Origin: a bacterium
GTDB taxonomy: Bacteria > Patescibacteriota > Minisyncoccia > UBA6257 > UBA9933
DNA length: 58,143 nt
Assembly: GCA_030693235.1 (NCBI GenBank)
Contig: JAUYBE010000016.1
Coordinates: 101,917 to 160,059, forward strand
Reading direction: 5' to 3'
Shown: positions 1 to 58,143 of the stretch, in pieces
Layout of the letters: the number at the start of each line of letters is the position of its first letter
Position numbering within the stretch: position 1 is the stretch's first letter
Position numbers and translations under genes: made by a program
Notes under the pieces: model-generated
Databases searched by the model: none
What the model saw: only the letters and a program-made list of their open reading frames with translations
What the model was told of the DNA's origin: nothing

Positions 1-660
1 GTGATAGTTAATTCCCTGCAAAGCCTTTGGTTTGGCGCTATTAATTTTTTGCCGTCTTTAATCGGCGCTTTAATAGTTATTATCATCGGCCTCGTCGTCG
101 CTTCCGGCCTTCGCTCATTGATAGAAAAAGTTGTCGGTGTTTTAAAAATTGATTCGCTTCTCAAAAAAATCGGCCTTTCGCCTTTCTTTGAAAGAGCGCA
201 TCTTCAAATTAACACCGGTAAATTCCTTGGGCTTTTGGTTTACTGGTTTCTGACGATTGTTTTTATTTTGGCCGCCACCGATATTTTGGGGCTTTTCGGA
301 GTTTCTCTGTTCTTGCGCGATATTCTCGCTTACATCCCGAATATTATTATCGCGGTTTTGATAATGTTAGCCGCCGTTGTCTTGGCTAATTTCTCAAAAT
401 CCATAGTTAAGGCTTCTATTATGAGCGCCAAACTTCACGCTTCGAAATTCTTGGGAACTCTGGCTTGGTGGACGATAGTGATTTTCGGTTTTTTGGCCGC
501 CTTAATTCAGCTCGGTATTGCCGTTACTATTCTTAACACATTGATAACGGGCTTGATCGCTATGCTCGCTTTAGCCGGCGGCATTGCTTTTGGTTTGGGC
601 GGTAAAGACTACGCGGCTTATCTTCTGGAAAAATTAAGAAGGGAAACCGAAGAAAAATAG
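1..660 (+). CDS. Conserved TM-helix repeat membrane protein (CmpX/MscS N-terminal-like); possibly 5'-truncated by the window edge
   Basis: Repeated 'FLPSLIGALIVIIIG' / 'YIPNIIIAVLIML' TM-helix units and a C-terminal 'ALAGGIAFGLGGKD' motif. Confidence 0.75.
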   Translation: MIVNSLQSLWFGAINFLPSLIGALIVIIIGLVVASGLRSLIEKVVGVLKIDSLLKKIGLSPFFERAHLQINTGKFLGLLVYWFLTIVFILAATDILGLFGVSLFLRDILAYIPNIIIAVLIMLAAVVLANFSKSIVKASIMSAKLHASKFLGTLAWWTIVIFGFLAALIQLGIAVTILNTLITGLIAMLALAGGIAFGLGGKDYAAYLLEKLRRETEEK

Positions 661-697
661 TATCCGAAAGCCTTATAAATAGGCGCATCCGAATCAC

Positions 698-731
698 AGA
701 AAAACCCTGCCTTCAAAAGCAGGGTTTTTCT
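698..731 (+). terminator. Intrinsic terminator hairpin
   Basis: AGAAAAACCCTGC ... GCAGGGTTTTTCT inverted repeat after the stop codon. Confidence 0.75.
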
Positions 732-749
732 ATTGAAAATTTAAGCAAA

Positions 750-889
750 CCCAGTTAATTCAACTTCAACTTAAAGCTATTTATTTTATTGAATATCTTC
801 AACTAGTTTATTGATTTTATGAAAAAATTTTTAACCGCGGTATGTTTTTCTGAAAAACAGAAAAACATCATTGAAGTTGAATTACTGGG
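750..889. mobile_element. MITE copy 1 (TIR CCCAGT(T)AATTCAACTTCAA, 4-bp TSD CAAA)
   Basis: 19-20-bp terminal inverted repeats; CAAA at 746-749 and 890-893; second copy at 8088-8244. Confidence 0.75.
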
Positions 890-1016
890 CAAAATAGTAT
901 ATTATTAAATCACCGAATAACGAATAGATTACAAATTTACGAATAAATGTTTTTGCTTTGGCAAATCCCCAAAGGACTATTCGTATATTCGCGCAAATTC
1001 GCTATTCGTTGATTTT

Positions 1017-1655
1017 ATGATTATCACTTTTTACGGTGAGGGGTGTTTTAAAATCCAGAGCGGGGATTTTATTGTTTCAACAGACCCGCTTGACGATAAG
1101 ACCGGGATGACAACGCCGCGTTTTAAAAGCGACGTTATTTTAAAAACCCTTACCCCGTTTCCCATAGTCAACAATCAACAGTCAATGGTCAATGGTCAAC
1201 TCATCCACGGTCCGGGCGAATACAACATCAAAGACGTTAATATAACCGGCTTCGCTTTGCCGAAAGAATCTTCGGAAAAATTTTTAAAAACCGTTTATTT
1301 AATGAAAATGGAAGGCATAAATCTTTGCTTTCTCGGACATATTTCGGAAACGCCCGAGCCGGCAATTTTTGAGCATCTGGAAGAAATCGATATTTTGTTT
1401 ATTCCGGCCGGCGGAGAACCGTTTATAAATCAAAAATCAGCAGGGAAAACCGTCAAACAAACAGGGCCGAAAATCGTTATCCCGTCTTTTTATAAAATCC
1501 CGGGTTTGAAAAGAACGGCCGGCGATATTTCAATATTTTTTGAAGAATTTAACGGCGAAAAAACGGAACAAAAAGAAGCGCAAGAAAAATTAGTCATCAA
1601 GAAAAAAGATTTTGCCGGCATTAAAAAAACGGAAATAATGATATTAAAAACATAA
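1017..1655 (+). CDS. MBL-fold metallo-hydrolase (lactamase_B_3-like, degenerate metal motif)
   Basis: 'MIITFYGEGCFKIQ', 'GPGEY', 'LCFLGH', 'IDILFIPAGG', 'PKIVIP' motifs. Confidence 0.75.
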   Translation: MIITFYGEGCFKIQSGDFIVSTDPLDDKTGMTTPRFKSDVILKTLTPFPIVNNQQSMVNGQLIHGPGEYNIKDVNITGFALPKESSEKFLKTVYLMKMEGINLCFLGHISETPEPAIFEHLEEIDILFIPAGGEPFINQKSAGKTVKQTGPKIVIPSFYKIPGLKRTAGDISIFFEEFNGEKTEQKEAQEKLVIKKKDFAGIKKTEIMILKT

Positions 1656-1661
1656 TATTCA

Positions 1662-1958
1662 ATGTTTAAAAAACTAAATAAATTCATTGGGAAAATTCAA
1701 AATTCCGACGAGGCGACTAAAAAACGATGGCTGATTGTTTCAAGCGCCATCGCGATGGTTTTGGTAATCAGCCTTTGGCTGGTTTATATCAACTGGACAA
1801 TCAAAGCAGTCGGCGATAATGTTGGAAAACAAGACATGGAACCGGGATTCTGGCAGATTTTCAAAACCGGATTAAAGGTTGCCGGCGAATCCGCTTGGAA
1901 TGGTGTTAAAAATTCTGTTTCAAAAATAACAGGGGAAAGGATAATTACGATAGAATAA
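1662..1958 (+). CDS. Hypothetical single-pass membrane protein
   Basis: 98-aa ORF with one TM helix, 6 nt after the previous gene. Confidence 0.65.
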   Translation: MFKKLNKFIGKIQNSDEATKKRWLIVSSAIAMVLVISLWLVYINWTIKAVGDNVGKQDMEPGFWQIFKTGLKVAGESAWNGVKNSVSKITGERIITIE

Positions 1959-1965
1959 GCCAAAC

Positions 1966-2077
1966 GTCATTGCGAGCGTTAGCGAAGCAATCCTAACCCT
2001 CTTGCCATTGTGAGCCGAAGGCGAAACAATCCTTATGTATCTATGAGATTGCTTCGGGCTTTGCCCTCGCAATGACA
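1966..2077. repeat. REP/RPE-like palindromic cluster (GTCATTGCGAG...GCAATC / GATTGC...CTCGCAATGAC)
   Basis: Same motif family at 27670, 44188, 44327 and 56625-56755. Confidence 0.75.
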
Positions 2078-2082
2078 TGATT

Positions 2083-4560
2083 ATGGATAAAAATATTAAT
2101 AAAATTGACAAAATAGAAAAAATTGAAAAACGAGAAATATCAGACGAGCTCAAAGAATCATATCTTGATTACGCGATGAGCGTTATTGTTTCCCGCGCCT
2201 TGCCTGATGTCCGAGACGGCTTGAAACCCGTCCATCGCCGGATTTTATGGACTATGTGGGATATGGGGTTAACCCATACCGCCAAATTTATAAAATCGGC
2301 TCGGGTGGTCGGGGATTGTATGGGCAAATACCATCCTCACGGCGATATGGCAATTTATGACTCCTTAGTTAGAATGGCGCAGGATTTTTCTTTAAGATAT
2401 CCATTAATTAAAGGACAAGGAAATTTTGGAAATATAGACGGGGACAGCGCGGCCGCTATGAGATATTCAGAAGCCAAATTGTCAAAAATTTCCGAAGAGC
2501 TTTTATTTGACGTTGAAAAAGAAACCGTTGACTGGAAACCGAATTATGACGCTACCCGCCAGGAACCGAAAGTTATGCCGGCGAGACTCCCTAATCTCTT
2601 GCTTAACGGCTCGTTCGGAATCGCGGTCGGAATGGCAACCGACATTCCTCCTCATAACCTGAACGAAGTCGTTGACGCCTTGGTTTGTTTAATTGACCGA
2701 CCGAAAACCAGCTGTGAAGAATTAACGCAATTTATTCAAGGACCGGATTTTCCGACCGGCGGCATTATTTATGACAAAAAAGCCATTACCGAGGCTTACG
2801 CTTCCGGCAAAGGGCCGATAACCTGCCGCGCCTTGGCGGAAATTGAAGAACGCAAAACCGGTCAATTTAACATCATCGTCACCGAAATCCCCTATCGGGT
2901 CAACAAATCCGAGCTGATAATTAAAATCGCCGAGCTTGTTCAGGATAAAAAAATTGAAGGCATTCGCGACCTTCGCGACGAAAGCGACCGCGAAGGAATG
3001 AGAATCGTCGTTGAATTGAAAAACGACGCCAATCCCCAGAAAATTTTAAACCAGCTTTACAAAAACACCGACCTCCAAAAAGATTTTCATTTAAATATGA
3101 TCGCTTTGATTGATAACGGCATTCAGCCGCAGCTTTTATCATTAAAAGAAATTCTGGAAGCTTATTTGGAACACCGAAAAATCGTAATTGAACGCCGGGC
3201 AAAATTCGATTTGAACAAAGCCAAAGAACGGGCGCATATATTGGAAGGGTTGGTCAAAGCCTTATCTGTCATTGATAAAATTATCAGCACCATCAAGAAA
3301 TCAAAAGACCGGCCGGACGCGCATCAAAATTTAATCAAGAATTTTAAACTAACCGACATCCAAGCCGGCGCGATTTTAGATATGCGGCTTTCCGCCTTGG
3401 CCGCCTTGGAACGCCAAAAAATCGAAGACGAGCTGAAAGAAAAAAGAAAGTTGATTCTTGAACTGGAAATGCTCTTGAAAAGTCCGGCGAAAATCCTTAA
3501 TGTCGTCAAAAACGAACTTTTGGAATTGAAAAAAATTTACGGCGACAAAAGAAAAACAAAAGTGGTCTCCTCAGAACTTAAAGAATTCAAAGAAGAAGAT
3601 TTAATCCCCCAGGAAGAAGTCATTATAAATCTTTCCCGGAGCGGTTATATCAAAAGAGTTTCGCCAAGCGCTATCCGAATCCAACACCGCGGCGGCAAAG
3701 GACTGATCGGCTCTGAGGTCAATGAAGAGGATTTAATCACTCATTTCATCTCCGCCAACACCCATGATAATATTTTATTTTTCACCGACAAAGGCAGAGT
3801 CTTCCAAACTAAGGTCTACGAAATTCCGGCCGGAAGCCGGACCAGCAAAGGCAAACTCGTTCAAAATTTCCTGGAAATTCCAGCTGAAGAAAAAATAAGC
3901 GCTATTATCGCTTACGCAGAACAACGCGGAATAGAACGCGAAACTACGCAGAAAAGTCCGCGTGAGTCCGCGTACTTGGTGATGACTACGAAAAGGGGAA
4001 TAATCAAAAAAACATCCGTTGAGGATTTCGCCAATGTCAGACGAAGCGGTATTATTGCCATTAATCTCCAGAAAGGCGATGAGTTAAAATGGGTCAAACT
4101 TTCTTCGGGAAAAGACGGAGTAATTATAATAACCGCGTTGGGTCAAGCAATCAGATTTAAAGAATCGCAATTGCGGCCGATGGGCCGAACAGCCGCTGGC
4201 GTCAAAGCGATTAGAATTAAAAAGGATGATTTTGTTGCTGGAATTGATATAATAAAGAAAGAGGGAAAATTATTAGTGATAACCGAAAACGGATTCGCCA
4301 AACAAACGCCGCTTAAAAAATATAAAATTCAGAGTCGCGGCGGCTCCGGAATCAAAACCGCCAAAATCACTTCAAAAACCGGCAAAATCGTGGCCGCTCA
4401 AATAATCGCCGATGAAGAAGAATTATTGGCTCTTTCAAATAAAGGCCAAATCATCAAAACCAAAATTTCCGACATCAGAACCGCGGGCCGTGCCACTTCC
4501 GGCGTGCGGGTAATGAGACTGAAAGAAGGAGACAAAGTGGCGGGAATAGTAATTTTATGA
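2083..4560 (+). CDS. gyrA: DNA gyrase subunit A
   Basis: [26 protein letters not shown] catalytic Tyr, GyrA-box QHRGGKG, C-terminal beta-pinwheel repeats; alternative start at 2077. Confidence 0.97.
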
Positions 4561-5909
4561 ATTTATCTAAAAATCAAATAATAATTATCGGTATCGCTGG
4601 AATAATTGTCCTGTTTTTTATTTTGCTTTTTCTCGGCGTTATTCCGGGCCTTAAAAAATCCGGCACCGGCGGCAATTTCGGGACTATCGGCGGCGGCAGT
4701 GAAACCGTCGTTAATTTCTGGGGAATCGCGGACAGCGATAACGACGCGAAAGCCATTCGAGCGGTGATTGAAGAATATCAAAAAATAAATAAAGGTGTCA
4801 GAATTGATTTCACGGCGTTTGATAACGCGAAAAATTACGAGAAAACTCTTTTAAACGCTTTTGCAACCGGAAAAGCTCCTGATATTGTCGCTTTCCACAA
4901 CACTTGGCTGACTAAACATTGCGATAAAATTATTCCCATTCCGGAAACCGTTTTTCCCTTAAGCGCTCTCCAACAATTATTTCCCCAAGTCGTTGAACAG
5001 GATTTTGTCCTTCGGCAAACCCATTCGGCAAGCTCAGGGCAAGCTCAAGATAAATCTTTAATTGTCGCTCTGCCTCTTTATATTGACACTTTGGCTCTTC
5101 TTTACAACAAAGACATGTTTGACGCCAAAGCCATTAGCCTTCCGCCGACCACTTGGCAGACTTTTCAAAACTTGGTTCCCTATCTCCGCGAAGTTAATTT
5201 ATTGAATCAAATTACCAAACCAGCTAGCGCTATCGGCGGCTCGGAAAAAAATATTGATAACGCTTCAGATTTGCTGAATCTTTTAATGATGCAATTCGGA
5301 AGCAAAATGATTGATGATTACGGCAAATCAAGTTTTGTCCGTGAAGGTCTTCCTGCTTTGAATTTTTATCTTCAATTCAGCAATCCCAACAGCCCTTATT
5401 ACACTTGGAATGAAAATTTAAGATATTCTTTAAATAGTTTTAGCGACGGCTCAACCGCGATGATTTTCAACTACGCTTCGCGAATTCCTTTAATCAAAGC
5501 CAAGAATCCTTATTTTAATGTCGGCATCGCTCCAATGCCTCAGCCGACCGGAATCAGCCAGCCGCTCAATTACGCCGATTACTGGGGGTTATCAGTTTCC
5601 AACCAAAGCCGGCAATCTGATTTAGCCTGGAATTTCATTCTTTTCGCCAGTGCCAACCCGCAAACAGCCGAGATTTATCTTCAAGCCGCTAAAAAACCGC
5701 CGGCTCTTCGTTCGCTTATCCAAAAATACATCAATGACCCGGAATTGGGAGTTTTCAGTCGACAAGCTCTGACCGCTCGAAGCTGGCGCCAACCGGATAG
5801 CAACGCAATTAAACAAATTTTCTCCAATATAATAGAATCAATTTTAAGCGGGAAAATTAGCCCCCAACAAGGACTGGAACAGGCGGAAAATGAGATAAAT
5901 GGATTATAA
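4557..5909 (+). CDS. Membrane-anchored extracellular solute-binding protein (sugar ABC family 1-like)
   Basis: N-terminal TM anchor; 'APDIV', '[18 protein letters not shown]', 'PPTTW', '[10 protein letters not shown]' motifs. Confidence 0.85.
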
Positions 5910-6342
5910 AATGTCGCCAAACAGACGCAAAACTAATACGCCAAACAGACGCAAAATATTTAGCGTCGGTTTTGCGTTAGTATTTTTATTTAGCGTCGGT
6001 TTTGCGTTATTGCCAACAGCGCAGGCCGCCTTAGTGCCTTGCGGACCGGGAGTAGGCAAAGCATGCACCTGGAATGATTTTTATGTTTTATTCAAAAGAA
6101 TCATTGATTTTGCGATTTATAATCTTGTCTTTCCGATTTCCGCAGTGATGATTGTGGTTGGCGGTGGCTTTATTATGACTGCTGGTGGTTCAACAAGCCG
6201 GGTTGCCAAAGGCAAAGAAATTCTTACGGCCGCTATTGTCGGTCTTTTAATCGCCTTGCTTAGCTGGTTGATTATTGATACAATAATTAAAATCCTTGCT
6301 CCCGATTTTGAAAGCAAGTTCGGCCCATGGAATCAATTATGA
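5910..6342 (+). CDS. TrbC/VirB2-like (CPR T4SS-type) pilin 1
   Basis: Signal peptide, 'ALVPCG..C', two TM helices with 'GGGFIMTAGGS..V.KGKEIL..AIVGL'; start codon uncertain (5899 or 5911). Confidence 0.8.
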
Positions 6343-6737
6343 AAAAAAATATTTATAAAGGATTATTTATTGTTTTGGCGCTTATTGGCTTGTTCGGTTT
6401 TCTCGCGATTGAAAATCCTGTTTTTGCCGCCGTTGCTCCGTCAACTGAAAGCGCGGCCAGAGAATTAGCCGGACGCTCTAAAATTACAACCCCCAGCCAT
6501 ATTTTAAATATTTTAACCAAAATAGTCCGATACACTTATACGATTTTCTTTATTGTTGCCATCATCTTTATCATTATCGCGGCTTTTAATTTCTTAACCG
6601 CCCAAGGCGATCCGGAAAAAATAAAAGGCGCCCGAGCTCAAATTCTTTGGGCGGTCGTGGCTATCGCTATTGCTTTGATTTCCGTCGGCGCGGCGCAAAT
6701 TATTCAAACATTTATTGACCCAAATATCAGAAATTAA
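6339..6737 (+). CDS. TrbC/VirB2-like pilin 2
   Basis: 'AAFNFLTAQGDPEKIKGARAQILWAVVA' pilin motif. Confidence 0.85.
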   Translation: MKKNIYKGLFIVLALIGLFGFLAIENPVFAAVAPSTESAARELAGRSKITTPSHILNILTKIVRYTYTIFFIVAIIFIIIAAFNFLTAQGDPEKIKGARAQILWAVVAIAIALISVGAAQIIQTFIDPNIRN

Positions 6738-6738
6738 A

Positions 6739-7110
6739 ATGAAGAATTTTATTCTTTTAATCCTAATAATTTTTGTATCTCTGTTTTTTTATAATATCTC
6801 TGCGGCAAGCACAATCGTTCCTGGCACTATCCCCGACGCCGGGGAAATAGGAGTTCAAAATTCGCCAATTACAGAGCCGAATCAATTTTTAGATGTAATC
6901 GCCGGTGTTGTTAAATGGACCTACGCGATTTTCTTTATCATCACCGTAATGTTCGTTCTTTTCGCGGCTTTCAATTATCTGACCGGCGGCGGCGATCCGG
7001 AAAAAATTAAAACAGCCCATAAGCAAATAATGTACGCTGTAATCGCTATCGCTGTCGCTCTTTTGGCGGTCGGATTCAGTTTGATTATTAAACAATTTTT
7101 GGGAACCTAA
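6739..7110 (+). CDS. TrbC/VirB2-like pilin 3
   Basis: 'AAFNYLTGGGDPEKIKTAHKQIMYAVIA'. Confidence 0.85.
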   Translation: MKNFILLILIIFVSLFFYNISAASTIVPGTIPDAGEIGVQNSPITEPNQFLDVIAGVVKWTYAIFFIITVMFVLFAAFNYLTGGGDPEKIKTAHKQIMYAVIAIAVALLAVGFSLIIKQFLGT

Positions 7111-7116
7111 AAGAGA

Positions 7117-7644
7117 ATGAGATTTTTTATAATAATCTTAATTGGTTTTTTATTAATATCCCCTGTTTTAACAAACGCGATTTCGCCTGAATCGGTCACG
7201 CCGGAAAACATAGCCGGCGGGGGCGTAATCAAAGACGTGTCCGCTCCAACTCAGGTTAGAGATGTTTCCGGAATAGTCGGAATAGTGGCAAGCGTAGTCA
7301 AGTGGATTTATATTATTTTCTTTATTATTGCCGTGATGTATGTTCTTTTTGCCGCTTTTGCTTATTTAAGCGAAGGCGATGACGCGGAAAAAATGAAGGC
7401 TGTCCATAATCGAATAAAATACGCCGCCATCGCGATCGCCGTGGCGTTAATGGCGATCGGGCTTGAAATGATTATCAAAAACTTTTTAATAACCGAAGGC
7501 GACGGCAGAGGAGCCAATACGGGAGATTATTGGCGCATAAATCCGGGAGGAAACCTGCCAATAGACACAGACTCTTGGCGTTGGTATCCGTTTCAAAAAG
7601 GAAACCAGCCATCTCCGCCGCCCGTGCTCCCCGAAAGCCTATAA
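7117..7644 (+). CDS. TrbC/VirB2-like pilin 4 with Pro/Trp-rich C-terminal extension
   Basis: 'AAFAYLSEGDDAEKMKAVHNRIKYAAIA' plus a ~50-aa tail. Confidence 0.8.
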   Translation: MRFFIIILIGFLLISPVLTNAISPESVTPENIAGGGVIKDVSAPTQVRDVSGIVGIVASVVKWIYIIFFIIAVMYVLFAAFAYLSEGDDAEKMKAVHNRIKYAAIAIAVALMAIGLEMIIKNFLITEGDGRGANTGDYWRINPGGNLPIDTDSWRWYPFQKGNQPSPPPVLPESL

Positions 7645-7711
7645 AATCTTGACATCATTGAATTAAAAGTTGAAAATTAATAAAAAGGTCGAGTGAAAAT
7701 TACCAATATAT

Positions 7712-8086
7712 ATGAATTTATCTAAAACAAAAATTGCCACCCTGTCGCTGACGGCTTTGGTTATCAGCTTATTGGTTTTCGGAAATGTCGCCATCGGCCA
7801 AGTCGCCAATATTCCGGGAATAGACCGAATCGGACCTTCAACGGTCGGCGGCATAGTTGATATTATCAGACAAGTAGTAAGGTGGGTTTATATCATCTTC
7901 TTTGTTATTGCCGTCTTGCTTATTATTTTTGCGGCTTTCACTTATCTATTTGCCGGTGGAGACCCGGAAAAAGTCACCGAAGCCAAAAATAGGCTTATCT
8001 ACGCCGCCGTGGCTATAGCCGTTGCTTTCTTGGCTGTCGGATTTGAAGCGATAGTCAGAAATTTCTTGACCACGCCGGGCGCGTAA
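7712..8086 (+). CDS. TrbC/VirB2-like pilin 5 (likely major pilin; own upstream TTGACA)
   Basis: 'AAFTYLFAGGDPEKVTEAKNRLIYAAVA'. Confidence 0.85.
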   Translation: MNLSKTKIATLSLTALVISLLVFGNVAIGQVANIPGIDRIGPSTVGGIVDIIRQVVRWVYIIFFVIAVLLIIFAAFTYLFAGGDPEKVTEAKNRLIYAAVAIAVAFLAVGFEAIVRNFLTTPGA

Positions 8087-8087
8087 A

Positions 8088-8244
8088 CCCAGTAATTCAA
8101 CTTCAATGATGTTCTTTTTGTGTTTATGTGTTATTAAGTTCTCAAGACAATAAACATTATATCTGTTATGCTGGTAATTTAATGAGAAGATTAGAAGAAC
8201 ATAAATTAGGCAATTTTTTGCCTTTTGAAGTTGAATTAACTGGG
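8088..8244. mobile_element. MITE copy 2 (opposite orientation, 4-bp TSD TAAA)
   Basis: CCCAGTAATTCAACTTCAA ... TTGAAGTTGAATTAACTGGG; TAAA at 8084-8087 and 8245-8248. Confidence 0.75.
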
Positions 8245-8257
8245 TAAAATTAAATTT

Positions 8258-8297
8258 ATGCTTCGCGTTAATTCTTTTTTAATTAACGCGGGCATAC
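8258..8297 (+). terminator. Hairpin (probable terminator) after pilin 5
   Basis: CGCGTTAATT ... AATTAACGCG inverted repeat. Confidence 0.5.
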
Positions 8298-8357
8298 CCG
8301 ATGTTTGAAATTTCTAATTTCTAATTACTAATTTCTAATTACTTCAAACATTGGGTA

Positions 8358-8719
8358 TGCTTAAAAAAACTAAAAACTTAATTTGGCTGGCGGGATTGAT
8401 GGTTTTGGGAATGGTTTTTTTGAATAATAAAGTTTTGGCGCAACGAGGCCCAATCACTGGCGGCACAAGACTTGATAATCCTTTAGGCACAGACAGTATT
8501 ATTGAAATTATCAGCAACATCCTTGACTGGCTTATTATTTACAGTATTCCAATTTTGGCTTTAATGATATTAATCGGCGGTTTTCAAATTTTAACCGCCA
8601 AAGACAGCCCGGAAAAAATTTCCAGCGGTCGCAAAACAATTATGTACGCTGTTGTTGGTTTTATTATAATTTTGATCTCTAAGGGCATCGCCTTAATTCT
8701 TCTTAATATTATTGGGTAA
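8358..8719 (+). CDS. TrbC/VirB2-like pilin 6
   Basis: 'LDNPLG', 'IGGFQILTAKDSPEKISSGRKTIMYAVVG'; start near 8351-8358. Confidence 0.85.
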
Positions 8720-8724
8720 AAAAT

Positions 8725-8748
8725 ACCGAGCACTAAAAAGTGCTCGGT
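8725..8748. terminator. Bidirectional terminator hairpin
   Basis: ACCGAGCACT AAAA AGTGCTCGGT between convergent genes. Confidence 0.7.
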
Positions 8749-8763
8749 TGTTAATCGCTCGAG

Positions 8764-9213
8764 TTAGCGATTGATGGTTATCGTAGACTCTCCTTCGCCC
8801 CTAATCCAAAGGGTCGCCTCGCTTATATTGCTATTCTTTTGAATAGGCATATACGCGGACTGTCCTTTTTTAAGGATGGGTCCGTTTTTTCCGTCCCATG
8901 TTTTTATCTGACGCCAATCGTCAACGCCAAGAACATCAACATCATAAGCAATAGCATCAAGAGGCAATGCTATTCCCTCCCACCTTTCTGGTCCAATAGG
9001 AATAGTAATTTGTTTAATCCCATCAGGAAAAGTATGGAGAGAAATATAAGGAATTTCCGCCATCCGCGCCGGAGTAACATTCATTTTTGGCGGTTTTTCC
9101 GGCCACACAGCAACAACAACAGAAATAATCATTGCCAATAAAGCAATACTAACAACTGCTATCGCTGTTTTAGCTTTTATGTATTTTTTCGCTTCTTTCA
9201 GTTCTGCCATCAC
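8764..9213 (-). CDS. Hypothetical single-pass membrane protein, translationally coupled to the SPFH gene
   Basis: N-terminal TM helix; GGAGG SD; start overlaps the upstream stop. Confidence 0.65.
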   Translation of the reverse strand: MMAELKEAKKYIKAKTAIAVVSIALLAMIISVVVAVWPEKPPKMNVTPARMAEIPYISLHTFPDGIKQITIPIGPERWEGIALPLDAIAYDVDVLGVDDWRQIKTWDGKNGPILKKGQSAYMPIQKNSNISEATLWIRGEGESTITINR

Positions 9214-10295
9214 TTGCCTCCTTTTTGCTGCGGCGTAATATTCATTAATGGTAATACATTGCCGCCCTCGATTGATATCACTTGCCGTGGCGTTGCAATG
9301 CCCATAAGAACATCTGCCGCATTTGACGCCTTTTCAGCATCCAATCCCTTTGCTATAAGCTCGTCCATTATTTCCAACTTCCATTTCTGCTGCTGTTTTG
9401 CCGCTTCAATTCTTAATCCAATCTGTTTTTTCTGTTCCATTGCTTTTTTTGTCGCTTCGGCAAAATCCACATCAGCAATCCGAAATATAGAAATATTAAT
9501 ACCGTATAGCGCCTCGATCAGAGATTGCTCATCTTCTTCATCTACTATCTCAAGCATTATTTTTACCTTAGGGGCATTTAATTCATAAAAGCGCAGCACA
9601 TCCCATTCTGCCTCTTCTGTCCCGAGGTTTTTTACTGGCAAAATTTTCCATTCTGCTCCTGATAGCTTTGCCAACTTTTCGCTTAATTCCTCCGCTTTCT
9701 TCTCCCCTGCTTTACCCCTATTCTTTAATGCCTCGACACATTTTTGAACCTTTTGGATCCACTTAGACATGGAATCGCCCATTTCAACCGAAATTAAATA
9801 TCCTTCTTCATTCCAGCCAAAATTCAAGTGCAGATGAGGTGGCCTCTCCAAACGAAAGATGCTATTAATTAAAACCTCTAACTGCGGTCTTTCGCTAATG
9901 AAAACTTGAGAATCTTTCGCTCCCGCAATTTTGCCAATTTCAGACTTTATAGCATCTTTAAGTCCGACAAGGATGGTGTTTTCAGGAATCTCAACAAACC
10001 TTCTAAGATTTTTAAAATCGGGCCGCCACTGAATTGATCCTTTTAATGATGTTGCTTGACGATCTTTTGAAAATACCTCCGCTTCCAGTGGGTCTGTCCT
10101 TAATTCATACGAATAAATTAAGGCTTTTTCAATAAAGGGCCAGATGAAATTTAGGCCTTCATTCAAAAATCTCCCTGTTCTTTCATTAAAGCGCACAACG
10201 ACTCCGTAATGAGCAGTCGGTATGCTAATTGCGGCGCTTAATAAAAACACAGCCGCACCAACAAGAATTCCTAAAACAAATATTACTATCTCCAT
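9210..10295 (-). CDS. SPFH/Band 7/prohibitin-domain membrane protein
   Basis: TM helix then 'HYGVVVRFNERTGRFLNEGLNFIWPFIE', C-terminal coiled coil; GGAGG SD. Confidence 0.8.
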   Translation of the reverse strand: MEIVIFVLGILVGAAVFLLSAAISIPTAHYGVVVRFNERTGRFLNEGLNFIWPFIEKALIYSYELRTDPLEAEVFSKDRQATSLKGSIQWRPDFKNLRRFVEIPENTILVGLKDAIKSEIGKIAGAKDSQVFISERPQLEVLINSIFRLERPPHLHLNFGWNEEGYLISVEMGDSMSKWIQKVQKCVEALKNRGKAGEKKAEELSEKLAKLSGAEWKILPVKNLGTEEAEWDVLRFYELNAPKVKIMLEIVDEEDEQSLIEALYGINISIFRIADVDFAEATKKAMEQKKQIGLRIEAAKQQQKWKLEIMDELIAKGLDAEKASNAADVLMGIATPRQVISIEGGNVLPLMNITPQQKGGK

Positions 10296-10438
10296 TTCTT
10301 CCTCCTCCGGCCATCGGCCAATTTAAAGTTGTTTTTTCCTTTCAATCCTTATAAAATTGTCAAAGGGCTTAATTTCCGAATAGGAAACCTATTCTTGAAA
10401 CTGCCTTTAAAATAGCATACAATTTTAAAAAAGTCAAG
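10296..10438 (-). repeat. Duplicated promoter/leader module, copy 1
   Basis: Near-identical to 10892-11053: TTGACT-17-TATTTT, GCCCTTTGACAA, GGCC hairpin, GGAGG. Confidence 0.8.
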
Positions 10439-10531
10439 GTCTGATTTTATGGGCTAAAACTGGATAAAAAAGAGCCCCATAAACAAAACAGTCTAATGGT
10501 GCTCTTGGGTAATAAGGGTTTTAAAACCTAA

Positions 10532-10891
10532 TTAAAAATTATGTTTTTTGGCAAAAGCTGCAGCCCATTCATACTCTTTTCTTGATATCGCCGCGTTGTA
10601 TATTATCTCTTCAGCTTTTCTCCTACATTCCTCATATACCTCGTTCTCTAGATTATATTCCGCAACTAACTTATTAATTTCATTCAACTTACTTTCTATT
10701 GCTTCCTCTGCTTTCTCCATCGAAATTTCACTATAATACTCGTCTCCAACATGTTTTCTTTTGGGGATTTCTTCTATTTCTTCTTCTAATGCTTGAATGG
10801 CCATTAAGGCTGCTTTTGCTGCTTTTGCTGCTTTTTTGACACCTGTTTCTACCTTTAGCCCTAAAAACTTTTTAATCGTTAACCACTTCAT
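10532..10891 (-). CDS. Hypothetical helical protein
   Basis: 119-aa ORF with GGGAGG SD and its own leader module. Confidence 0.65.
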   Translation of the reverse strand: MKWLTIKKFLGLKVETGVKKAAKAAKAALMAIQALEEEIEEIPKRKHVGDEYYSEISMEKAEEAIESKLNEINKLVAEYNLENEVYEECRRKAEEIIYNAAISRKEYEWAAAFAKKHNF

Positions 10892-11053
10892 CTTCTTCCT
10901 CCCTTTCCGGCCATTTGGCCGATTTAAAGTTGTTTATTTGATTTATTTCCTGCTCTGTCCTATATTAAATTATCAAAGGGCTTAATTTCATCCTGAGTTT
11001 GTCGAAGGATTGAAACTACTTTTAAAATAGCATACAATTTTAAAAAAGTCAAG
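10892..11053 (-). repeat. Duplicated promoter/leader module, copy 2 (overlaps the tRNA-Leu promoter)
   Basis: See 10296-10438; plus-strand TTGAAA(11010)-17-TACAAT(11033). Confidence 0.8.
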
Positions 11054-11134
11054 CTCCCGTGGCGGAACTGGAATACGCGCGGCGTTTAGAACGCCGTCCC
11101 GCAAGGGTTAGAGGTTCAAATCCTCTCGGGAGCA
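11053..11134 (+). tRNA. tRNA-Leu(TAG), CCA not encoded
   Basis: Acceptor GCTCCCG/CGGGAGC; anticodon arm CGGCG-TTTAGAA-CGCCG; long variable arm; GGTTCAAATCC. Confidence 0.93.
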
Positions 11135-11189
11135 CAGATCAGAAGCACAAAATAAAATTAACACCAAATGCCAAATAACCAATTAAACA

Positions 11190-11227
11190 TTACTCCAGTA
11201 TCCTGCGATCGTTAGACACTGGAGTAA
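11190..11227. repeat. 38-bp CGATCG-core palindrome, site A
   Basis: TTACTCCAGTATCCTG-CGATCG-TTAGACACTGGAGTAA. Confidence 0.75.
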
Positions 11228-11280
11228 ATTTAAAAAAATGGAAAAAGCTTAATAAAGAAATGGAAATGGAAAACCACATC

Positions 11281-11877
11281 TTAAATTAAATGTTCCAAAC
11301 TTCCGGTTTTGCTAATCTCAAAAATCTCTACAAAATCAACCAATTTCATTTTAAAAAGATCTCCTAAAAATTCTTTGGGAATTTTAACTTTTCCCATCCA
11401 AACGCTTTTTTGAATCATTTTAAATCCCAAATTTACTAAAACCGCTCTCAACCACTCTCTTTTTCTTTTTTCCAATTCTGGAATATCAAAAACCACAATA
11501 ACAAATTTATTATTTCCTTCTTTTAAATAAACCGCTTCTGGCAATCTTCTCTTATTTTGTTCTTTTAGATAAGCGAGTTTTTCTTTTCCTTTTTTGGTTA
11601 AAATAAAAAATCTTTTGTTGTTCTTTTGTTCTTCCCCAATAAGACCGTCCTTCTTCAGATAATAAACCATATTATAATATCTTTGTTTGGCCTGTCTTTT
11701 TAAGTTTCTTTCCATTGACTTTCCAATTCTCTGATTTTGACGCTTGGAAATTTCGTATTGTAATTTGCCATAAGAAGCTCCATAACTAGCGCTTAAAACG
11801 ACATCAAAAAAATCTGTTGCTGTTCCAGCAAAATCTCCGATTACTTCTAATATTTTTACACTAACATCTCCCTTCAT
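11281..11877 (-). CDS. PaaX-like protein (wHTH plus Cas2-like central domain)
   Basis: wHTH 'LKKDGLI...LTKKGK' followed by 'IVVFDIPELEKRKREWLR..L..LGFKMIQKSVW'. Confidence 0.8.
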   Translation of the reverse strand: MKGDVSVKILEVIGDFAGTATDFFDVVLSASYGASYGKLQYEISKRQNQRIGKSMERNLKRQAKQRYYNMVYYLKKDGLIGEEQKNNKRFFILTKKGKEKLAYLKEQNKRRLPEAVYLKEGNNKFVIVVFDIPELEKRKREWLRAVLVNLGFKMIQKSVWMGKVKIPKEFLGDLFKMKLVDFVEIFEISKTGSLEHLI

Positions 11878-11939
11878 AAATAATTCGCAAATAATAAACG
11901 GTATAAAATAAATTGTTTATAATTTTATAATAATCTAAT

Positions 11940-11977
11940 CTACTATGAAGTCAAGCGATCGCATAATGCTGGAGTAA
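11940..11977. repeat. 38-bp CGATCG-core palindrome, site B (overlaps the -35 of the PaaX-like gene)
   Basis: CTACTATGAAGTCAAG-CGATCG-CATAATGCTGGAGTAA. Confidence 0.7.
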
Positions 11978-12000
11978 TTTATAAAAATTTAAATTCATGC

Positions 12001-12912
12001 TTATTTATTTCTTCTTCTGCCGTGAAAAGATTGATGCACTTCGCGGAGTTGCTTGTTGGTTAAATGAGTGTAAATTTGGGTGGTGGAAACATTGCTGTGC
12101 CCTAAAAGCTCCTGAACCGAACGCAAATCCGCGCCGCCGACCAAAAGATCGGTGGCGAAAAGATGTCGAAGCGTATGAGGATGAACTTTTTCCGGAATGC
12201 CGGCTTTGCGGCTGTAAAAATCAACCATTCTTTGAATTGCCCGGGGAATAATCCGACCGATTATCTTGGGTAATCTTTTAGCTTTGAGCTTTGAGTTTTT
12301 AGTTAAGCTGACAAAAAGCGCTTCTTCGGCATCCGCTCTTTTATTTAAATAATTCTTGATAGCTTTTTTTGACCGCTCCGAAAGAAAAACTATCCGTAGT
12401 TTCCCGCCCTTGCCACGTACCGAAATCTCGCCGCGATCAATGTCAAAATAACGATTCAAACCGCAAAGTTCGGAAATTCGCAGTCCTGTGGAAAATAAAG
12501 TTTCTAAAATCGCTTTGTCGCGAAGAGAGCGTAAATCAGAGCTGTTTGGCGCGCTCAATAATCTTTCCAGATCTTCGTACTCAATAATTTCAATCTGGCG
12601 CGTCGGAATTTTCGGCAATTCAATCTTATCCGGAGATAAAACCTCAATATCCCGCCTGATTAAATATTTCAAAAAATTCCTTAAGGCGATAATATAATAA
12701 CTTTGGGTATTTTTCTTAATCTCCCTCCTCGCCAAATAAAGCCGAAATTCACGGACGGCCTCCGAAGTAATTTCTTTTTCGCTTTTAATTTTCCCGAAAT
12801 CCAAAAAGGCTTTTAAATAATGCTCGTAGTTCTCGCGAGTCTTAATCGAACGGTTTTTCTCGATTTCCAAATAATTAAGATAATCTTGAAGAAATTTTTG
12901 AATGCTGTTCAT
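12001..12912 (-). CDS. Tyrosine recombinase, XerC/XerD family
   Basis: TGLRISEL, GKGGK, HPHTLRH, LLGHS, TTQIYTH catalytic motifs. Confidence 0.93.
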   Translation of the reverse strand: MNSIQKFLQDYLNYLEIEKNRSIKTRENYEHYLKAFLDFGKIKSEKEITSEAVREFRLYLARREIKKNTQSYYIIALRNFLKYLIRRDIEVLSPDKIELPKIPTRQIEIIEYEDLERLLSAPNSSDLRSLRDKAILETLFSTGLRISELCGLNRYFDIDRGEISVRGKGGKLRIVFLSERSKKAIKNYLNKRADAEEALFVSLTKNSKLKAKRLPKIIGRIIPRAIQRMVDFYSRKAGIPEKVHPHTLRHLFATDLLVGGADLRSVQELLGHSNVSTTQIYTHLTNKQLREVHQSFHGRRRNK

Positions 12913-13002
12913 TTTTTTATTTTAACAAATAAAAACACGAAAAACCATTAATAAAAATACGAAGTTTTGCCAAAAAGACCCATTTTTTGTATTCTTAAAG
13001 AG

Positions 13003-14247
13003 GTGAAAGACAAAATTTTGGAAAATTTAATCGAAAAAGAAGTCAAACGGCAAAAAGAAACTATTAATTTGATTGCTTCGGAAAATTTCGTTTCGAAAGA
13101 CGTTTTAGAGGCGCTTGGTTCGGTTTTAACCAATAAATATTCCGAAGGCTACCCGGAAAAACGCTATTACGCCGGAAATGAAATTATTGACCAAATAGAA
13201 ATGTTGGCGCAGGAACGCGCTCTAAAGGCTTTTAAGCTAAAAGCTAAAAACTGGTCAGTAAATGTTCAACCCTACTCCGGCTCGCCGGCAAATATGGCGG
13301 TTTATTACGCCCTACTTAAGCCGGGAGAAAAAATTATGGGTATGGGACTGCCTTTCGGCGGCCATTTGACTCACGGCTGGAAAGTAAATTTCTCCGGGCG
13401 GTTTTATAAAACAATTCAGTACGGCGTCCAAAAAAACGGCTATCTTGATTACGGCGAAATTAGAAAATTAGCCAAAAAAGAAAGACCGAAAATTATTGTC
13501 GCCGGCGCCACCGCTTATTCCCGAATAATCGATTTTAAAAAATTTTCCGCCATCGCCAAAGAAGTTAACGCTTATTTGATGGTTGATATGGCTCATATTG
13601 CCGGACTCGTCGCCGCCGGAGTTCACCCTTCGCCTTTCCCCTATGCTGATGTGGTAACTACCACTACTCACAAAACTCTTCGCGGGCCAAGAGGAGCGAT
13701 GATATTCTCGAATCGCGAATCGCGAATCGCGAAACATTACAAAATTGACATTACTTCGGCGATTGATAAAGCGGTTTTTCCAGGCCTTCAAGGCGGACCT
13801 CATAATAATCAAACAGCGGCTATCGCCCAATGTCTTTTTGAAGCGTCACAACCAAGTTTTAAAAAATACGCCGAACAAATTGTAAAAAACGCTAAAACTC
13901 TGGCAAAAAAATTGCGAGAATACGACTTTCAATTAATTTCCGACGGAACAGACAACCACTTAATTCTTATTAATCTTGCTGATTTAGACGTTTCAGGCCG
14001 GCAAGCGCAGAGTCAGCTCGAAAAAGCCGGTATTGTCGTTAATAAAAATACCGTTCCTTATGACAACCGCTCGCCTTTTGATCCATCGGGAATTAGATTG
14101 GGAACGCCGGTAATCACTTCACGGGGCATGAAAGAAAAAGAGGTGGAAAAAATCGCCGAGTTGATTTATCGGGTTTTAATTAAAAAAGAAAATCCGACAA
14201 TTATTAATAGAGAAGTTAAAAAAATCTGCAATAAATTTCCAATATAA
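13003..14247 (+). CDS. glyA: Serine hydroxymethyltransferase
   Basis: LIASEN, NKYSEGYP, GGHLTHG, TTTTHKTLRGPRG; GTG start after TTGCCA-17-TATTCT. Confidence 0.96.
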   Translation: MKDKILENLIEKEVKRQKETINLIASENFVSKDVLEALGSVLTNKYSEGYPEKRYYAGNEIIDQIEMLAQERALKAFKLKAKNWSVNVQPYSGSPANMAVYYALLKPGEKIMGMGLPFGGHLTHGWKVNFSGRFYKTIQYGVQKNGYLDYGEIRKLAKKERPKIIVAGATAYSRIIDFKKFSAIAKEVNAYLMVDMAHIAGLVAAGVHPSPFPYADVVTTTTHKTLRGPRGAMIFSNRESRIAKHYKIDITSAIDKAVFPGLQGGPHNNQTAAIAQCLFEASQPSFKKYAEQIVKNAKTLAKKLREYDFQLISDGTDNHLILINLADLDVSGRQAQSQLEKAGIVVNKNTVPYDNRSPFDPSGIRLGTPVITSRGMKEKEVEKIAELIYRVLIKKENPTIINREVKKICNKFPI

Positions 14248-14252
14248 AAACC

Positions 14253-14729
14253 ATGGTCAATAAATATAAAAATACAATTGAAGCGGTCGCCTCTGTATTG
14301 GTTGTCAATCAAGAAAATAAAATACTTTTAATTAAATCGCACAAATGGGGAAATTATTATCTTGTCCCGGGCGGCCATATAGAAATTAATGAGGGTATAA
14401 TGAATGCGGCCAAGCGCGAAGGCGAAGAAGAAACTGGTTTAAAATTGAAACCCCTCTATTGCGTAAACATAGGAGAACTCATTAACGATGCGAGTTTTTA
14501 TAGAGAAGCTCATTTAATATATTTTCATATCGTTTGCGAGCCGCTAAGTGAAAAAATAAATTTACAGAAAGATGAACTAAGAGAATTTATTTGGATTGAC
14601 CCAAGAGAGGCACTCAAATTAAATCTTACGAGAGGCGTGAAGCAAACCATAAAAAATTTTATTAACGGTGTGCGAATAAATATCACATCGCATACTTCTA
14701 AAAAATGGTTATCGACGGCAAGAAAATAG
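14253..14729 (+). CDS. NUDIX hydrolase
   Basis: Nudix box GGHIEINEGIMNAAKREGEEETGL. Confidence 0.9.
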   Translation: MVNKYKNTIEAVASVLVVNQENKILLIKSHKWGNYYLVPGGHIEINEGIMNAAKREGEEETGLKLKPLYCVNIGELINDASFYREAHLIYFHIVCEPLSEKINLQKDELREFIWIDPREALKLNLTRGVKQTIKNFINGVRINITSHTSKKWLSTARK

Positions 14730-15661
14730 CAAGCGAAATTATTACTAAACTGAAAACCCAGCCCATTCCGCAAAAAATTTTAGCGGCTGTTTTGGTCGGC
14801 GAAAATCCGGCTTCAATTAGTTTTTTAAAACAAAAAGAAAGGGTTGCTAAAGAATTGGGTGTTGATTTCAGAATCTATAGATTCCCGGAAGAAATTAAAA
14901 ATGACGACTTAAGAAAAGAAGTCGGAAAAATCGCCTTGTTAAAACCGGTTGGTGGAGTAATCGTCCAATTGCCCCTACCGATACATTTGAACCGTCATTA
15001 TATTCTTAATGTTATTCCACGCGAGAAAGACGTTGATGTTTTAGGCGAGCGGGCGCTTGGCGCTTTTTATGCCGGAAGAAATCCGGTTCTACCACCAGCT
15101 GTGGGAACCGTTATTGAAATTTTAAGAGAGCCAGCGGCTTTGTTTGAGAAAAATGTCTCTGAGGCCGAGCAGTCACGGTGCCTGAGCGAAGCGAAGGCGA
15201 GCGAGGCCGAGAGGTCAAGCGGCGTCCGCCACGCCGGGGCGGACAACCACGTTTTTTCAAAAATAAAGCCGTTGGCGATAGCAGTCATCGGTCTTGGATT
15301 TTTAGTGGGCAAACCGATTGCGACTTGGCTGATAGGAAAATGTCCGGAAATTTATCTTTTGGGCCGAGGCAGTGATTTAAAAATTCTAAAACAGGCGGAT
15401 TTAATAATTTCCGGCGTTGGCCAAGCAGGAATAATAAAGCCGGAAATGCTAAAAGAAAACGCCGGCGTCATTGATTTCGGATATTCAATAGAAAATGGAT
15501 CAGGAATTATGAATAATGAATTAAGAATAAAAATTCGCGGAGATTTAGATGTTTCTGATATTCATAATTCAGGTTTCTATACCCCCACTCCCGGCGGCAC
15601 CGGCCCGATATTAGTGACTAAAATTTTTGAAAACTTTTATAGATTATTAAATAAAGAGTAG
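14705..15661 (+). CDS. folD: Bifunctional methylene-THF dehydrogenase/cyclohydrolase with a ~50-aa palindrome-derived insertion
   Basis: 'IDGKKIA', 'VQLPLP', 'KDVD', 'VGKP', 'TPTPGGTGP'. Confidence 0.88.
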   Translation: MVIDGKKIASEIITKLKTQPIPQKILAAVLVGENPASISFLKQKERVAKELGVDFRIYRFPEEIKNDDLRKEVGKIALLKPVGGVIVQLPLPIHLNRHYILNVIPREKDVDVLGERALGAFYAGRNPVLPPAVGTVIEILREPAALFEKNVSEAEQSRCLSEAKASEAERSSGVRHAGADNHVFSKIKPLAIAVIGLGFLVGKPIATWLIGKCPEIYLLGRGSDLKILKQADLIISGVGQAGIIKPEMLKENAGVIDFGYSIENGSGIMNNELRIKIRGDLDVSDIHNSGFYTPTPGGTGPILVTKIFENFYRLLNKE

Positions 15662-15716
15662 TTTGTTAACAATTATAACTAATGTAAATAAAAACTCCCC
15701 AACTTCTTTCTTTATA

Positions 15717-16262
15717 TTAAGCGGGGAGTTTAAAAATTGTCCAAGCGCGGCATAGATAAAAGACGAATGTCGCGAAGGAAAGGGCGACCATCAACTTCAA
15801 GATTCGCGTTAACTCAATATTATAGATATTAAAATACGAATTAGTAATCGCAAATCCAATCAAAATCAGATAGCCAACTTGCCTTAATTTACCCACAAGA
15901 TGGACTTTAATTAGGGCTCTTCTTCTGGTTCCAATATAGACACTGGCGCTAAGAACGAATATGCCAAGCTCAATTACAAGAATCACGACCACCCATTTAC
16001 TAAAAACAGCTTCCGCTCCTTTAAGAAAAATTAAATTCCCAATAGCAGCTGCCAAAAGCAATCGGTCTCGTAAGGGATCTAAAAAAGCGCCCAGAGTCGT
16101 TTATTGGTTAAGGCGGCGAGCTAAAAAACCGTCCAACACGTCAGAAAACATTGCCCACAATATTGTCCCTATCATCACAACAAGATAGTTGCTTAGATAT
16201 CCAAAAACATAGAAAACCGTAGCAATTATTCCAGACATCGTCACTAAATTTGGGATTATCAC
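15717..16262 (-). pseudogene. CDP-alcohol phosphatidyltransferase (PgsA-like) with an in-frame TAA at 16101-16103
   Basis: MIIPNLVT...SDVLDGFLARRLNQ*TTLGAFLDPLRD matches the DxxDGxxAR...GxxxDxxxD motif; GGAGG SD upstream of GTG. Confidence 0.8.
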
Positions 16263-16317
16263 CTCAATCACCTCCTATTCTTATTGTTTATTTTAAACAA
16301 CTAATTAAAGATATAAA

Positions 16318-17331
16318 TCAAATTTTTAAAGCTGTCAAGGTTTTCTTTTTGATTTCTTCTAAAAGTTTTTTGTCTTGTTTTAATTTTTCGCGGGACGCTT
16401 CGAGGCCGACGCCAAGTTTTTCAGCATCAAAAGAATAAGTGTTGCCGGTTTTTTTAACAATGCCGTATTTAACGGCGCTGTTCAGAACATCGCCTTCATA
16501 AGAAATTCCTTCGCCATACATTATATCAAATTCCGCGATTTTGAAAGGCGGCGCCACCTTGTTTTTCGCCACCTTGGCGCGAGTGCGATTTCCGACCACT
16601 TCCTCGCCCTTTTTAATTTGAGCGATGCGCCTTAAATCAATCCTCACCGAAGCGTAAAATTTTAAAGCCCGGCCGCCCGGCGTGGTAGTCGGATCGCCAT
16701 AACCCATCATATTAATTTTCTCCCGAAGTTGATTGATAAAAATAATTAAAACCTTGTTTTTGGCGGCAATTGCCGTTAATTTTCTTAGGGCCTGACTCAT
16801 CATTCTAGCCTGAAGGCCGATAAATTGCGCTCCCATTTCACCTTCAATTTCCGCTCTCGGAGTTAGGGCCGCCACCGAGTCAATAATAACGGCGCTGATA
16901 ATCCCGGAACGCACCAAACTTTCCAAGATATTCAAAGCGTCTTCACCCGAATCCGGCTGGGAAACCAAAAGGTCTTCTATTTTAACTCCAAGTTTTTTGG
17001 CATAATCCGGGTCCATAGCGTGCTCAGCGTCAATATAAGCCACTTTGCCGCCTTTTTTCTGAATCTCGGCGATAACATGAAGCGCCATCGTGCTTTTGCC
17101 GCTTGATTCAGGGCCGAATATCTCAACTATCCTACCCATAGGCAAACCGCCGACGCCCAAAGCAATATCCAAAGAAAAAGAACCCGTTGAAACCACCTCT
17201 GTATCAACTTTTTTAACGGAATCTAATTTCATTATCGCGCCCTCGCCGAATTTATCCTGAAGAGACTCTAATAATTTATCTAAATCTGTACTCTTTATTA
17301 AATTTTTATCGTCTTCTTTGTCTTTTCTCAT
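16318..17331 (-). CDS. recA: Recombinase A
   Basis: [36 protein letters not shown]. Confidence 0.97.
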
Positions 17332-17346
17332 ATTCCTTATTTTTCG

Positions 17347-17425
17347 CAAAACCGACGCGAAACTTTACGCGAAACTGACGCGAAACAATTTAGCGTCTGT
17401 TCTGCGTTCAATTTTGCGTCTGTTT
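17347..17425. repeat. Inverted array of ACGCGAAA/TTTGCGT short repeats
   Basis: Three xACGCGAAAC units facing three GCGTC/GCGTT units; similar array at 5915-6009. Confidence 0.65.
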
Positions 17426-17621
17426 AGCGCTTTACAAACGCCAACAATCCCATAAATCTGGCTCTTTTAACGGCCTGTGCCAGCATTCGCTGATGCTTGG
17501 CGCAAGTGCCGGTATGTCGCGGGTCGATAATTTTTGCCTGGCCGGAAACAAAACGCCGAAGCAAATCAACTTCTTTATAGTCAATATTTTTTTTATTTTG
17601 AGAACAGAAAAAGCATTGCAT
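17424..17621 (-). CDS. rpsR: 30S ribosomal protein S18
   Basis: 'CFFC..IDYKEV..LRRF', 'TGTCAKHQR', 'VKRAR'. Confidence 0.95.
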   Translation of the reverse strand: MQCFFCSQNKKNIDYKEVDLLRRFVSGQAKIIDPRHTGTCAKHQRMLAQAVKRARFMGLLAFVKR

Positions 17622-17628
17622 GATAATT

Positions 17629-17730
17629 AGTTTATAAAGTTATAAAGTTGAAAGTTATAAAGTTGAATCATTAAATTTTACAAACTTTATGAACTTTACA
17701 AACTTTATGAACTTTATGAACTTTTAACTT
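17629..17730. repeat. Inverted tandem short-repeat hairpin (TAAAGTT)n/(AACTTTA)n
   Basis: Directly visible periodic repeats between ssb and rpsR. Confidence 0.7.
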
Positions 17731-18170
17731 CAAAATGGTAAATCCTCCGATTTTATTTCTTCTTCATTAATGTCTATTTCCGGTAATTCTTCTTTCGCCG
17801 CTGCCGGTTTCGCGTTAAACGCTTCTCTTTGACCGCCTTGACCGCTCCTTGGCCCAAATTGAATTCTTTCAGCGACTATTTCGGTCCGATATTGTTTGCT
17901 CCCATCCTTGCCATCCCAAGACCGAGTTTGAATTCTGCCTTCAACCAAAATCAGACTTCCTTTGGCAATATACTGATTTACGATTTCAGCCTGACGGCCG
18001 AAAACCACGACATTATGAAACTGAACTTCTTCTTGTTTTTCACCTTGCTGATTTTTCCAAACGCGATTAGTAGCCATACCGAAAGAAGCCACTGCGGCGC
18101 CCGAAGGCAAATTCCGAAGTTCCGGATCCCGAGTCAGATTGCCAATTAAAAAAACTTTGTTTAGATTCAC
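17730..18170 (-). CDS. ssb: Single-stranded DNA-binding protein
   Basis: LNKVFLIGNLTRDPE; acidic C-terminal tail ending DLPF. Confidence 0.96.
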   Translation of the reverse strand: MNLNKVFLIGNLTRDPELRNLPSGAAVASFGMATNRVWKNQQGEKQEEVQFHNVVVFGRQAEIVNQYIAKGSLILVEGRIQTRSWDGKDGSKQYRTEIVAERIQFGPRSGQGGQREAFNAKPAAAKEELPEIDINEEEIKSEDLPF

Positions 18171-18174
18171 TTTT

Positions 18175-18243
18175 TTAGGTGTTAGGTGTTAGGTGTTAGG
18201 TGTTAGAAAATTACTAAAACCTAAAAACTAAAACCTAAAACCT
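18175..18243. repeat. Inverted heptamer arrays (TTAGGTG)n/(CTAAAAC)n
   Basis: Reverse complement closely matches 54711-54797. Confidence 0.75.
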
Positions 18244-18674
18244 CATTTCAATATTTCTTCCAATTTTTTTTCTAATTCCTCATTGCTCAAAACCTCTGTT
18301 TTTGGCGTTATTTTGCGCGCTGAAATCGCCGGAGCCGCTGAAATTTCCCGAGTGTAAACTTTCTCGGAATCGATTTTGCTTTCGATTTTTCTCATTATAA
18401 CCGGCCGGGAAATAATCAGGTGTCTTAAAATTTTCGGCGAAGTTTTTAATTCTTTATCCAATTCCTTAACGCTTTCGGGATCGCCGGAAAAATACAGATA
18501 ACCGAAAAAAGCGAAATTCTCTTTCTTTATCAGATAAGCTAATTTTATTCGCGAAACTTCTCCATCATCAATAATCGAAAACCCGCGGTCTTTTAAAATT
18601 CTTGCCAGTTCTCCTTTATCCTCCTCTAATTTAACCAAGAAGCCGATTTCGTATTTTTTGGGTTCTTTATCCAT
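18243..18674 (-). CDS. rpsF: 30S ribosomal protein S6
   Basis: 'KYEIGFL', 'LAYLIKK', 'ILRHLI'; rpsF-ssb-rpsR synteny. Confidence 0.9.
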   Translation of the reverse strand: MDKEPKKYEIGFLVKLEEDKGELARILKDRGFSIIDDGEVSRIKLAYLIKKENFAFFGYLYFSGDPESVKELDKELKTSPKILRHLIISRPVIMRKIESKIDSEKVYTREISAAPAISARKITPKTEVLSNEELEKKLEEILK

Positions 18675-18708
18675 TGTTAATATATAGTAAATGGTCAATG
18701 GTCAATGG

Positions 18709-21700
18709 TCAATGGTTATCGGCTATTTTCCGATAACCCGTTCCGGCCGGAATTAATCGGCCGATAATAACGTTTTCTTTCAAACCCACAAGATTATCGA
18801 CTCTGCCTTCAGCCGCGGCCATTACTAAAATTCGGGCGGTTTCCTGAAAAGAAGCCGCCGAAAGAAAACTCTCCGTGGAAAGAGCGGTCTTGGTGATACC
18901 CATCAAAAGCTGTTTTGCTTTTGCAGGCTTTTTGCCTTTCTTTTTGGTTTTTTGGTTAACGCTGAAAAATTTTGATTTCTCAATCACTTCTCCGATAACG
19001 AAATCTGTGTCGCCGGAATCCTTAATTATGACTCGCGAAAACATCTGCCTGATAATCACTTCAATATGTTTGTCGTTAATATAAGTTCCTTCAGAAACAT
19101 AAATTCTTTGAATCTCGTTAATGATATATCTCTGAACCGCTTCTTTGTTTTTGAAATTAAAAAGTTCTTTGAGGTCCATGCTTCCTTCGCTTAATTGATC
19201 TCCTTTTCCCACTTTCTGGCCGGCTTTGACAAAAATAATATTTGTCCGCGGAATAACATACTCGATAATTTTGGATTTTAAAGTTTTTAATCTTATTGTT
19301 TTTACAGAGTCCTCTTCTTCAATGTCTTCAATAACGCCGTCGGCTTCGGCCAATGGCGCCTTTCCTTTGGGAATTCTTACTTCAAAAAGCTCTTGAACGC
19401 GCGGCAAACCATGAGTAATATCAACGCCAGCCACGCCGCCGGTATGGAAAGTTCGCAGCGTCAACTGTGTTCCCGGCTCACCAATGGATTGAGCCGCGAT
19501 GATTCCAACCGCCTCGCCGATATTAATCGATTTATTTTTCGCCAAATCAAGACCGTAACATTTGGAACAAACGCCATATAAAGTTTTACAAGTAATCGGC
19601 GAGCGGATTTTAACCGACTCAATTTTTGATTTTTCAATTTTTTCGGCCGTTTCCCGACTAATAATTTCTCCCGCTTTAACGATAATTTTCTTGCCTGCCT
19701 TAATATCTTCGCAAGCGCTCCTGCTGAACAACCGTTTGCCGAAATTATAACCAAACGCTTCGCCATCCGAACGGAAAAGTTCTATTCCTTCGGCCGTCCC
19801 GCAATTATTTTCCCTGACAACAACGTCCTGGCTAACATCAACCAAACGCCTGGTTAAATAACCGGCTGCCGCGGTTTTCAAAGCCGTATCAATTAAACCT
19901 TTTCGAGCGCCGTGAGTATTGATGAAGAATTCCAAAACATCCAAGCCCTCTTTATAAGAAGCTTTAATCGGTAATTCAATGGTTTCGCCTTTGGGATTTT
20001 GCACCAAACCTTTCATTCCGGCCATCTGAATCGGCTGAGACCAACTGCCCCTGGCGCCCGAATCAATGATGGAATAAACTGAACTCTCCTCCGAGATGGC
20101 CGCCGGCACCAATTCGGCAATTTCATTTTTCGCTTTTTCCCAAACTTCAATGGTTTTTTGCCGACGCTCGTCATCGGTTAACAAACCGTCCTGATACTGG
20201 TCTTTAATCCGGGAAATTTGAATTTCCGCCCCTTTTAATATTTTATTTTTCCCTAAAGGAATAACCAAATCATCCATTCCCCAGCTGATACCGGACAAAG
20301 TGGCGTAGCGGAAACCCAATTCTTTGATATCGTCCAGAATCCGCCAAATATCTTCAAGCCCGTATTCTTCTATTAATTTAGCTATGATCTTCTGTAACTC
20401 TTTTTTGCCAAATATTTTGTTAACGAAGTCAAAATTTTTCGGGAGAACGTCGTTGAAAATCAATCTGCCGATACTTGTTTCCATGATTTCGCTTTCCGCT
20501 TTTCCCTTTATTTTTACCTTAATCGGTTCATTAATTTTTAAATAACCGAAATTGTAAGCGATCATCGCCTCGTCCGGATCTGAAAAAATTTTCTTTTTCT
20601 GCGTAGTTCCGCGTTCTGTTCCGCGTAGTTCTGCGTCTACAATCTTGGTAAGATAATAACAACCTAAAACAATATCCTGGGAAGGCGAGGCTATTGGTTC
20701 ACCGCCTGAGGGCTTCAAAATATTGCCACTGGCCAACATTAAATCAGTTGCTTCTTTTTGAGACTCTTCGGTTAAAGGTAAATGCACCGCCATTTGATCT
20801 CCATCAAAATCGGCGTTAAAAGCGCTACAAACCATTGGCGGAATCCTGATACACAAATCCTCGATTAAAATTGGTTTAAAAGCTTGAATGCCCAAACGAT
20901 GAAGCGTCGGCGCGCGGTTCAAAAGAACTTTTCGGTTAGCGATCACTTCTTCCAGAATCGCCCAAATTTCCGACGTGGCGGTTTCAATCAAGCGATTGGC
21001 GTTTCTGATATTATGAGCCAATCCTCTTTCAAGAATTTTATTGATTACAAAGGGTCTGAATAATTCCAAAGCCATTTTCTTCGGCAAACCGCACTCATTA
21101 AGCCTTAACTCCGGCCCAACCGCGATTACCGACCGAGCGGAATAATCAACTCTCTTGCCCAACAAATTTTGCCGAAATCTGCCCTGCTTGCCTTTTAACA
21201 TATCTGCCAAAGACTTAAGCGGCCGGCGCCGACTCGACATTTGCTGTTGAGTGCCGAAACGGGCGGTATTATCAACCAAAGAATCAATCGATTCTTGAAG
21301 CATTCTTTTTTCGTTGGTAATGATAATTTCCGGCGCTTTTAATTCAATCAGTTTTTTTAACCGATTATTACGATTAATCACCCGGCGGTAAAGATCATTA
21401 AGATCTGAAGTGGCATAACGGCCGCCGTCCAAAGCCACCATCGGCCTTAATTCCGGAGGTAAAACAGGCAAATTCGTCAAAACCATCCATTCCGGCCGCA
21501 TATTATTTTTAATAAATAAACGAATTAATTTAAGACGATAAAGCAGATAACGCTCCCGGCTGGCGTCTTTAATATTTTTAATTTCAGATTCTGTTCGAGA
21601 AGCTTCTTTTTTTAAATCGATATTTTCCAAAATTTTCCGAATCGCTTCGGCGCCGCTTCCGGCTTTAAAAATATTGGCGAATCGCCGAGCCAAATTAAAA

Positions 21701-22263
21701 TACTCAATCTCGGTAAGAATTTTACCGGGCTTCAAAGAAATCAGCCCGTCTCTTACTTGAATCATCGCCGCTTCCAATTCTTTTATGTCTTCTACTTTCT
21801 TCCGCGACTTGAATTCCCGCTCCAATTCTTCCAAAACTGTTTTTTTATTTTCTTCGTTGACGTCCGTAACAATATAAGCCGCGTAATAAATAACTTTCTC
21901 CAGTTTTTGAAGTGGCGCGTTCAAAAACAAACCGATTTTGGAAGGGGCGGTTCTTAAAAACCAAATATGAGCGACCGGCGTCGCCAATTTTATATGTCCC
22001 ATTCGATCGCGCCGAACAGCGGATCTGGTCACTTCAACTCCGCAACGGTCGCAAGTTACACCCTTATAGCGAATCTTCCTGTATTTGCCGCAATAACATT
22101 CATAATCTTTGGTCGGACCAAAAATCCGTTCGGAAAAAAGACCGTCCTTTTCCGGCCGCTGAGTGCGATAATTTATTGTTTCCGCCTTTAACACTTCTCC
22201 GTGAGACCAGGAAAGGATTTCTTCCGGTGAAGCGATTTTAAGTTTTAAAGCGTCGAAATTCAT
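18709..22263 (-). CDS. rpoC: RNA polymerase beta' subunit
   Basis: NADFDGD, zinc-binding CYCGKY...CDRCG, GEPGTQLTLRTFH. Confidence 0.98.
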   Translation of the reverse strand: MNFDALKLKIASPEEILSWSHGEVLKAETINYRTQRPEKDGLFSERIFGPTKDYECYCGKYRKIRYKGVTCDRCGVEVTRSAVRRDRMGHIKLATPVAHIWFLRTAPSKIGLFLNAPLQKLEKVIYYAAYIVTDVNEENKKTVLEELEREFKSRKKVEDIKELEAAMIQVRDGLISLKPGKILTEIEYFNLARRFANIFKAGSGAEAIRKILENIDLKKEASRTESEIKNIKDASRERYLLYRLKLIRLFIKNNMRPEWMVLTNLPVLPPELRPMVALDGGRYATSDLNDLYRRVINRNNRLKKLIELKAPEIIITNEKRMLQESIDSLVDNTARFGTQQQMSSRRRPLKSLADMLKGKQGRFRQNLLGKRVDYSARSVIAVGPELRLNECGLPKKMALELFRPFVINKILERGLAHNIRNANRLIETATSEIWAILEEVIANRKVLLNRAPTLHRLGIQAFKPILIEDLCIRIPPMVCSAFNADFDGDQMAVHLPLTEESQKEATDLMLASGNILKPSGGEPIASPSQDIVLGCYYLTKIVDAELRGTERGTTQKKKIFSDPDEAMIAYNFGYLKINEPIKVKIKGKAESEIMETSIGRLIFNDVLPKNFDFVNKIFGKKELQKIIAKLIEEYGLEDIWRILDDIKELGFRYATLSGISWGMDDLVIPLGKNKILKGAEIQISRIKDQYQDGLLTDDERRQKTIEVWEKAKNEIAELVPAAISEESSVYSIIDSGARGSWSQPIQMAGMKGLVQNPKGETIELPIKASYKEGLDVLEFFINTHGARKGLIDTALKTAAAGYLTRRLVDVSQDVVVRENNCGTAEGIELFRSDGEAFGYNFGKRLFSRSACEDIKAGKKIIVKAGEIISRETAEKIEKSKIESVKIRSPITCKTLYGVCSKCYGLDLAKNKSINIGEAVGIIAAQSIGEPGTQLTLRTFHTGGVAGVDITHGLPRVQELFEVRIPKGKAPLAEADGVIEDIEEEDSVKTIRLKTLKSKIIEYVIPRTNIIFVKAGQKVGKGDQLSEGSMDLKELFNFKNKEAVQRYIINEIQRIYVSEGTYINDKHIEVIIRQMFSRVIIKDSGDTDFVIGEVIEKSKFFSVNQKTKKKGKKPAKAKQLLMGITKTALSTESFLSAASFQETARILVMAAAEGRVDNLVGLKENVIIGRLIPAGTGYRKIADNH

Positions 22264-22269
22264 TGTTTT

Positions 22270-25200
22270 TTATTTTTTCTCTATCTCCTCCACGCTTAAT
22301 CCCAAAGCCTTTAGTTCACTTACCAAAACATTAAAAGCCAAAGGCGTGCTGGGAGTTTTTATTTTCTCACCCCTGACAATTGATTCGAAAGCGGCGGCTC
22401 GACCAAAAACATCGTCCGATTTAATAGTTAACATTTCCTGAAGAATATTAGCCGCGCCATAACCTTCCAATGCCCAAACCTCCATTTCTCCGAAACGCTG
22501 GCCGCCCATTTGCGCCTTTCCTCCCAAGGGCTGCTGGGTAATTAATGAATAAGGACCGATAGAACGCATATGAATTTTATCCTCAACCAAATGATTCAAC
22601 TTCAACATATAAATATAACCGACGGTAACCGGCCGGGAAAACGGTTCGCCGGTGCGGCCGTCATAAAGAACCAGTTTCCCGTCTTCCGGCAAACCGGCTT
22701 TTTGGAGTTCATTTTTAATATCTTCTTCGGAAGCGCCGACAAAAACCGGAGTAATCGCCCGATATCCGAGTTTCTTGGCCGCCATTCCCAAATGAGTTTC
22801 CAGTATTTGCCCAAGGTTCATTCGCGAAGCCACGCCCAAAGGATTTAAAATAATATCCACCGGCGTTCCATCGCTAAGATAAGGCATATCTTCAATCGGC
22901 CGAATCTGAGAAATCACGCCTTTGTTGCCGTGCCGTCCGGCTAATTTATCGCCGGCTCTTACTTTTCTTAATTCGGCGATTTCCACCTGAATTCTTTTTA
23001 TAACGCCCGGGTCGAGTTTATCACCGCGTTCGCGGGAAAAAATTTTGATTCCGACTATCCGACCGGACTTGCCATGAGGCAAAACCAAAGAAGTATCCCT
23101 GACTTCAATCGCCTTTTCGCCGAAAACCGCCCGCAATAATTTTTCTTCCGGCGTCAACTCAACTTCGCCTTTTGGAGAAATTTTACCGACCAGAATATCG
23201 CCAGCCGCGACTTCGGCGCCGATTCTGATAATTCCTTCTTCGTCCAGATTTTTAAGTTTATCCTCCGGCACATTGGGAATATCCGGCGTAGTGGTTTCCG
23301 GACCCAATTTAGTGTCCCGAATATCGCAATAAAAATCTTCTATGTGAACCGAGCTGAACAAATCATCTTTGACCACCCGTTCTGAAAGAATAATCGCGTC
23401 TTCAAAATTGGCGCCTTCCCAAGAAATAAAAGAAACTAAAAGATTCTGGCCCAAAGCCAAGACACCGTTCTCGCTCGAAGAAGCATCTGCCAAAACATCT
23501 CCTTTTTTAACTTTCTGACCCTTAACAACCAAAGGTTTTTGGGAAATACAAGTATAATAATTCGACCTTTTGAATTTGTGAAGGTTATAAATTTTTTTCT
23601 CCTTTCCTTCGGTCACGATTTGCCGGGCATCAACGCTCAAGACTTCGCCATCGGCTTCGGCAATAACCAAACGGCCGGAATCAAAAACCGCTTTTTCTTC
23701 CATGCCTGTTCCGACCAAAGGAGCCTGCGGCTTTATCGACGGCACTGCTTGACGCTGCATATTTGACCCCATCAATGCCCTGTTCGCGTCATCGTGTTCA
23801 AGAAAAGGAATCAAAGAAGCGGCGATGCTGGTAATTTGATTCGGAGCCGCGTCAATAAATTCAACTTCTTCCCGATGACAAGTCCCGGGGATGCCCTTTA
23901 TTCTGGCATCAACGATTTCCTCAATAATTTTTCCGGACTTATCCAGTTTTGTGCTCCCTTGGGCGATTTTATATTTTTCTTCTTCCAAGGCGTTAAACCA
24001 GACAATTTCGCCGGTTATTTTTCCGTTTTTTATCTTTGAATAAGGAGTTTCTAAAAAACCGAATTCATTAAGTCGAGCATAATTGGCCAAATAATTTATT
24101 AATCCGATGTTCTGGCCTTCCGGTGTTTCAATCGGACAAATCCGGCCGTAATGGGAAGTATGAACATCGCGAACTTCGAAACCGGCGCGCTCCCGAGTCA
24201 ATCCGCCGGGACCCATTGAAGAAAGCATTCGCTTATGCTCCAGTTCCGACAAAGAATTAATCTGGTTCATGAATTGGGAAAGCTGAGAGGTGGCGAAAAA
24301 TTCCCTGATAATCGCCACGAGCGGCCGGGGGTTAATCAATTGAATCGGCGTCAGAGTTTCAATTTCCGAAGTCGACATACGATCTTGAATATTACGACGA
24401 AGTCTGGCAAATCCCACGTACAACCGGTTTTGAAGCAATTCACCGACGCTTTTTATCCGTCGATTTCCCAAGTGGTCGATATCGTCCGGCTCGGCCAAAG
24501 GATTATTATTCAGTTTAATAATTTCCTTAACAACCAGAATCAAATCCTCAAGGTCGATAAGCTGGCTTTCTTTATTTTTCAATCCCACTCTTTGATTAAA
24601 TTTAAATCGGCCGACCGCGGAAAGACTGTAGCGGTCGGAACGGCGAAACATCGCGTCTATCAAACTTTTAGCATTTTCCGGAGTGGCCAAATCGCCCGGC
24701 CGAAGTCTTTTATAAACTTCGATATACGAACCGGAGGCGTCTTTAACCGCGTCTTTCTTTAAGGTGGCTTCAATGAATTTAATTTGTCCCGTATCGACAT
24801 CGCTGAAAGTTTTAATAATCGCTTCGTTATCTTTTAAACCGAAAATTCTTAAAAGGTCTGTAATCGGCGCTTTGCGATGGCGGTCAATTTTAACGCCGAT
24901 AAAACCGTCGGATTCCGTGGCAAATTCCAGCCATGATCCGCGATTGGGAATAACCTTGGCGCCAAAAAATTTCTGACTCTTGGAAACTTCCGCCGTGAAA
25001 AAAACTCCGGGTGAACGGATTAATTGAGAAACCACCACTCTTTCGACGCCATTAATAATAAATGTCCCTCTTTTTGTCATTACCGGAAAATCGCCCAAAT
25101 ACACCTCTTCATCATTGGTTTTTTTGGTTAAAAGATTGACGAGTTTAACCTTCACCCTTAGCGCCGCTTCATAGGTGAGATCTTTGAACTGAGCCGTTTC

Positions 25201-25422
25201 TTCATCGTATTTCGGCTCGTCAAAATGATAGTCGCTGAAATAAACTTCCAAATTCTCGCCGGAATAATCCTTAATCGGCGAAATTTCCTCAAAAAGCTCT
25301 TTGATTCCCGTTTTAACAAACCAATTCCAAGAAGCGATTTGGCCCTCGGCCAAAAATTGCTGCTTGATTAATTGGTCGGAGTCGGAATAAGACGAAAAAA
25401 TTTTAGTCGGTAATTTTGACAT
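22270..25422 (-). CDS. rpoB: RNA polymerase beta subunit
   Basis: [39 protein letters not shown]. Confidence 0.98.
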
Positions 25423-25461
25423 AAAAAATAAAAGCCCTCTCAAGGCGGAGCAAAATAATAA

Positions 25462-26448
25462 TTATCTATTTAATAAATATGCGGCGCGATTTTTGTTGTG
25501 TTCATCAAAGGTCTCGCTAAAAATCGTTTTTTTTGTTTTGGGGTCGGAAAGATAATACCAATATCTTGTTTTTTCCGAATTTAAAACCGCTTTTATCGAT
25601 TCCGAATCGGGATTGGAAATCGGACCTTCCGGCAAACCAGGATAAAGATAAGTATTATAAACTGAATTAATTTTATAATCCGCTTCCGCAAGCCGCGGAC
25701 AATTCAAAAACCGGCCAGAGCATTTAGCGTAAATAACGCTCGCGTCAACTTGAAGCGGCATGCCCACTTTTAATCTTTTCAATAAAATTCCGGCAGCAAC
25801 TTTTTTCTCCTCGTAATCGGGAATTTCTTTTTCTAAAATCGAAGCTAAAATTAATTTATCTAAAATCCTATCATTATCTTTAAATAAAGGCAAGGCTTTT
25901 GTTTTAAAATTGTCTAAAAACTTGTGGATAACCAAATCAGCGCCGGAATCGGGGAAAAAACGATAAGTGTCGGGAAAAAGAAATCCTTCAAGTGAATGAG
26001 CTTCGGTTAAATAAGAATAATCGCTTTTCAAGGAATTGATGTTAAAATTTATTATCTCGCCCGGTTTAATAATACGAGCTTCGCTTAATTTTTCATCAAT
26101 CTCTTTAAGGGTTAAGCCCGGAGCGATTACCGCGGAAATTTCTTCCGGCCCTTTTGTTAAAATTCCAAACAATTTCGAAATAGAGAAATCCGAAGATAAT
26201 GCGTATTTTCCCGGTTTTAATCGGCGGGCCTCGCCGGTAATTACGCCGTAAATTTTAAAAACCGCCGTGGACGCAATCAAATTTTCGCTTTTCAATTTAT
26301 CGACGATTTCATTAAAACTCATTCCGGTTGATATTTTAAAATCACCAATTAAAATTGAAGCCCTCGCGGGAAAGGTCCGAAAAAAAAGAAACGACGAAAT
26401 TAAACCGAAAAATAAAAAGCCGCTGATAATTAAGGCTGTTTTTTTCAT
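25462..26448 (-). CDS. mltG: Endolytic transglycosylase MltG (YceG)
   Basis: LEGFLFPDTY, ASILEKE, LQVDA, YNTY..GLPEGPISNP. Confidence 0.92.
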   Translation of the reverse strand: MKKTALIISGFLFFGLISSFLFFRTFPARASILIGDFKISTGMSFNEIVDKLKSENLIASTAVFKIYGVITGEARRLKPGKYALSSDFSISKLFGILTKGPEEISAVIAPGLTLKEIDEKLSEARIIKPGEIINFNINSLKSDYSYLTEAHSLEGFLFPDTYRFFPDSGADLVIHKFLDNFKTKALPLFKDNDRILDKLILASILEKEIPDYEEKKVAAGILLKRLKVGMPLQVDASVIYAKCSGRFLNCPRLAEADYKINSVYNTYLYPGLPEGPISNPDSESIKAVLNSEKTRYWYYLSDPKTKKTIFSETFDEHNKNRAAYLLNR

Positions 26449-27518
26449 AAGCGACGAACAAAAATCGATTGAATTATACCTATCAGAATCAAGTTCGTCA
26501 ATAAACTGGAACCGCCGTAGCTTAAAAACGGGAATGTCACGCCGACAACCGGCGTCAACCCCAAATTGGAACCGACGTTAAAAATAAACTGGGCGATGAA
26601 TAAAATAACCGTTCCCATGCAGATAAAACGGCTGAAATTATTTTCGGCGTTCAAACCTATTTTAACGATTCTTAAAATTAAAAGGGCGAAAATAACAACC
26701 AAAAGAAAACCCGAAAACAATCCCCATTCCTCGATAAAAGCCGCGAAAATAAAATCCGTCTGGGCCTCGGGCAAAAATCCCAATTGCGATTGCGTCCCTT
26801 GGCCGAATCCTTTGCCGAAAAAACCGGCTGAACCGATGGCGATTTTTGATTGAATAACATTGTAATTTACTCCCAAAGGATCGCGGTCCGAAAAAAGAAA
26901 ACCCAAAATTCTTTCTTTTTGATAATTTTCCAAAAAACTTTGCCAAAGAACCATTCCCAAAAGAGAAAAAATAACCAAACCAATAATTAAATACCGCCAA
27001 GGAATGCCGCTGACCAGAAGAAAACCGAGCCATAAACAAAAAAGAATCAAAATCGAACCGAAGTCCGGCTGAAGACTAATAAGGCCTGCTGGAATAATAA
27101 AATAAAAAAAGGAAGTGGCTAAATTTGATAATCGAGCCATACCGATATGTTTTCGGCCGAAAAACCACGCGTAAACAATGATCAAAACCAATTTCGCCAG
27201 TTCTGAAACCTGAAAACGAAAATCTCCTATTACCAACCAGCCCTTAACACCTCGAATAGTCGGCGCGAAAAAATAAGTCAGTAATAAAAATAAAATTACC
27301 AATCCATAAAGCCCGAAAATCGCTCCCCGATAATTAACATAAGATCGCCAATCGAATTTAACAAACAAAAAAGCGAAAAAAAGTCCGAGCGCCAAAGCGA
27401 TTACTTGCTTGAAAACCAAATCCGGCGCGGTTGAAGCCAAGCTCAAAAATCCGGCGCCGATTAAAAATAAAACCGCCGAATTCAGTTTCCAATCTAATTG
27501 TTTGAAAAAGGAAAGCAT
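26445..27518 (-). CDS. rodA: SEDS peptidoglycan glycosyltransferase RodA
   Basis: FQVSELAK, QPDFG, QSKIAIGSAG, LPEAQTDFIF, PFLSYGGSS. Confidence 0.88.
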   Translation of the reverse strand: MLSFFKQLDWKLNSAVLFLIGAGFLSLASTAPDLVFKQVIALALGLFFAFLFVKFDWRSYVNYRGAIFGLYGLVILFLLLTYFFAPTIRGVKGWLVIGDFRFQVSELAKLVLIIVYAWFFGRKHIGMARLSNLATSFFYFIIPAGLISLQPDFGSILILFCLWLGFLLVSGIPWRYLIIGLVIFSLLGMVLWQSFLENYQKERILGFLFSDRDPLGVNYNVIQSKIAIGSAGFFGKGFGQGTQSQLGFLPEAQTDFIFAAFIEEWGLFSGFLLVVIFALLILRIVKIGLNAENNFSRFICMGTVILFIAQFIFNVGSNLGLTPVVGVTFPFLSYGGSSLLTNLILIGIIQSIFVRRL

Positions 27519-27532
27519 ATTTTTTATATATA

Positions 27533-28699
27533 TTATAATCCCAAATTACCATTAGCGATCAACCGCCGATTTTTTTTGCGCAAATAATTAATATAACCGG
27601 CAACGGCAATCATAGCGGCGTTGTCAGCGCAGAATTTTTTTGCTGGCGCCAAAAAATCGATTTTTAATTGAGATTGCTTCGCTTCGCTCGCAACGACAGA
27701 TTGAAATTGTTTCTGCAAAGTTTTATTTGCGGCGACGCCGCCGGAAATCATTATTGATTTAGCTTTGAATTCTTTGGCGGCTCGCAATGTTTTTGAAATT
27801 AAAACATCGAAAGCGGCGGCTTGAAAAGAAGCAGCTATATCTTGAATTATGAATTTAGAAGTATGAATTAGGGGAGGTGTTTTTTTATTCATTATTCCTA
27901 ATTCATTATTCTTAATTCCCCGGAGGTAATACAAAACCGCCGTTTTTAACCCCGAAAAACTGAAATCATAATTTTTTTGGTAAATCATCGGCCGAGGAAA
28001 ACTAATCGCTTCGGGATTTCCTTTTTTGGCGAGCTTTTCAATTTCCGGACCGCCGGGGTAGGGCAAATCTAATAGTCGCGCCACCTTGTCAAACGCTTCG
28101 CCAACGGCATCGTCTCTGGTTTCACCGAGTTTTTTATAATGAGTTAAATCTTTCATTAATAGAAGTATCGTATGCCCGCCGCTTATAATGAGCGCGATTG
28201 CCGGAAACAATTCTGAATTCTGAATTCTGAATTCTGAATTTACAGTTTTCTGTTCTAACAGAAAACTGTAGAGGTGGCCTTCAAGATGGCTGACGCCAAT
28301 AAGTTTAGGGTTTAGGACATAGGGTTTAGGGTATAGGGTTTTATATAAATCTTTGGCGAAATTTATGCCTGTCCATAATGCCGGTTCTAAACCCGGTCCA
28401 ACTGTTACACAAATTAAATCAACTTTTTGGATTTTGGGTTTTGGGTTTGGGATTTGTTTAGAAATTAGAAATTCTGATTTAGAAATTCCAAAAATCTTCC
28501 GAAACAATATTGGAAGATTTTTGGTGTGTTCTCTCTTTGCCAAATTCGGCACAACGCCGCCAAAAGGCCTGTGAATTTTTATCTGCGACGCCACGAGATT
28601 TTCCAAAATTTTAAATTGAGGGTTTTTTAATCCCCCGGAGGCTTCCACTAAAGCAATCGCCGTCTCGTCACAACTTGTTTCAATTGCAAGAATTTTCAT
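27533..28699 (-). CDS. tsaD: tRNA t6A N6-threonylcarbamoyltransferase with five repeat-derived insertions
   Basis: ILAIETSCDET, HLEGH, TRDDAVGEAFDK, FSFSGLKT, DNAAMIA; the longer ORF in the track runs through a tRNA. Confidence 0.93.
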   Translation of the reverse strand: MKILAIETSCDETAIALVEASGGLKNPQFKILENLVASQIKIHRPFGGVVPNLAKREHTKNLPILFRKIFGISKSEFLISKQIPNPKPKIQKVDLICVTVGPGLEPALWTGINFAKDLYKTLYPKPYVLNPKLIGVSHLEGHLYSFLLEQKTVNSEFRIQNSELFPAIALIISGGHTILLLMKDLTHYKKLGETRDDAVGEAFDKVARLLDLPYPGGPEIEKLAKKGNPEAISFPRPMIYQKNYDFSFSGLKTAVLYYLRGIKNNELGIMNKKTPPLIHTSKFIIQDIAASFQAAAFDVLISKTLRAAKEFKAKSIMISGGVAANKTLQKQFQSVVASEAKQSQLKIDFLAPAKKFCADNAAMIAVAGYINYLRKKNRRLIANGNLGL

Positions 28700-28713
28700 A
28701 AAAATTTTAACAT

Positions 28714-28788
28714 TGGTGTCCTCGACAGGAATCGAACCTGTACCGCCTCCTTCGGAGGGAGGCATTGTATCCATTCAACTACGAGGAC
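28714..28788 (-). tRNA. tRNA-Arg(CCG)
   Basis: Reverse complement GTCCTCG...CCTCC-CTCCGAA-GGAGG...GGTTCGATTCC...CGAGGACACCA. Confidence 0.93.
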
Positions 28789-28846
28789 AAAAATAGGGTT
28801 TAACCACCAGAGAATAGCCAATAGTTTAAACCCTAAACCCTAGTGG

Positions 28847-29293
28847 CTAGTGGCTAAAAACTAATTTAACATACACCACATCGCTCGGCGCAGGCGAATA
28901 AGAAATCTTCATTTCAACTTTTTTAAAAGTTTCTTTGATTTTTTTAGCCAATTTTACCGCCAATTGATTTTCGGTCGTGGTTATTCTCAACCCTTCTTCA
29001 TTTTCTTTTATAGCAATCAATCTGTCCATTGGGTCGCGCTGATAAGCCCGAGCTGCAAAAGTTTTCGCCAAATTGATTAAATCGCTTTTTATTTTAATCG
29101 GAATATTTTTGATAATTATTTCGCCTTCAAATTGCCTGTTTTTAATCATCGCGCAGGCCGGGCAAAGCGAAAATTTCACCGCTAAATTTTCTTTTAAGTT
29201 TTTATAATGGCGCAGATTGCGATGCCAGGATTTTTTATAATAAACCGCGTCGCATACCTTGCAAAAAACCAAACCCGATTTTGTTTTTTTCAT
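28847..29293 (-). CDS. Zn-binding BCAM0308/NMD3-like protein
   Basis: CKVC...W...CPAC; 'DPMDRLI', 'ITTTENQLA'. Confidence 0.65.
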   Translation of the reverse strand: MKKTKSGLVFCKVCDAVYYKKSWHRNLRHYKNLKENLAVKFSLCPACAMIKNRQFEGEIIIKNIPIKIKSDLINLAKTFAARAYQRDPMDRLIAIKENEEGLRITTTENQLAVKLAKKIKETFKKVEMKISYSPAPSDVVYVKLVFSH

Positions 29294-29297
29294 AAAT

Positions 29298-30434
29298 TTA
29301 GTATGCTATTTCATAAATTATCCCACCGACAAAAATTAAAAGCAAGGCGTAAATAATGAGCGGGTTCATTTTTTGCAGAAAGACGCCGCGCTCTTCGTCT
29401 CCGGACTTGCGCGCCTTTAACCACATTAAAATAATAAAGACGCTCTCTAACCCAATAAAAACTCCTCCTATTAAACCGACTAATTTCAAAAAATTCTGAA
29501 AGCCCAAAAAATATAAAAACAGAGGAGATAAAACAATTATTAATCCGGAAAAAATTTGAGGAAAATTAAAATCATGTTCAAAACTTTTTTTAACATCTCG
29601 GCCGATCACGATATAAGAACTCCATAGAGAAATCAGCCCTAATCCTCCCAATAGTCCCAAAATCGATGGCGGCAGCCGGCCGATTAAGCCGGAAATTGAA
29701 TCCTGAGAAACGGTTTCCGACAAACTCAAAATGCCGAACACAAATATTGAATAAATTAAAGCCGGGGCCAAGCTGCCCAAAATAATCGGAATCTTGGCTT
29801 TCAGTTGCGGCTGATTATTATTTCTGAAATAACCGAGTAAAGCCGGAATAGCTGTCCGGCCGGCCAAAGAAAACAAAACAGCGCCGTACGGCAAAAATAA
29901 ATATTTTAAATCAAAAGAAGATATTGAAACCGCCTGCCCCATGTCGCCGAAACCATAGCCGAAAATTATTAAAATAATTCCTGCGATTCCGAAGGTGATT
30001 AAAAATTCCGCAATCGCCAAACGATTAATTCCCATGAAAACCGCCAAAGAACCGAAAAGCCAAAAAATCAAGATTTTATAAATATCCGGCAAAACGATGT
30101 TCTGGGGAATCAAATTGAAAAAACTGACGGATAAAATCAAATAAACGGTCAAAATAAAAATCATTCCGACGATCGTCGTTAAAATCGCCGACCACTTGCC
30201 CCAGCTGCCGAGATAAATTTCCGCGTAGCCGAAAAAGCGGCGATTTTCTTTGGTCCGTAAAATAATGTCTGCGTACATCAAATGAATTAAAGTAAAAACC
30301 GCGCTGAAAATAATTAAATAAAACAAGCCCGTTAAAACCCCGGCTCTTATAAAAACATAAGGCAAAGCAAAAACGCCCGCGCCAATAATTGTCCCGGCAA
30401 GCAGACTCGCCGGCAAAATAATATTCTTAAACAC
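29298..30434 (-). CDS. Aromatic amino acid (Trp/Tyr)-type permease
   Basis: 'GTIIGAGVFALP' motif; ~11 TM helices. Confidence 0.82.
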   Translation of the reverse strand: MFKNIILPASLLAGTIIGAGVFALPYVFIRAGVLTGLFYLIIFSAVFTLIHLMYADIILRTKENRRFFGYAEIYLGSWGKWSAILTTIVGMIFILTVYLILSVSFFNLIPQNIVLPDIYKILIFWLFGSLAVFMGINRLAIAEFLITFGIAGIILIIFGYGFGDMGQAVSISSFDLKYLFLPYGAVLFSLAGRTAIPALLGYFRNNNQPQLKAKIPIILGSLAPALIYSIFVFGILSLSETVSQDSISGLIGRLPPSILGLLGGLGLISLWSSYIVIGRDVKKSFEHDFNFPQIFSGLIIVLSPLFLYFLGFQNFLKLVGLIGGVFIGLESVFIILMWLKARKSGDEERGVFLQKMNPLIIYALLLIFVGGIIYEIAY

Positions 30435-30445
30435 CTTATAAACTT

Positions 30446-30694
30446 TTAAACTTCGTAAATCTTATATCCTTCTCTGACTTTCTCGTCGACTTTAATGCCG
30501 ACATCCTGTCCTTTTTTGGCGCTCTTTATGCTTTCGTGTTCATATTGCATTGAACCGATAATTTGGGAAAAATCCGTATTGGCGCCTTTAAAATTAACCG
30601 TCTCGCCGACTTTTACTCCGCGATTGAATTTCACAACGGCAACGCCGATATGATCGTAATAATGAATAACTTCGCCGATTGGTTTCTTTTCCAT
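30446..30694 (-). CDS. Small translation-factor beta-barrel-like protein
   Basis: 'IGEVIHYYDHIGVAVV', 'SMQYEH..A.KGQDVGIKV..KVREG'. Confidence 0.7.
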   Translation of the reverse strand: MEKKPIGEVIHYYDHIGVAVVKFNRGVKVGETVNFKGANTDFSQIIGSMQYEHESIKSAKKGQDVGIKVDEKVREGYKIYEV

Positions 30695-30701
30695 AAAATA
30701 A

Positions 30702-31292
30702 TTAGTGATTATTTCGACCTTTTTCTTTCTTGATAATTTCCACGAGTTTGTCCAAAAGTTCTTTTGGACTGGAAGAATAAACAATTTTATCTTTCATTTC
30801 TTCGGCTCGGTGAGATTTTTCAATCAGGGTTTTTAAAATCTCATCGGTTTCCCAATCGCCCACTAAAATGCCTATCGGTTTCTTGTCTTCAAAAGCGATT
30901 GTAAATTCATTAAGCGTTCCCATTCGACCGCAACCGATAACCACGGCATCGGACGACCTCGTCAATATTAAATTACGGCCGGAATATTCAAAACCGGTAT
31001 AAACGATCACATCGTGAAAATCCGTCGGTAATTGGTAGCGCTCAATATGTTCTTTTTCGGTTTTTGCCGGCGAAAAACCGATAACGATTCCGCCTTCTTT
31101 TTTCGCGCCTTTGGCCGCCCAATAAGGAAAACCCGTGGTGGCGCCGTCAACCAAAACCGCGTCATGACGAACAATTTCCCTGCCCAATTCCTCGGCTAAA
31201 TTAAAAGCGTTAATTCCGCAATGGTTGGTCTCGGCCGCCCCGGAAACGCAAATTTTGTATTTATAACTCGTATGACAAATATTGTTATCCAT
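30702..31292 (-). CDS. LOG/SLOG family protein (TIGR00725-like)
   Basis: 'GATTGFP..AAKGA', 'GRNLIL', 'GTLNEF..A...KPIG'. Confidence 0.8.
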   Translation of the reverse strand: MDNNICHTSYKYKICVSGAAETNHCGINAFNLAEELGREIVRHDAVLVDGATTGFPYWAAKGAKKEGGIVIGFSPAKTEKEHIERYQLPTDFHDVIVYTGFEYSGRNLILTRSSDAVVIGCGRMGTLNEFTIAFEDKKPIGILVGDWETDEILKTLIEKSHRAEEMKDKIVYSSSPKELLDKLVEIIKKEKGRNNH

Positions 31293-31300
31293 TTTATTTA

Positions 31301-32707
31301 TTATAGCACATATTCTTCTCCTTTTAAAGGCATTGCCGCGTCAATCGCCAATTCATCTCTAATTTTTCTCGCCAAAAGAACCATTTGGTCTTCTTCCCCT
31401 TGGACAATAAAAACTTTTTTCAAATTCAATCTCATCGGCCTTAACCAATTTAAAAGTTTCGGCTGGTCGGCGTGGGCCGAATAACCGCCGATCGCTTTTA
31501 CTTTACATCTTACCGGAATTTCTTCGCCGAAAATTTTAACGCTGAAAGGTTGTCCTGTTTTTACGCCGTCCAAAATCCGTCTTCCCAAAGAACCTTGCGT
31601 CTGATAACCAATAAATAAAATCGTGTTTTTCGGATCGGACAAATATCGGTATTCATGGTGTAAAATCCGACCGCCTTGCGACATTCCGGAACCGGCAATG
31701 ATTATTTTCGGCGGCAAAACATCATTGATTTCTTTTGATTGCTCGGTTGTCAAAGTCAATCTCAAGCCCGGAAAATCAAAAATCGCGTCGCCTTTTCGCA
31801 GGGTTGAGAGCGCCTCTTGGTCAAAATAATCCGAATCCTGGGAGTATTTCTTATAAGCAGAGGTCAACTTTATCGCCAACGGACTATCAACAAAAATCGG
31901 CGCCTTTGGAATTCGATTATTTTCAACCAATTCATTTAATTCATATAAAAGTTCTTGCGTTCTTTCCATGGCAAAAGCCGGAATCATCAAAACGCCTCCG
32001 GCTTTTATCGTTTCTTCAATCAAATCTTCAAGAATTTCTTTTCTGGCTTCCAAATCCTCATGAATCCGGCCACCATAAGCCGATTCAATCAAAACATAAT
32101 CCGCCTTATCAATGATTTCGGTATCTTTAACCAAAGGCGCCAGGACATTGCCCAAATCGCCGGAAAAAATTATTCGCTTTCCTTCGGCCGAAACCGCGAT
32201 AAAAGCCGAACCCAGAATATGGCCGGCGTCATAAAATTCGATTTCGAATCCACCGGCCGCCAAACCGATTTTAAATTTTTGGTGATACTTAACCGTCTGC
32301 CACAACTCCATTGTCTTATTGACATCGTCCAAACTATAAATCGGCGCTAATTTTTTTTCTTCGGCTTCTTTATTTAAAAGATGTTCTGAATCAATCAAAA
32401 GCTCTTCGCTGAAATCTTTGGTCGGCGCCGTTGAATATATCGAACCGCGAAAACCGGCTTTATAAAGTTGGGGCAATCTACCGATATGGTCAATATGGCT
32501 ATGCGTAATCAAAACCGCGTCAATGGTTTTCGGGTCAAAAGGAAAAGGTTCAAAATTCAAACGCTCGCAATAACCGGAACCCTGATTCAACCCGCAATCA
32601 ATCAAAATTCTTGTTGCCTGCCCTGAGCCCGCCGAAGGGTCGTTTGTCTCCAGTAAATAGTTGGCGCCGGTTACCATTTTGGCGCCACCGTGAAAAGTTA
32701 ATTTCAT
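31301..32707 (-). CDS. MBL-fold beta-CASP ribonuclease
   Basis: THSHIDHIG, AGHILGS, FSGDLG, SGMSQGGRI, SAHADQ. Confidence 0.92.
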   Translation of the reverse strand: MKLTFHGGAKMVTGANYLLETNDPSAGSGQATRILIDCGLNQGSGYCERLNFEPFPFDPKTIDAVLITHSHIDHIGRLPQLYKAGFRGSIYSTAPTKDFSEELLIDSEHLLNKEAEEKKLAPIYSLDDVNKTMELWQTVKYHQKFKIGLAAGGFEIEFYDAGHILGSAFIAVSAEGKRIIFSGDLGNVLAPLVKDTEIIDKADYVLIESAYGGRIHEDLEARKEILEDLIEETIKAGGVLMIPAFAMERTQELLYELNELVENNRIPKAPIFVDSPLAIKLTSAYKKYSQDSDYFDQEALSTLRKGDAIFDFPGLRLTLTTEQSKEINDVLPPKIIIAGSGMSQGGRILHHEYRYLSDPKNTILFIGYQTQGSLGRRILDGVKTGQPFSVKIFGEEIPVRCKVKAIGGYSAHADQPKLLNWLRPMRLNLKKVFIVQGEEDQMVLLARKIRDELAIDAAMPLKGEEYVL

Positions 32708-32765
32708 GCTATAATTGTATAAATTTATAAGCTTCAGCGCAATAAATTTATTTAGAATTATGAGC

Positions 32766-32881
32766 ACCCCGCACATAGTCTGACCACACGCTATCTTAAT
32801 AATCTATCAGTTGAAAGCGAAGCGGCTTCGCCTTACCTCTGTTAAATTACCGTGAACGCATCGCTGGACTATGTGAGGGGT
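32766..32881. ncRNA. Rod-like structured element, possibly a short 6S-like RNA
   Basis: Long terminal stem ACCCC-CACATAGTC/GACTATGTG-GGGGT, internal A/T-rich bubble, apical hairpin. Confidence 0.35.
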
Positions 32882-33022
32882 AAAGGTTTTCTAACTAAAT
32901 TTTCTACGGCTTCGCCTTGAAAATTTAGAGAAAGCCCTTTACAAACTTTGAATTTTATGCTATCTAATAATCAGGACTTTTAAATTATAAAAAAGGGTGA
33001 ATACATAATGAAAGGAGAGTCT

Positions 33023-33244
33023 ATGAAAATCTTGGGAGGGATTTTGATTTGGGTCGGCTTTTTGCTTATATATGGCACAGCAGGGCAAAGTGATTTTGAA
33101 ACATTCCAGGCAATGAAGGGAGTTGATATTATCCCCACTCCACTCACAAAAACTATCGCAACAGTAGCTGTAGGAATATTTCTCTTCTTGGGTGGAATAA
33201 AAGCACTCCTATGGGAAAAAATTTCGGAAAAATCTTACCGCTAA
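33023..33244 (+). CDS. Small two-TM hypothetical protein
   Basis: AAGGAG SD; two hydrophobic helices; alternative start at 33008. Confidence 0.6.
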   Translation: MKILGGILIWVGFLLIYGTAGQSDFETFQAMKGVDIIPTPLTKTIATVAVGIFLFLGGIKALLWEKISEKSYR

Positions 33245-33262
33245 CTATAAAGGAGACGCAAA

Positions 33263-33331
33263 ATGCCCAGCATAGCAAAGTGTGTGTCCTGCGGATACCT
33301 TACCCGCAAGGATGTTGAATGTCCGAACTAG
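33263..33331 (+). pseudogene. Truncated zinc-ribbon peptide MPSIAKCVSCGYLTRKDVECPN*
   Basis: AAGGAG SD; CxxC...CPx ends in a stop where a fourth Cys is expected. Confidence 0.4.
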
Positions 33332-33381
33332 GTGATTCAATCACTCATTTGAGGCCGGGAGTTTAAACAACGGCCTCTTTT

Positions 33382-34719
33382 TTATTTTAATATTTCCTCA
33401 ACAATCCCCTTTTCATTCCACGGAATTTTCTTCCCATTCTCCACACACATCCAAACTTCGCCGCCTTTGCCGGTTAAAACCACGGCATCGCCTTTTTTAG
33501 CCAAAGAAATCGCTTTTTTAATGGCTTCTCTCCTATCTATTATTTTAAAAACATTTCGGATTTCGGATTTCGGATTTCGGATTTGCGAGACGCCGGAAAA
33601 AATATCGTTGATTATATTTTCGGGCGGCTCGTCGTACGGATCTTCATTGGTCAAAATTATTTCATCGCAATAATGAGAAGAAATTTTGCCCATCTCTGGT
33701 CTTTTCCATTTGTCCCGTCCTCCGCCGGCTGAACCAAGCAAACAAATTAGCTTTTTATTTTTTGCTTTAAGCCCTGAGTCGATTACCGCTTTATAAACCG
33801 ATTCCAAACTTTTCGGCTCATGGGCGTAATCAACGACAACGGAAAAATTTTGCCCCATATTAACAACCTCCATCCGGCCGGCTGGCGGCTGAAAAGTCAA
33901 TAAAGATTTCTGAATATGCTCAATCGGAATGTTCTGCGACAAAGCCGCGCAAATGACTGCCGCGGCGTTATAAATATTAAACTCGCCAATAAGCGAAGTT
34001 TTAAAATTATAGCCATTGGCCTTAAATTCCGCTCCATCAGACTTGAATTTGCAATCGGTAATCCGCAATTCGTAATCCAATCGCTCATCGGCAACGGACT
34101 GCTGGCGCTTGCCGACAATCGTATAGCCGTATTTTTTGGCCGCTTTCGGCTTAATAAAATGAATAACGTGTTCATCGTCGAAGTTATAAATTGCCGCGCT
34201 GTTTCGCTTCCGAGATATTTTTTTAAACAATTCCACTTTGGCTTGCCGATAATTTTCAAAACCCTTGTGCCGCTCCAGATGCTCCGGCGAAAGATTTAAA
34301 AAAACCGCCGCGTCATAGTCAATAAACCGGTGGCGATACTGAACAATTCCTTCAGACGAAGTTTCCACCACCGCGTATCGGCAACCCGTCTTCAGCATCC
34401 GCGATAAAAGCCCTTGAAGATAAAATCGTCCGGGCATTGTTTGTTTTAAATCGTTTTTCCATTCCTCGCCGCCGATTTTAAAATTAATCGTCGTGCTCAA
34501 ACCGGTTTTATAGCCAGACGAGTTTAAAATATGGTGGATTAAATTACAGGCCGTGGTTTTTCCTTTGGTACCGGTAACGCCTATAACGATCATTCGGCGA
34601 GAAGGAAAGCCGTAAAACAAAGCAGCGGAAAAAGCCAATAAATAATGATAAGCCGGTTGGAAAAATTCAAAAACCGGCAGGGGAATTAATTTTTCTATTG
34701 TCCGCAACGCTCTTTCCAT
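33382..34719 (-). CDS. murE: UDP-MurNAc-tripeptide synthetase (MurE family)
   Basis: GVTGTKGKTT, ETSS, EHLERH, GRME, VDYAH, NEDP, GKG. Confidence 0.88.
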   Translation of the reverse strand: MERALRTIEKLIPLPVFEFFQPAYHYLLAFSAALFYGFPSRRMIVIGVTGTKGKTTACNLIHHILNSSGYKTGLSTTINFKIGGEEWKNDLKQTMPGRFYLQGLLSRMLKTGCRYAVVETSSEGIVQYRHRFIDYDAAVFLNLSPEHLERHKGFENYRQAKVELFKKISRKRNSAAIYNFDDEHVIHFIKPKAAKKYGYTIVGKRQQSVADERLDYELRITDCKFKSDGAEFKANGYNFKTSLIGEFNIYNAAAVICAALSQNIPIEHIQKSLLTFQPPAGRMEVVNMGQNFSVVVDYAHEPKSLESVYKAVIDSGLKAKNKKLICLLGSAGGGRDKWKRPEMGKISSHYCDEIILTNEDPYDEPPENIINDIFSGVSQIRNPKSEIRNVFKIIDRREAIKKAISLAKKGDAVVLTGKGGEVWMCVENGKKIPWNEKGIVEEILK

Positions 34720-34744
34720 AAAAACATTACTGCCTGCTGGCAGG

Positions 34745-35326
34745 CTATTTGATAATTTTTAAAACCGCTCTCAATCGCTTTTCCAAGCCCGCCAAATTTT
34801 CCGGAAGATTTTTAACCGCTTCTTCAATTTCTTTTTGTTTATAGCCAAGATTTTTAAGAACCGACTCCAAGTCTTTATCAAAATCCAAATCAAGAATTTC
34901 GCCTTTTAAATTAATCTTTTTAAATTTCCCCAATTTGTCTTTTAATTCCAAAACAATCCGTTCGGCTTTTTTCTTGCCGATGCCCCATGATTTTTCCAAT
35001 ATATCAGCTCTGGCGCCGGACACCGCCGCCAAAAATTTTTCAATATTGGAAACGCCGGTGATTTCCAGGGCTGATTTCGGCCCGATGCCGGAAACGGAAT
35101 TTAATAATTCGAAAACTTCCAGATCTTTCTCGCTTAAAAATCCGTAAACATCGACGCCGTCGCGCCTGACAGCCAACGAACAAAAAAGTTTTGTTTTTGA
35201 TTCAATTTTGGGAAGATTTTTTGATGTTTTTTCGGAAATCAAAACTTTCAAGCCAAAACCGCTCGTTTCAATCACGGCAAATTGAGGTTTTTTTATAATC
35301 AGTTTTCCGGAAAGAGAGTAGAGCAT
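34745..35326 (-). CDS. ruvA: Holliday junction branch migration protein RuvA
   Basis: 'VYGF', 'VSGIGPKSA', 'GIGKKKAERIVLELK', 'LKNLGY'. Confidence 0.92.
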   Translation of the reverse strand: MLYSLSGKLIIKKPQFAVIETSGFGLKVLISEKTSKNLPKIESKTKLFCSLAVRRDGVDVYGFLSEKDLEVFELLNSVSGIGPKSALEITGVSNIEKFLAAVSGARADILEKSWGIGKKKAERIVLELKDKLGKFKKINLKGEILDLDFDKDLESVLKNLGYKQKEIEEAVKNLPENLAGLEKRLRAVLKIIK

Positions 35327-35409
35327 AAAAAAATCACCGAATAACAAATTTATTACGAATATACGAATATTTTAATCTATTATGGTTGACAGGGCAAGCA
35401 GCATAGGTA

Positions 35410-35500
35410 GAATGAATAATGAATTGTGAATAATGAATTATGGTTATGAATTTATAATTTTTTCATTCTTAATTCCTAATTCATGCTTCATAATTCAAAT
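35410..35500. repeat. Inverted heptamer arrays (ATGAATA/T)n/(TAATTCA)n upstream of rpsT
   Basis: Periodic repeats following a TTGACA...TAGAAT promoter. Confidence 0.65.
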
Positions 35501-35505
35501 ATCAT

Positions 35506-35760
35506 ATGCCTATCATCAAATCAGCCAAAAAAGCCCTGCGGCAAAATATTTCGCGCCGAAAAAGAAACCTCAAAAAAAAGGCGGAGTTAAAAAAGGTCAT
35601 CAAAGAATACAAAAAATTGATTATTGCCAAAGACAAAGAAAAGGCTAATGAATATCTGTCGCAAGTTTATAAAAAACTGGATAAAGCGGCTAGGGTAAAT
35701 CTCATCAAAAAAAACAAAGCCGCGAGATTAAAATCGGGATTGTCAAAACTAATAAAATAA
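35506..35760 (+). CDS. rpsT: 30S ribosomal protein S20
   Basis: MPIIKSAKKALRQ...LDKAA...KNKAARLKS. Confidence 0.95.
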   Translation: MPIIKSAKKALRQNISRRKRNLKKKAELKKVIKEYKKLIIAKDKEKANEYLSQVYKKLDKAARVNLIKKNKAARLKSGLSKLIK

Positions 35761-35789
35761 AAACTCCGTTGTCGGGAGTTTTTATTTTT
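35758..35789 (+). terminator. Intrinsic terminator
   Basis: AAAAACTCC...GGAGTTTTT. Confidence 0.7.
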
Positions 35790-35802
35790 CTAACTTAAAA
35801 TT

Positions 35803-35840
35803 TTAGTCAACACTCGCACGATCGTCTAATTGTTGACTAA
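35803..35840. repeat. 38-bp CGATCG-core palindrome, site C
   Basis: TTAGTCAACACTCGCA-CGATCG-TCTAATTGTTGACTAA. Confidence 0.75.
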
Positions 35841-35862
35841 TTTTTTTATTTTTATTTCAATT

Positions 35863-37968
35863 TTAATTTACCGCTTTCAGCGACAATCCGATTCTTCCAT
35901 TATCAAGTTTTACTACTTTTGCCCTAACGACATTGCCGATTTTTACGACATCTTCAACTTTTTCAACAAACCCTTCTTTTAATTCCGAAACGTGAATCAT
36001 CCCGTCGTTGCCGCCGCCCAAATCAACAATGGCGCCAAAATCCAAAATCTTAATAACTTCGCCTTCGATAATTTCGCCTATCTGAAATTCGCGAGTAAGC
36101 GATTTAATATAACTAATCGCCAATAGGGCTTTTTCACGGTCGGTCGAAGCCACAAAAACCCGGCCGTCTTCTTCAATATCAATACTGCTGACGCCGGTGT
36201 CGGCGATAATTTTGTTAATTATTTTTCCGCCCGGACCGATGACTTCGCCGATTCTCTCCGGATTAATTTCCACTGTCATAATAATCGGAGCGAAAGAAGA
36301 AACTTGCGGTTTCGGCTTATCAATGGCTTTTTTCATCGCCTCTAAAATTTCCAAGCGGGCTTTTTTAGCCTGAATCAAAACTTCTTTTAATATTTCAGGC
36401 GTAACTCCTTCGATTTTAACGTCCATCTGAACGGCGGCAATACCGTCCTCGGTACCGGCGACTTTGCAATCCATATCGCCGTAATGGTCCTCCGGCCCCT
36501 GAATGTCGGTTAAAATTTTATAATTTTGTTGGTCAACCATAAGTCCCATCGCAATCCCGGCTACGGCTTTTTTAATCGGCACGCCGGCATCCATCAAAGC
36601 CATTGAAGAAGCGCAAACCGTCGCCATTGAAGACGAGCCGTTGGAAGACAAAATTTCGGAAACAATTCTAATGGTGTATGGAAATTCTTCCTGCGACGGA
36701 ATAAGAGATTGAACCGCTTTCCCCGCCAAGGCGCCGTGCCCGATTTCTCTGCGGTTGGTTACGCCCAGACGCTTGACTTCTCCGGTTGAAAAAGGCGGAA
36801 AATTATAATGAAGCATAAATCGCCGCTTAATCGTAGATTCCATCGTCTCCATTAATTGTTCCGCGCCGGGCGCTCCCAAAGTCACAACTGCCAATGCTTG
36901 GGTATTGCCGCGAGCGAAAAGAGCCGAGCCGTGGAGCCGTTTAAACAAGCCGACTTCGGCGTAAAGCGACCTGACCTCGTCCAATTTTCTGGCATCCGGT
37001 CTTTTTTCCGATTCTAAAATATTTTTATGAACAATCCTGTCTATTTCTTCTTCAAATAGATACTCTACTCCGGAAAAATCCGAAACGCCTTCGCTTTTCA
37101 GATATTCAAAAAGGCCGGATTTTAATTCGGCGAGGTTGTCGCTTTGCTCTTTTTTATTTCCAACGTAAATAGCCTGCTCCAATTTGTCCCCCAAAAACCC
37201 GAGAATTTTATTTTTAATTTCCGAGTCTATTTCTTTCAGTAAAATTTTTACTTTCGGTTTGCCGATTTTTTCTTTGATTTCTTTTTGAAATCCAATTAGT
37301 TTTTTGATTTCAATTTGGGCTTTCTCAAAAGCGTCGATAATGTCGTCTTCCTTCGCTTCATTTCCCGCCAATTCAATCATATTTATTTTATCTTCGGTTC
37401 CACTAACAAAAGCTTCAAAAAGAATCTGTTTTTCTCCGCCAGAAGGGGCGGATAATTCAGGGTCTGTCGGATTAATGAGTAAATCTCCGTCTTTGGTTTT
37501 TATCAATCTTAAACCGGCAACCGGACCGGCCCAGGGAATATCGGAAATCAAAAGAGCGGTTGAGGCGGAAAGCAATGAAATAAAATCAGGGTCGTTTTCT
37601 TCGTCATAAGACAAAACCGTAATCACTATCTGGACGTCGCGGCGCATTCGCGAATCAAAAAGCGGCCTCAAGGTTCTGTCAATCATCCGGCCGGACAAAA
37701 CCGCGCCTTCCGAAGGCCTGCCTTCGCGTCTGACAAACCGGCTGCCGAGAATTTTGCCGGCCGCGTAAAAACGCTCTTCATAATCCACGCTCAACGGAAA
37801 ATAATCCGTGATCCTGTCTTCCTTCCCCATCACCGCCGTCACTAAAACCGAAGTGTCGCCAAAAATGCCCAAAACCGCGGCGTTGGCTTGGCCGGCTAAA
37901 TCAGAAACTTCTAATGTTAAGGTTTTGCCATTAATTTCTGTTGTAAATTGTTGTTTGTTTAAATTCAT
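35863..37968 (-). CDS. pnp: Polyribonucleotide nucleotidyltransferase
   Basis: FVRREGRP, RREIGHG, SNGSSSMA, GDMD, KH and S1 domains. Confidence 0.96.
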   Translation of the reverse strand: MNLNKQQFTTEINGKTLTLEVSDLAGQANAAVLGIFGDTSVLVTAVMGKEDRITDYFPLSVDYEERFYAAGKILGSRFVRREGRPSEGAVLSGRMIDRTLRPLFDSRMRRDVQIVITVLSYDEENDPDFISLLSASTALLISDIPWAGPVAGLRLIKTKDGDLLINPTDPELSAPSGGEKQILFEAFVSGTEDKINMIELAGNEAKEDDIIDAFEKAQIEIKKLIGFQKEIKEKIGKPKVKILLKEIDSEIKNKILGFLGDKLEQAIYVGNKKEQSDNLAELKSGLFEYLKSEGVSDFSGVEYLFEEEIDRIVHKNILESEKRPDARKLDEVRSLYAEVGLFKRLHGSALFARGNTQALAVVTLGAPGAEQLMETMESTIKRRFMLHYNFPPFSTGEVKRLGVTNRREIGHGALAGKAVQSLIPSQEEFPYTIRIVSEILSSNGSSSMATVCASSMALMDAGVPIKKAVAGIAMGLMVDQQNYKILTDIQGPEDHYGDMDCKVAGTEDGIAAVQMDVKIEGVTPEILKEVLIQAKKARLEILEAMKKAIDKPKPQVSSFAPIIMTVEINPERIGEVIGPGGKIINKIIADTGVSSIDIEEDGRVFVASTDREKALLAISYIKSLTREFQIGEIIEGEVIKILDFGAIVDLGGGNDGMIHVSELKEGFVEKVEDVVKIGNVVRAKVVKLDNGRIGLSLKAVN

Positions 37969-38468
37969 TTTTTTAGTATCACTCTCGGTATTTTTTCCAA
38001 ATCAATAAAAAAATCCGCCGCTTCTTTGAGTTTGGCCGAAGCGCTGCGGCCAAAAGCCGCCACTTCAACTTCTCTGCCCAAACCCCATTTCAAATATTCC
38101 ACCAAGGGCACGAAATCGCCGTCGCCGGTTACCAGAACAATCGCGTCTAAAAAACTCGACATTCGAATGGCATCAACCGCCATTCCAACGTCCCAATCGG
38201 CTTTTTTTATGCCGCCCGGAAAAATTTGGAGATCTTTAACTCGTAATTCGACTCCGGCCTTGGTCAGAGCTTCAAAAAATGAAGCTTCCGCCGAATCTTC
38301 TCCTTCGCTTTTAACCACGTAACCAAGCGTCCGAATCAGCGGCCGGCCAGCAACCAGTTCCTTGATAAGTTCCCGGTAATTCACCCGAGCGCCATAAAGA
38401 TTCTTGGCCGAATGATAAAGATTTTGAATATCGATAAAAATTCCGATCCGTTGATTTTTGTAAATCAT
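37965..38468 (-). CDS. NYN-domain (LabA/DUF88) protein
   Basis: [24 protein letters not shown]. Confidence 0.9.
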
Positions 38469-38737
38469 ACCTTCTTTTTCAATCCCAACTTCCTCACTAT
38501 CGCCGAATAACTTTTCGGACTATTCTTGCTCAAATAATCTAAAAGTCTTTTCCGCTTGCCAACCATTTTCAATAATCCCCGGCGCGAATGATGGTCTTTC
38601 GGATTCTGCTTCAAGTGCCCGATCAATTCAAGAATTTGCTTCGTTAATAAAGCGACCTGAACCTCGCTTGAACCGCTGTCGCTTTCATGAAGTTGAAATT
38701 CATCAACAGTGTTTCTTTTTTGCCGAGCAGTTAACAT
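38465..38737 (-). CDS. rpsO: 30S ribosomal protein S15
   Basis: [33 protein letters not shown]. Confidence 0.96.
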
Positions 38738-38820
38738 TGAAATCAGTATAATTTATCTTTGGTTGTGTTGTCAACCTCGTTAAGTTGACAGACGTCGCAA
38801 TCCATATAAACTAATAAAAT

Positions 38821-39915
38821 ATGTTAGCGGTTAATAATAAAAAAACAGACTCGGCCGTCGGCCAACTGATAAAAACCGAACCGGATTTGATTTCCTTTCT
38901 TAAAGAAAATGATTTGATGGAAGCGAAACTTTTAAGAAAAACGCCAAAGGCGGTTTATTTTGATTTGGGAAAATTCGGCACGGGCATTGTTTATGGCGTC
39001 GAACTTTTAAACTCCAAAAACATCGTCAAAAGCTTGAACGCCGGAGAACCGATAACCGCTAAAATAATTGACGTTGAAAACGACGAGGGCTATGTCGAAC
39101 TTTCCCTGGCCGGCGCCCACAAACAAAAAAACTGGCAAGAAATCAAGGAAATCAAAGAGAAAGAAGAAGCGCTAACCGTTAAAATTATCGGCGCCAACAG
39201 CGGCGGTCTGGTCGCCAACGTAAATGAAATCAAGGCCTTCTTGCCGGTTTCCCAATTATCGAGCGAACACTATCCGCGAGTCGATGACGGCGACCGAAGA
39301 AAAATCTTGGAAGAATTAAGAAAGCTTGTCGGCCAAGAAATAAAAGTTAAAATCATTGATTTTAATCCGCGCGCCGATAAATTAATCATTTCCGAAAGGG
39401 GCGTTATGGAACAAAATATTAAAGAACTTTTGAATCAATACAAGGCCGGCGATATTATTAATGGCGTCGTTTCCGGCATCGCCAATTTCGGAGTCTTCGT
39501 TCGTTTTGTCGACCAGCCGGCGATTGAAGGAATGATTCATATTTCCGAAATCGACCATCGCCTGATCGACGCTCCGAAAGAAGCCGTCGAAATCGACGAA
39601 GAAGTCAAAGCGAAAATCATTGAAATAAAAGATGGTCAGGTTTTTCTCTCGCTTAAAGCCCTAAAATCCAACCCGTGGGAAACCGCTGCCGAGAAATTCA
39701 AAGAAGGCCAGGAAGTTGGCGGCGCTGTTTATAAATACAATCCGTTCGGCGTTTATATTAATTTAGAGCATAACCTCCAAGGATTGATTCACGTGGCTGA
39801 ATTCGGCAGTCAGGAAGAAATGAGAAAGAAATTGGAAATCGGCAAAAAACATCATTTTATTATTGAATCAATAAAACCGGAAGAGAAAAGAATTCTTCTG
39901 AAATTGAAAAAATGA
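38821..39915 (+). CDS. rpsA: Four-S1-domain RNA-binding protein (ribosomal protein S1)
   Basis: Repeated S1 motifs (AFLPVSQL, FGVFV..GMIHISE, GLIHVAE). Confidence 0.85.
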   Translation: MLAVNNKKTDSAVGQLIKTEPDLISFLKENDLMEAKLLRKTPKAVYFDLGKFGTGIVYGVELLNSKNIVKSLNAGEPITAKIIDVENDEGYVELSLAGAHKQKNWQEIKEIKEKEEALTVKIIGANSGGLVANVNEIKAFLPVSQLSSEHYPRVDDGDRRKILEELRKLVGQEIKVKIIDFNPRADKLIISERGVMEQNIKELLNQYKAGDIINGVVSGIANFGVFVRFVDQPAIEGMIHISEIDHRLIDAPKEAVEIDEEVKAKIIEIKDGQVFLSLKALKSNPWETAAEKFKEGQEVGGAVYKYNPFGVYINLEHNLQGLIHVAEFGSQEEMRKKLEIGKKHHFIIESIKPEEKRILLKLKK

Positions 39916-39925
39916 TGCCTTTGGC

Positions 39926-39952
39926 AAAGCCTTGACACTGTCAGGGTTTTTT
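39926..39952 (+). terminator. Terminator hairpin containing a TTGACA
   Basis: AAAGCCTTGACA-C-TGTCAGGGTTTTTT. Confidence 0.6.
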
Positions 39953-40161
39953 ATAATAATTTAATTAACTTGTGGCTTTCCCCTGATTGGCTGGGCGCGA
40001 TTGTGAAGAAAATCATAAGAGGTTATCGACGCGATTGCGAAGAAAGTCGCAAGAAGCACATTAATAAAAATTTAGAAAAAGGGGGTGAAAAATCAATTTT
40101 AGTTAGTTAAGGAAAATTTTTTATATTAACAATTTCACCAAAATAGAATAAGGAGAAATTC

Positions 40162-40395
40162 ATGGAACCAGCTAATGGGAGAGGCGAAAATCTGGTCAGA
40201 ATCAGAATCAAGGACGCTCCGGAAACAAGATGTTGCCCGAAATTGCACAAGTTTATAGGCATGACACGAAACGCAATCGCTACGCCGGCAGGACTTTATG
40301 TTTTTTATTTTACCGCCTCAAATGGAAATGGATTTGGCGGCATAATAACCGAGCCGCATCAGATTGCGTCGCATTTGGTAGAAGTACTCTCCTAA
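40162..40395 (+). CDS. Hypothetical protein
   Basis: AAGGAG SD; followed by hairpins and a terminator (40481-40519). Confidence 0.5.
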   Translation: MEPANGRGENLVRIRIKDAPETRCCPKLHKFIGMTRNAIATPAGLYVFYFTASNGNGFGGIITEPHQIASHLVEVLS

Positions 40396-40595
40396 ACCTA
40401 TGGCGGGCGTGGCCTTACCTCGAGAGCGCGCCGTAGTCGAGAGCAATAAAGGTCCCTCCTACCTTTAGCTCTTGCTTTTGGGCAGAGTTCTTTCTTCAAG
40501 AAAGAGCTCTGCCTTTTTTATTTTTTCAGTTAAAGGCTGATTCGCCTCGGGCGAAAAATAATCTTAAATTAATTAAATTTTTATATTCTGATATT

Positions 40596-40633
40596 TTACT
40601 ATAGTATCTCACGATCGTAGGATATCATAGTAA
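40596..40633. repeat. 38-bp CGATCG-core palindrome, site D
   Basis: TTACTATAGTATCTCA-CGATCG-TAGGATATCATAGTAA. Confidence 0.75.
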
Positions 40634-40705
40634 ATTAAAAACAAACCAAATAAATCTAAAAAGTAGAAATTTGACAGCCGATTAAAAATTACTATAATTT
40701 ATAAG

Positions 40706-42544
40706 ATGAAAACCTTGTCAAAAAATGTTTTTTGGGCGATTACAACGCTTCTTTTAATAGCGTTTATTTTTTCGTTCTTTTACGCCGAACAAAAACAGCC
40801 TGTGGTTTTAAGCATTGACCAACTGGTTTTAAAAATTAACAGCGGTGAAATTTCAAAAATTATCGTCAACGGCAATAATTTGGAAATTGAACTGAAAAAT
40901 AACGACAAGGCGGTTTCCAAAAAAGAAACCGAAGCCGGACTTTCGGAAACTTTAAAAAATTTCGGCGTTAATCCCGAAGCGCTTCAAAAAGTTAATCTGG
41001 CAATCAAGGAAGAATCTGGTTTCCGCTACTGGGCGAGCATTCTTATCCCCTCTCTTTTGCCGCTTCTTATTATCGGCGTCTTTTTATGGTTGATGTTCCG
41101 CCAGGCCAAAACCGGAATGAGCCAGGCCTTCACTTTCGGCAAAGCCAATATTAAACTTTTTTCCCAATTCAAGGACCAAATTACTTTCAAAGACGTTGCT
41201 GGACTGAAAGAAGCCAAAGAAGAATTGCTGGAAGTGGTTGATTTTTTGAAAAATCCGAAAAAATATCTGGAAATCGGCGCTAAAATCCCCAAAGGAGTTT
41301 TGCTTTTTGGCGCGCCGGGAACGGGAAAAACACTGCTTGCGCGCGCCGTAGCCGGCGAAGCCAATGTGCCGTTTTTTCATATTTCCGGTTCGGAATTTGT
41401 GGAAATGTTTGTCGGAGTTGGCGCCAGCAGAGTCAGGGATTTATTCCAAACCGCCAAAAAAGCCGGTCGGTGTATTATTTTTATTGATGAAATCGACGCC
41501 GTCGGCCGCGAGCGCGGCGCCGGCTTGGGAGGCGGAAACGACGAAAGAGAACAAACTCTTAACCAAATCTTGGTTGAAATGGACGGCTTTGAAAGAAACG
41601 ACGAAAGAATAATTTTGGCGGCGACCAATCGCCCGGATGTCTTGGATTCGGCGCTTTTGCGCCCCGGCCGATTTGACCGCCGGATTATTTTGGACTTGCC
41701 GGACATTAATGACCGCGAAGAAATTTTGAAAATCCACAGCCGCGGAAAAATTTTATCCAAAGATATTAATTTAAGAAAAGCCGCGGAGCGAACTCCGGGA
41801 TTTTCCGGAGCGGATTTAAGCAATTTAATGAACGAAGCGGCGCTTTGGGCCGCCAGAAAAAACCGAAAAGAAGTTGTCCAGCAGGATATTTTTGATTCAA
41901 TTGAAAAAGTTTTGCTCGGTCCCGAGCGCCGAAGCCGAGTTTTATCAGCGAAAGAAAAAGAAATCATCGCTTATCATGAAGCCGGTCACGCCTTAGTGGC
42001 GGCCAGCCTGAAAAATGCCGATCCGATCCATAAAGTTTCCATCGTCGCCCGCGGCCGGGCCGGCGGTTATACTTTAAAACTTCCGATTGAAGAAACTTAT
42101 CTGCGAACCAAATCGCAATTTATGACCGATTTATCCATGATGCTCGGCGGTTATATCGCCGAAAAAACGACTTTTGGCGATATTTCTACCGGCGCTTCCA
42201 ATGATCTACAGAACGCTTCCGAATTAGCGCGGAAGCTGGTCACTAAATTCGGGATGAGCGAAAAACTCGGGCCGATTACTTACGGCAAAACAGAAGAATT
42301 GGTTTTCTTGGGCCGCGAAATCACCGCCGGAAAAAATTATTCCGAAAAAATCGCGGGGGAGATTGACAAAGAAGTCAAAGCCCTAATTGACAAAGCCTTT
42401 GAAACCGCCAAAAAAATCATTATTTCCCGAAAACACGTTCTCAAAAACATCGCTCAAGAATTAATCGAAAAAGAAACCCTGGAAAGAGAAGCATTTGAAA
42501 ATCTGATAAAAGGATTTAAACTTAAGCCGATAGCGATTCAATAA
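40706..42544 (+). CDS. ftsH: ATP-dependent zinc metalloprotease FtsH
   Basis: Two TM helices, [29 protein letters not shown]. Confidence 0.97.
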
Positions 42545-42558
42545 GTCGTTATCCGTTT

Positions 42559-42635
42559 GCGCCCGTAGCTCAACTGGTTAGAGCACCGAGCTTATACCTC
42601 GGCGGTTCTTGGTTCGAGTCCAAGCGGGCGCACCA
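42559..42635 (+). tRNA. tRNA-Ile(TAT)
   Basis: GCGCCCG/CGGGCGC-ACCA; anticodon arm CCGAG-CTTATAC-CTCGG; GGTTCGAGTCC. Confidence 0.92.
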
Positions 42636-42639
42636 AATT

Positions 42640-43218
42640 ATGGAATCTCTTTTAACGAATTTCTCCGAAACCCATCGAATTATTTCTTATTTGATTATCG
42701 CGCTGGCAATCTTGATCGAAGGCGAAGTTGTCCTTATTTTGGCAGGCATTTTATCCCACAAGGGACATTTAGATATTTTTAATGTGATACTCTTTGCTTT
42801 TGCGGCCGCGGTTATTCACGACTTAATTTACTGGTCAATCGGCAAAAAACTTTCCGCTTCGGGCAAAAAAAAGTTTTTATTTATTAATCTGGAAAAAATA
42901 AAAGGGTTTTTAGAAAAAACGAAAATCAACAACGGCTTATATGTTTTTATTTCAAAATTCACCTGGAATTTAAACCGAATAATGCTTATAACAAACGGCT
43001 ATTTAAAAATGCCGATAAAAGAATTATTGCGTTACAGCATTCCAGCTTGTTTAATTTGGTCAATCACCTTTGTTTCAATCGGTTATGTTTTTGCCTTTGA
43101 AACCGACGTTCTTAAAAAAGACATAAAAACCGCGGCTCTTCTCTTAATGAGCTTTATCATAATAATAGTTATTCTTGAAAATATTCTTAGGAAAATAGTT
43201 GAAAAAAAGAACAAATAA
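42640..43218 (+). CDS. DedA family membrane protein
   Basis: 'EGEVVLILAG', 'DLIYWSIG', 'SKF..LNR'. Confidence 0.82.
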   Translation: MESLLTNFSETHRIISYLIIALAILIEGEVVLILAGILSHKGHLDIFNVILFAFAAAVIHDLIYWSIGKKLSASGKKKFLFINLEKIKGFLEKTKINNGLYVFISKFTWNLNRIMLITNGYLKMPIKELLRYSIPACLIWSITFVSIGYVFAFETDVLKKDIKTAALLLMSFIIIIVILENILRKIVEKKNK

Positions 43219-43384
43219 GTAGCATTACCGGGTAATGCGATGAAACCTACATTCTTGACAAAAAAGCGTTAAACATGTGAAACATCGGTGTTTTGCCAAC
43301 AGGCGGGTAAGCAGATGAAATCTACGTTTTTTGAAAATTGCTGTTTTTGATGTTGGTCGTGAAACATTTTGAAACAAAACAAAA

Positions 43385-43768
43385 ATGACTTATAAAACTA
43401 ATTTGGGCAATTTTGGAGAAGATTTAGCTTGCAAATATCTTGTGGATAAGAATTATAAAGTTATTGAACGCAATTTTCGGAAGCCGTGGGGAGAAATAGA
43501 TATTATCGCTAAAGCGCCTGATAAAACTTTGGTTTTTATGGAAGTGAAAACCCTTCGACAAAGCTCGGGACTAGCAAAAGAAGAGCAACTCCAGCCAGAA
43601 GATCAACTTACCCGCTCTAAGCTTCAAAAACTAAAAAGGGCCGCTTCTTTATATGCCGGCCACCGGCAAGAATTAATTAAAGATGAAAGGGGATGGAGAA
43701 TTGATTTAATAACCTTGACAATTAAAGAAAATCGTTGTGATATAAAACATTACGAGAATATTACTTAA
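43385..43768 (+). CDS. yraN: YraN (UPF0102) family putative endonuclease
   Basis: GNFGEDLA, ERNFR..GEIDII, LVFMEVK, WRID. Confidence 0.88.
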   Translation: MTYKTNLGNFGEDLACKYLVDKNYKVIERNFRKPWGEIDIIAKAPDKTLVFMEVKTLRQSSGLAKEEQLQPEDQLTRSKLQKLKRAASLYAGHRQELIKDERGWRIDLITLTIKENRCDIKHYENIT

Positions 43769-43774
43769 GAATAT

Positions 43775-43812
43775 TCAGTCAACAGTCGCGCGATCGCGCA
43801 ATTGTTGACTAA
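43775..43812. repeat. 38-bp CGATCG-core palindrome, site E
   Basis: TCAGTCAACAGTCGCG-CGATCG-CGCAATTGTTGACTAA. Confidence 0.75.
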
Positions 43813-43824
43813 AATTATTAAAAT

Positions 43825-44289
43825 TTATTGTTTAAATTTTAAGACCCTTTCATTTTCTTTTTCGCCATATTCAAATTTTATCCAAACCAAATCTTTCGGC
43901 AAGATTTTTTTTATTCTTTCCGGCCATTCTATTAAAAGAATATTCTCGGGATTATTCAAAATCTCTTTTAATCCCAATCCTGATAATTCTTTTGGCTCTT
44001 CAATTCTATAACAATCAATATGATAACCCAGTTTATAGCTTTTAGCTTTTAGTTTATAGCTTTTGGCGATAACAAATGTGGGGCTTGTAATTTTTCTACG
44101 TACACCTAAACCCCTCAAAAACCCCTGAACAAAAGTGGTTTTGCCAGAACCTAAATCACCAGCCAGCGCCAAAACCAAGGCGTTTTTGAGATTGCTTCGC
44201 TTTCGGCTCGCAATGACAGACGCCAAAAGACCGGCGAATTTTTTGGTCTGCCCGGAAGAATTTGTTTCTAAAAAAATATGCTGCGGCAT
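43825..44289 (-). CDS. tsaE: tRNA t6A biosynthesis ATPase
   Basis: GDLGSGKTTF, SPTF, HIDCYR, IEWPE. Confidence 0.93.
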   Translation of the reverse strand: MPQHIFLETNSSGQTKKFAGLLASVIASRKRSNLKNALVLALAGDLGSGKTTFVQGFLRGLGVRRKITSPTFVIAKSYKLKAKSYKLGYHIDCYRIEEPKELSGLGLKEILNNPENILLIEWPERIKKILPKDLVWIKFEYGEKENERVLKFKQ

Positions 44290-44326
44290 TTTATTTATGT
44301 ATTACTTTAAATTACGAAGCGCCCTT

Positions 44327-44393
44327 TGTCATTGCGAGCGAAACGAAGCAATCTCAATTAAGATTGCCACGGGCTAAAGCCCTCGCAATGACA
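44327..44393. repeat. REP/RPE-like palindrome pair
   Basis: TGTCATTGCGAGC...GCAATC / GATTGCC...CTCGCAATGACA. Confidence 0.75.
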
Positions 44394-44399
44394 CCAATA

Positions 44400-44939
44400 T
44401 CATTCCGATTCTAATAATAAATTAAATTTTTTGAAAATAAAAACAAAAACAAAAGACAGCGCTAAAGCCAAAGAAAAACCGACAAATAAATTAGTAAAAT
44501 TAAAATTGGTTTTATTAAGAGGGCCGGACAAATTTCCAACATCTTGAACCACAGCAGTGTTTTGAGTTGCCGCAATGCCGGTTTCCCCCATCGCGGCTTG
44601 ACCGGCAAAAATAAACCGGCCGTCATTTTGGCGAATCAAACTCTTGCCCTCGGCCGCGCTGCCAACATATTCCGCCTTATCAACCAAATCACCGCTCGCG
44701 TCATAGAGAAAAAGCGTTTCGCCATTATTGTTTAAAGAAATTTTTGTAATTTTATAATCGAAAGTTAAATACTCACCGGAATTAATTGTAACCTGCTTGA
44801 AAGAAAATGTTTTGCCTGAAGCGTCTTTAATCTGCCAGCCGCCGAGATCGACCGCGGCATTGGCGTCATTAAATAATTTTATCCATTCGCCATCGGTATC
44901 TTTGCCGACAGGATTGGGAAGAAACTCGTAAATTATCAT
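44400..44939 (-). CDS. Lamin-tail-domain protein with C-terminal TM helix
   Basis: 'IYEFLPNP.G.D..EWIKLFN', 'VDLGGWQI.D', 'LNNNGE'. Confidence 0.8.
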   Translation of the reverse strand: MIIYEFLPNPVGKDTDGEWIKLFNDANAAVDLGGWQIKDASGKTFSFKQVTINSGEYLTFDYKITKISLNNNGETLFLYDASGDLVDKAEYVGSAAEGKSLIRQNDGRFIFAGQAAMGETGIAATQNTAVVQDVGNLSGPLNKTNFNFTNLFVGFSLALALSFVFVFIFKKFNLLLESE

Positions 44940-45913
44940 AATCCCAAATGCTTATACGCTTTCTCTGTTGCCACTCTTCCGAGCGCGGTTCTTTGTAATA
45001 AACCGATTTTTATCAAATACGGTTCATAGATTTCTTCGATTGTCCCTTTTTCCAATCCTAAAACCGCGACCAAAGCATTGACTCCAACCGGCCGATTATT
45101 GAATTTTTTAATAATCGTTTCCAACAAGCGCCGCTCGTAAGATTCCAACCCAAGCGAATCGATTTCAAAAAAATTTAAAACTTCATTAATAATGCTCGTG
45201 TTAATGGTTTTTAAATTATTAACCTCGGCAAAATCCCTGACGCGCTTCAATAATTGATTGGCCGCCCGGGGAGTAAAACGCGAAACCCCGGCCAAAGCAG
45301 TGGTTGCTTCCGGATCAAGTTTTATTTCTAATAACTCCGCGGACCGTTGAATAATTATTTCAATTTCTTTAATGGCATAATAATCAAAATGGAAAATCGC
45401 TCCGAAGCGCGAACGAAGAGGGTTGGACAGCAAACTTGGCCGCGTAGTGGCGGCAATCAAAGTAAAAGCCGGAAGATCTATCGAAACCATGCGACTTCCC
45501 AAGCCCTTGCCGATTACCAAATGAAGCTTGCGCGATTCCATCGCCGGATAAAGAATTTCCTCAATCGACCGATTAAGCCTGTGAGCTTCGTCAATAAAAA
45601 GAACATCCCGCTCTTCCAAACTTGAAAGACATGCTGCTAATTCGCCTGCTCTTTGCAAAGCCGGACCGGCGGTGATTTTTAATTCAGCGCCCATTTCTTT
45701 AGCAACCAAAGTCGCCAAAGTGGTCTTGCCCAAACCGGTCGGTCCGTAAAAAAGCAGATGGTCTGCCGATTCTTTTCTTTTTTTGGCGGCCGTTAAAATC
45801 AGATTAAGATTTTTTTTAATCTTTTCTTGCCCAATATAATCCCGCCAGCCGGTCGGCCGCAAAATTTTATCAATAAACCGGTCTTCGGGTTTTAAATTAA
45901 CGGCTCTTGACAT
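44936..45913 (-). CDS. ruvB: Holliday junction branch migration helicase RuvB
   Basis: LRP..YIGQ, GPTGLGKTTLA, FIDEAHRL, PLRSRFG, EPYL. Confidence 0.95.
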   Translation of the reverse strand: MSRAVNLKPEDRFIDKILRPTGWRDYIGQEKIKKNLNLILTAAKKRKESADHLLFYGPTGLGKTTLATLVAKEMGAELKITAGPALQRAGELAACLSSLEERDVLFIDEAHRLNRSIEEILYPAMESRKLHLVIGKGLGSRMVSIDLPAFTLIAATTRPSLLSNPLRSRFGAIFHFDYYAIKEIEIIIQRSAELLEIKLDPEATTALAGVSRFTPRAANQLLKRVRDFAEVNNLKTINTSIINEVLNFFEIDSLGLESYERRLLETIIKKFNNRPVGVNALVAVLGLEKGTIEEIYEPYLIKIGLLQRTALGRVATEKAYKHLGL

Positions 45914-45950
45914 GTTTAATAATATATGCTAACATCAGTCCCATACAAAG

Positions 45951-46058
45951 ATTGCCTAATCCTGTGGGCAAATTAAGGAATTTTTTTTAGATTCGGACGG
46001 CTTGGTCTTGGCTGGGCCCATCCTCGAAGAAATTTTTAAGCCCGCAGAATTAGGCGAT
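45951..46058. repeat. Long imperfect inverted repeat (MITE-like hairpin)
   Basis: ATTGCCTAATCCTGTGGGC ... GCCCGCAGAATTAGGCGAT. Confidence 0.55.
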
Positions 46059-46060
46059 TT

Positions 46061-47770
46061 TTATTTCAAAAAAATTATCGGCCCGGTTATTCCTTCAACT
46101 TCTTCTAAAGTCGTGATTCCGGAAATCGTTTTTAAAATTCCGTCCTGCTGCATCGTTACCATTCCTTGTTCCAAAGCGAATTCCCTGAAAGCCCCTTCGC
46201 CGGCCTGCTGATTAATTAATTCTTCCAGGGTTTTATGCGATGACAAAACGCTGTGACCCTGATCATTTAGAAAAAATTCGTAAATCCCGATTCTGCCTTT
46301 ATAACCCGTCCCATTGCATTTTTCGCAGCCAACCGGTTTGAAAATTTTAATTTCCTTAAAATTATTTCGACTTACTCTTTCCGGAAGATTATCCAAAAAT
46401 TTTTGAATTTTATCTTTTAAATCATCTCCTGTTTCTTGCAAAACCTTACAATTTTGGCAAAGCTGGCGGACCAGCCTTTGAGCGATAATCAAATTAAGCG
46501 CCGGTCCGATACTGGTGGATTTTACTCCCAAGTCCAAAAGCCGAGGAATAGCGCCGCTGGCATTATTGGTATGTAGGGTTGAAAACACTATGTGTCCGGT
46601 CAAAGCGGCTTGAATGCCGATTTCCGCGGTTTCTTTATCCCTCATTTCTCCCACCAAAATCGCGTCCGGGTCCTGACGCATCAAAGAACGCAAGCCATTC
46701 TCAAAACTATAACCGGCTTCTTCGTCAACCTGAGTCTGTTCAATTCCTTCAAGATGATACTCGATCGGGTCTTCAATGGTTATTATTTTGATTTCTGAAC
46801 TCTTTTTGTGCTTCAAAAACGCGTAGAGGGTGGTGGTTTTTCCCGAGCCTGTCGGTCCGGTGTTTAAAATCATTCCATTGGGCCTTTTAAGTTCGGTTTT
46901 TATTATTTCCAAATCGTCTTCTCTTATTCCAAGATCGGACAAAGAAAGATCAATCGCGTCCGGATCAAGAAGCCGCATCACCGCCACTTCTCCGAATTCC
47001 GACGGAGCGATCGCCACCCTCACTTCCACGTTTTTCTCCGGCAAATTTATGGTAAACCGGCCGTCCTGGGTTTCGTCGTGAATGTTGATTTTTAAACCCG
47101 AGAGAATTTTGATTTTAGTAATTAGATGTTCATAAATATCCTTTTTTAGTTCATTAAAAACATCATGAAGCAAGCCGTCGATTCTCAGTCTTAATTTAAC
47201 AATCCGCTCGCCGGGCTCAAAATGAATATCCGACGCCCGATTAGCCAAGGCGCCGGCCAAAATAATTTCCAAAACTTGGGAAGCGTGAATGGTTTCAGTA
47301 TTTAACGGCTGGATTGAAATCTTAATGCTTTCCAAGGAAATTAAAATATTTTTTAACTCCGAAAACTTTTTCTCTTCAATCCTCACTTTGCCGGTAATCT
47401 GCTCTTTTTGTTCTGAAACAAACCGGTAAAAACTTAAAACATGATTTAAACTTTTTGGGGAAACGATAAAAATCAAAGGCTCATATCCTTTTTGTTTTAA
47501 TTCTTCAATAGCCTTTTTTGCCTGTTCTTTGGTCGGGTCAAAAACCGCCAAAGCCACTTTTTTCTCTTTGATTTCAAAGGCCGCTAATTTTGCCCTTCGA
47601 GCTGTTTCTTCCGGAATCAAAGCTATGGCCTCGACATTGATCGGACTGGTAATTAAATCGGCGCAAGAATGGCCTGTTTTGTCCGCTCTTCTTTGAGCGT
47701 CGCGCTCTTCAGCCTCAGCCCTTAACTGTTCCAGTTTTTCTTTGACCAAAGATTTTTTTGACTGGTCCAT
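46061..47770 (-). CDS. pilB: Type IV pilus assembly ATPase, GspE/PilB family
   Basis: ASDIHFEP, GPTGSGKTT, TIEDPIEY, RQDPD, TGHIVFSTLH, two CxxC. Confidence 0.88.
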   Translation of the reverse strand: MDQSKKSLVKEKLEQLRAEAEERDAQRRADKTGHSCADLITSPINVEAIALIPEETARRAKLAAFEIKEKKVALAVFDPTKEQAKKAIEELKQKGYEPLIFIVSPKSLNHVLSFYRFVSEQKEQITGKVRIEEKKFSELKNILISLESIKISIQPLNTETIHASQVLEIILAGALANRASDIHFEPGERIVKLRLRIDGLLHDVFNELKKDIYEHLITKIKILSGLKINIHDETQDGRFTINLPEKNVEVRVAIAPSEFGEVAVMRLLDPDAIDLSLSDLGIREDDLEIIKTELKRPNGMILNTGPTGSGKTTTLYAFLKHKKSSEIKIITIEDPIEYHLEGIEQTQVDEEAGYSFENGLRSLMRQDPDAILVGEMRDKETAEIGIQAALTGHIVFSTLHTNNASGAIPRLLDLGVKSTSIGPALNLIIAQRLVRQLCQNCKVLQETGDDLKDKIQKFLDNLPERVSRNNFKEIKIFKPVGCEKCNGTGYKGRIGIYEFFLNDQGHSVLSSHKTLEELINQQAGEGAFREFALEQGMVTMQQDGILKTISGITTLEEVEGITGPIIFLK

Positions 47771-47894
47771 CCCAATAATTATAAAACATAAAAAACCAAA
47801 AAGAAACATTGCTTGACAAATTAATAAGATTGTGTATCATAAAAGAGGTTCTTTGTAAGCTGAAAAATAAAAAAATCAAATAGGAGGTGACGCG

Positions 47895-48455
47895 ATGAAA
47901 ACGAAAAAATTGTTAGTAGCTTGTGGTTTGTTGTTTGTTGTTGGTTTGACTGGCTGCGCCGCTATAGGCACCGGGCCGCAAAACGAACGCGAGGCATTTC
48001 CGCTTCGCAATCAGGATCCGCGAATTGGGCTGATTATTAATCAAGGGTCTGCTCATCTAAATCTTTTTATTTACGATGAGGCGGACCGGCTGATTGAACA
48101 GGTTTATGTTGCGGGTGTTAATCGTTATTTGGAAATGAACGGCCAGAACATCCCAAGATATTGGGCAAGACTACTGGCGATTGGACAGTATCGGGTGGAA
48201 ATTTTTCCGTTTTATTACAAAACGGACATTGTCGCTCCCTTGTTCGGAAAACCCGGCCGTTATCGGGTTGATTTACCTAAACAAACAGTCAGACTTTGGG
48301 TCAACAATAATCCGACCACTATTTGGTACGGGGGTCGCCACTGGGCTTGGATTCTTTATCTGAACGCTGGCAACATTCCCGAGACTGCCCACGGATTGCC
48401 GGGGATTAAGTTTAACTTCCAAGGCGAGGCCTGGAAATTGATTTTCGGAGAATAA
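47895..48455 (+). CDS. Hypothetical lipoprotein-like protein
   Basis: Lipobox LTGC; AGGAGGTGA SD; upstream TTGACA-16-TATCAT. Confidence 0.7.
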   Translation: MKTKKLLVACGLLFVVGLTGCAAIGTGPQNEREAFPLRNQDPRIGLIINQGSAHLNLFIYDEADRLIEQVYVAGVNRYLEMNGQNIPRYWARLLAIGQYRVEIFPFYYKTDIVAPLFGKPGRYRVDLPKQTVRLWVNNNPTTIWYGGRHWAWILYLNAGNIPETAHGLPGIKFNFQGEAWKLIFGE

Positions 48456-48478
48456 GAAAACAAAAGGAGGTGTTTAGA

Positions 48479-48952
48479 GTGAAAAAGTTATTGATTGCTT
48501 GTTATTGGTTGTTTGTTGCTTGTTTAGTCGGCTGCGCAACTCCTGGCGCTTGGTGGGAACCTGATACGCCCTTGGTAATTATTCATAAATATGATTACCA
48601 GGCGCAACCTCAACCCACTCCGCCCGGAGCACCACCCTTACCGCCGGGTTATGGTCCACCGCCGATTGATTATCAAACTATTTATCAGTCGGCATGGGAT
48701 AACTTTACATTGGTCATTTTTAAAAACGATTCTTATCGAAGGGTAAGAATTGAAATTGCTGGCCAGAAGCCGATTGTCCTGGCAGCCTACGGCGCTACCG
48801 CTGACCTCCACTTCGGAGTCGGCGAGCACCGCGTCAGAGTGATAATTGAAAAACCCACCGCCAGCCATAGCATATGGGAAATAGTGCGGTTTTTCAAAAT
48901 CTACATCCGACCCGAAGGCCGCTCGCAAATATTTCATATTTATGATTATTAG
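48479..48952 (+). CDS. Hypothetical lipoprotein-like protein with a Pro-rich linker
   Basis: Lipobox LVGC; AGGAGG SD; GTG start (48470 or 48479). Confidence 0.65.
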   Translation: MKKLLIACYWLFVACLVGCATPGAWWEPDTPLVIIHKYDYQAQPQPTPPGAPPLPPGYGPPPIDYQTIYQSAWDNFTLVIFKNDSYRRVRIEIAGQKPIVLAAYGATADLHFGVGEHRVRVIIEKPTASHSIWEIVRFFKIYIRPEGRSQIFHIYDY

Positions 48953-49061
48953 CGAGCGCCAATCGCCGGATATCGCCCCGCCTTCGTTTTTTAACAAAAC
49001 GATGCGCGGGGATTTTTTATGGGCTTATTGTATATTATAAAAATTTCGGTAGGATACGAGT

Positions 49062-49559
49062 ATGAAAATTCTCGGCATTGATCCCGGGTCAACGCGAGTT
49101 GGCTATGGACTGATAAAAAAAGAGAAGAACGAATTAAAATTTCTCGACTCGGGAATTTTAAAAATATCTTCAAAAGACAAAAACCAAAGACTGGTGGAAC
49201 TGGAAGAATCGTTTTTGGAATTATTAAAAAAAGAAAGGTTGGATTTGGCGGTTTTGGAAAAGCTTTATTTTATGAGAAACTTGAAAACCGCGCTGGAAGT
49301 TGCCCAGAGCCGGGGGGTCTTGACATTATTAATCGTTAAACACAAAATACCCCTATTGGAATTTACGCCCTTGGAAATCAAGCAAAATGTCAGCGGCTAC
49401 GGAGCGGCTGACAAGAAATCGGTTGCCAAGGCGGTAATGAAAATTTTAAACATAAAAAAAATCCACGGCGGCGATGACGCGGCCGACGCATTGGCCGCGG
49501 CCATCGTGGGGAGCAACCATACTAAAGGTCGTTTGAATGAAATTTTAAAATTAATATGA
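49062..49559 (+). CDS. ruvC: Holliday junction resolvase RuvC
   Basis: ILGIDPG, AQSRG, GYGAADK, DDAADALA. Confidence 0.94.
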   Translation: MKILGIDPGSTRVGYGLIKKEKNELKFLDSGILKISSKDKNQRLVELEESFLELLKKERLDLAVLEKLYFMRNLKTALEVAQSRGVLTLLIVKHKIPLLEFTPLEIKQNVSGYGAADKKSVAKAVMKILNIKKIHGGDDAADALAAAIVGSNHTKGRLNEILKLI

Positions 49560-49726
49560 TTGCCGAAGTTATAAAAAAAACAAGCGCTTTTAAACTTCAA
49601 AACAAACCCTGCCCTGATTGCGGAGAAGAAATGACAGATGATGTTTGCCCAACCTGCAATCCGGAAGAAATACCAGGCGACGAAACAGAAGAAAAGGCGA
49701 GTCCTGATGATGAAGAATTAATATAA
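49556..49726 (+). CDS. Small zinc-ribbon protein with acidic tail (56 aa, absent from the ORF track)
   Basis: MIAEV...CPDCGEEMTDDVCPTC...DDEELI*; ATGA overlap with the ruvC stop. Confidence 0.65.
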   Translation: MIAEVIKKTSAFKLQNKPCPDCGEEMTDDVCPTCNPEEIPGDETEEKASPDDEELI

Positions 49727-49728
49727 TT

Positions 49729-51855
49729 GTGGCTAATAAAAAAAAGCGCTTTTTAAAAATTGCCGGCTTTTTTATGCTAATCCTCCTGGGATTGGCTTTT
49801 TTTATTTTAATAATGGCGGCTAAAATGGCGAAAGAGCTGCCGAGCCCCGAGCAATTCGCCGAACGCCAAATCAATCAATCGACAAAAATTTACGACCGGA
49901 CAGGCAAAACTCTTTTGTATGAAATCTACGGCGAAGAAAAAAGAACCATTGTCGCTTTTGAAGAAATTCCCGATTTTGTGAAACAGGCGACTATCAGCGT
50001 TGAAGACCGGGAATTTTATTCTCACAAAGCTTTTGATTGGCGGGCTATTATTCGCGCCTTGTTTGTTAATATTATCAAGGGCCGGGTGGTCCAAGGCGGC
50101 TCAACCATTACTCAACAATTGGCCAAAAACGCTTTTTTAAGCCCGGAACGGACTTATGAAAGAAAACTCAAAGAATTAATTCTGGCTTATTGGATTGAAC
50201 AGCGCTATTCCAAAGACGAAATTTTAAATCTTTATCTTAATCAAATTTCTTACGGCGCCAACGCTTACGGCATTGAATCGGCCGGCCGGACTTATTTTAA
50301 TAAATCCGCCAAAGATTTGAGCTTGGCCGAGGCGGCTATCTTGGCGGCTCTGCCCAAGGCGCCGTCTTATTATTCTCCGTGGGGGACTCATAAAGAAGAT
50401 CTTGAACAAAGAAAAATTTATATTTTGGAACAAATGTTTAAATCGGGATTTATAGATGAAGAAGAAAAAGAAAGGGCTAAGAATTCCAAAATAAAATTCT
50501 CTGAACAAAACATCGGTCTGATTAAGGCGCCGCATTTTATAATGATGGTTAAGGATTATTTGGCTGAAAAATACGGCGAGGAAATTTTGGAAAAGGGCGG
50601 GCTAAATGTGATAACAACGCTTGATTGGAACTTCCAAAAAACCGCCGAGCAGGCTATTGGAGGCGGCGCTAAAAGAAACACCGAGCTCTACGACGGCCGC
50701 AACGCGGCTTTGGTCGCCCAAGACCCTAAAACCGGCCAAATTTTGGCTTTGGTCGGCTCAAAAGATTATCTGGCAGAACCGGAACCGATTGGTTGCGAAC
50801 CCGGCAAAGCCTGTCAATTTGAGGGCAATTTCAACGTAGCCAGCCAAGCTCTTCGCCAACCCGGTTCGGCTTTCAAACCCTTCGCTTATATCACGGCTTT
50901 TCAAAAGGGCTATTCGCCGGAAACAGTTGTTTTCGATCTCCCGACGGAATTTTCCACATACAGCAATGTCTGTCCCTTAACCGGTATTAATTTTTTTGAC
51001 AATAATTCTCTTTGTTTTCATCCGGAAAACTTTGACCGTCAATTTCGCGGACCGGTTAATTTAAGAAACGCTCTGGCTCAATCAATTAACGTGCCGTCGG
51101 TAAAAGTTCTTTATCTGGCCGGAATCAATGATTCAATAAAAACCGCTCAAAATTTCGGCATTACCACCTTGACCGATCCGAACCGCTATGGCCTTTCTTT
51201 GGTTTTGGGCGGCGGCGAAGTTAGGTTAATTGATTTGGTCAACGCTTATTCCGTATTTTCACAAGAAGGAATAAAACACCGGCAAGCGTTTGTTTTGGAA
51301 GTGAGAGATTCTCAGGGGAAAATTCTGGAAAAATATCTTGACCAAGCCACTCAAATCATTGAGCCCCAATACGCCAAATTAATCAACAATATTCTTTCGG
51401 ATATTGAAGCGCGTTCGCCGCTCTTTCAAAACAGCCTCGACCTCACGGTTTTCCCTAATCGGGAAGCGGCCTTAAAAACCGGAACCACTAATGATTATCG
51501 CGACGCCTGGGCAATCGGCTATACGCCGTCTTTGGTGGTCGGGGTCTGGGCCGGCAATAACAATAACAAACCAATGCAAAAACAAGCCGGCAGTATTTTA
51601 GCCGCCATTCCGATATGGCACGATTTTATGAGTAAGGTTTTAGAAAACTATCCGATTGAATTTTTTAACAAACCCGAACAAATAAATCAAACAAAGCCTA
51701 TATTAAATGGAGAATATATTCTTAATGATGAGACGCACGATATTCTTTATTATGTTAATAAAAACGACCCGCTTGGTCCTCAACCGTCAAACCCCGAAAC
51801 AGATTCCCAATTCTGGAACTGGGAATTGCCGATAAAAAATTCTAACTACTTTTAA
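49729..51855 (+). CDS. Class A penicillin-binding protein (PBP1A-like)
   Basis: EDREF, GGSTITQQL, RKLKE; SAFK, SIN, KTG. Confidence 0.93.
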   Translation: MANKKKRFLKIAGFFMLILLGLAFFILIMAAKMAKELPSPEQFAERQINQSTKIYDRTGKTLLYEIYGEEKRTIVAFEEIPDFVKQATISVEDREFYSHKAFDWRAIIRALFVNIIKGRVVQGGSTITQQLAKNAFLSPERTYERKLKELILAYWIEQRYSKDEILNLYLNQISYGANAYGIESAGRTYFNKSAKDLSLAEAAILAALPKAPSYYSPWGTHKEDLEQRKIYILEQMFKSGFIDEEEKERAKNSKIKFSEQNIGLIKAPHFIMMVKDYLAEKYGEEILEKGGLNVITTLDWNFQKTAEQAIGGGAKRNTELYDGRNAALVAQDPKTGQILALVGSKDYLAEPEPIGCEPGKACQFEGNFNVASQALRQPGSAFKPFAYITAFQKGYSPETVVFDLPTEFSTYSNVCPLTGINFFDNNSLCFHPENFDRQFRGPVNLRNALAQSINVPSVKVLYLAGINDSIKTAQNFGITTLTDPNRYGLSLVLGGGEVRLIDLVNAYSVFSQEGIKHRQAFVLEVRDSQGKILEKYLDQATQIIEPQYAKLINNILSDIEARSPLFQNSLDLTVFPNREAALKTGTTNDYRDAWAIGYTPSLVVGVWAGNNNNKPMQKQAGSILAAIPIWHDFMSKVLENYPIEFFNKPEQINQTKPILNGEYILNDETHDILYYVNKNDPLGPQPSNPETDSQFWNWELPIKNSNYF

Positions 51856-52963
51856 TCGGCATTATAATATAAAAATAAGAAACGTCTCCCGGCGATTTAA
51901 TCAATGCCGGCTTGTTATCGCCATTAAATCCGATAAAAACATTCTCTGAATCCAAGCCTTTGATTCCGTCCAAAAGAAACCGCCAATTAAAAATAATTTC
52001 CAACGACTGGCCGTTAATTTTCGCCGGAATTAAATATTTATTTTCCCCAAGGGTTTGATTAGATGATTGAATTTCAATGTTCTTGGCGCCCTCTTCAATA
52101 ACGGCTTTTACTTCATTGAGTCTATCGGTAAAAGCGCCTGTTAATTTTAAAGCGTTGATAAGCTGTTCTTTCCCTAAAACAATTTCTGTTTCAAAATTTT
52201 CCGGAATAATTTGCTGATAATCCGGGAAGTTGCCGTTAATCAATCTTGAAATAATTTCCAAATTTTCCGTTTTTAAAAAAATCTGATTTTGGTCAAAATA
52301 AATATCTATAATGTATTCATCCTCTTTGAAAATTCTAATAATTTCCTGAACTGTTTTTAGGGGAATAATTATTTTAAATTCTTTATCTATATTTGATTTA
52401 AATTGAGTGTTAATAATTATTTTTTCCGTTAAACGAAAACTGTCTGTGGCGGCTAATTTTAACGAATTTTGTTGAAAATCAAAAAGAATCCCGTTTAATT
52501 CCGGTTTGGTTTCTGAAATTTGAGCCGCGCTAATTAAAGATAATAATGATTTTTTAAAAATTGACGCGTTAATTTCCAATTTCGGCTGGTTTTTATCTAT
52601 TTTAGGTATAATAGGAAATTCTTCTTTTTTTATTCCTTGAATTTTAGCTAGATAATTATCCGTTTTAATTATTAATTTATTATCTTTATTTTCCAGATTT
52701 ATTCTTTCGCTTTGGAGATTATTGATTATTGAATTAAAAATATTAAAAGGAATTGTTAAATCTCCATCTTTAATGACTTTTCCGGGAATAAAAACCGTAA
52801 TAGCTAATTCTAAATTAGTCATTATTAATTTAATTTTATTATCTACTGTTTCTATTAGAAAATTTTTAAGAATCGGCAGGGTTGTTCCGTCTTTTTCGCC
52901 GCAGATTCTATTAATTGCTTCTAATCCCGATTTTAAATGATTTTTTAAAATAATTATTTCCAT
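51842..52963 (-). CDS. dnaN: DNA polymerase III beta clamp
   Basis: LPILKN, TNLE, ATDSFRL, SRLI.G.FPDY, IMPI; downstream of dnaA. Confidence 0.94.
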   Translation of the reverse strand: MEIIILKNHLKSGLEAINRICGEKDGTTLPILKNFLIETVDNKIKLIMTNLELAITVFIPGKVIKDGDLTIPFNIFNSIINNLQSERINLENKDNKLIIKTDNYLAKIQGIKKEEFPIIPKIDKNQPKLEINASIFKKSLLSLISAAQISETKPELNGILFDFQQNSLKLAATDSFRLTEKIIINTQFKSNIDKEFKIIIPLKTVQEIIRIFKEDEYIIDIYFDQNQIFLKTENLEIISRLINGNFPDYQQIIPENFETEIVLGKEQLINALKLTGAFTDRLNEVKAVIEEGAKNIEIQSSNQTLGENKYLIPAKINGQSLEIIFNWRFLLDGIKGLDSENVFIGFNGDNKPALIKSPGDVSYFYIIMPIKSS

Positions 52964-53117
52964 TTTAAAATTACTATTATTATAACTACTACTATAATTA
53001 TATTTTAATTATAAATAAAATAGTAGTAGTTGTAGTGGTTGTTGATATGTTGATAATGATAAAAATTTATTATTAAACCTAATTAATTTAATCTGTTTTG
53101 TTGTGGAAAATATGGGG
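52964..53117. other. Probable oriC (DnaA boxes plus DnaA-trio-like unwinding element)
   Basis: AT-rich dnaA-dnaN spacer with (TAG)n/(TAC)n trinucleotide runs and TGTTGATAA / TGTGGAAAA boxes. Confidence 0.7.
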
Positions 53118-54482
53118 TTAATTTTTATAAATATTTTCCTTAATTAATGTGATTTTATGGTTTAATTTCTGATTTTTATTGATTTCTTGAGAAATTTTTT
53201 CATAAGAGTAAATAATTGTCGTGTGGTCTCTTTTCCCTAATTTATCCCCAATGTCCGGATAAGACATATCCAAGATATCCCTTAAAAGAAAAGCGGTGAC
53301 TTGGCGCGGTTCAACAATTTTTTTTTTTCTGGAACGGCTTATTAAATCGCTTTGGGGAATTTCGTAAAAATCAGCCACCGCCTTAACTACTTGATTGCCG
53401 GTGATATTTTTGGAAGATTGTTGAATTGCGTTATTAATAACATCTTCAATAATTTTAGAAGTCGGTTCGATATTTTTAACTTCCTTATAAAAAAGAATTT
53501 TATTTAAAATTCCTTCAATTTCCCGGATATTTCTCTGAACTTTATTGGCGATTAAGTCGCAAATTTCATTCGGCAAGTCGGTGTTTTTTTCTTGAAGTTT
53601 GGTTTTGATAATCGCCATTCTCATTTCATAATCCGGATAAGTGATGTCGGCAATCATTCCGCCCTCAAAACGCGAGCGCAACCGCTCTTCAAGCGTGGGG
53701 ATGGCCGCCGGCGGTCGGTCGGAAGAAATAATAATTTGCTTGTTATTTTCATAAAGAACGTTAAAGGTGTGGAAAAATTCCTCCTCGCTCCTCTCTTTGC
53801 CGCCGATAAATTGAATGTCGTCGATGATTAAAACATCAACATTTCTGTATCTGGTTTTAACGTCATCCATTCTTTTGTTGCGAATCGCCCAAACCACGTC
53901 GTTGACGAATTTTTCCGAAGACACATATTTTACTTTAACTTTATTTTTATAAAGATTTTTAATTTCATTGCCGGCCGCTTGTATTAAATGGGTTTTGCCT
54001 AAGCCGGTGCCGCCATAAATAAAAAGAGGATTGTATTTTTTACCGACGTCTTTTGTTATGGCCATAGTGGCGGCGTAAGCCAATTCATTGGAAGAGCCCA
54101 CCACAAAAGAATTTAAATTATAGCGCGGATGAAGATTGGTTTCAGGGTCGATTTTTAATTCCGGCAGACTAGACTGGCGGTTGGAGCTTATTTTGGCGCT
54201 GACATTTTCTTTATCTTTGGGCGTTTTATTTTCTTCCATTAAAACGGTATATTCGACTTTCTTGATAGTTTCATCAAATGAGCGCAAAACCTCAAAAACC
54301 ATTTTATGGTATTTATTTTCAACCCACTCTTTCGCGAAATTATTGCCCAATCCGATTAAAATTTTGCCATCATCTTCTTTTTTAATCAGCCGGCTGTTTT
54401 TTAACCAGGTGAGAAAATTCGGCCGGGAAATTTGAAGTTCCAGCTCCGCCAATGTTGATTGCCAAAGTTGATTAAGATCCAT
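53118..54482 (-). CDS. dnaA: Chromosomal replication initiator
   Basis: YNPLFIYGGTGLGKTHL, IDDIQF, RLRSRF, RDHTT. Confidence 0.97.
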   Translation of the reverse strand: MDLNQLWQSTLAELELQISRPNFLTWLKNSRLIKKEDDGKILIGLGNNFAKEWVENKYHKMVFEVLRSFDETIKKVEYTVLMEENKTPKDKENVSAKISSNRQSSLPELKIDPETNLHPRYNLNSFVVGSSNELAYAATMAITKDVGKKYNPLFIYGGTGLGKTHLIQAAGNEIKNLYKNKVKVKYVSSEKFVNDVVWAIRNKRMDDVKTRYRNVDVLIIDDIQFIGGKERSEEEFFHTFNVLYENNKQIIISSDRPPAAIPTLEERLRSRFEGGMIADITYPDYEMRMAIIKTKLQEKNTDLPNEICDLIANKVQRNIREIEGILNKILFYKEVKNIEPTSKIIEDVINNAIQQSSKNITGNQVVKAVADFYEIPQSDLISRSRKKKIVEPRQVTAFLLRDILDMSYPDIGDKLGKRDHTTIIYSYEKISQEINKNQKLNHKITLIKENIYKN

Positions 54483-54572
54483 ACTTCTATTATTATTTAA
54501 TCTAAGATCAAGTCAAACGACGATAATTTATTAAGGTGTTGATTTTCTGGGGATAATTAATATAATTAAAAT

Positions 54573-54710
54573 ATGCCTAAAAGAACTTATCAGCCTAAAA
54601 AAAGAAAAAGGGCGAGAACGCACGGCTTTTTGAAGCGGTCGCGAACTCCGGCCGGAAGAAATGTTTTAAAAAAAAGAAGAAGGAAGGGGAGAAAAAAAAT
54701 CACTGTTTAA
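54573..54710 (+). CDS. rpmH: 50S ribosomal protein L34 (absent from the ORF track)
   Basis: [45 protein letters not shown]. Confidence 0.95.
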
Positions 54711-54797
54711 AAGTTTTTAAGTTTTAAGTTTTAAGTTTTAAGTTTTAGGTTTTAGTGGTTTTTACTAACACCTAACACCCAACACCTAATACCTAAT
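54711..54797. repeat. Inverted heptamer arrays (GTTTTAR)n/(CTAACAC)n
   Basis: Same element as 18175-18243. Confidence 0.75.
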
Positions 54798-54800
54798 TAA

Positions 54801-55118
54801 TTGCTTGCCAAACAATTTCGGCTTCAAATTCAGAAATGGCTGAGAGAGAATAAAAAAACAACCACCCGCAAGAGCGAATTTTTTATTGTTAAATTGCGGG
54901 ACAATAATTTATCATTCAGCCGGTTTGGAACGGTGATAAGCGCCAAAGTAAATAAAAGCGCGGTCAAGCGCAATAAAATCAAAAGAACGATTTTTAATTT
55001 TATCCGCTTTAAAAAACTTCACGAGTTGGCCGGAAAAGATATTTTGATGATTGTTTTGCCAGCGGCAAGTAAATTAACAAAACCGGAAATTGAAAAAGAA
55101 TTAGAAATAATATTATGA
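54801..55118 (+). CDS. rnpA: Ribonuclease P protein component
   Basis: SRFGTVIS.KV.KSAVKRNKIKR; synteny with rpmH and yidC. Confidence 0.92.
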   Translation: MLAKQFRLQIQKWLRENKKTTTRKSEFFIVKLRDNNLSFSRFGTVISAKVNKSAVKRNKIKRTIFNFIRFKKLHELAGKDILMIVLPAASKLTKPEIEKELEIIL

Positions 55119-55801
55119 GCGAATTATTCAATAAAATTTTATATCAACCCCTTTTTGATATTTTGGTTTTTTTATACCAATATCTCGGGGACTTGGGAGT
55201 CGCCATTATTGTCTTGACTGTTTTAATCAGGATAGTTTTATTTCCTTTGTTTTATAAAGGCGCTAAAGACCAGGCGATTATGCAGCGCTTGGCGCCCAAA
55301 GTCAAGGAGATTCAAACCAATCATAAAAACAACCGCGAAGAACAAGCAAAAGCTTTAATGGGATTGTATCGCGAGCATCGGGTGAATCCCTTATCCGGTT
55401 TTTTATTAATTCTTGTTCAGTTGCCGATTTTAATCGCTTTATACCAGGTTTTTATGAAAGGCCTTTCTGTTGAGGCCGGTTTTTTGGAGCTTACCTTTTT
55501 AGGTTTGATTGATTTAAGCAAGAGAAGCGCGGTCATTGTCGGTTTGGCGGCTGTGGCTCAATATTTTCAAGGCAAGCTGTCAATAATTAAAAGCGGAAAA
55601 CCGTTTAAGGATTTAACTCCAATTGAAAGGATGGGTCATCAAATGGTTTATTTGGGGCCGATTTTGACGGTAATTTTTTTGTATTTTTTTAATTTACCAT
55701 CGGCGGTCGGTCTTTATTGGTTGACAACGTCTTTGTTTTCGGTTATTCAACAGATTATAATTAACAAGAGATTAAAATTAAATGGACCAACTTCATCGTA
55801 A
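55115..55801 (+). CDS. yidC: Membrane protein insertase YidC (short form)
   Basis: LGVAIIVLTVLIR, VNPLSG, QLPILIALY, LPSAVGLYW. Confidence 0.93.
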   Translation: MSELFNKILYQPLFDILVFLYQYLGDLGVAIIVLTVLIRIVLFPLFYKGAKDQAIMQRLAPKVKEIQTNHKNNREEQAKALMGLYREHRVNPLSGFLLILVQLPILIALYQVFMKGLSVEAGFLELTFLGLIDLSKRSAVIVGLAAVAQYFQGKLSIIKSGKPFKDLTPIERMGHQMVYLGPILTVIFLYFFNLPSAVGLYWLTTSLFSVIQQIIINKRLKLNGPTSS

Positions 55802-56213
55802 TATTCAAAAACTGATTGAGCTGATGGGATTTAATGATTTTTCCGTCAGTCTTGAGCCCGAGAGCAACCGTTTTTTGATTTTTATCAACGACGGCGATTT
55901 TTTGAAAAATTTTTTACCGAACTTCGTCGCGGATTTTGATTACGTGGTTAAGCTGATGGCTAAAAAAATCGGCGTGGAGATGGTTGTCGTTGATATAAAT
56001 AATTATCGTCGGGAACGGGAGAATTTAATTCTGGAATTAGCCAGAGCCGCGGCTCGAAAAGCAACGGCTACCAAACAGGAAGTGGCTTTGCCGACGATGA
56101 ACGCTTATGAGCGCCGCTTGGTTCATGTGGAGCTGGCTTCGCATCCGGATATTAAAACCGAAAGCGCCGGCGAAGGCAGAGACCGCTATGTGGCAGTGAA
56201 GCCGATAGAATAA
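55782..56213 (+). CDS. jag: Jag/KhpB-like KH-R3H protein
   Basis: VDINNYR, MNAYERRLVH, ESAGEG.DR. Confidence 0.85.
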   Translation: MDQLHRNIQKLIELMGFNDFSVSLEPESNRFLIFINDGDFLKNFLPNFVADFDYVVKLMAKKIGVEMVVVDINNYRRERENLILELARAAARKATATKQEVALPTMNAYERRLVHVELASHPDIKTESAGEGRDRYVAVKPIE

Positions 56214-56225
56214 AATATTTATAGA

Positions 56226-56358
56226 TATTTATTTTTTAATTACAAAATATTATTTTCTTAGAGCTCGGAGTATTTTTCTGCTGAAAAATCTCCTCCTCTC
56301 GCGCCGTCGCGCTGCGAGAGGCTCTTCAAAAACAATATTTCATAATTCAAAACTAATA
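56226..56358. repeat. Long inverted repeat with AT-rich arms and a GC-rich palindromic centre
   Basis: ~38-nt arms TATTT...AGAGC / GCTCT...TAATA. Confidence 0.55.
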
Positions 56359-56455
56359 GATATTATTATTCTGGATTCTTTTAATTAGGCTTTTAAATCA
56401 GAGTTTTTCGAAATAATTTTCAATTCTGCCGGTCGGCGGATTTTTTGATAGCTCT

Positions 56456-56509
56456 CGAAGTCCGATGTCCCAAGTATTGACACAGATTCGCGCCGGACAT
56501 CAGACTTCG
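56456..56509. repeat. Palindromic element CGAAGTCCGATGTCC / GGACATCAGACTTCG
   Basis: 14/15 inverted repeat. Confidence 0.6.
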
Positions 56510-56584
56510 CCATATTGGATTTTCCTTTTAATTTTGCGATGTCGGATAAAGCCCAAAAGCGCTATTATTTGGGGTGATATACTT

Positions 56585-56622
56585 ATAGTCAATAGTCTCA
56601 CGATCGCGAGAGTGTTGACTAA
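56585..56622. repeat. 38-bp CGATCG-core palindrome, site F
   Basis: ATAGTCAATAGTCTCA-CGATCG-CGAGAGTGTTGACTAA. Confidence 0.75.
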
Positions 56623-56624
56623 TA

Positions 56625-56754
56625 TTGCGAGGATGTCAATGGCAGACGAAGCAATCTGACGCAAAGTGTCGTTGCGAGGTCGCCTAAGGCGACCGCGGCA
56701 ATCTCTTTGGGATTGCTTCGTCGTCCCGCATTGGCGGGACTCCTCGCAATGACA
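56625..56754. repeat. REP/RPE-like cluster (three units)
   Basis: Two TTGCGAGG...GCAATCT units and one GATTGCTTCG...CTCGCAATGACA unit. Confidence 0.7.
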
Positions 56755-56758
56755 TTAA

Positions 56759-56813
56759 TTATTTTGATGGCGTTATAAATCGCGTTAATCTCCGCCGCGC
56801 TTAACGCCCGGTT
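56759..56813 (-). pseudogene. Orphan 3'-end fragment of a LamG gene (NRALSAAEINAIYNA)
   Basis: Matches the C-terminus of the 57204 gene. Confidence 0.75.
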
Positions 56814-56852
56814 ACCCATATTGATTCTGTTTCAATCGTGTCAACCTGAATT

Positions 56853-56916
56853 TTACTTCGTGGCGTTGTAAATGGCGGCGATTTCGGCAGCTGATAATGT
56901 TCCGATTGTAGATGCG
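56853..56916 (-). pseudogene. Orphan 3'-end fragment of a LamG gene (RIYNR/TLSAAEIAAIYNATK*, +1 frameshift)
   Basis: Matches the C-terminus of the 57204 gene with synonymous changes; 15-bp identity CCGATTGTAGATGCG. Confidence 0.75.
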
Positions 56917-56945
56917 AAATTTTTCTATTAAAATAATAAAGCGGT

Positions 56946-57015
56946 GGGGGTGACGCAGTGTTGGATTCGGCTTACCATCTAGAATCCACGGGGTGCAATT
57001 CCCCGCACCTCCACC
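56946..57015 (+). ncRNA. tmRNA tRNA-like-domain-only / tRNA-Ala-mimic RNA
   Basis: GGGGGTG/CACCTCC-ACC acceptor with G3:U70; unpaired D-loop; 7-bp stem; T-arm CGGGG-TGCAATT-CCCCG; upstream TTGTAG-17-TAAAAT. Confidence 0.6.
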
Positions 57016-57024
57016 GCTTAAAAG

Positions 57025-57033
57025 TTATCCACA
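57025..57033 (+). promoter_or_regulatory. Perfect DnaA box
   Basis: TTATCCACA, 8 nt upstream of a TTGACA. Confidence 0.5.
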
Positions 57034-57075
57034 GACATGACTTGACAGAAAAATTCTGGCTGTTATTCTTTAATC

Positions 57076-57135
57076 AAGATGGTGAGCCGAATGCACTGCG
57101 TTTGGATTCGCGAAAGACCCCGCAAGGGGTTTTTT
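57076..57135 (+). ncRNA. Small RNA/leader complementary to the tRNA-like RNA, ending in an intrinsic terminator
   Basis: TTGACA(57042)-16-TATTCT with upstream TG; GACCCC-GCAA-GGGGTT-TTTT terminator; 16-nt and 8-nt complementarity to 56953-56980. Confidence 0.55.
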
Positions 57136-57203
57136 GTTTTATTTTGCCTGTCCGGTAGTGAAACTGCGATAAAATAAAATTGCGAAGCAATTCACAGTTT
57201 CTA

Positions 57204-58143: not shown

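Follow-up and report, generated by a model that had tools for sequence, protein, structure and literature searches.

Between a tRNA-Leu gene and the gene of a Xer-type recombinase, a single small gene is enclosed by two sequences centred on the same hexamer, CGATCG. What these sequences are for, and whether the gene travels by means of them, are the questions raised by this locus. The window (the whole stretch of DNA analyzed, 58,143 nucleotides) belongs to an ultra-small groundwater bacterium with a genome of 611 kb, designated G000 among the genomes compared. Such bacteria cannot be grown alone and possess very few regulators. An earlier note on this DNA viewed the gene as a mobile cassette, exchanged at the CGATCG core by Xer or by its own product and possibly regulating itself through the same site. 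In our best reading, the gene (hereafter mini-PaaX) and its palindromes form a protein-plus-repeat system, not a recombinase-driven gene cassette. Our search of the literature yielded no paper linking PaaX or Cas2-like proteins to such palindromes in these bacteria.

Anatomy of the unit

As the earlier note had described, the unit is bordered on the left by a tRNA-Leu(tag) gene (11053..11135, plus strand; ARAGORN and Rfam), convergent with the mini-PaaX gene, and on the right by the Xer-type tyrosine recombinase gene (12001..12912, minus strand; Pfam Phage_integrase, 1.6e-38). The same tRNA-Leu borders the unit in G019, G008, G005 and L114. The mini-PaaX gene (11281..11877, minus strand, 198 aa) is the only ORF of at least 40 aa between the two sites. 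Site A (11190..11227), 53 bp past the stop codon of the gene, is a 38-bp palindrome built as 16 + CGATCG + 16, TTACTCCAGTATCCTG-CGATCG-TTAGACACTGGAGTAA, and is assigned to arm class 1 as a local variant. Its arms are complementary at 12/16 positions, perfectly so over the outer 10, with a predicted hairpin of -20.2 kcal/mol (z -6.4). The site is present with two arm changes in L114, a 96% relative.

Site B (11940..11977), located 62 bp upstream of the start codon, keeps the centre and the gene-distal arm. It has the same register around CGATCG as A, yet just 7/16 arm positions pair, so that B lacks palindromy and forms no hairpin (-3.4 kcal/mol predicted, versus -20.2 for A). The proposal that A and B share one 38-bp palindrome geometry is thus right for the register and for A, but not for B, which is a half-palindrome. 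The common right end, also proposed earlier, is real: CGATCG-N7-CTGGAGTAA is found in both sites and has four matches in the window at up to two mismatches against 0.08 expected, a number that none of 100 shuffles reaches. In the whole genome, this pattern occurs at the same four places only. We reject a chance origin of the site pattern, given these shuffles and the genome-wide palindromy specific to CGATCG (see below).

The left, gene-proximal arm of B resembles class-1 arms, the class of site D, at 8-12/16 positions and the arms of A at only 7-8, while its right arm matches the arm of A at 13/16; B is therefore fairly described as a hybrid, the term used in the earlier note. This gene-proximal arm also carries, next to the CGATCG centre, the TTGACT -35 that had been assigned to it, as part of a promoter-like TTGACT-16-TATTAT (11927..11954, minus strand, read from 11954 to 11927), which is a consensus match only, at 10/12 positions. 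In L114, the promoter stretch shows four changes, all outside the hexamers, and is otherwise identical. The divergence of the arm may simply accommodate the -35. The upstream half-site of a third paralogue shows the same pattern, with its gene-proximal arm diverged. Since B overlaps the predicted -35, the protein is likely to repress its own gene through this site, and the earlier suggestion of autoregulation fits the sequence in this respect. The bracket around the gene consists of two copies, B upstream over the predicted -35 and A past the stop codon.

The mini-PaaX protein

The protein comprises N-terminal helices, a winged helix (residues ~58-111; ~61-111 in the model) and a Cas2-like domain (~120-192), and terminates at residue 198, directly after the latter. 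Pfam PaaX_M (PF20803) scores 43 bits over residues 123-192 (cut-off 24; E 5e-11), and Pfam Cas2 reaches 28 bits (E 2.3e-6), in agreement with the earlier statement that only a gene for a winged-helix, Cas2-like protein is enclosed. The NCBIfam cas2 model (TIGR01573) is passed with 33.6 bits against a cut-off of 24.5. The NCBIfam PaaX model (TIGR02277) gives 24.4 bits against 264.55, so the score for the full-length equivalog is not reached; residues 41-133 of that model are aligned collinearly. PaaX_C (PF08223) has no match in the protein or in the whole genome, and the N-terminal region gives merely sub-threshold Pfam matches to HTH_45, PadR and DUF4364, the PaaX-type PF07848 not being among those listed.

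A structure model (pLDDT 86) has E. coli PaaX (8a39) as its best Foldseek match (E 2.5e-3; superposition with VIA Z 7.8, rmsd 2.8, 70 residues aligned), and many Cas2 chains reach VIA Z 7-8.2; the modelled winged helix aligns with AspA and F93 (Z 5.8-6.3). Searching the PDB with the single protein sequence returned insignificant winged-helix matches only. A profile search of the PDB, taken to E 1, matched MarR, PadR and Cas2 chains but none of PaaX. The link to PaaX comes from Pfam, NCBIfam and the modelled fold. Residues D131, P133, R140, R144, S158 and V159 of the Cas2-like domain are invariant in 29 sequences with 19-65% identity to the protein of the window, PF20803 is carried by all 29 aligned homologues scanned, and a signature FDIPE...R..LR...QKSVW is common to Cas2 and mini-PaaX. 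The invariant Asp, Arg and Ser residues would be compatible with catalysis. We know of no cleavage activity for the mini-PaaX protein.

Mini-PaaX resembles Cas2 in fold, in signature and in passing the NCBIfam cas2 cut-off, but differs in that its Cas2-like domain is fused to a winged helix. The cut-off is passed though the genome, rated 100% complete, has no match to cas1 (PF01867); annotation pipelines will name the protein Cas2, a systematic mislabel that the present analysis corrects. A CRISPR relic was considered and rejected: besides the missing cas1, there is no repeat-spacer array at the unit, where two repeats, spaced by 750 bp with the gene between them, are all that is present.

The PaaX family (TIGR02277; PF07848, PF20803 and PF08223; structures PDB 8a39, 3l09 and 3kfw) comprises the phenylacetyl-CoA-responsive repressor of E. 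coli and Pseudomonas. With PaaX, mini-PaaX shares the succession of a winged helix and a Cas2-like middle domain (PF20803), and 8a39 is its top fold match. It differs in having no PaaX_C effector domain, in scoring far below the family cut-off and in its neighbours, tRNA-Leu and xer rather than paa genes. According to a review, E. coli PaaX has a 39-bp operator, TGATTC(N27)GAATCA, and represses its own Px promoter [PMC9493321]. The 38-bp sites found here, one of which covers a predicted -35, agree with it in span and may be operators of a similar kind. Unlike that operator, the sites here are palindromic throughout, with CGATCG conserved in the middle, bracket the gene and are dispersed at gene ends.

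These features lead us to an explanation that we favour with moderate confidence. The gene product is a truncated PaaX-type protein, composed of a winged helix and a Cas2-like domain and probably acting as a dimer, and the palindromes of about 38 bp are most likely its recognition targets. Specificity would be set by the outer ~10 bp of each arm and would differ from paralogue to paralogue. For the R-CGATCG-Y centre, common to the family, recognition probably falls to the invariant face that the Cas2-like domain presents. Beside autorepression at B, the palindromes have probably spread in the manner of REP elements, each paralogue recognizing its own palindrome class.

Palindromes beside mini-PaaX genes and at gene ends

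In the 611-kb genome, 20 of the 90 CGATCG sites centre palindromes (arms pairing at 11/16 positions or more), which fall into several arm classes. No other palindromic 6-mer ever centres more than four such palindromes (ATTAAT, for example, 4/616). With variants added to the 20 palindromes, G000 totals about 21 sites. Palindromy beyond 38 bp stops at positions 17-18 on average (0.64 and 0.46, versus a background of ~0.3). Three paralogous mini-PaaX genes are present, each bordered on both sides by its own arm class, so that G000 alone offers three matched protein-site pairs that are directly testable in vitro. In eight further genomes with two paralogues, each paralogue likewise has arms of its own. 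A scan with 10-mer arms and one mismatch gave mostly noise in this AT-rich genome, but revealed a half-site at C3:20391.

The earlier note had named beforehand, as a test that could refute its reading, whether homologues are consistently flanked by such sites; they are, and its reading survives this test. Among 31 homologous loci from 23 genomes, 24 have the bracket on both sides and six on one side, the last lying at a contig end; in metagenome loci, 9/20 have both sides and 6/20 one side. Over 28 loci, the median distance between gene and site is 31 bp on the start-codon side and 28.5 bp on the stop-codon side. A palindrome model, R1, finds strong matches in 19/24 genomes with the gene against 1/17 relatives without PF20803; R1 was built from gene-adjacent sites in 17 of the 41 genomes, where matches follow partly by construction. 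In gene-bearing genomes outside the R1 training set, strong matches are seen in 2/7, and three of those other genomes use other centres (CGACCG/CGGTCG, CGGCCG and CTCGAG). R1 yields up to 48 strand matches per genome, which halve to ~24 sites. Extended to 150 other genomes of the phylum, of which 32 have PF20803, the R1 search gave matches at E up to 1e-4 in two (G090 and G129, both gene-bearing); this run, with 44 candidates scored per genome, recovered 12/35 known G000 matches and is little informative. The single relative with matches but no PF20803, G031, has ~6 palindromes and no detectable mini-PaaX gene, which speaks against the explanation that we favour.

Four solo palindromes lie elsewhere in the window: site D (40596..40633), of class 1, with a hairpin of -12.7 kcal/mol, 72 bp upstream of ftsH, and three class-2 copies, located between the convergent genes rpsT and pnp (35803..35840, with TTAGTCAACA arms), between a convergent UPF0102 gene and tsaE (43775..43812) and after an R3H-domain gene (56585..56622). 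Solo copies are mostly found past stop codons or between convergent genes. Ten sites have convergent neighbours and one has divergent neighbours (p 0.0024 against base shares; like our other p values, overstated because relatives are not independent), and 14/20 tandem sites, as classed by the analyst, are closer to the stop codon. Unrelated housekeeping genes adjoin the sites: alaS, ftsH, pfkB/tatD, ychF, fmt, cca/murI, gyrB, gatB, rpsT/pnp, tsaE, spoU, pgm and mnmA/cobO in G000, and recO/dsbA, rpmA/rplI, rnhA and trxB/rplS in G024.

One class-2 copy lies in frame within rnhB. There, G000 RnhB is 7 aa longer than 15 orthologues without a larger insert (16 aligned), and G009 has ~48 extra residues at the same linker. 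In view of the 7-aa difference, a clean 38-bp insertion into rnhB is rejected. In some relatives, palindromes lie close to contig ends; these positions, as well as the in-frame copy, make the palindromes relevant to assembly and annotation.

Could the solo palindromes be operators of the adjacent genes, and mini-PaaX an ordinary repressor with a regulon? The PaaX precedent fits this view, and some sites do lie at promoter distance (besides site D before ftsH, one is found 69 bp ahead of alaS and another 120 bp ahead of gyrB). We nevertheless find it improbable: a promoter is not expected between convergent genes, where ten sites reside; one site is located inside rnhB; the adjacent genes have no common theme; and G024 contains 10 identical perfect 38-mers among its 12 sites, an identity over 38 bp that operator selection would not be expected to produce. 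In the explanation we favour, the dispersed solo palindromes at the 3' ends of unrelated genes have arisen by copying instead of convergent evolution, for which the identical copies of G024 and the in-frame copy in rnhB speak.

Position and folding raise another alternative, that of punctuation at gene ends. Bound by protein or folded as RNA hairpins, the palindromes would serve as two-way roadblocks, terminators or 3'-end stabilizers, and the bracket would insulate the regulator gene from read-through. The bias towards stop codons and convergent pairs agrees with this, as do the ability of palindromes to function in either direction, the stability of the hairpins (-20.2, -12.7 and -10.7 kcal/mol; z -6.4 to -3.5), mirrored differences that preserve arm pairing, and the recurrence of solo sites, differing in their arms, at corresponding gene ends of separate genera. 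However, the hairpins have no T-run behind them, intrinsic terminators of the ordinary kind (GC-rich hairpins with a T-run) exist in this genome, and G-T mismatches are not in excess over A-C mismatches (44 versus 40, strand not oriented). We regard punctuation as unlikely to be the main explanation. Rfam detects no known RNA family at A, B or D, only three tRNAs scoring above gathering thresholds in the window, and the region 39900-40720 has no RNA family match at E up to 0.1.

The mirrored differences deserve closer attention. When the two copies flanking a gene differ, the differences are mirrored in both arms in 21 cases, versus 11.4 co-located in shuffles, and only 1/2000 shuffles reaches 21. 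Should both copies be bound by one protein, selection for binding would not by itself explain this. The pattern suggests a hairpin or cruciform, or else copying from arm to arm, neither of which is part of a plain operator picture. Within single copies, an excess of arm symmetry is observed in class 2 of G000 only (0.67 versus 0.48, p 0.01), with none in classes 1, 1b and 3. Mirrored differences, like the lack of a hairpin at B and the failure of the profile search to reach a PaaX chain, also count against our favoured combination of operator and REP-like spread.

We may hypothesize, tentatively and with a low probability, that the Cas2-fold domain does more than dimerize and performs the actual work in a REP/RAYT-like system on a different fold. 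The protein would recognize the palindrome as a hairpin or cruciform and nick or bend it at the CGATCG centre, and would so copy, symmetrize and occasionally relocate the palindromes together with its own gene. If true, this would define a new class of repeat-maintaining protein and a free-living Cas2 relative that handles palindromic repeats by itself.

Returning to the favoured explanation, its REP-like component can be compared with REP/REPIN-RAYT systems, for which published studies describe one gene copy per repeat class, flanking palindromic repeats, extragenic solo copies near gene ends and long vertical inheritance [PMC3337134, PMC5581495, 10.1101/2021.07.10.451892]. Here, too, the gene is flanked by its own palindromic repeats and further copies are dispersed outside genes. 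The mini-PaaX/palindrome pair behaves alike in having one gene per repeat class, repeats on either side of the gene and mostly vertical inheritance. The differences are that mini-PaaX is not an HUH/Y1 transposase (PF01797 has no match in the protein), that copy number is low (about 21 sites in G000 and up to ~24 per genome) and that the unit of repetition is a single 38-bp perfect palindrome instead of a REP doublet. Should mini-PaaX, a candidate for the copying agent, also copy or maintain the dispersed palindromes, it would represent a second, unrelated solution to the REP/RAYT lifestyle, and would be relevant to the question of how palindromic repeats became a substrate of the Cas2 fold.

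A classical Y1 transposase (RAYT/IS200 type) might instead own the palindromes as its REP elements, with mini-PaaX merely sitting among them. The genome does contain one Y1_Tnp-like ORF (C17:226273-226506), and in G008 such an ORF lies next to a mini-PaaX gene. However, no CGATCG palindrome accompanies the Y1 ORF, 11 of the 20 genomes with strong palindromes have no Y1_Tnp match, including the four richest (G027, G024, G006 and G032), the association is weak (9/20 versus 4/21, p 0.10) and arm classes track the mini-PaaX paralogues. A classical RAYT is thus an unlikely partner, and we consider this whole reading very improbable.

Locus states, movement and Xer

Gain, loss and relocation of gene/palindrome units do occur, and alternative states of a single locus, which the earlier note had called for, exist: empty, solo and filled. 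The tRNA-Leu/xer locus is empty in G001 (the tRNA and the xer stop codon are 10 bp apart, without a palindrome), has a solo palindrome in G024 and is filled in G000, G019, G008 and G005. Between ychF and a gene for a 522-aa membrane protein, a solo site in G000 corresponds to a filled locus in G007 (flanking protein 50% identical, E 3e-150). The trxB locus is filled in G000, G017, G022 and L127 and solo in G024, where the orthologue of the trxB-locus gene (53% identical) sits by relA between two identical palindromes.

These alternatives at three loci are what a mobile cassette would produce, excised as a circle with one palindrome and integrated at another by strand exchange at CGATCG, through Xer or its own product. 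Hybrid sites point the same way: B is one, and L030:1223 combines a left arm equal to that of L030:376 (16/16) with the right arm of L030:511. A contig of run X10 even joins 11140 to 12047, skipping the unit. Seen at 85% likeness and flagged 'between: not known', however, this joint probably derives from another organism like G001. The hybrid arm of B may merely house the -35, as at the upstream half-site of the third paralogue, and the solo site of G024 at tRNA-Leu/xer has TTAGTCA arms, unlike the class-1 arms of the gene there in relatives. Loss down to one palindrome could result from ordinary recombination between two 38-bp repeats, whereas exchange between existing sites conserves their number and cannot yield 10 identical copies. 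Taken together, we judge the cassette doubtful: flanking, alternative states and hybrid sites support it, but the same cannot be said of Xer catalysis, a dif-like site or frequent movement.

Chromosomal Xer recognizes dif, a site with inverted arms around a 6-bp centre that is present once per replicon. The sites do recall Xer/dif and IMEX systems in their inverted arms and 6-bp centre, as do the one unit beside xer and the one hybrid-looking flanking site; however, each genome has at least 21 palindromes with paralogue-specific 16-bp arms, and most units are far from xer. An xer orthologue is present in 41/41 genomes searched, and palindromes adjoin it in only 4/30 xer loci, the other 26 having no such site. 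On these counts, a dif/Xer site is rejected. The recombinase is a housekeeping neighbour of the unit, whose action on the sites is not supported. Units beside xer amount to just 4/31 genome loci, all in one syntenic lineage, and the proposal of Xer as catalyst is not supported. At protein identities as low as 46%, G019, G008, G005, L114-L117, L119 and L122 still have the unit beside xer, the 96% relative has the same layout, and a ~95% relative shows it again in four groundwater runs from four studies. Such conservation implies that movement is rare and speaks against frequent movement. Other units adjoin trxB, uvrD/ksgA, grpE, relA, tpiA, serS and ychF.

Palindromes bracketing the mini-PaaX gene

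In the genome containing the window (610,819 bases in 18 contigs, rated 100% complete; the window is C4:101917-160059), the interval between a tRNA-Leu gene (11053-11135, plus strand) and a Xer-type recombinase gene (12001-12912, minus strand) holds a single ORF of 198 aa (11281-11877, minus strand), which encodes the truncated PaaX-type protein mini-PaaX. On one side lies site A (11190-11227), a palindrome of the form 16 + CGATCG + 16 whose arms pair at 12 of 16 positions, the outer 10 without mismatch. On the other lies site B (11940-11977), also centred on CGATCG, with only 7 of 16 arm positions paired. The two sites have in common the centre and, within the right arm, CTGGAGTAA. This pattern occurs four times in the window against 0.08 expected, a count that none of 100 shuffles reached and that is far beyond chance. 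Coordinates, ORF map and shuffles thus confirm an earlier note's description of two CGATCG-centred sites with a common right end enclosing only this gene. A TTGACT-16-TATTAT match is present on the gene's strand, its -35-like TTGACT falling within the left arm of site B; in the 96% relative L114, site B is hybrid in the same way and its TTGACT is intact.

Genome-wide, 20 of 90 CGATCG sites are centres of 38-bp palindromes (pairing at 11 or more of the 16 positions in the arms), and no other self-complementary hexamer occupies this place more than four times. The base flanking the centre is R at left and Y at right. We distinguished class 1 (TTACTATRATATC; five copies, including the solo site D at 40596-40633, upstream of ftsH), class 1b (TACTATCCTA; three copies), class 2 (TTAGTCAACA; eight copies, three within the window) and class 3 (TTTAGTAAT; three copies); site A and half of site B form a class 1 variant. 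The palindrome scan also returned a 7-base unit, GAATTCT, repeated in tandem arrays at about 28206 in the window (C4:130122) and at C17:50484 and C17:130126. Next to site D, the interval 40160-40530, which follows an S1-domain gene, is GC-richer and devoid of a convincing ORF, matches no Rfam family at E up to 0.1, and has at its end, near 40478-40530, a terminator-like hairpin that carries a T-run.

Three mini-PaaX paralogues are found in this genome, each with its own sites. The window's copy is flanked by sites A and B; the C13 paralogue has a class 2 site on each side, one of them centred on CGACCG; the C3 paralogue has a class 3 site downstream and a class 3 half-site upstream. In both half-site cases, it is the gene-proximal arm that has diverged, and the promoter has to be located there. 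In G019, G018 and G008, orthologues of the window's protein (58-65% identical) stand beside class 1 or class 1b-like arms; the window's protein therefore probably also partners classes 1 and 1b.

A search of 40 relatives with the window's protein brought homologues to light in 22 of 41 genomes, the window's own included. Palindromes with shared arms lie on both sides of the gene at 24 of the 31 loci scanned and on one side at six, the last locus falling at a contig end: bracketing is a rule. Among 20 metagenome loci, scanned for CGRYCG centres, nine have both sites, six have one and five have none, four of these five being short or partial. Measured at 28 bracketed loci, the gap has a median of 31 bp before the start codon (start codons being approximate) and of 28.5 bp after the stop codon, with a median centre-to-centre distance of 700 bp. 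Arms vary by genome and by paralogue over the 31 loci, and the centre is mostly CGATCG, with CGACCG/CGGTCG, CGGCCG, CCATGG, CTATCG and CTCGAG also found. The CTCGAG centre is seen in G013 (contig C1), where a mini-PaaX gene lies between palindromes with TTAGTCAAATTA arms (L135:1356-1401 and 2191-2242) whose only difference, at one position, is mirrored in both arms. Another relative, G032 (contig C67), has four CGATCG palindromes in 900 bp without ORFs upstream of a mini-PaaX gene (L030:376-1260); that at 1223 is exactly hybrid, combining the left arm from 376 with the right arm from 511.

Palindromes and gene also co-occur across genomes. With a covariance model built from 58 palindromes, 20 of 41 genomes had strong matches (best E below 1e-4). 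PF20803 (PaaX_M) is encoded by 19 of these 20, and of the 17 genomes lacking it just one matched strongly (Fisher p 3.4e-6, the relatives not being independent). As the training sites came from 17 of the genomes, matches there arise partly by construction, and the informative part of the survey is the near-absence of matches where the gene is missing. The single exception, the 95%-complete G031, has about six CGATCG palindromes (12 strand matches; for example, C5:26802-26839) and no match to PF20803 or to the family profile, so that its palindromes are orphan sites. We conclude that this is a real, conserved protein-plus-palindrome system; a literature search, supplementary files lying outside its scope, found no published description of it.

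The protein and its likely mode of action

Mini-PaaX matches the Pfam families PaaX_M (43 bits, cut-off 24) and Cas2 (28 bits) and, weakly, winged-helix families. Among NCBIfam models, it scores above the cut-off for cas2 (33.6 versus 24.5 bits) and far below that for PaaX (24.4 versus 264.55 bits). The window's genome contains neither cas1 nor a PaaX_C domain. An AlphaFold model from 29 homologues (mean pLDDT 86, pTM 0.60) places a winged helix between N-terminal helices and a C-terminal domain of ferredoxin-like fold. Foldseek ranks E. coli PaaX 8a39 first (E 2.5e-3), followed by Cas2 chains. VIA-align Z values are 7-8.2 with Cas2 chains and 7.8 with PaaX residues 106-175, while the winged helix scores about 6 when aligned to AspA and F93; these values are middling and add no more than agreement with the HMM results. 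Residues G97, F130, D131, P133, R140, R144, L147, S158 and V159 are invariant in the 29 homologues (19-65% identical to the window's protein).

Palindrome binding and autorepression by mini-PaaX, both inferred, are the best-supported mechanism. According to the review PMC9493321, the E. coli PaaX operator is TGATTC(N27)GAATCA, and PaaX acts as a repressor at its own promoter, Px, where it hinders RNA polymerase. Operator span and autorepression would both fit a mini-PaaX dimer that recognises two outer half-sites at a spacing of about 38 bp, site B covering the -35.

Dispersal of the sites

Of 21 sites in the window's genome, classed by us on a simple ORF map, 13 are tandem, six convergent, none divergent, one is inside rnhB and one unclear; 12 sites in the relative G024 divide into seven tandem, four convergent and one divergent. 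The pooled excess of convergent over divergent positions (10 versus 1) has p 0.0024 against base shares, and 14 of 20 tandem sites are nearer the upstream stop codon (one-sided binomial p about 0.06). In both genomes, solo sites neighbour unrelated housekeeping genes. The rnhB case is a class 2 palindrome in-frame within the RNase HII gene (C11:40810-40847; L044:4311-4348), in a linker that makes the protein 7 aa longer than in 15 orthologues without a larger insert; in G009 (L075), about 48 aa are inserted into that linker.

G024 has ten identical perfect 38-mers, plus two copies with changes mirrored in both arms. Gene-flanking copy pairs show 21 mirrored complementary differences against 11.4 co-located in shuffles, one of 2000 shuffles reaching 21, with uneven variability along the arm left uncontrolled. 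In the L116 pair, all five differing positions are mirrored and each site is a perfect palindrome. Selection for binding by one protein does not explain mirrored differences, which suggest that the sites adopt a hairpin or cruciform, or that one arm is copied to the other.

The site pattern shows REP-like copying of the palindromes. In REP/RAYT systems as described in the literature, a single-copy gene stands between copies of its own dispersed palindromes and is passed on vertically. The mini-PaaX system is alike in this anatomy; however, it differs in the defining feature, because its protein is not a Y1 transposase. Y1 transposases themselves follow the palindromes poorly: they occur in nine of the 20 genomes with strong matches versus four of the 21 others, and are absent from all four of the richest genomes. 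The sole Y1-like ORF (IS200/RAYT-type) of the window's genome (C17:226273-226506; partial match, 138-aa open frame) has no CGATCG palindrome beside it, just a 14-nt inverted repeat immediately upstream. In G008, an IS200-like Y1 transposase gene (L034:459-1196, contig C16) immediately precedes a mini-PaaX paralogue upstream of grpE, with short GACGTC-centred palindromes close by.

Movement of the unit and the neighbouring recombinase

The earlier note proposed that the unit is a mobile cassette exchanged at its palindromes, possibly by Xer. Three loci exist in alternative states. Between tRNA-Leu and xer, G000 (the window's genome), G019 and G008 have the complete unit, G005 a divergent paralogue with CTATCG-centred palindromes, G024 a lone palindrome, and G001, of the same genus, neither gene nor palindrome, only 10 bp separating the tRNA from the stop codon of xer. 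The ychF/membrane-protein pair encloses a solo class 1 site in G000 and site-gene-site in G007, with orthologous flanks (50% identity, E 3e-150). The trxB locus is filled in G000, G017, G022 and L127; in G024 the site there is solo, and the orthologue (53% identical) stands beside relA, between identical sites. Units have therefore been acquired, deleted or relocated, and solo sites fall where relatives are filled. Yet loss to a solo site requires just recombination between the two repeats, and exchange at existing sites cannot increase their number. Furthermore, the xer-side position is kept at ten loci, down to 46% protein identity, and four groundwater runs, each from a different study, contain a ~95% relative with the same layout; the only contig skipping the unit is probably of another organism. 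Movement of the cassette thus occurs, but rarely. Xer-driven exchange is not supported: 26 of the 30 xer loci examined have no palindrome.

Of note, the window's genome encodes a second tyrosine recombinase (L043:8609-9424, minus strand), with a class 1b palindrome about 690 bp downstream (C11:25885-25922; L043:7986-8023) and only small ORFs in between. Without a mini-PaaX gene, this layout is reminiscent of the xer/site B/gene arrangement.

Follow-up and report, generated by a model that had tools for sequence, protein, structure and literature searches.

Sites and their setting in the window

The window, meaning the whole stretch of 58,143 nucleotides that was analysed, contained one mini-PaaX gene (11281..11877, minus strand) and six palindromic sites of 38 bp, two beside this gene (A and B) and four solo (C, D, E and F), none of which was assigned a strand. 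The mini-PaaX gene encodes a protein of 198 aa with a predicted winged helix and a Cas2-like domain (PF20803, E 5e-11; PF09827, E 2e-6). Site A (11190..11227), a palindrome, lies 54 bp downstream of the gene, and site B (11940..11977), upstream of it, is a hybrid of one A-type arm and one D-type arm. Beyond B lies a chromosomal XerC-type recombinase gene (12001..12912, minus strand), given for context, which was present in 47/50 family genomes, mostly without a cassette (a mini-PaaX gene between its two sites). A tRNA-Leu gene (11053..11135, plus strand) forms the far side of this junction, which was empty, solo or filled by a cassette in relatives.

Site C (35803..35840) is situated between the convergent genes rpsT and pnp, just past an ordinary terminator, a terminator-like intrinsic hairpin (35754..35788, minus strand) that is distinct from the site and common in relatives without one; a role of the site as rpsT/pnp terminator was rejected on account of this separate hairpin. 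Site D (40596..40633) lies in a tandem gene junction, 37 bp upstream of a promoter that matches the sigma-70 consensus at 12/12 positions and precedes ftsH. Site E (43775..43812) occupies most of a 56-bp gap between the convergent genes yraN and tsaE, and site F (56585..56622) lies between jag and a LamG-domain gene, abutting a different repeat family. The outer 10-bp arms paired at 10/10 positions in C, 8/10 in D, 9/10 in E and 8/10 in F. The preliminary description had reported the four sites at these coordinates, with CGATCG at the exact centre, 10-bp inverted outer arms, and C and E between convergent genes; all of this was found so, and the genes around F are convergent too. The core was also said to be invariant, which holds for C to F but not throughout, as 2 of 28 genomic sites were one base off and other lineages have other cores. 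The inner spacers do vary between copies as claimed, but not freely, since they tend to mirror each other within a copy.

Genome-wide census and placement

The genome comprised 611 kb in 18 contigs and was rated 100% complete. The host is a tiny groundwater bacterium (Patescibacteria). A half-site scan permitting hybrids and one core mismatch gave 28 sites, 7 beside three mini-PaaX genes and 21 solos, nearly all of the latter being single copies. Outer arms pairing at 7/10 or better were found at 20 of the 90 genomic CGATCG, compared with 0, 0, 0, 1 and 0 in five genome-size third-order Markov sequences; chance is therefore excluded, as had been supposed. The scan proposed earlier, with fixed TAST arm ends, gave 14 matches and 0 when the pattern was read backwards; the left arm of E reads TCAG, so E itself fails the pattern.

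A phylum-wide pattern scan of 251 genomes gave more than one match only in the genome of the window (G000), with a pattern whose fixed arm ends let most arm families escape. Among 185,579 species genomes, the family 1 pattern (the arm family of C, E and F) was found in 17 stretches, which may overlap genomes already in the set of relatives; all were titled as Patescibacteria-group organisms (Wolfebacteria, Jorgensenbacteria, Parcubacteria and one Saccharibacteria label). The same pattern had 0 matches in viral contigs, and a phage origin of the sites was rejected on this basis.

A large proportion of the solos (19/21) were intergenic, while 2/21 lay in frame inside rnhB and miaA. Solos were present at 6/31 convergent and 0/45 divergent junctions (p 0.003, tRNAs included), a bias that weakened to p 0.03 and 0.12 when ORFs below 100 or 120 aa were dropped; the junction upstream of gyrB counts as divergent if an 87-aa ORF there is no gene. 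A stop codon lay within 30 bp of 10/19 intergenic solos. In relatives, the loops concerned in rnhB and miaA are occupied by other short repeats. Among 29 rnhB orthologues (4 not located by the pattern), a family 1-like site occupied the same place in G066 only; for miaA, the corresponding count was 0/29 (2 not located). Six more in-gene copies were found in relatives, and in-gene copies take the place of loop sequence, with no clean 38-bp addition. Sites were not enriched at synteny breaks (8/18 vs 51/137, p 0.61), and a role as rearrangement breakpoints was rejected on this basis.

Mini-PaaX proteins and their palindromes

The genome carries three PF20803 genes, namely that of the window, a paralog on contig C13 (G000:C13:4864-5451) and one on contig C3. 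The model of the window's protein had a mean pLDDT of 83 and a pTM of 0.55. A fold search with it returned nothing at E <= 0.001; E. coli PaaX (8a39) ranked first, with E 3.4e-3, and Cas2 structures came next. The prediction of a winged helix is based on the secondary structure of the model and this weak match, and that of the Cas2-like domain on Pfam. No Pfam match to a C-terminal phenylacetyl-CoA-binding domain was found, and the 198-aa protein stops after the Cas2-like domain. Residue D131, which we take to be the metal-binding aspartate of Cas2, was invariant in 29/29 aligned homologues. No GIY-YIG nuclease domain was matched in mini-PaaX, and no recombinase was found inside the cassette, where mini-PaaX stands alone between the sites with xerC outside. 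XerC was rejected as the enzyme of the cassette, being a general gene, with most cassettes located elsewhere.

Both flanks could be scored in 41 mini-PaaX genes (five further genes without a flank were excluded), and 35 of these had palindromes pairing at 13/19 positions or better on both; the window's gene and the C3 gene scored as upstream-missing because their upstream sites are hybrids. When 177 genes of similar size in this genome were scored, both-flank palindromes turned up in 3, and matching arms occurred in the C13 mini-PaaX alone. Family 1 arms, carried by C, E, F and others, bracket the C13 paralog and its orthologues in L342 and L239. Site D belongs to family 2, the family of one arm of site B and of the arms of orthologous cassettes at the xerC locus, and for this reason a tie to the window's gene is likely for D alone among the four. 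The earlier link of the sites to the PaaX-like gene thus stands in that they match palindromes bracketing mini-PaaX genes, but needs correction for C, E and F, whose arms are those of the C13 paralog.

The presence of sites followed the presence of the gene. The previously proposed pattern was found in 8/23 relatives with mini-PaaX vs 0/17 without, the PF20803 match being absent from 17/40 relatives. By reading, 23/23 RCGATCGY matches in G066, which has four mini-PaaX paralogs and four arm families, were judged to be palindromic sites, vs 3/39 in five PaaX-negative genomes, where three orphan sites remain. Arm likeness rose from 3.0/9 below 30% protein identity to 6.1/9 above 60%, a correlation that is weak overall and includes kin that are not independent (Mantel rho 0.16, p 0.01). 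Hybrid-armed sites exist, upstream copies sit near the mini-PaaX start, and other mini-PaaX lineages have different cores, without GATC. The solos of family 3, 40 bp long, have no bracketed gene in this genome, and family 4 sites lie by putative chaperone genes.

Anatomy and symmetry of the sites

Across 161 sites, positions 3-9 were near-fixed within a family (0.93-1.0) and positions 11-15 varied most (0.78-0.83); as the sites were selected by outer arms of at least 7/10 plus the core, conservation of the core is partly by construction. Perfect pairing over 16 bp was found in 61/161 sites. The inner six positions were mirrored within a copy at 589/708 positions, against 518 +/- 9 for shuffled half-sites (p 2e-4; 118 sites in 23 families having at least 3 copies). 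Within this genome the signal had p 0.09 overall and p 0.004 for family 1 alone. Such copy-specific perfect variants point to arm-to-arm copying or to selection for pairing, and amplified symmetric masters would give the same. Template switching at quasi-palindromes is a known route, according to the accessible part of PMC3820800. The palindromes end sharply, with unconserved flanks at the 21 solos and no target-site duplication there (0-3 bases in A+T-rich flanks). Hairpin folding was modest (-3.7 to -11.8 kcal/mol), and these energies are uninformative because the sites were chosen as palindromes.

Orthologous junctions

At the C junction, rpsT/pnp was kept in 25/29 relatives and a site was present in one, G066, where it has a different arm family. 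No site was found upstream of ftsH in 29/29 relatives (23 with rpsA upstream), and a conserved ftsH operator at D was rejected (0/29). For E, 19 syntenic loci were recovered among 80 metagenome loci, which include several near-duplicates; the site at L062 was a perfect one of family 1, with similar flanks, that at L064 came from a different family and was interrupted by another repeat, and the other 17 had none. The split form was also found at this junction in G001, of the same genus, and a family 1 site occupied the E position in one relative from run X5. At F, a site of another family was present in 1/29 relatives, one of which lacks sequence past jag. It follows from the four junctions that site positions turn over; they are sometimes inherited and sometimes retaken by a different family.

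The preliminary description had read the solos as empty targets or excision footprints of the cassette and had proposed a search for an inserted gene at orthologous positions. Cassettes were absent from C, D and F (0/29 relatives each) and from E (0/19 syntenic loci). At the xerC junction, the 29 relatives comprised 4 with a cassette in the same orientation, 1 with an inverted cassette (G066), 2 with solos, 7 cleanly empty before tRNA-Leu, without a scar, and 15 with other neighbours. For 3 of the 21 solos of G000, relatives have a cassette at the corresponding gene end: at the ychF junction in L030, before grpE in L006, L011, L016 and L237, and after an RNA methyltransferase gene in L244. The converse was found after trxB, with a solo in G024 and a cassette in G000. 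This alternation of solo and cassette is real support for interconversion, and that part of the earlier reading stands; against it as the general source of solos, C to F have no cassette, and the footprint reading is hard to apply to some solos because they sit inside open housekeeping genes. At junctions used by both a solo and a cassette, the two belong to different arm families. By rough count, junctions were shared between solos at about 14/70 vs about 3/19 for cassette junctions; unrelated repeat families occupy the same spots as solos, and different mini-PaaX clades take the same junctions. The overlap of solos and cassettes is explained by site tolerance, because solos share junctions with solos and unrelated repeats reuse the spots.

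Contigs from the probable source run pass through C, D and E with no difference or joint. Since rare variants drop out of contigs, this tells no more than that an abundant alternative form is missing from the assembly. No clean filled/empty pair was found in public-run contigs over C to E or over E, and among the genomes compared no filled/empty pair was close enough to define an insertion.

Comparison with known systems

In the parts of PMC3116915 and PMC3333891 that were accessible, REP/REPINs and their RAYT (TnpA-REP) resemble the present system in having short imperfect palindromes dispersed mainly outside genes, a cognate gene flanked by its own repeat, and one repeat family per paralog. 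According to the same parts, the REP partner is an HUH Y1 transposase, unlike the winged-helix and Cas2-like protein here; REPs have a 5' GTAG guide and an orientation, whereas the present sites lack GTAG, are fully symmetric and have a conserved centre; and REPs occur in hundreds of copies, mostly doublets, compared with about 20 single copies here. One RAYT-like fragment was located in the genome (C17:226282), with no such sites in its examined flanks. Ssn nucleases with their NTS/SRM, as far as the accessible part of PMC11893778 describes them, likewise have a repeat-gene-repeat layout, inverted repeats of 20-50 nt and co-evolving protein/repeat pairs, but also a GIY-YIG domain, which mini-PaaX lacks, a conserved one-sided flank, absent from mini-PaaX sites, and an NTS loop whose identity is dispensable, whereas the centre is conserved here. 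Rickettsia palindromic elements/MITEs are similar in being palindromic repeats in frame inside unrelated housekeeping genes, but are about 150 bp long in the excerpt of PMC10969869, compared with 38-40 bp here with no target-site duplication and a cognate bracketed gene. As it fails the defining protein and sequence features of these three systems, the mini-PaaX system is a member of none; it acts like REP/RAYT and Ssn/SRM and belongs to neither.

The operator of E. coli PaaX, TGATTC(N27)GAATCA, is a 39-bp site with far-spaced inverted arms (PMC9493321, in its accessible part), and its geometry fits, by analogy, that of the 38-bp mini-PaaX sites. Like PaaX, mini-PaaX has a Cas2-like central domain and a site of about 39 bp, and it would have the winged helix too (same part; PDB 8a39). 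As far as that part goes, it differs in lacking the C-terminal effector domain, in retaining the acidic residue of the Cas2 type, and in the placement of its sites, which flank its own gene on either side and also occur at 3' ends and inside genes. A literature search, with subscription papers and supplements outside its coverage, found no paper on this system. New here are the assignment of C to F to paralogs, the junction-by-junction footprint test and the symmetry statistic.

Interpretation and alternative explanations

Sites C to F are solo copies of the paralog-specific 38-bp palindromes that bracket mini-PaaX genes; judged from sequence, these are probably binding sites of the mini-PaaX proteins that have spread, as short REP-like non-autonomous elements, into tolerant positions. 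The correspondence of arm families to paralogs, the co-occurrence of sites and gene, the turnover of positions between relatives and the location of solos just past stop codons or, in frame, within variable loops of proteins carry this reading. A putative dimer would place its two winged helices on the conserved outer arms, in the manner of E. coli PaaX on its 39-bp operator, and its Cas2-like pair would lie above the central CGATCG. With less confidence, new copies may form by way of a hairpin or a single strand, one arm serving as template for the other, the cognate protein may help copying in trans, and a minority of solos may have been left when a cassette was lost between its two repeats. 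Several observations weigh against the reading: the symmetry signal in this genome reaches significance in family 1 only, family 3 has no bracketed gene here, orphan sites occur in PaaX-negative genomes, in-gene copies swap loop sequence, and the protein model is of limited quality, with no fold match at the threshold. Several positions also recur in distant genomes, and selection for a host function would have the same result.

That the solos are landing pads or excision footprints, with a cassette exiting at the symmetric core and its circle re-entering any solo in either orientation, is unlikely. The mixture of cassettes, an inverted cassette, solos and empty alleles at the xerC junction would be expected from it, as would the 3/21 solo positions with a cassette in relatives, the hybrid-armed sites and the use of the same junctions by different mini-PaaX clades. 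Yet C to F were free of cassettes in every relative examined, solos lie within open housekeeping genes, the arm families differ in solo/cassette pairs, and solo-solo sharing is about as frequent, with unrelated repeats at the same spots. The seven empty alleles have no scar, the positions adjacent to the core are the least conserved, and sites are not enriched at synteny breaks. Systems with att sites and excision encode the recombinase within the element; the mini-PaaX cassette holds none. It is conceivable, if doubtful, that mobilisation is the work of mini-PaaX itself, acting as a dimer of the Cas2 fold that is directed to the outer arms by its winged helices and would cut CGATCG and move, invert or excise both the cassette and the bare palindrome.

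A host regulon, or transcription roadblocks, of an ordinary PaaX-like repressor with its own gene among its targets would account for the PaaX-like operator geometry, for 8a39 as best fold match, for upstream copies near the mini-PaaX start, for the distance of D from a perfect promoter consensus, for gene ends reused in several genera and for the family 4 sites near putative chaperone genes. It is nevertheless quite improbable, as solos favour convergent over divergent junctions (with the weakening noted above), D is missing upstream of ftsH in 29/29 relatives, C adjoins an existing terminator, 17/40 relatives have no PF20803 match, and an operator needs no downstream copy, in-frame copies or within-copy symmetry. 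Operators at promoters of a conserved gene set were not found (D, 0/29 relatives; solos, 0/45 divergent junctions), and the earlier judgement that a promoter operator is unlikely was upheld by the junction bias and by the absence of D before ftsH in the 29 relatives.

The preliminary description had also offered nucleoid- or methylation-linked sites resembling HIP1, which would make the solos GATC sites independent of mini-PaaX. HIP1 is a genome-wide excess of GCGATCGC/CGATCG with cognate GATC/CGATCG methylases. Although GCGATCGC is present in 13/28 sites, CGATCG occurred at 0.98 of expectation once the sites were masked, and GATC was depleted to 0.44. No D12-class or C5 methylase was found in the genome, which is rated complete and holds only a broken N6/N4 fragment. 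Cores in other lineages lack GATC, and the sites follow the presence of mini-PaaX. The HIP1/Dam link was rejected on the masked CGATCG count, the missing methylase and the GATC-free cores, and this reading of the solos is scarcely credible.

Significance

The origin and spread of REP-type repeats is an open question in the field, and mini-PaaX with its palindromes would be an independent solution, with the layout of REP and an unrelated protein. Dozens of natural protein/site pairs share a centre and differ in their arms, and specificity and activity are therefore directly testable with proteins of 200 residues. If mini-PaaX does mobilise its sites, it would be a transposase or recombinase on a Cas2 fold, programmed by the arms and unrelated to the HUH, DDE, serine and tyrosine enzymes. 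A Cas2-like protein that stands alone and is common in these tiny genomes would gain a role through this system, in which short, protein-matched repeats rewrite the surface loops of housekeeping proteins.

Second hairpin family and RNA genes

The window contained two copies of a second hairpin repeat family, at 44328-44392 and 56668-56753, which by eye resembled the NTS-type repeats of PMC11893778. The family adjoined site F, the solo palindrome between jag and the LamG-domain gene, and it occupied the yraN/tsaE junction in loci L071 and L074. Contig depth was very high around 44190-44400. A 71-nt minigene at 56946-57016 (+) had the fold of the tRNA-like domain of tmRNA (G3-U70, A73) with the message region absent. 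Its match to RF00023 scored 28 bits (E 3e-9), below the cut-off of 47. A complete tmRNA was found at a separate place in the genome (G000:C14:10101-10462), and no further copies of the minigene were found among the loci examined. A tRNA-Ile with TAT anticodon was located at 42559-42635 (+), and Arg tRNAs with GCG and TCG anticodons were also present in G000.

Insertions, hot spots and neighbouring genes

In the yraN/tsaE junction of L308 / L064, an element of about 180 bp with inverted ends was inserted in the right arm of the mini-PaaX site, and a similar element was found in rpsT/pnp of L032. The 3' end of G000:C17:126040-126534 is a solo hot spot, carrying solos of five arm families in five relatives and none in G000 itself; it is followed by a probable RNase P RNA gene.

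The family 4 sites (G000:C3:20391-21183 and C4:5333-5370; L004, L174) had two dissimilar arm types and adjoined genes presumed to be groEL, grpE-dnaK and lemA-htpX. One mini-PaaX clade was located before grpE or clpB in relatives, and a heat-shock connection of the sites and this clade is possible. At G000:C4:5490-5900 (L174), a small, presumably helix-turn-helix-like ORF had a set of short inverted repeats of its own on either side, perhaps a further gene-plus-repeat system.

Repeats within protein-coding genes

At the same surface loops, RNase HII and MiaA (L171, L172; orthologues L176-L235) held differing short repeat families among relatives, translated in frame. These loops are a case of general loop rewriting by repeats in this lineage.
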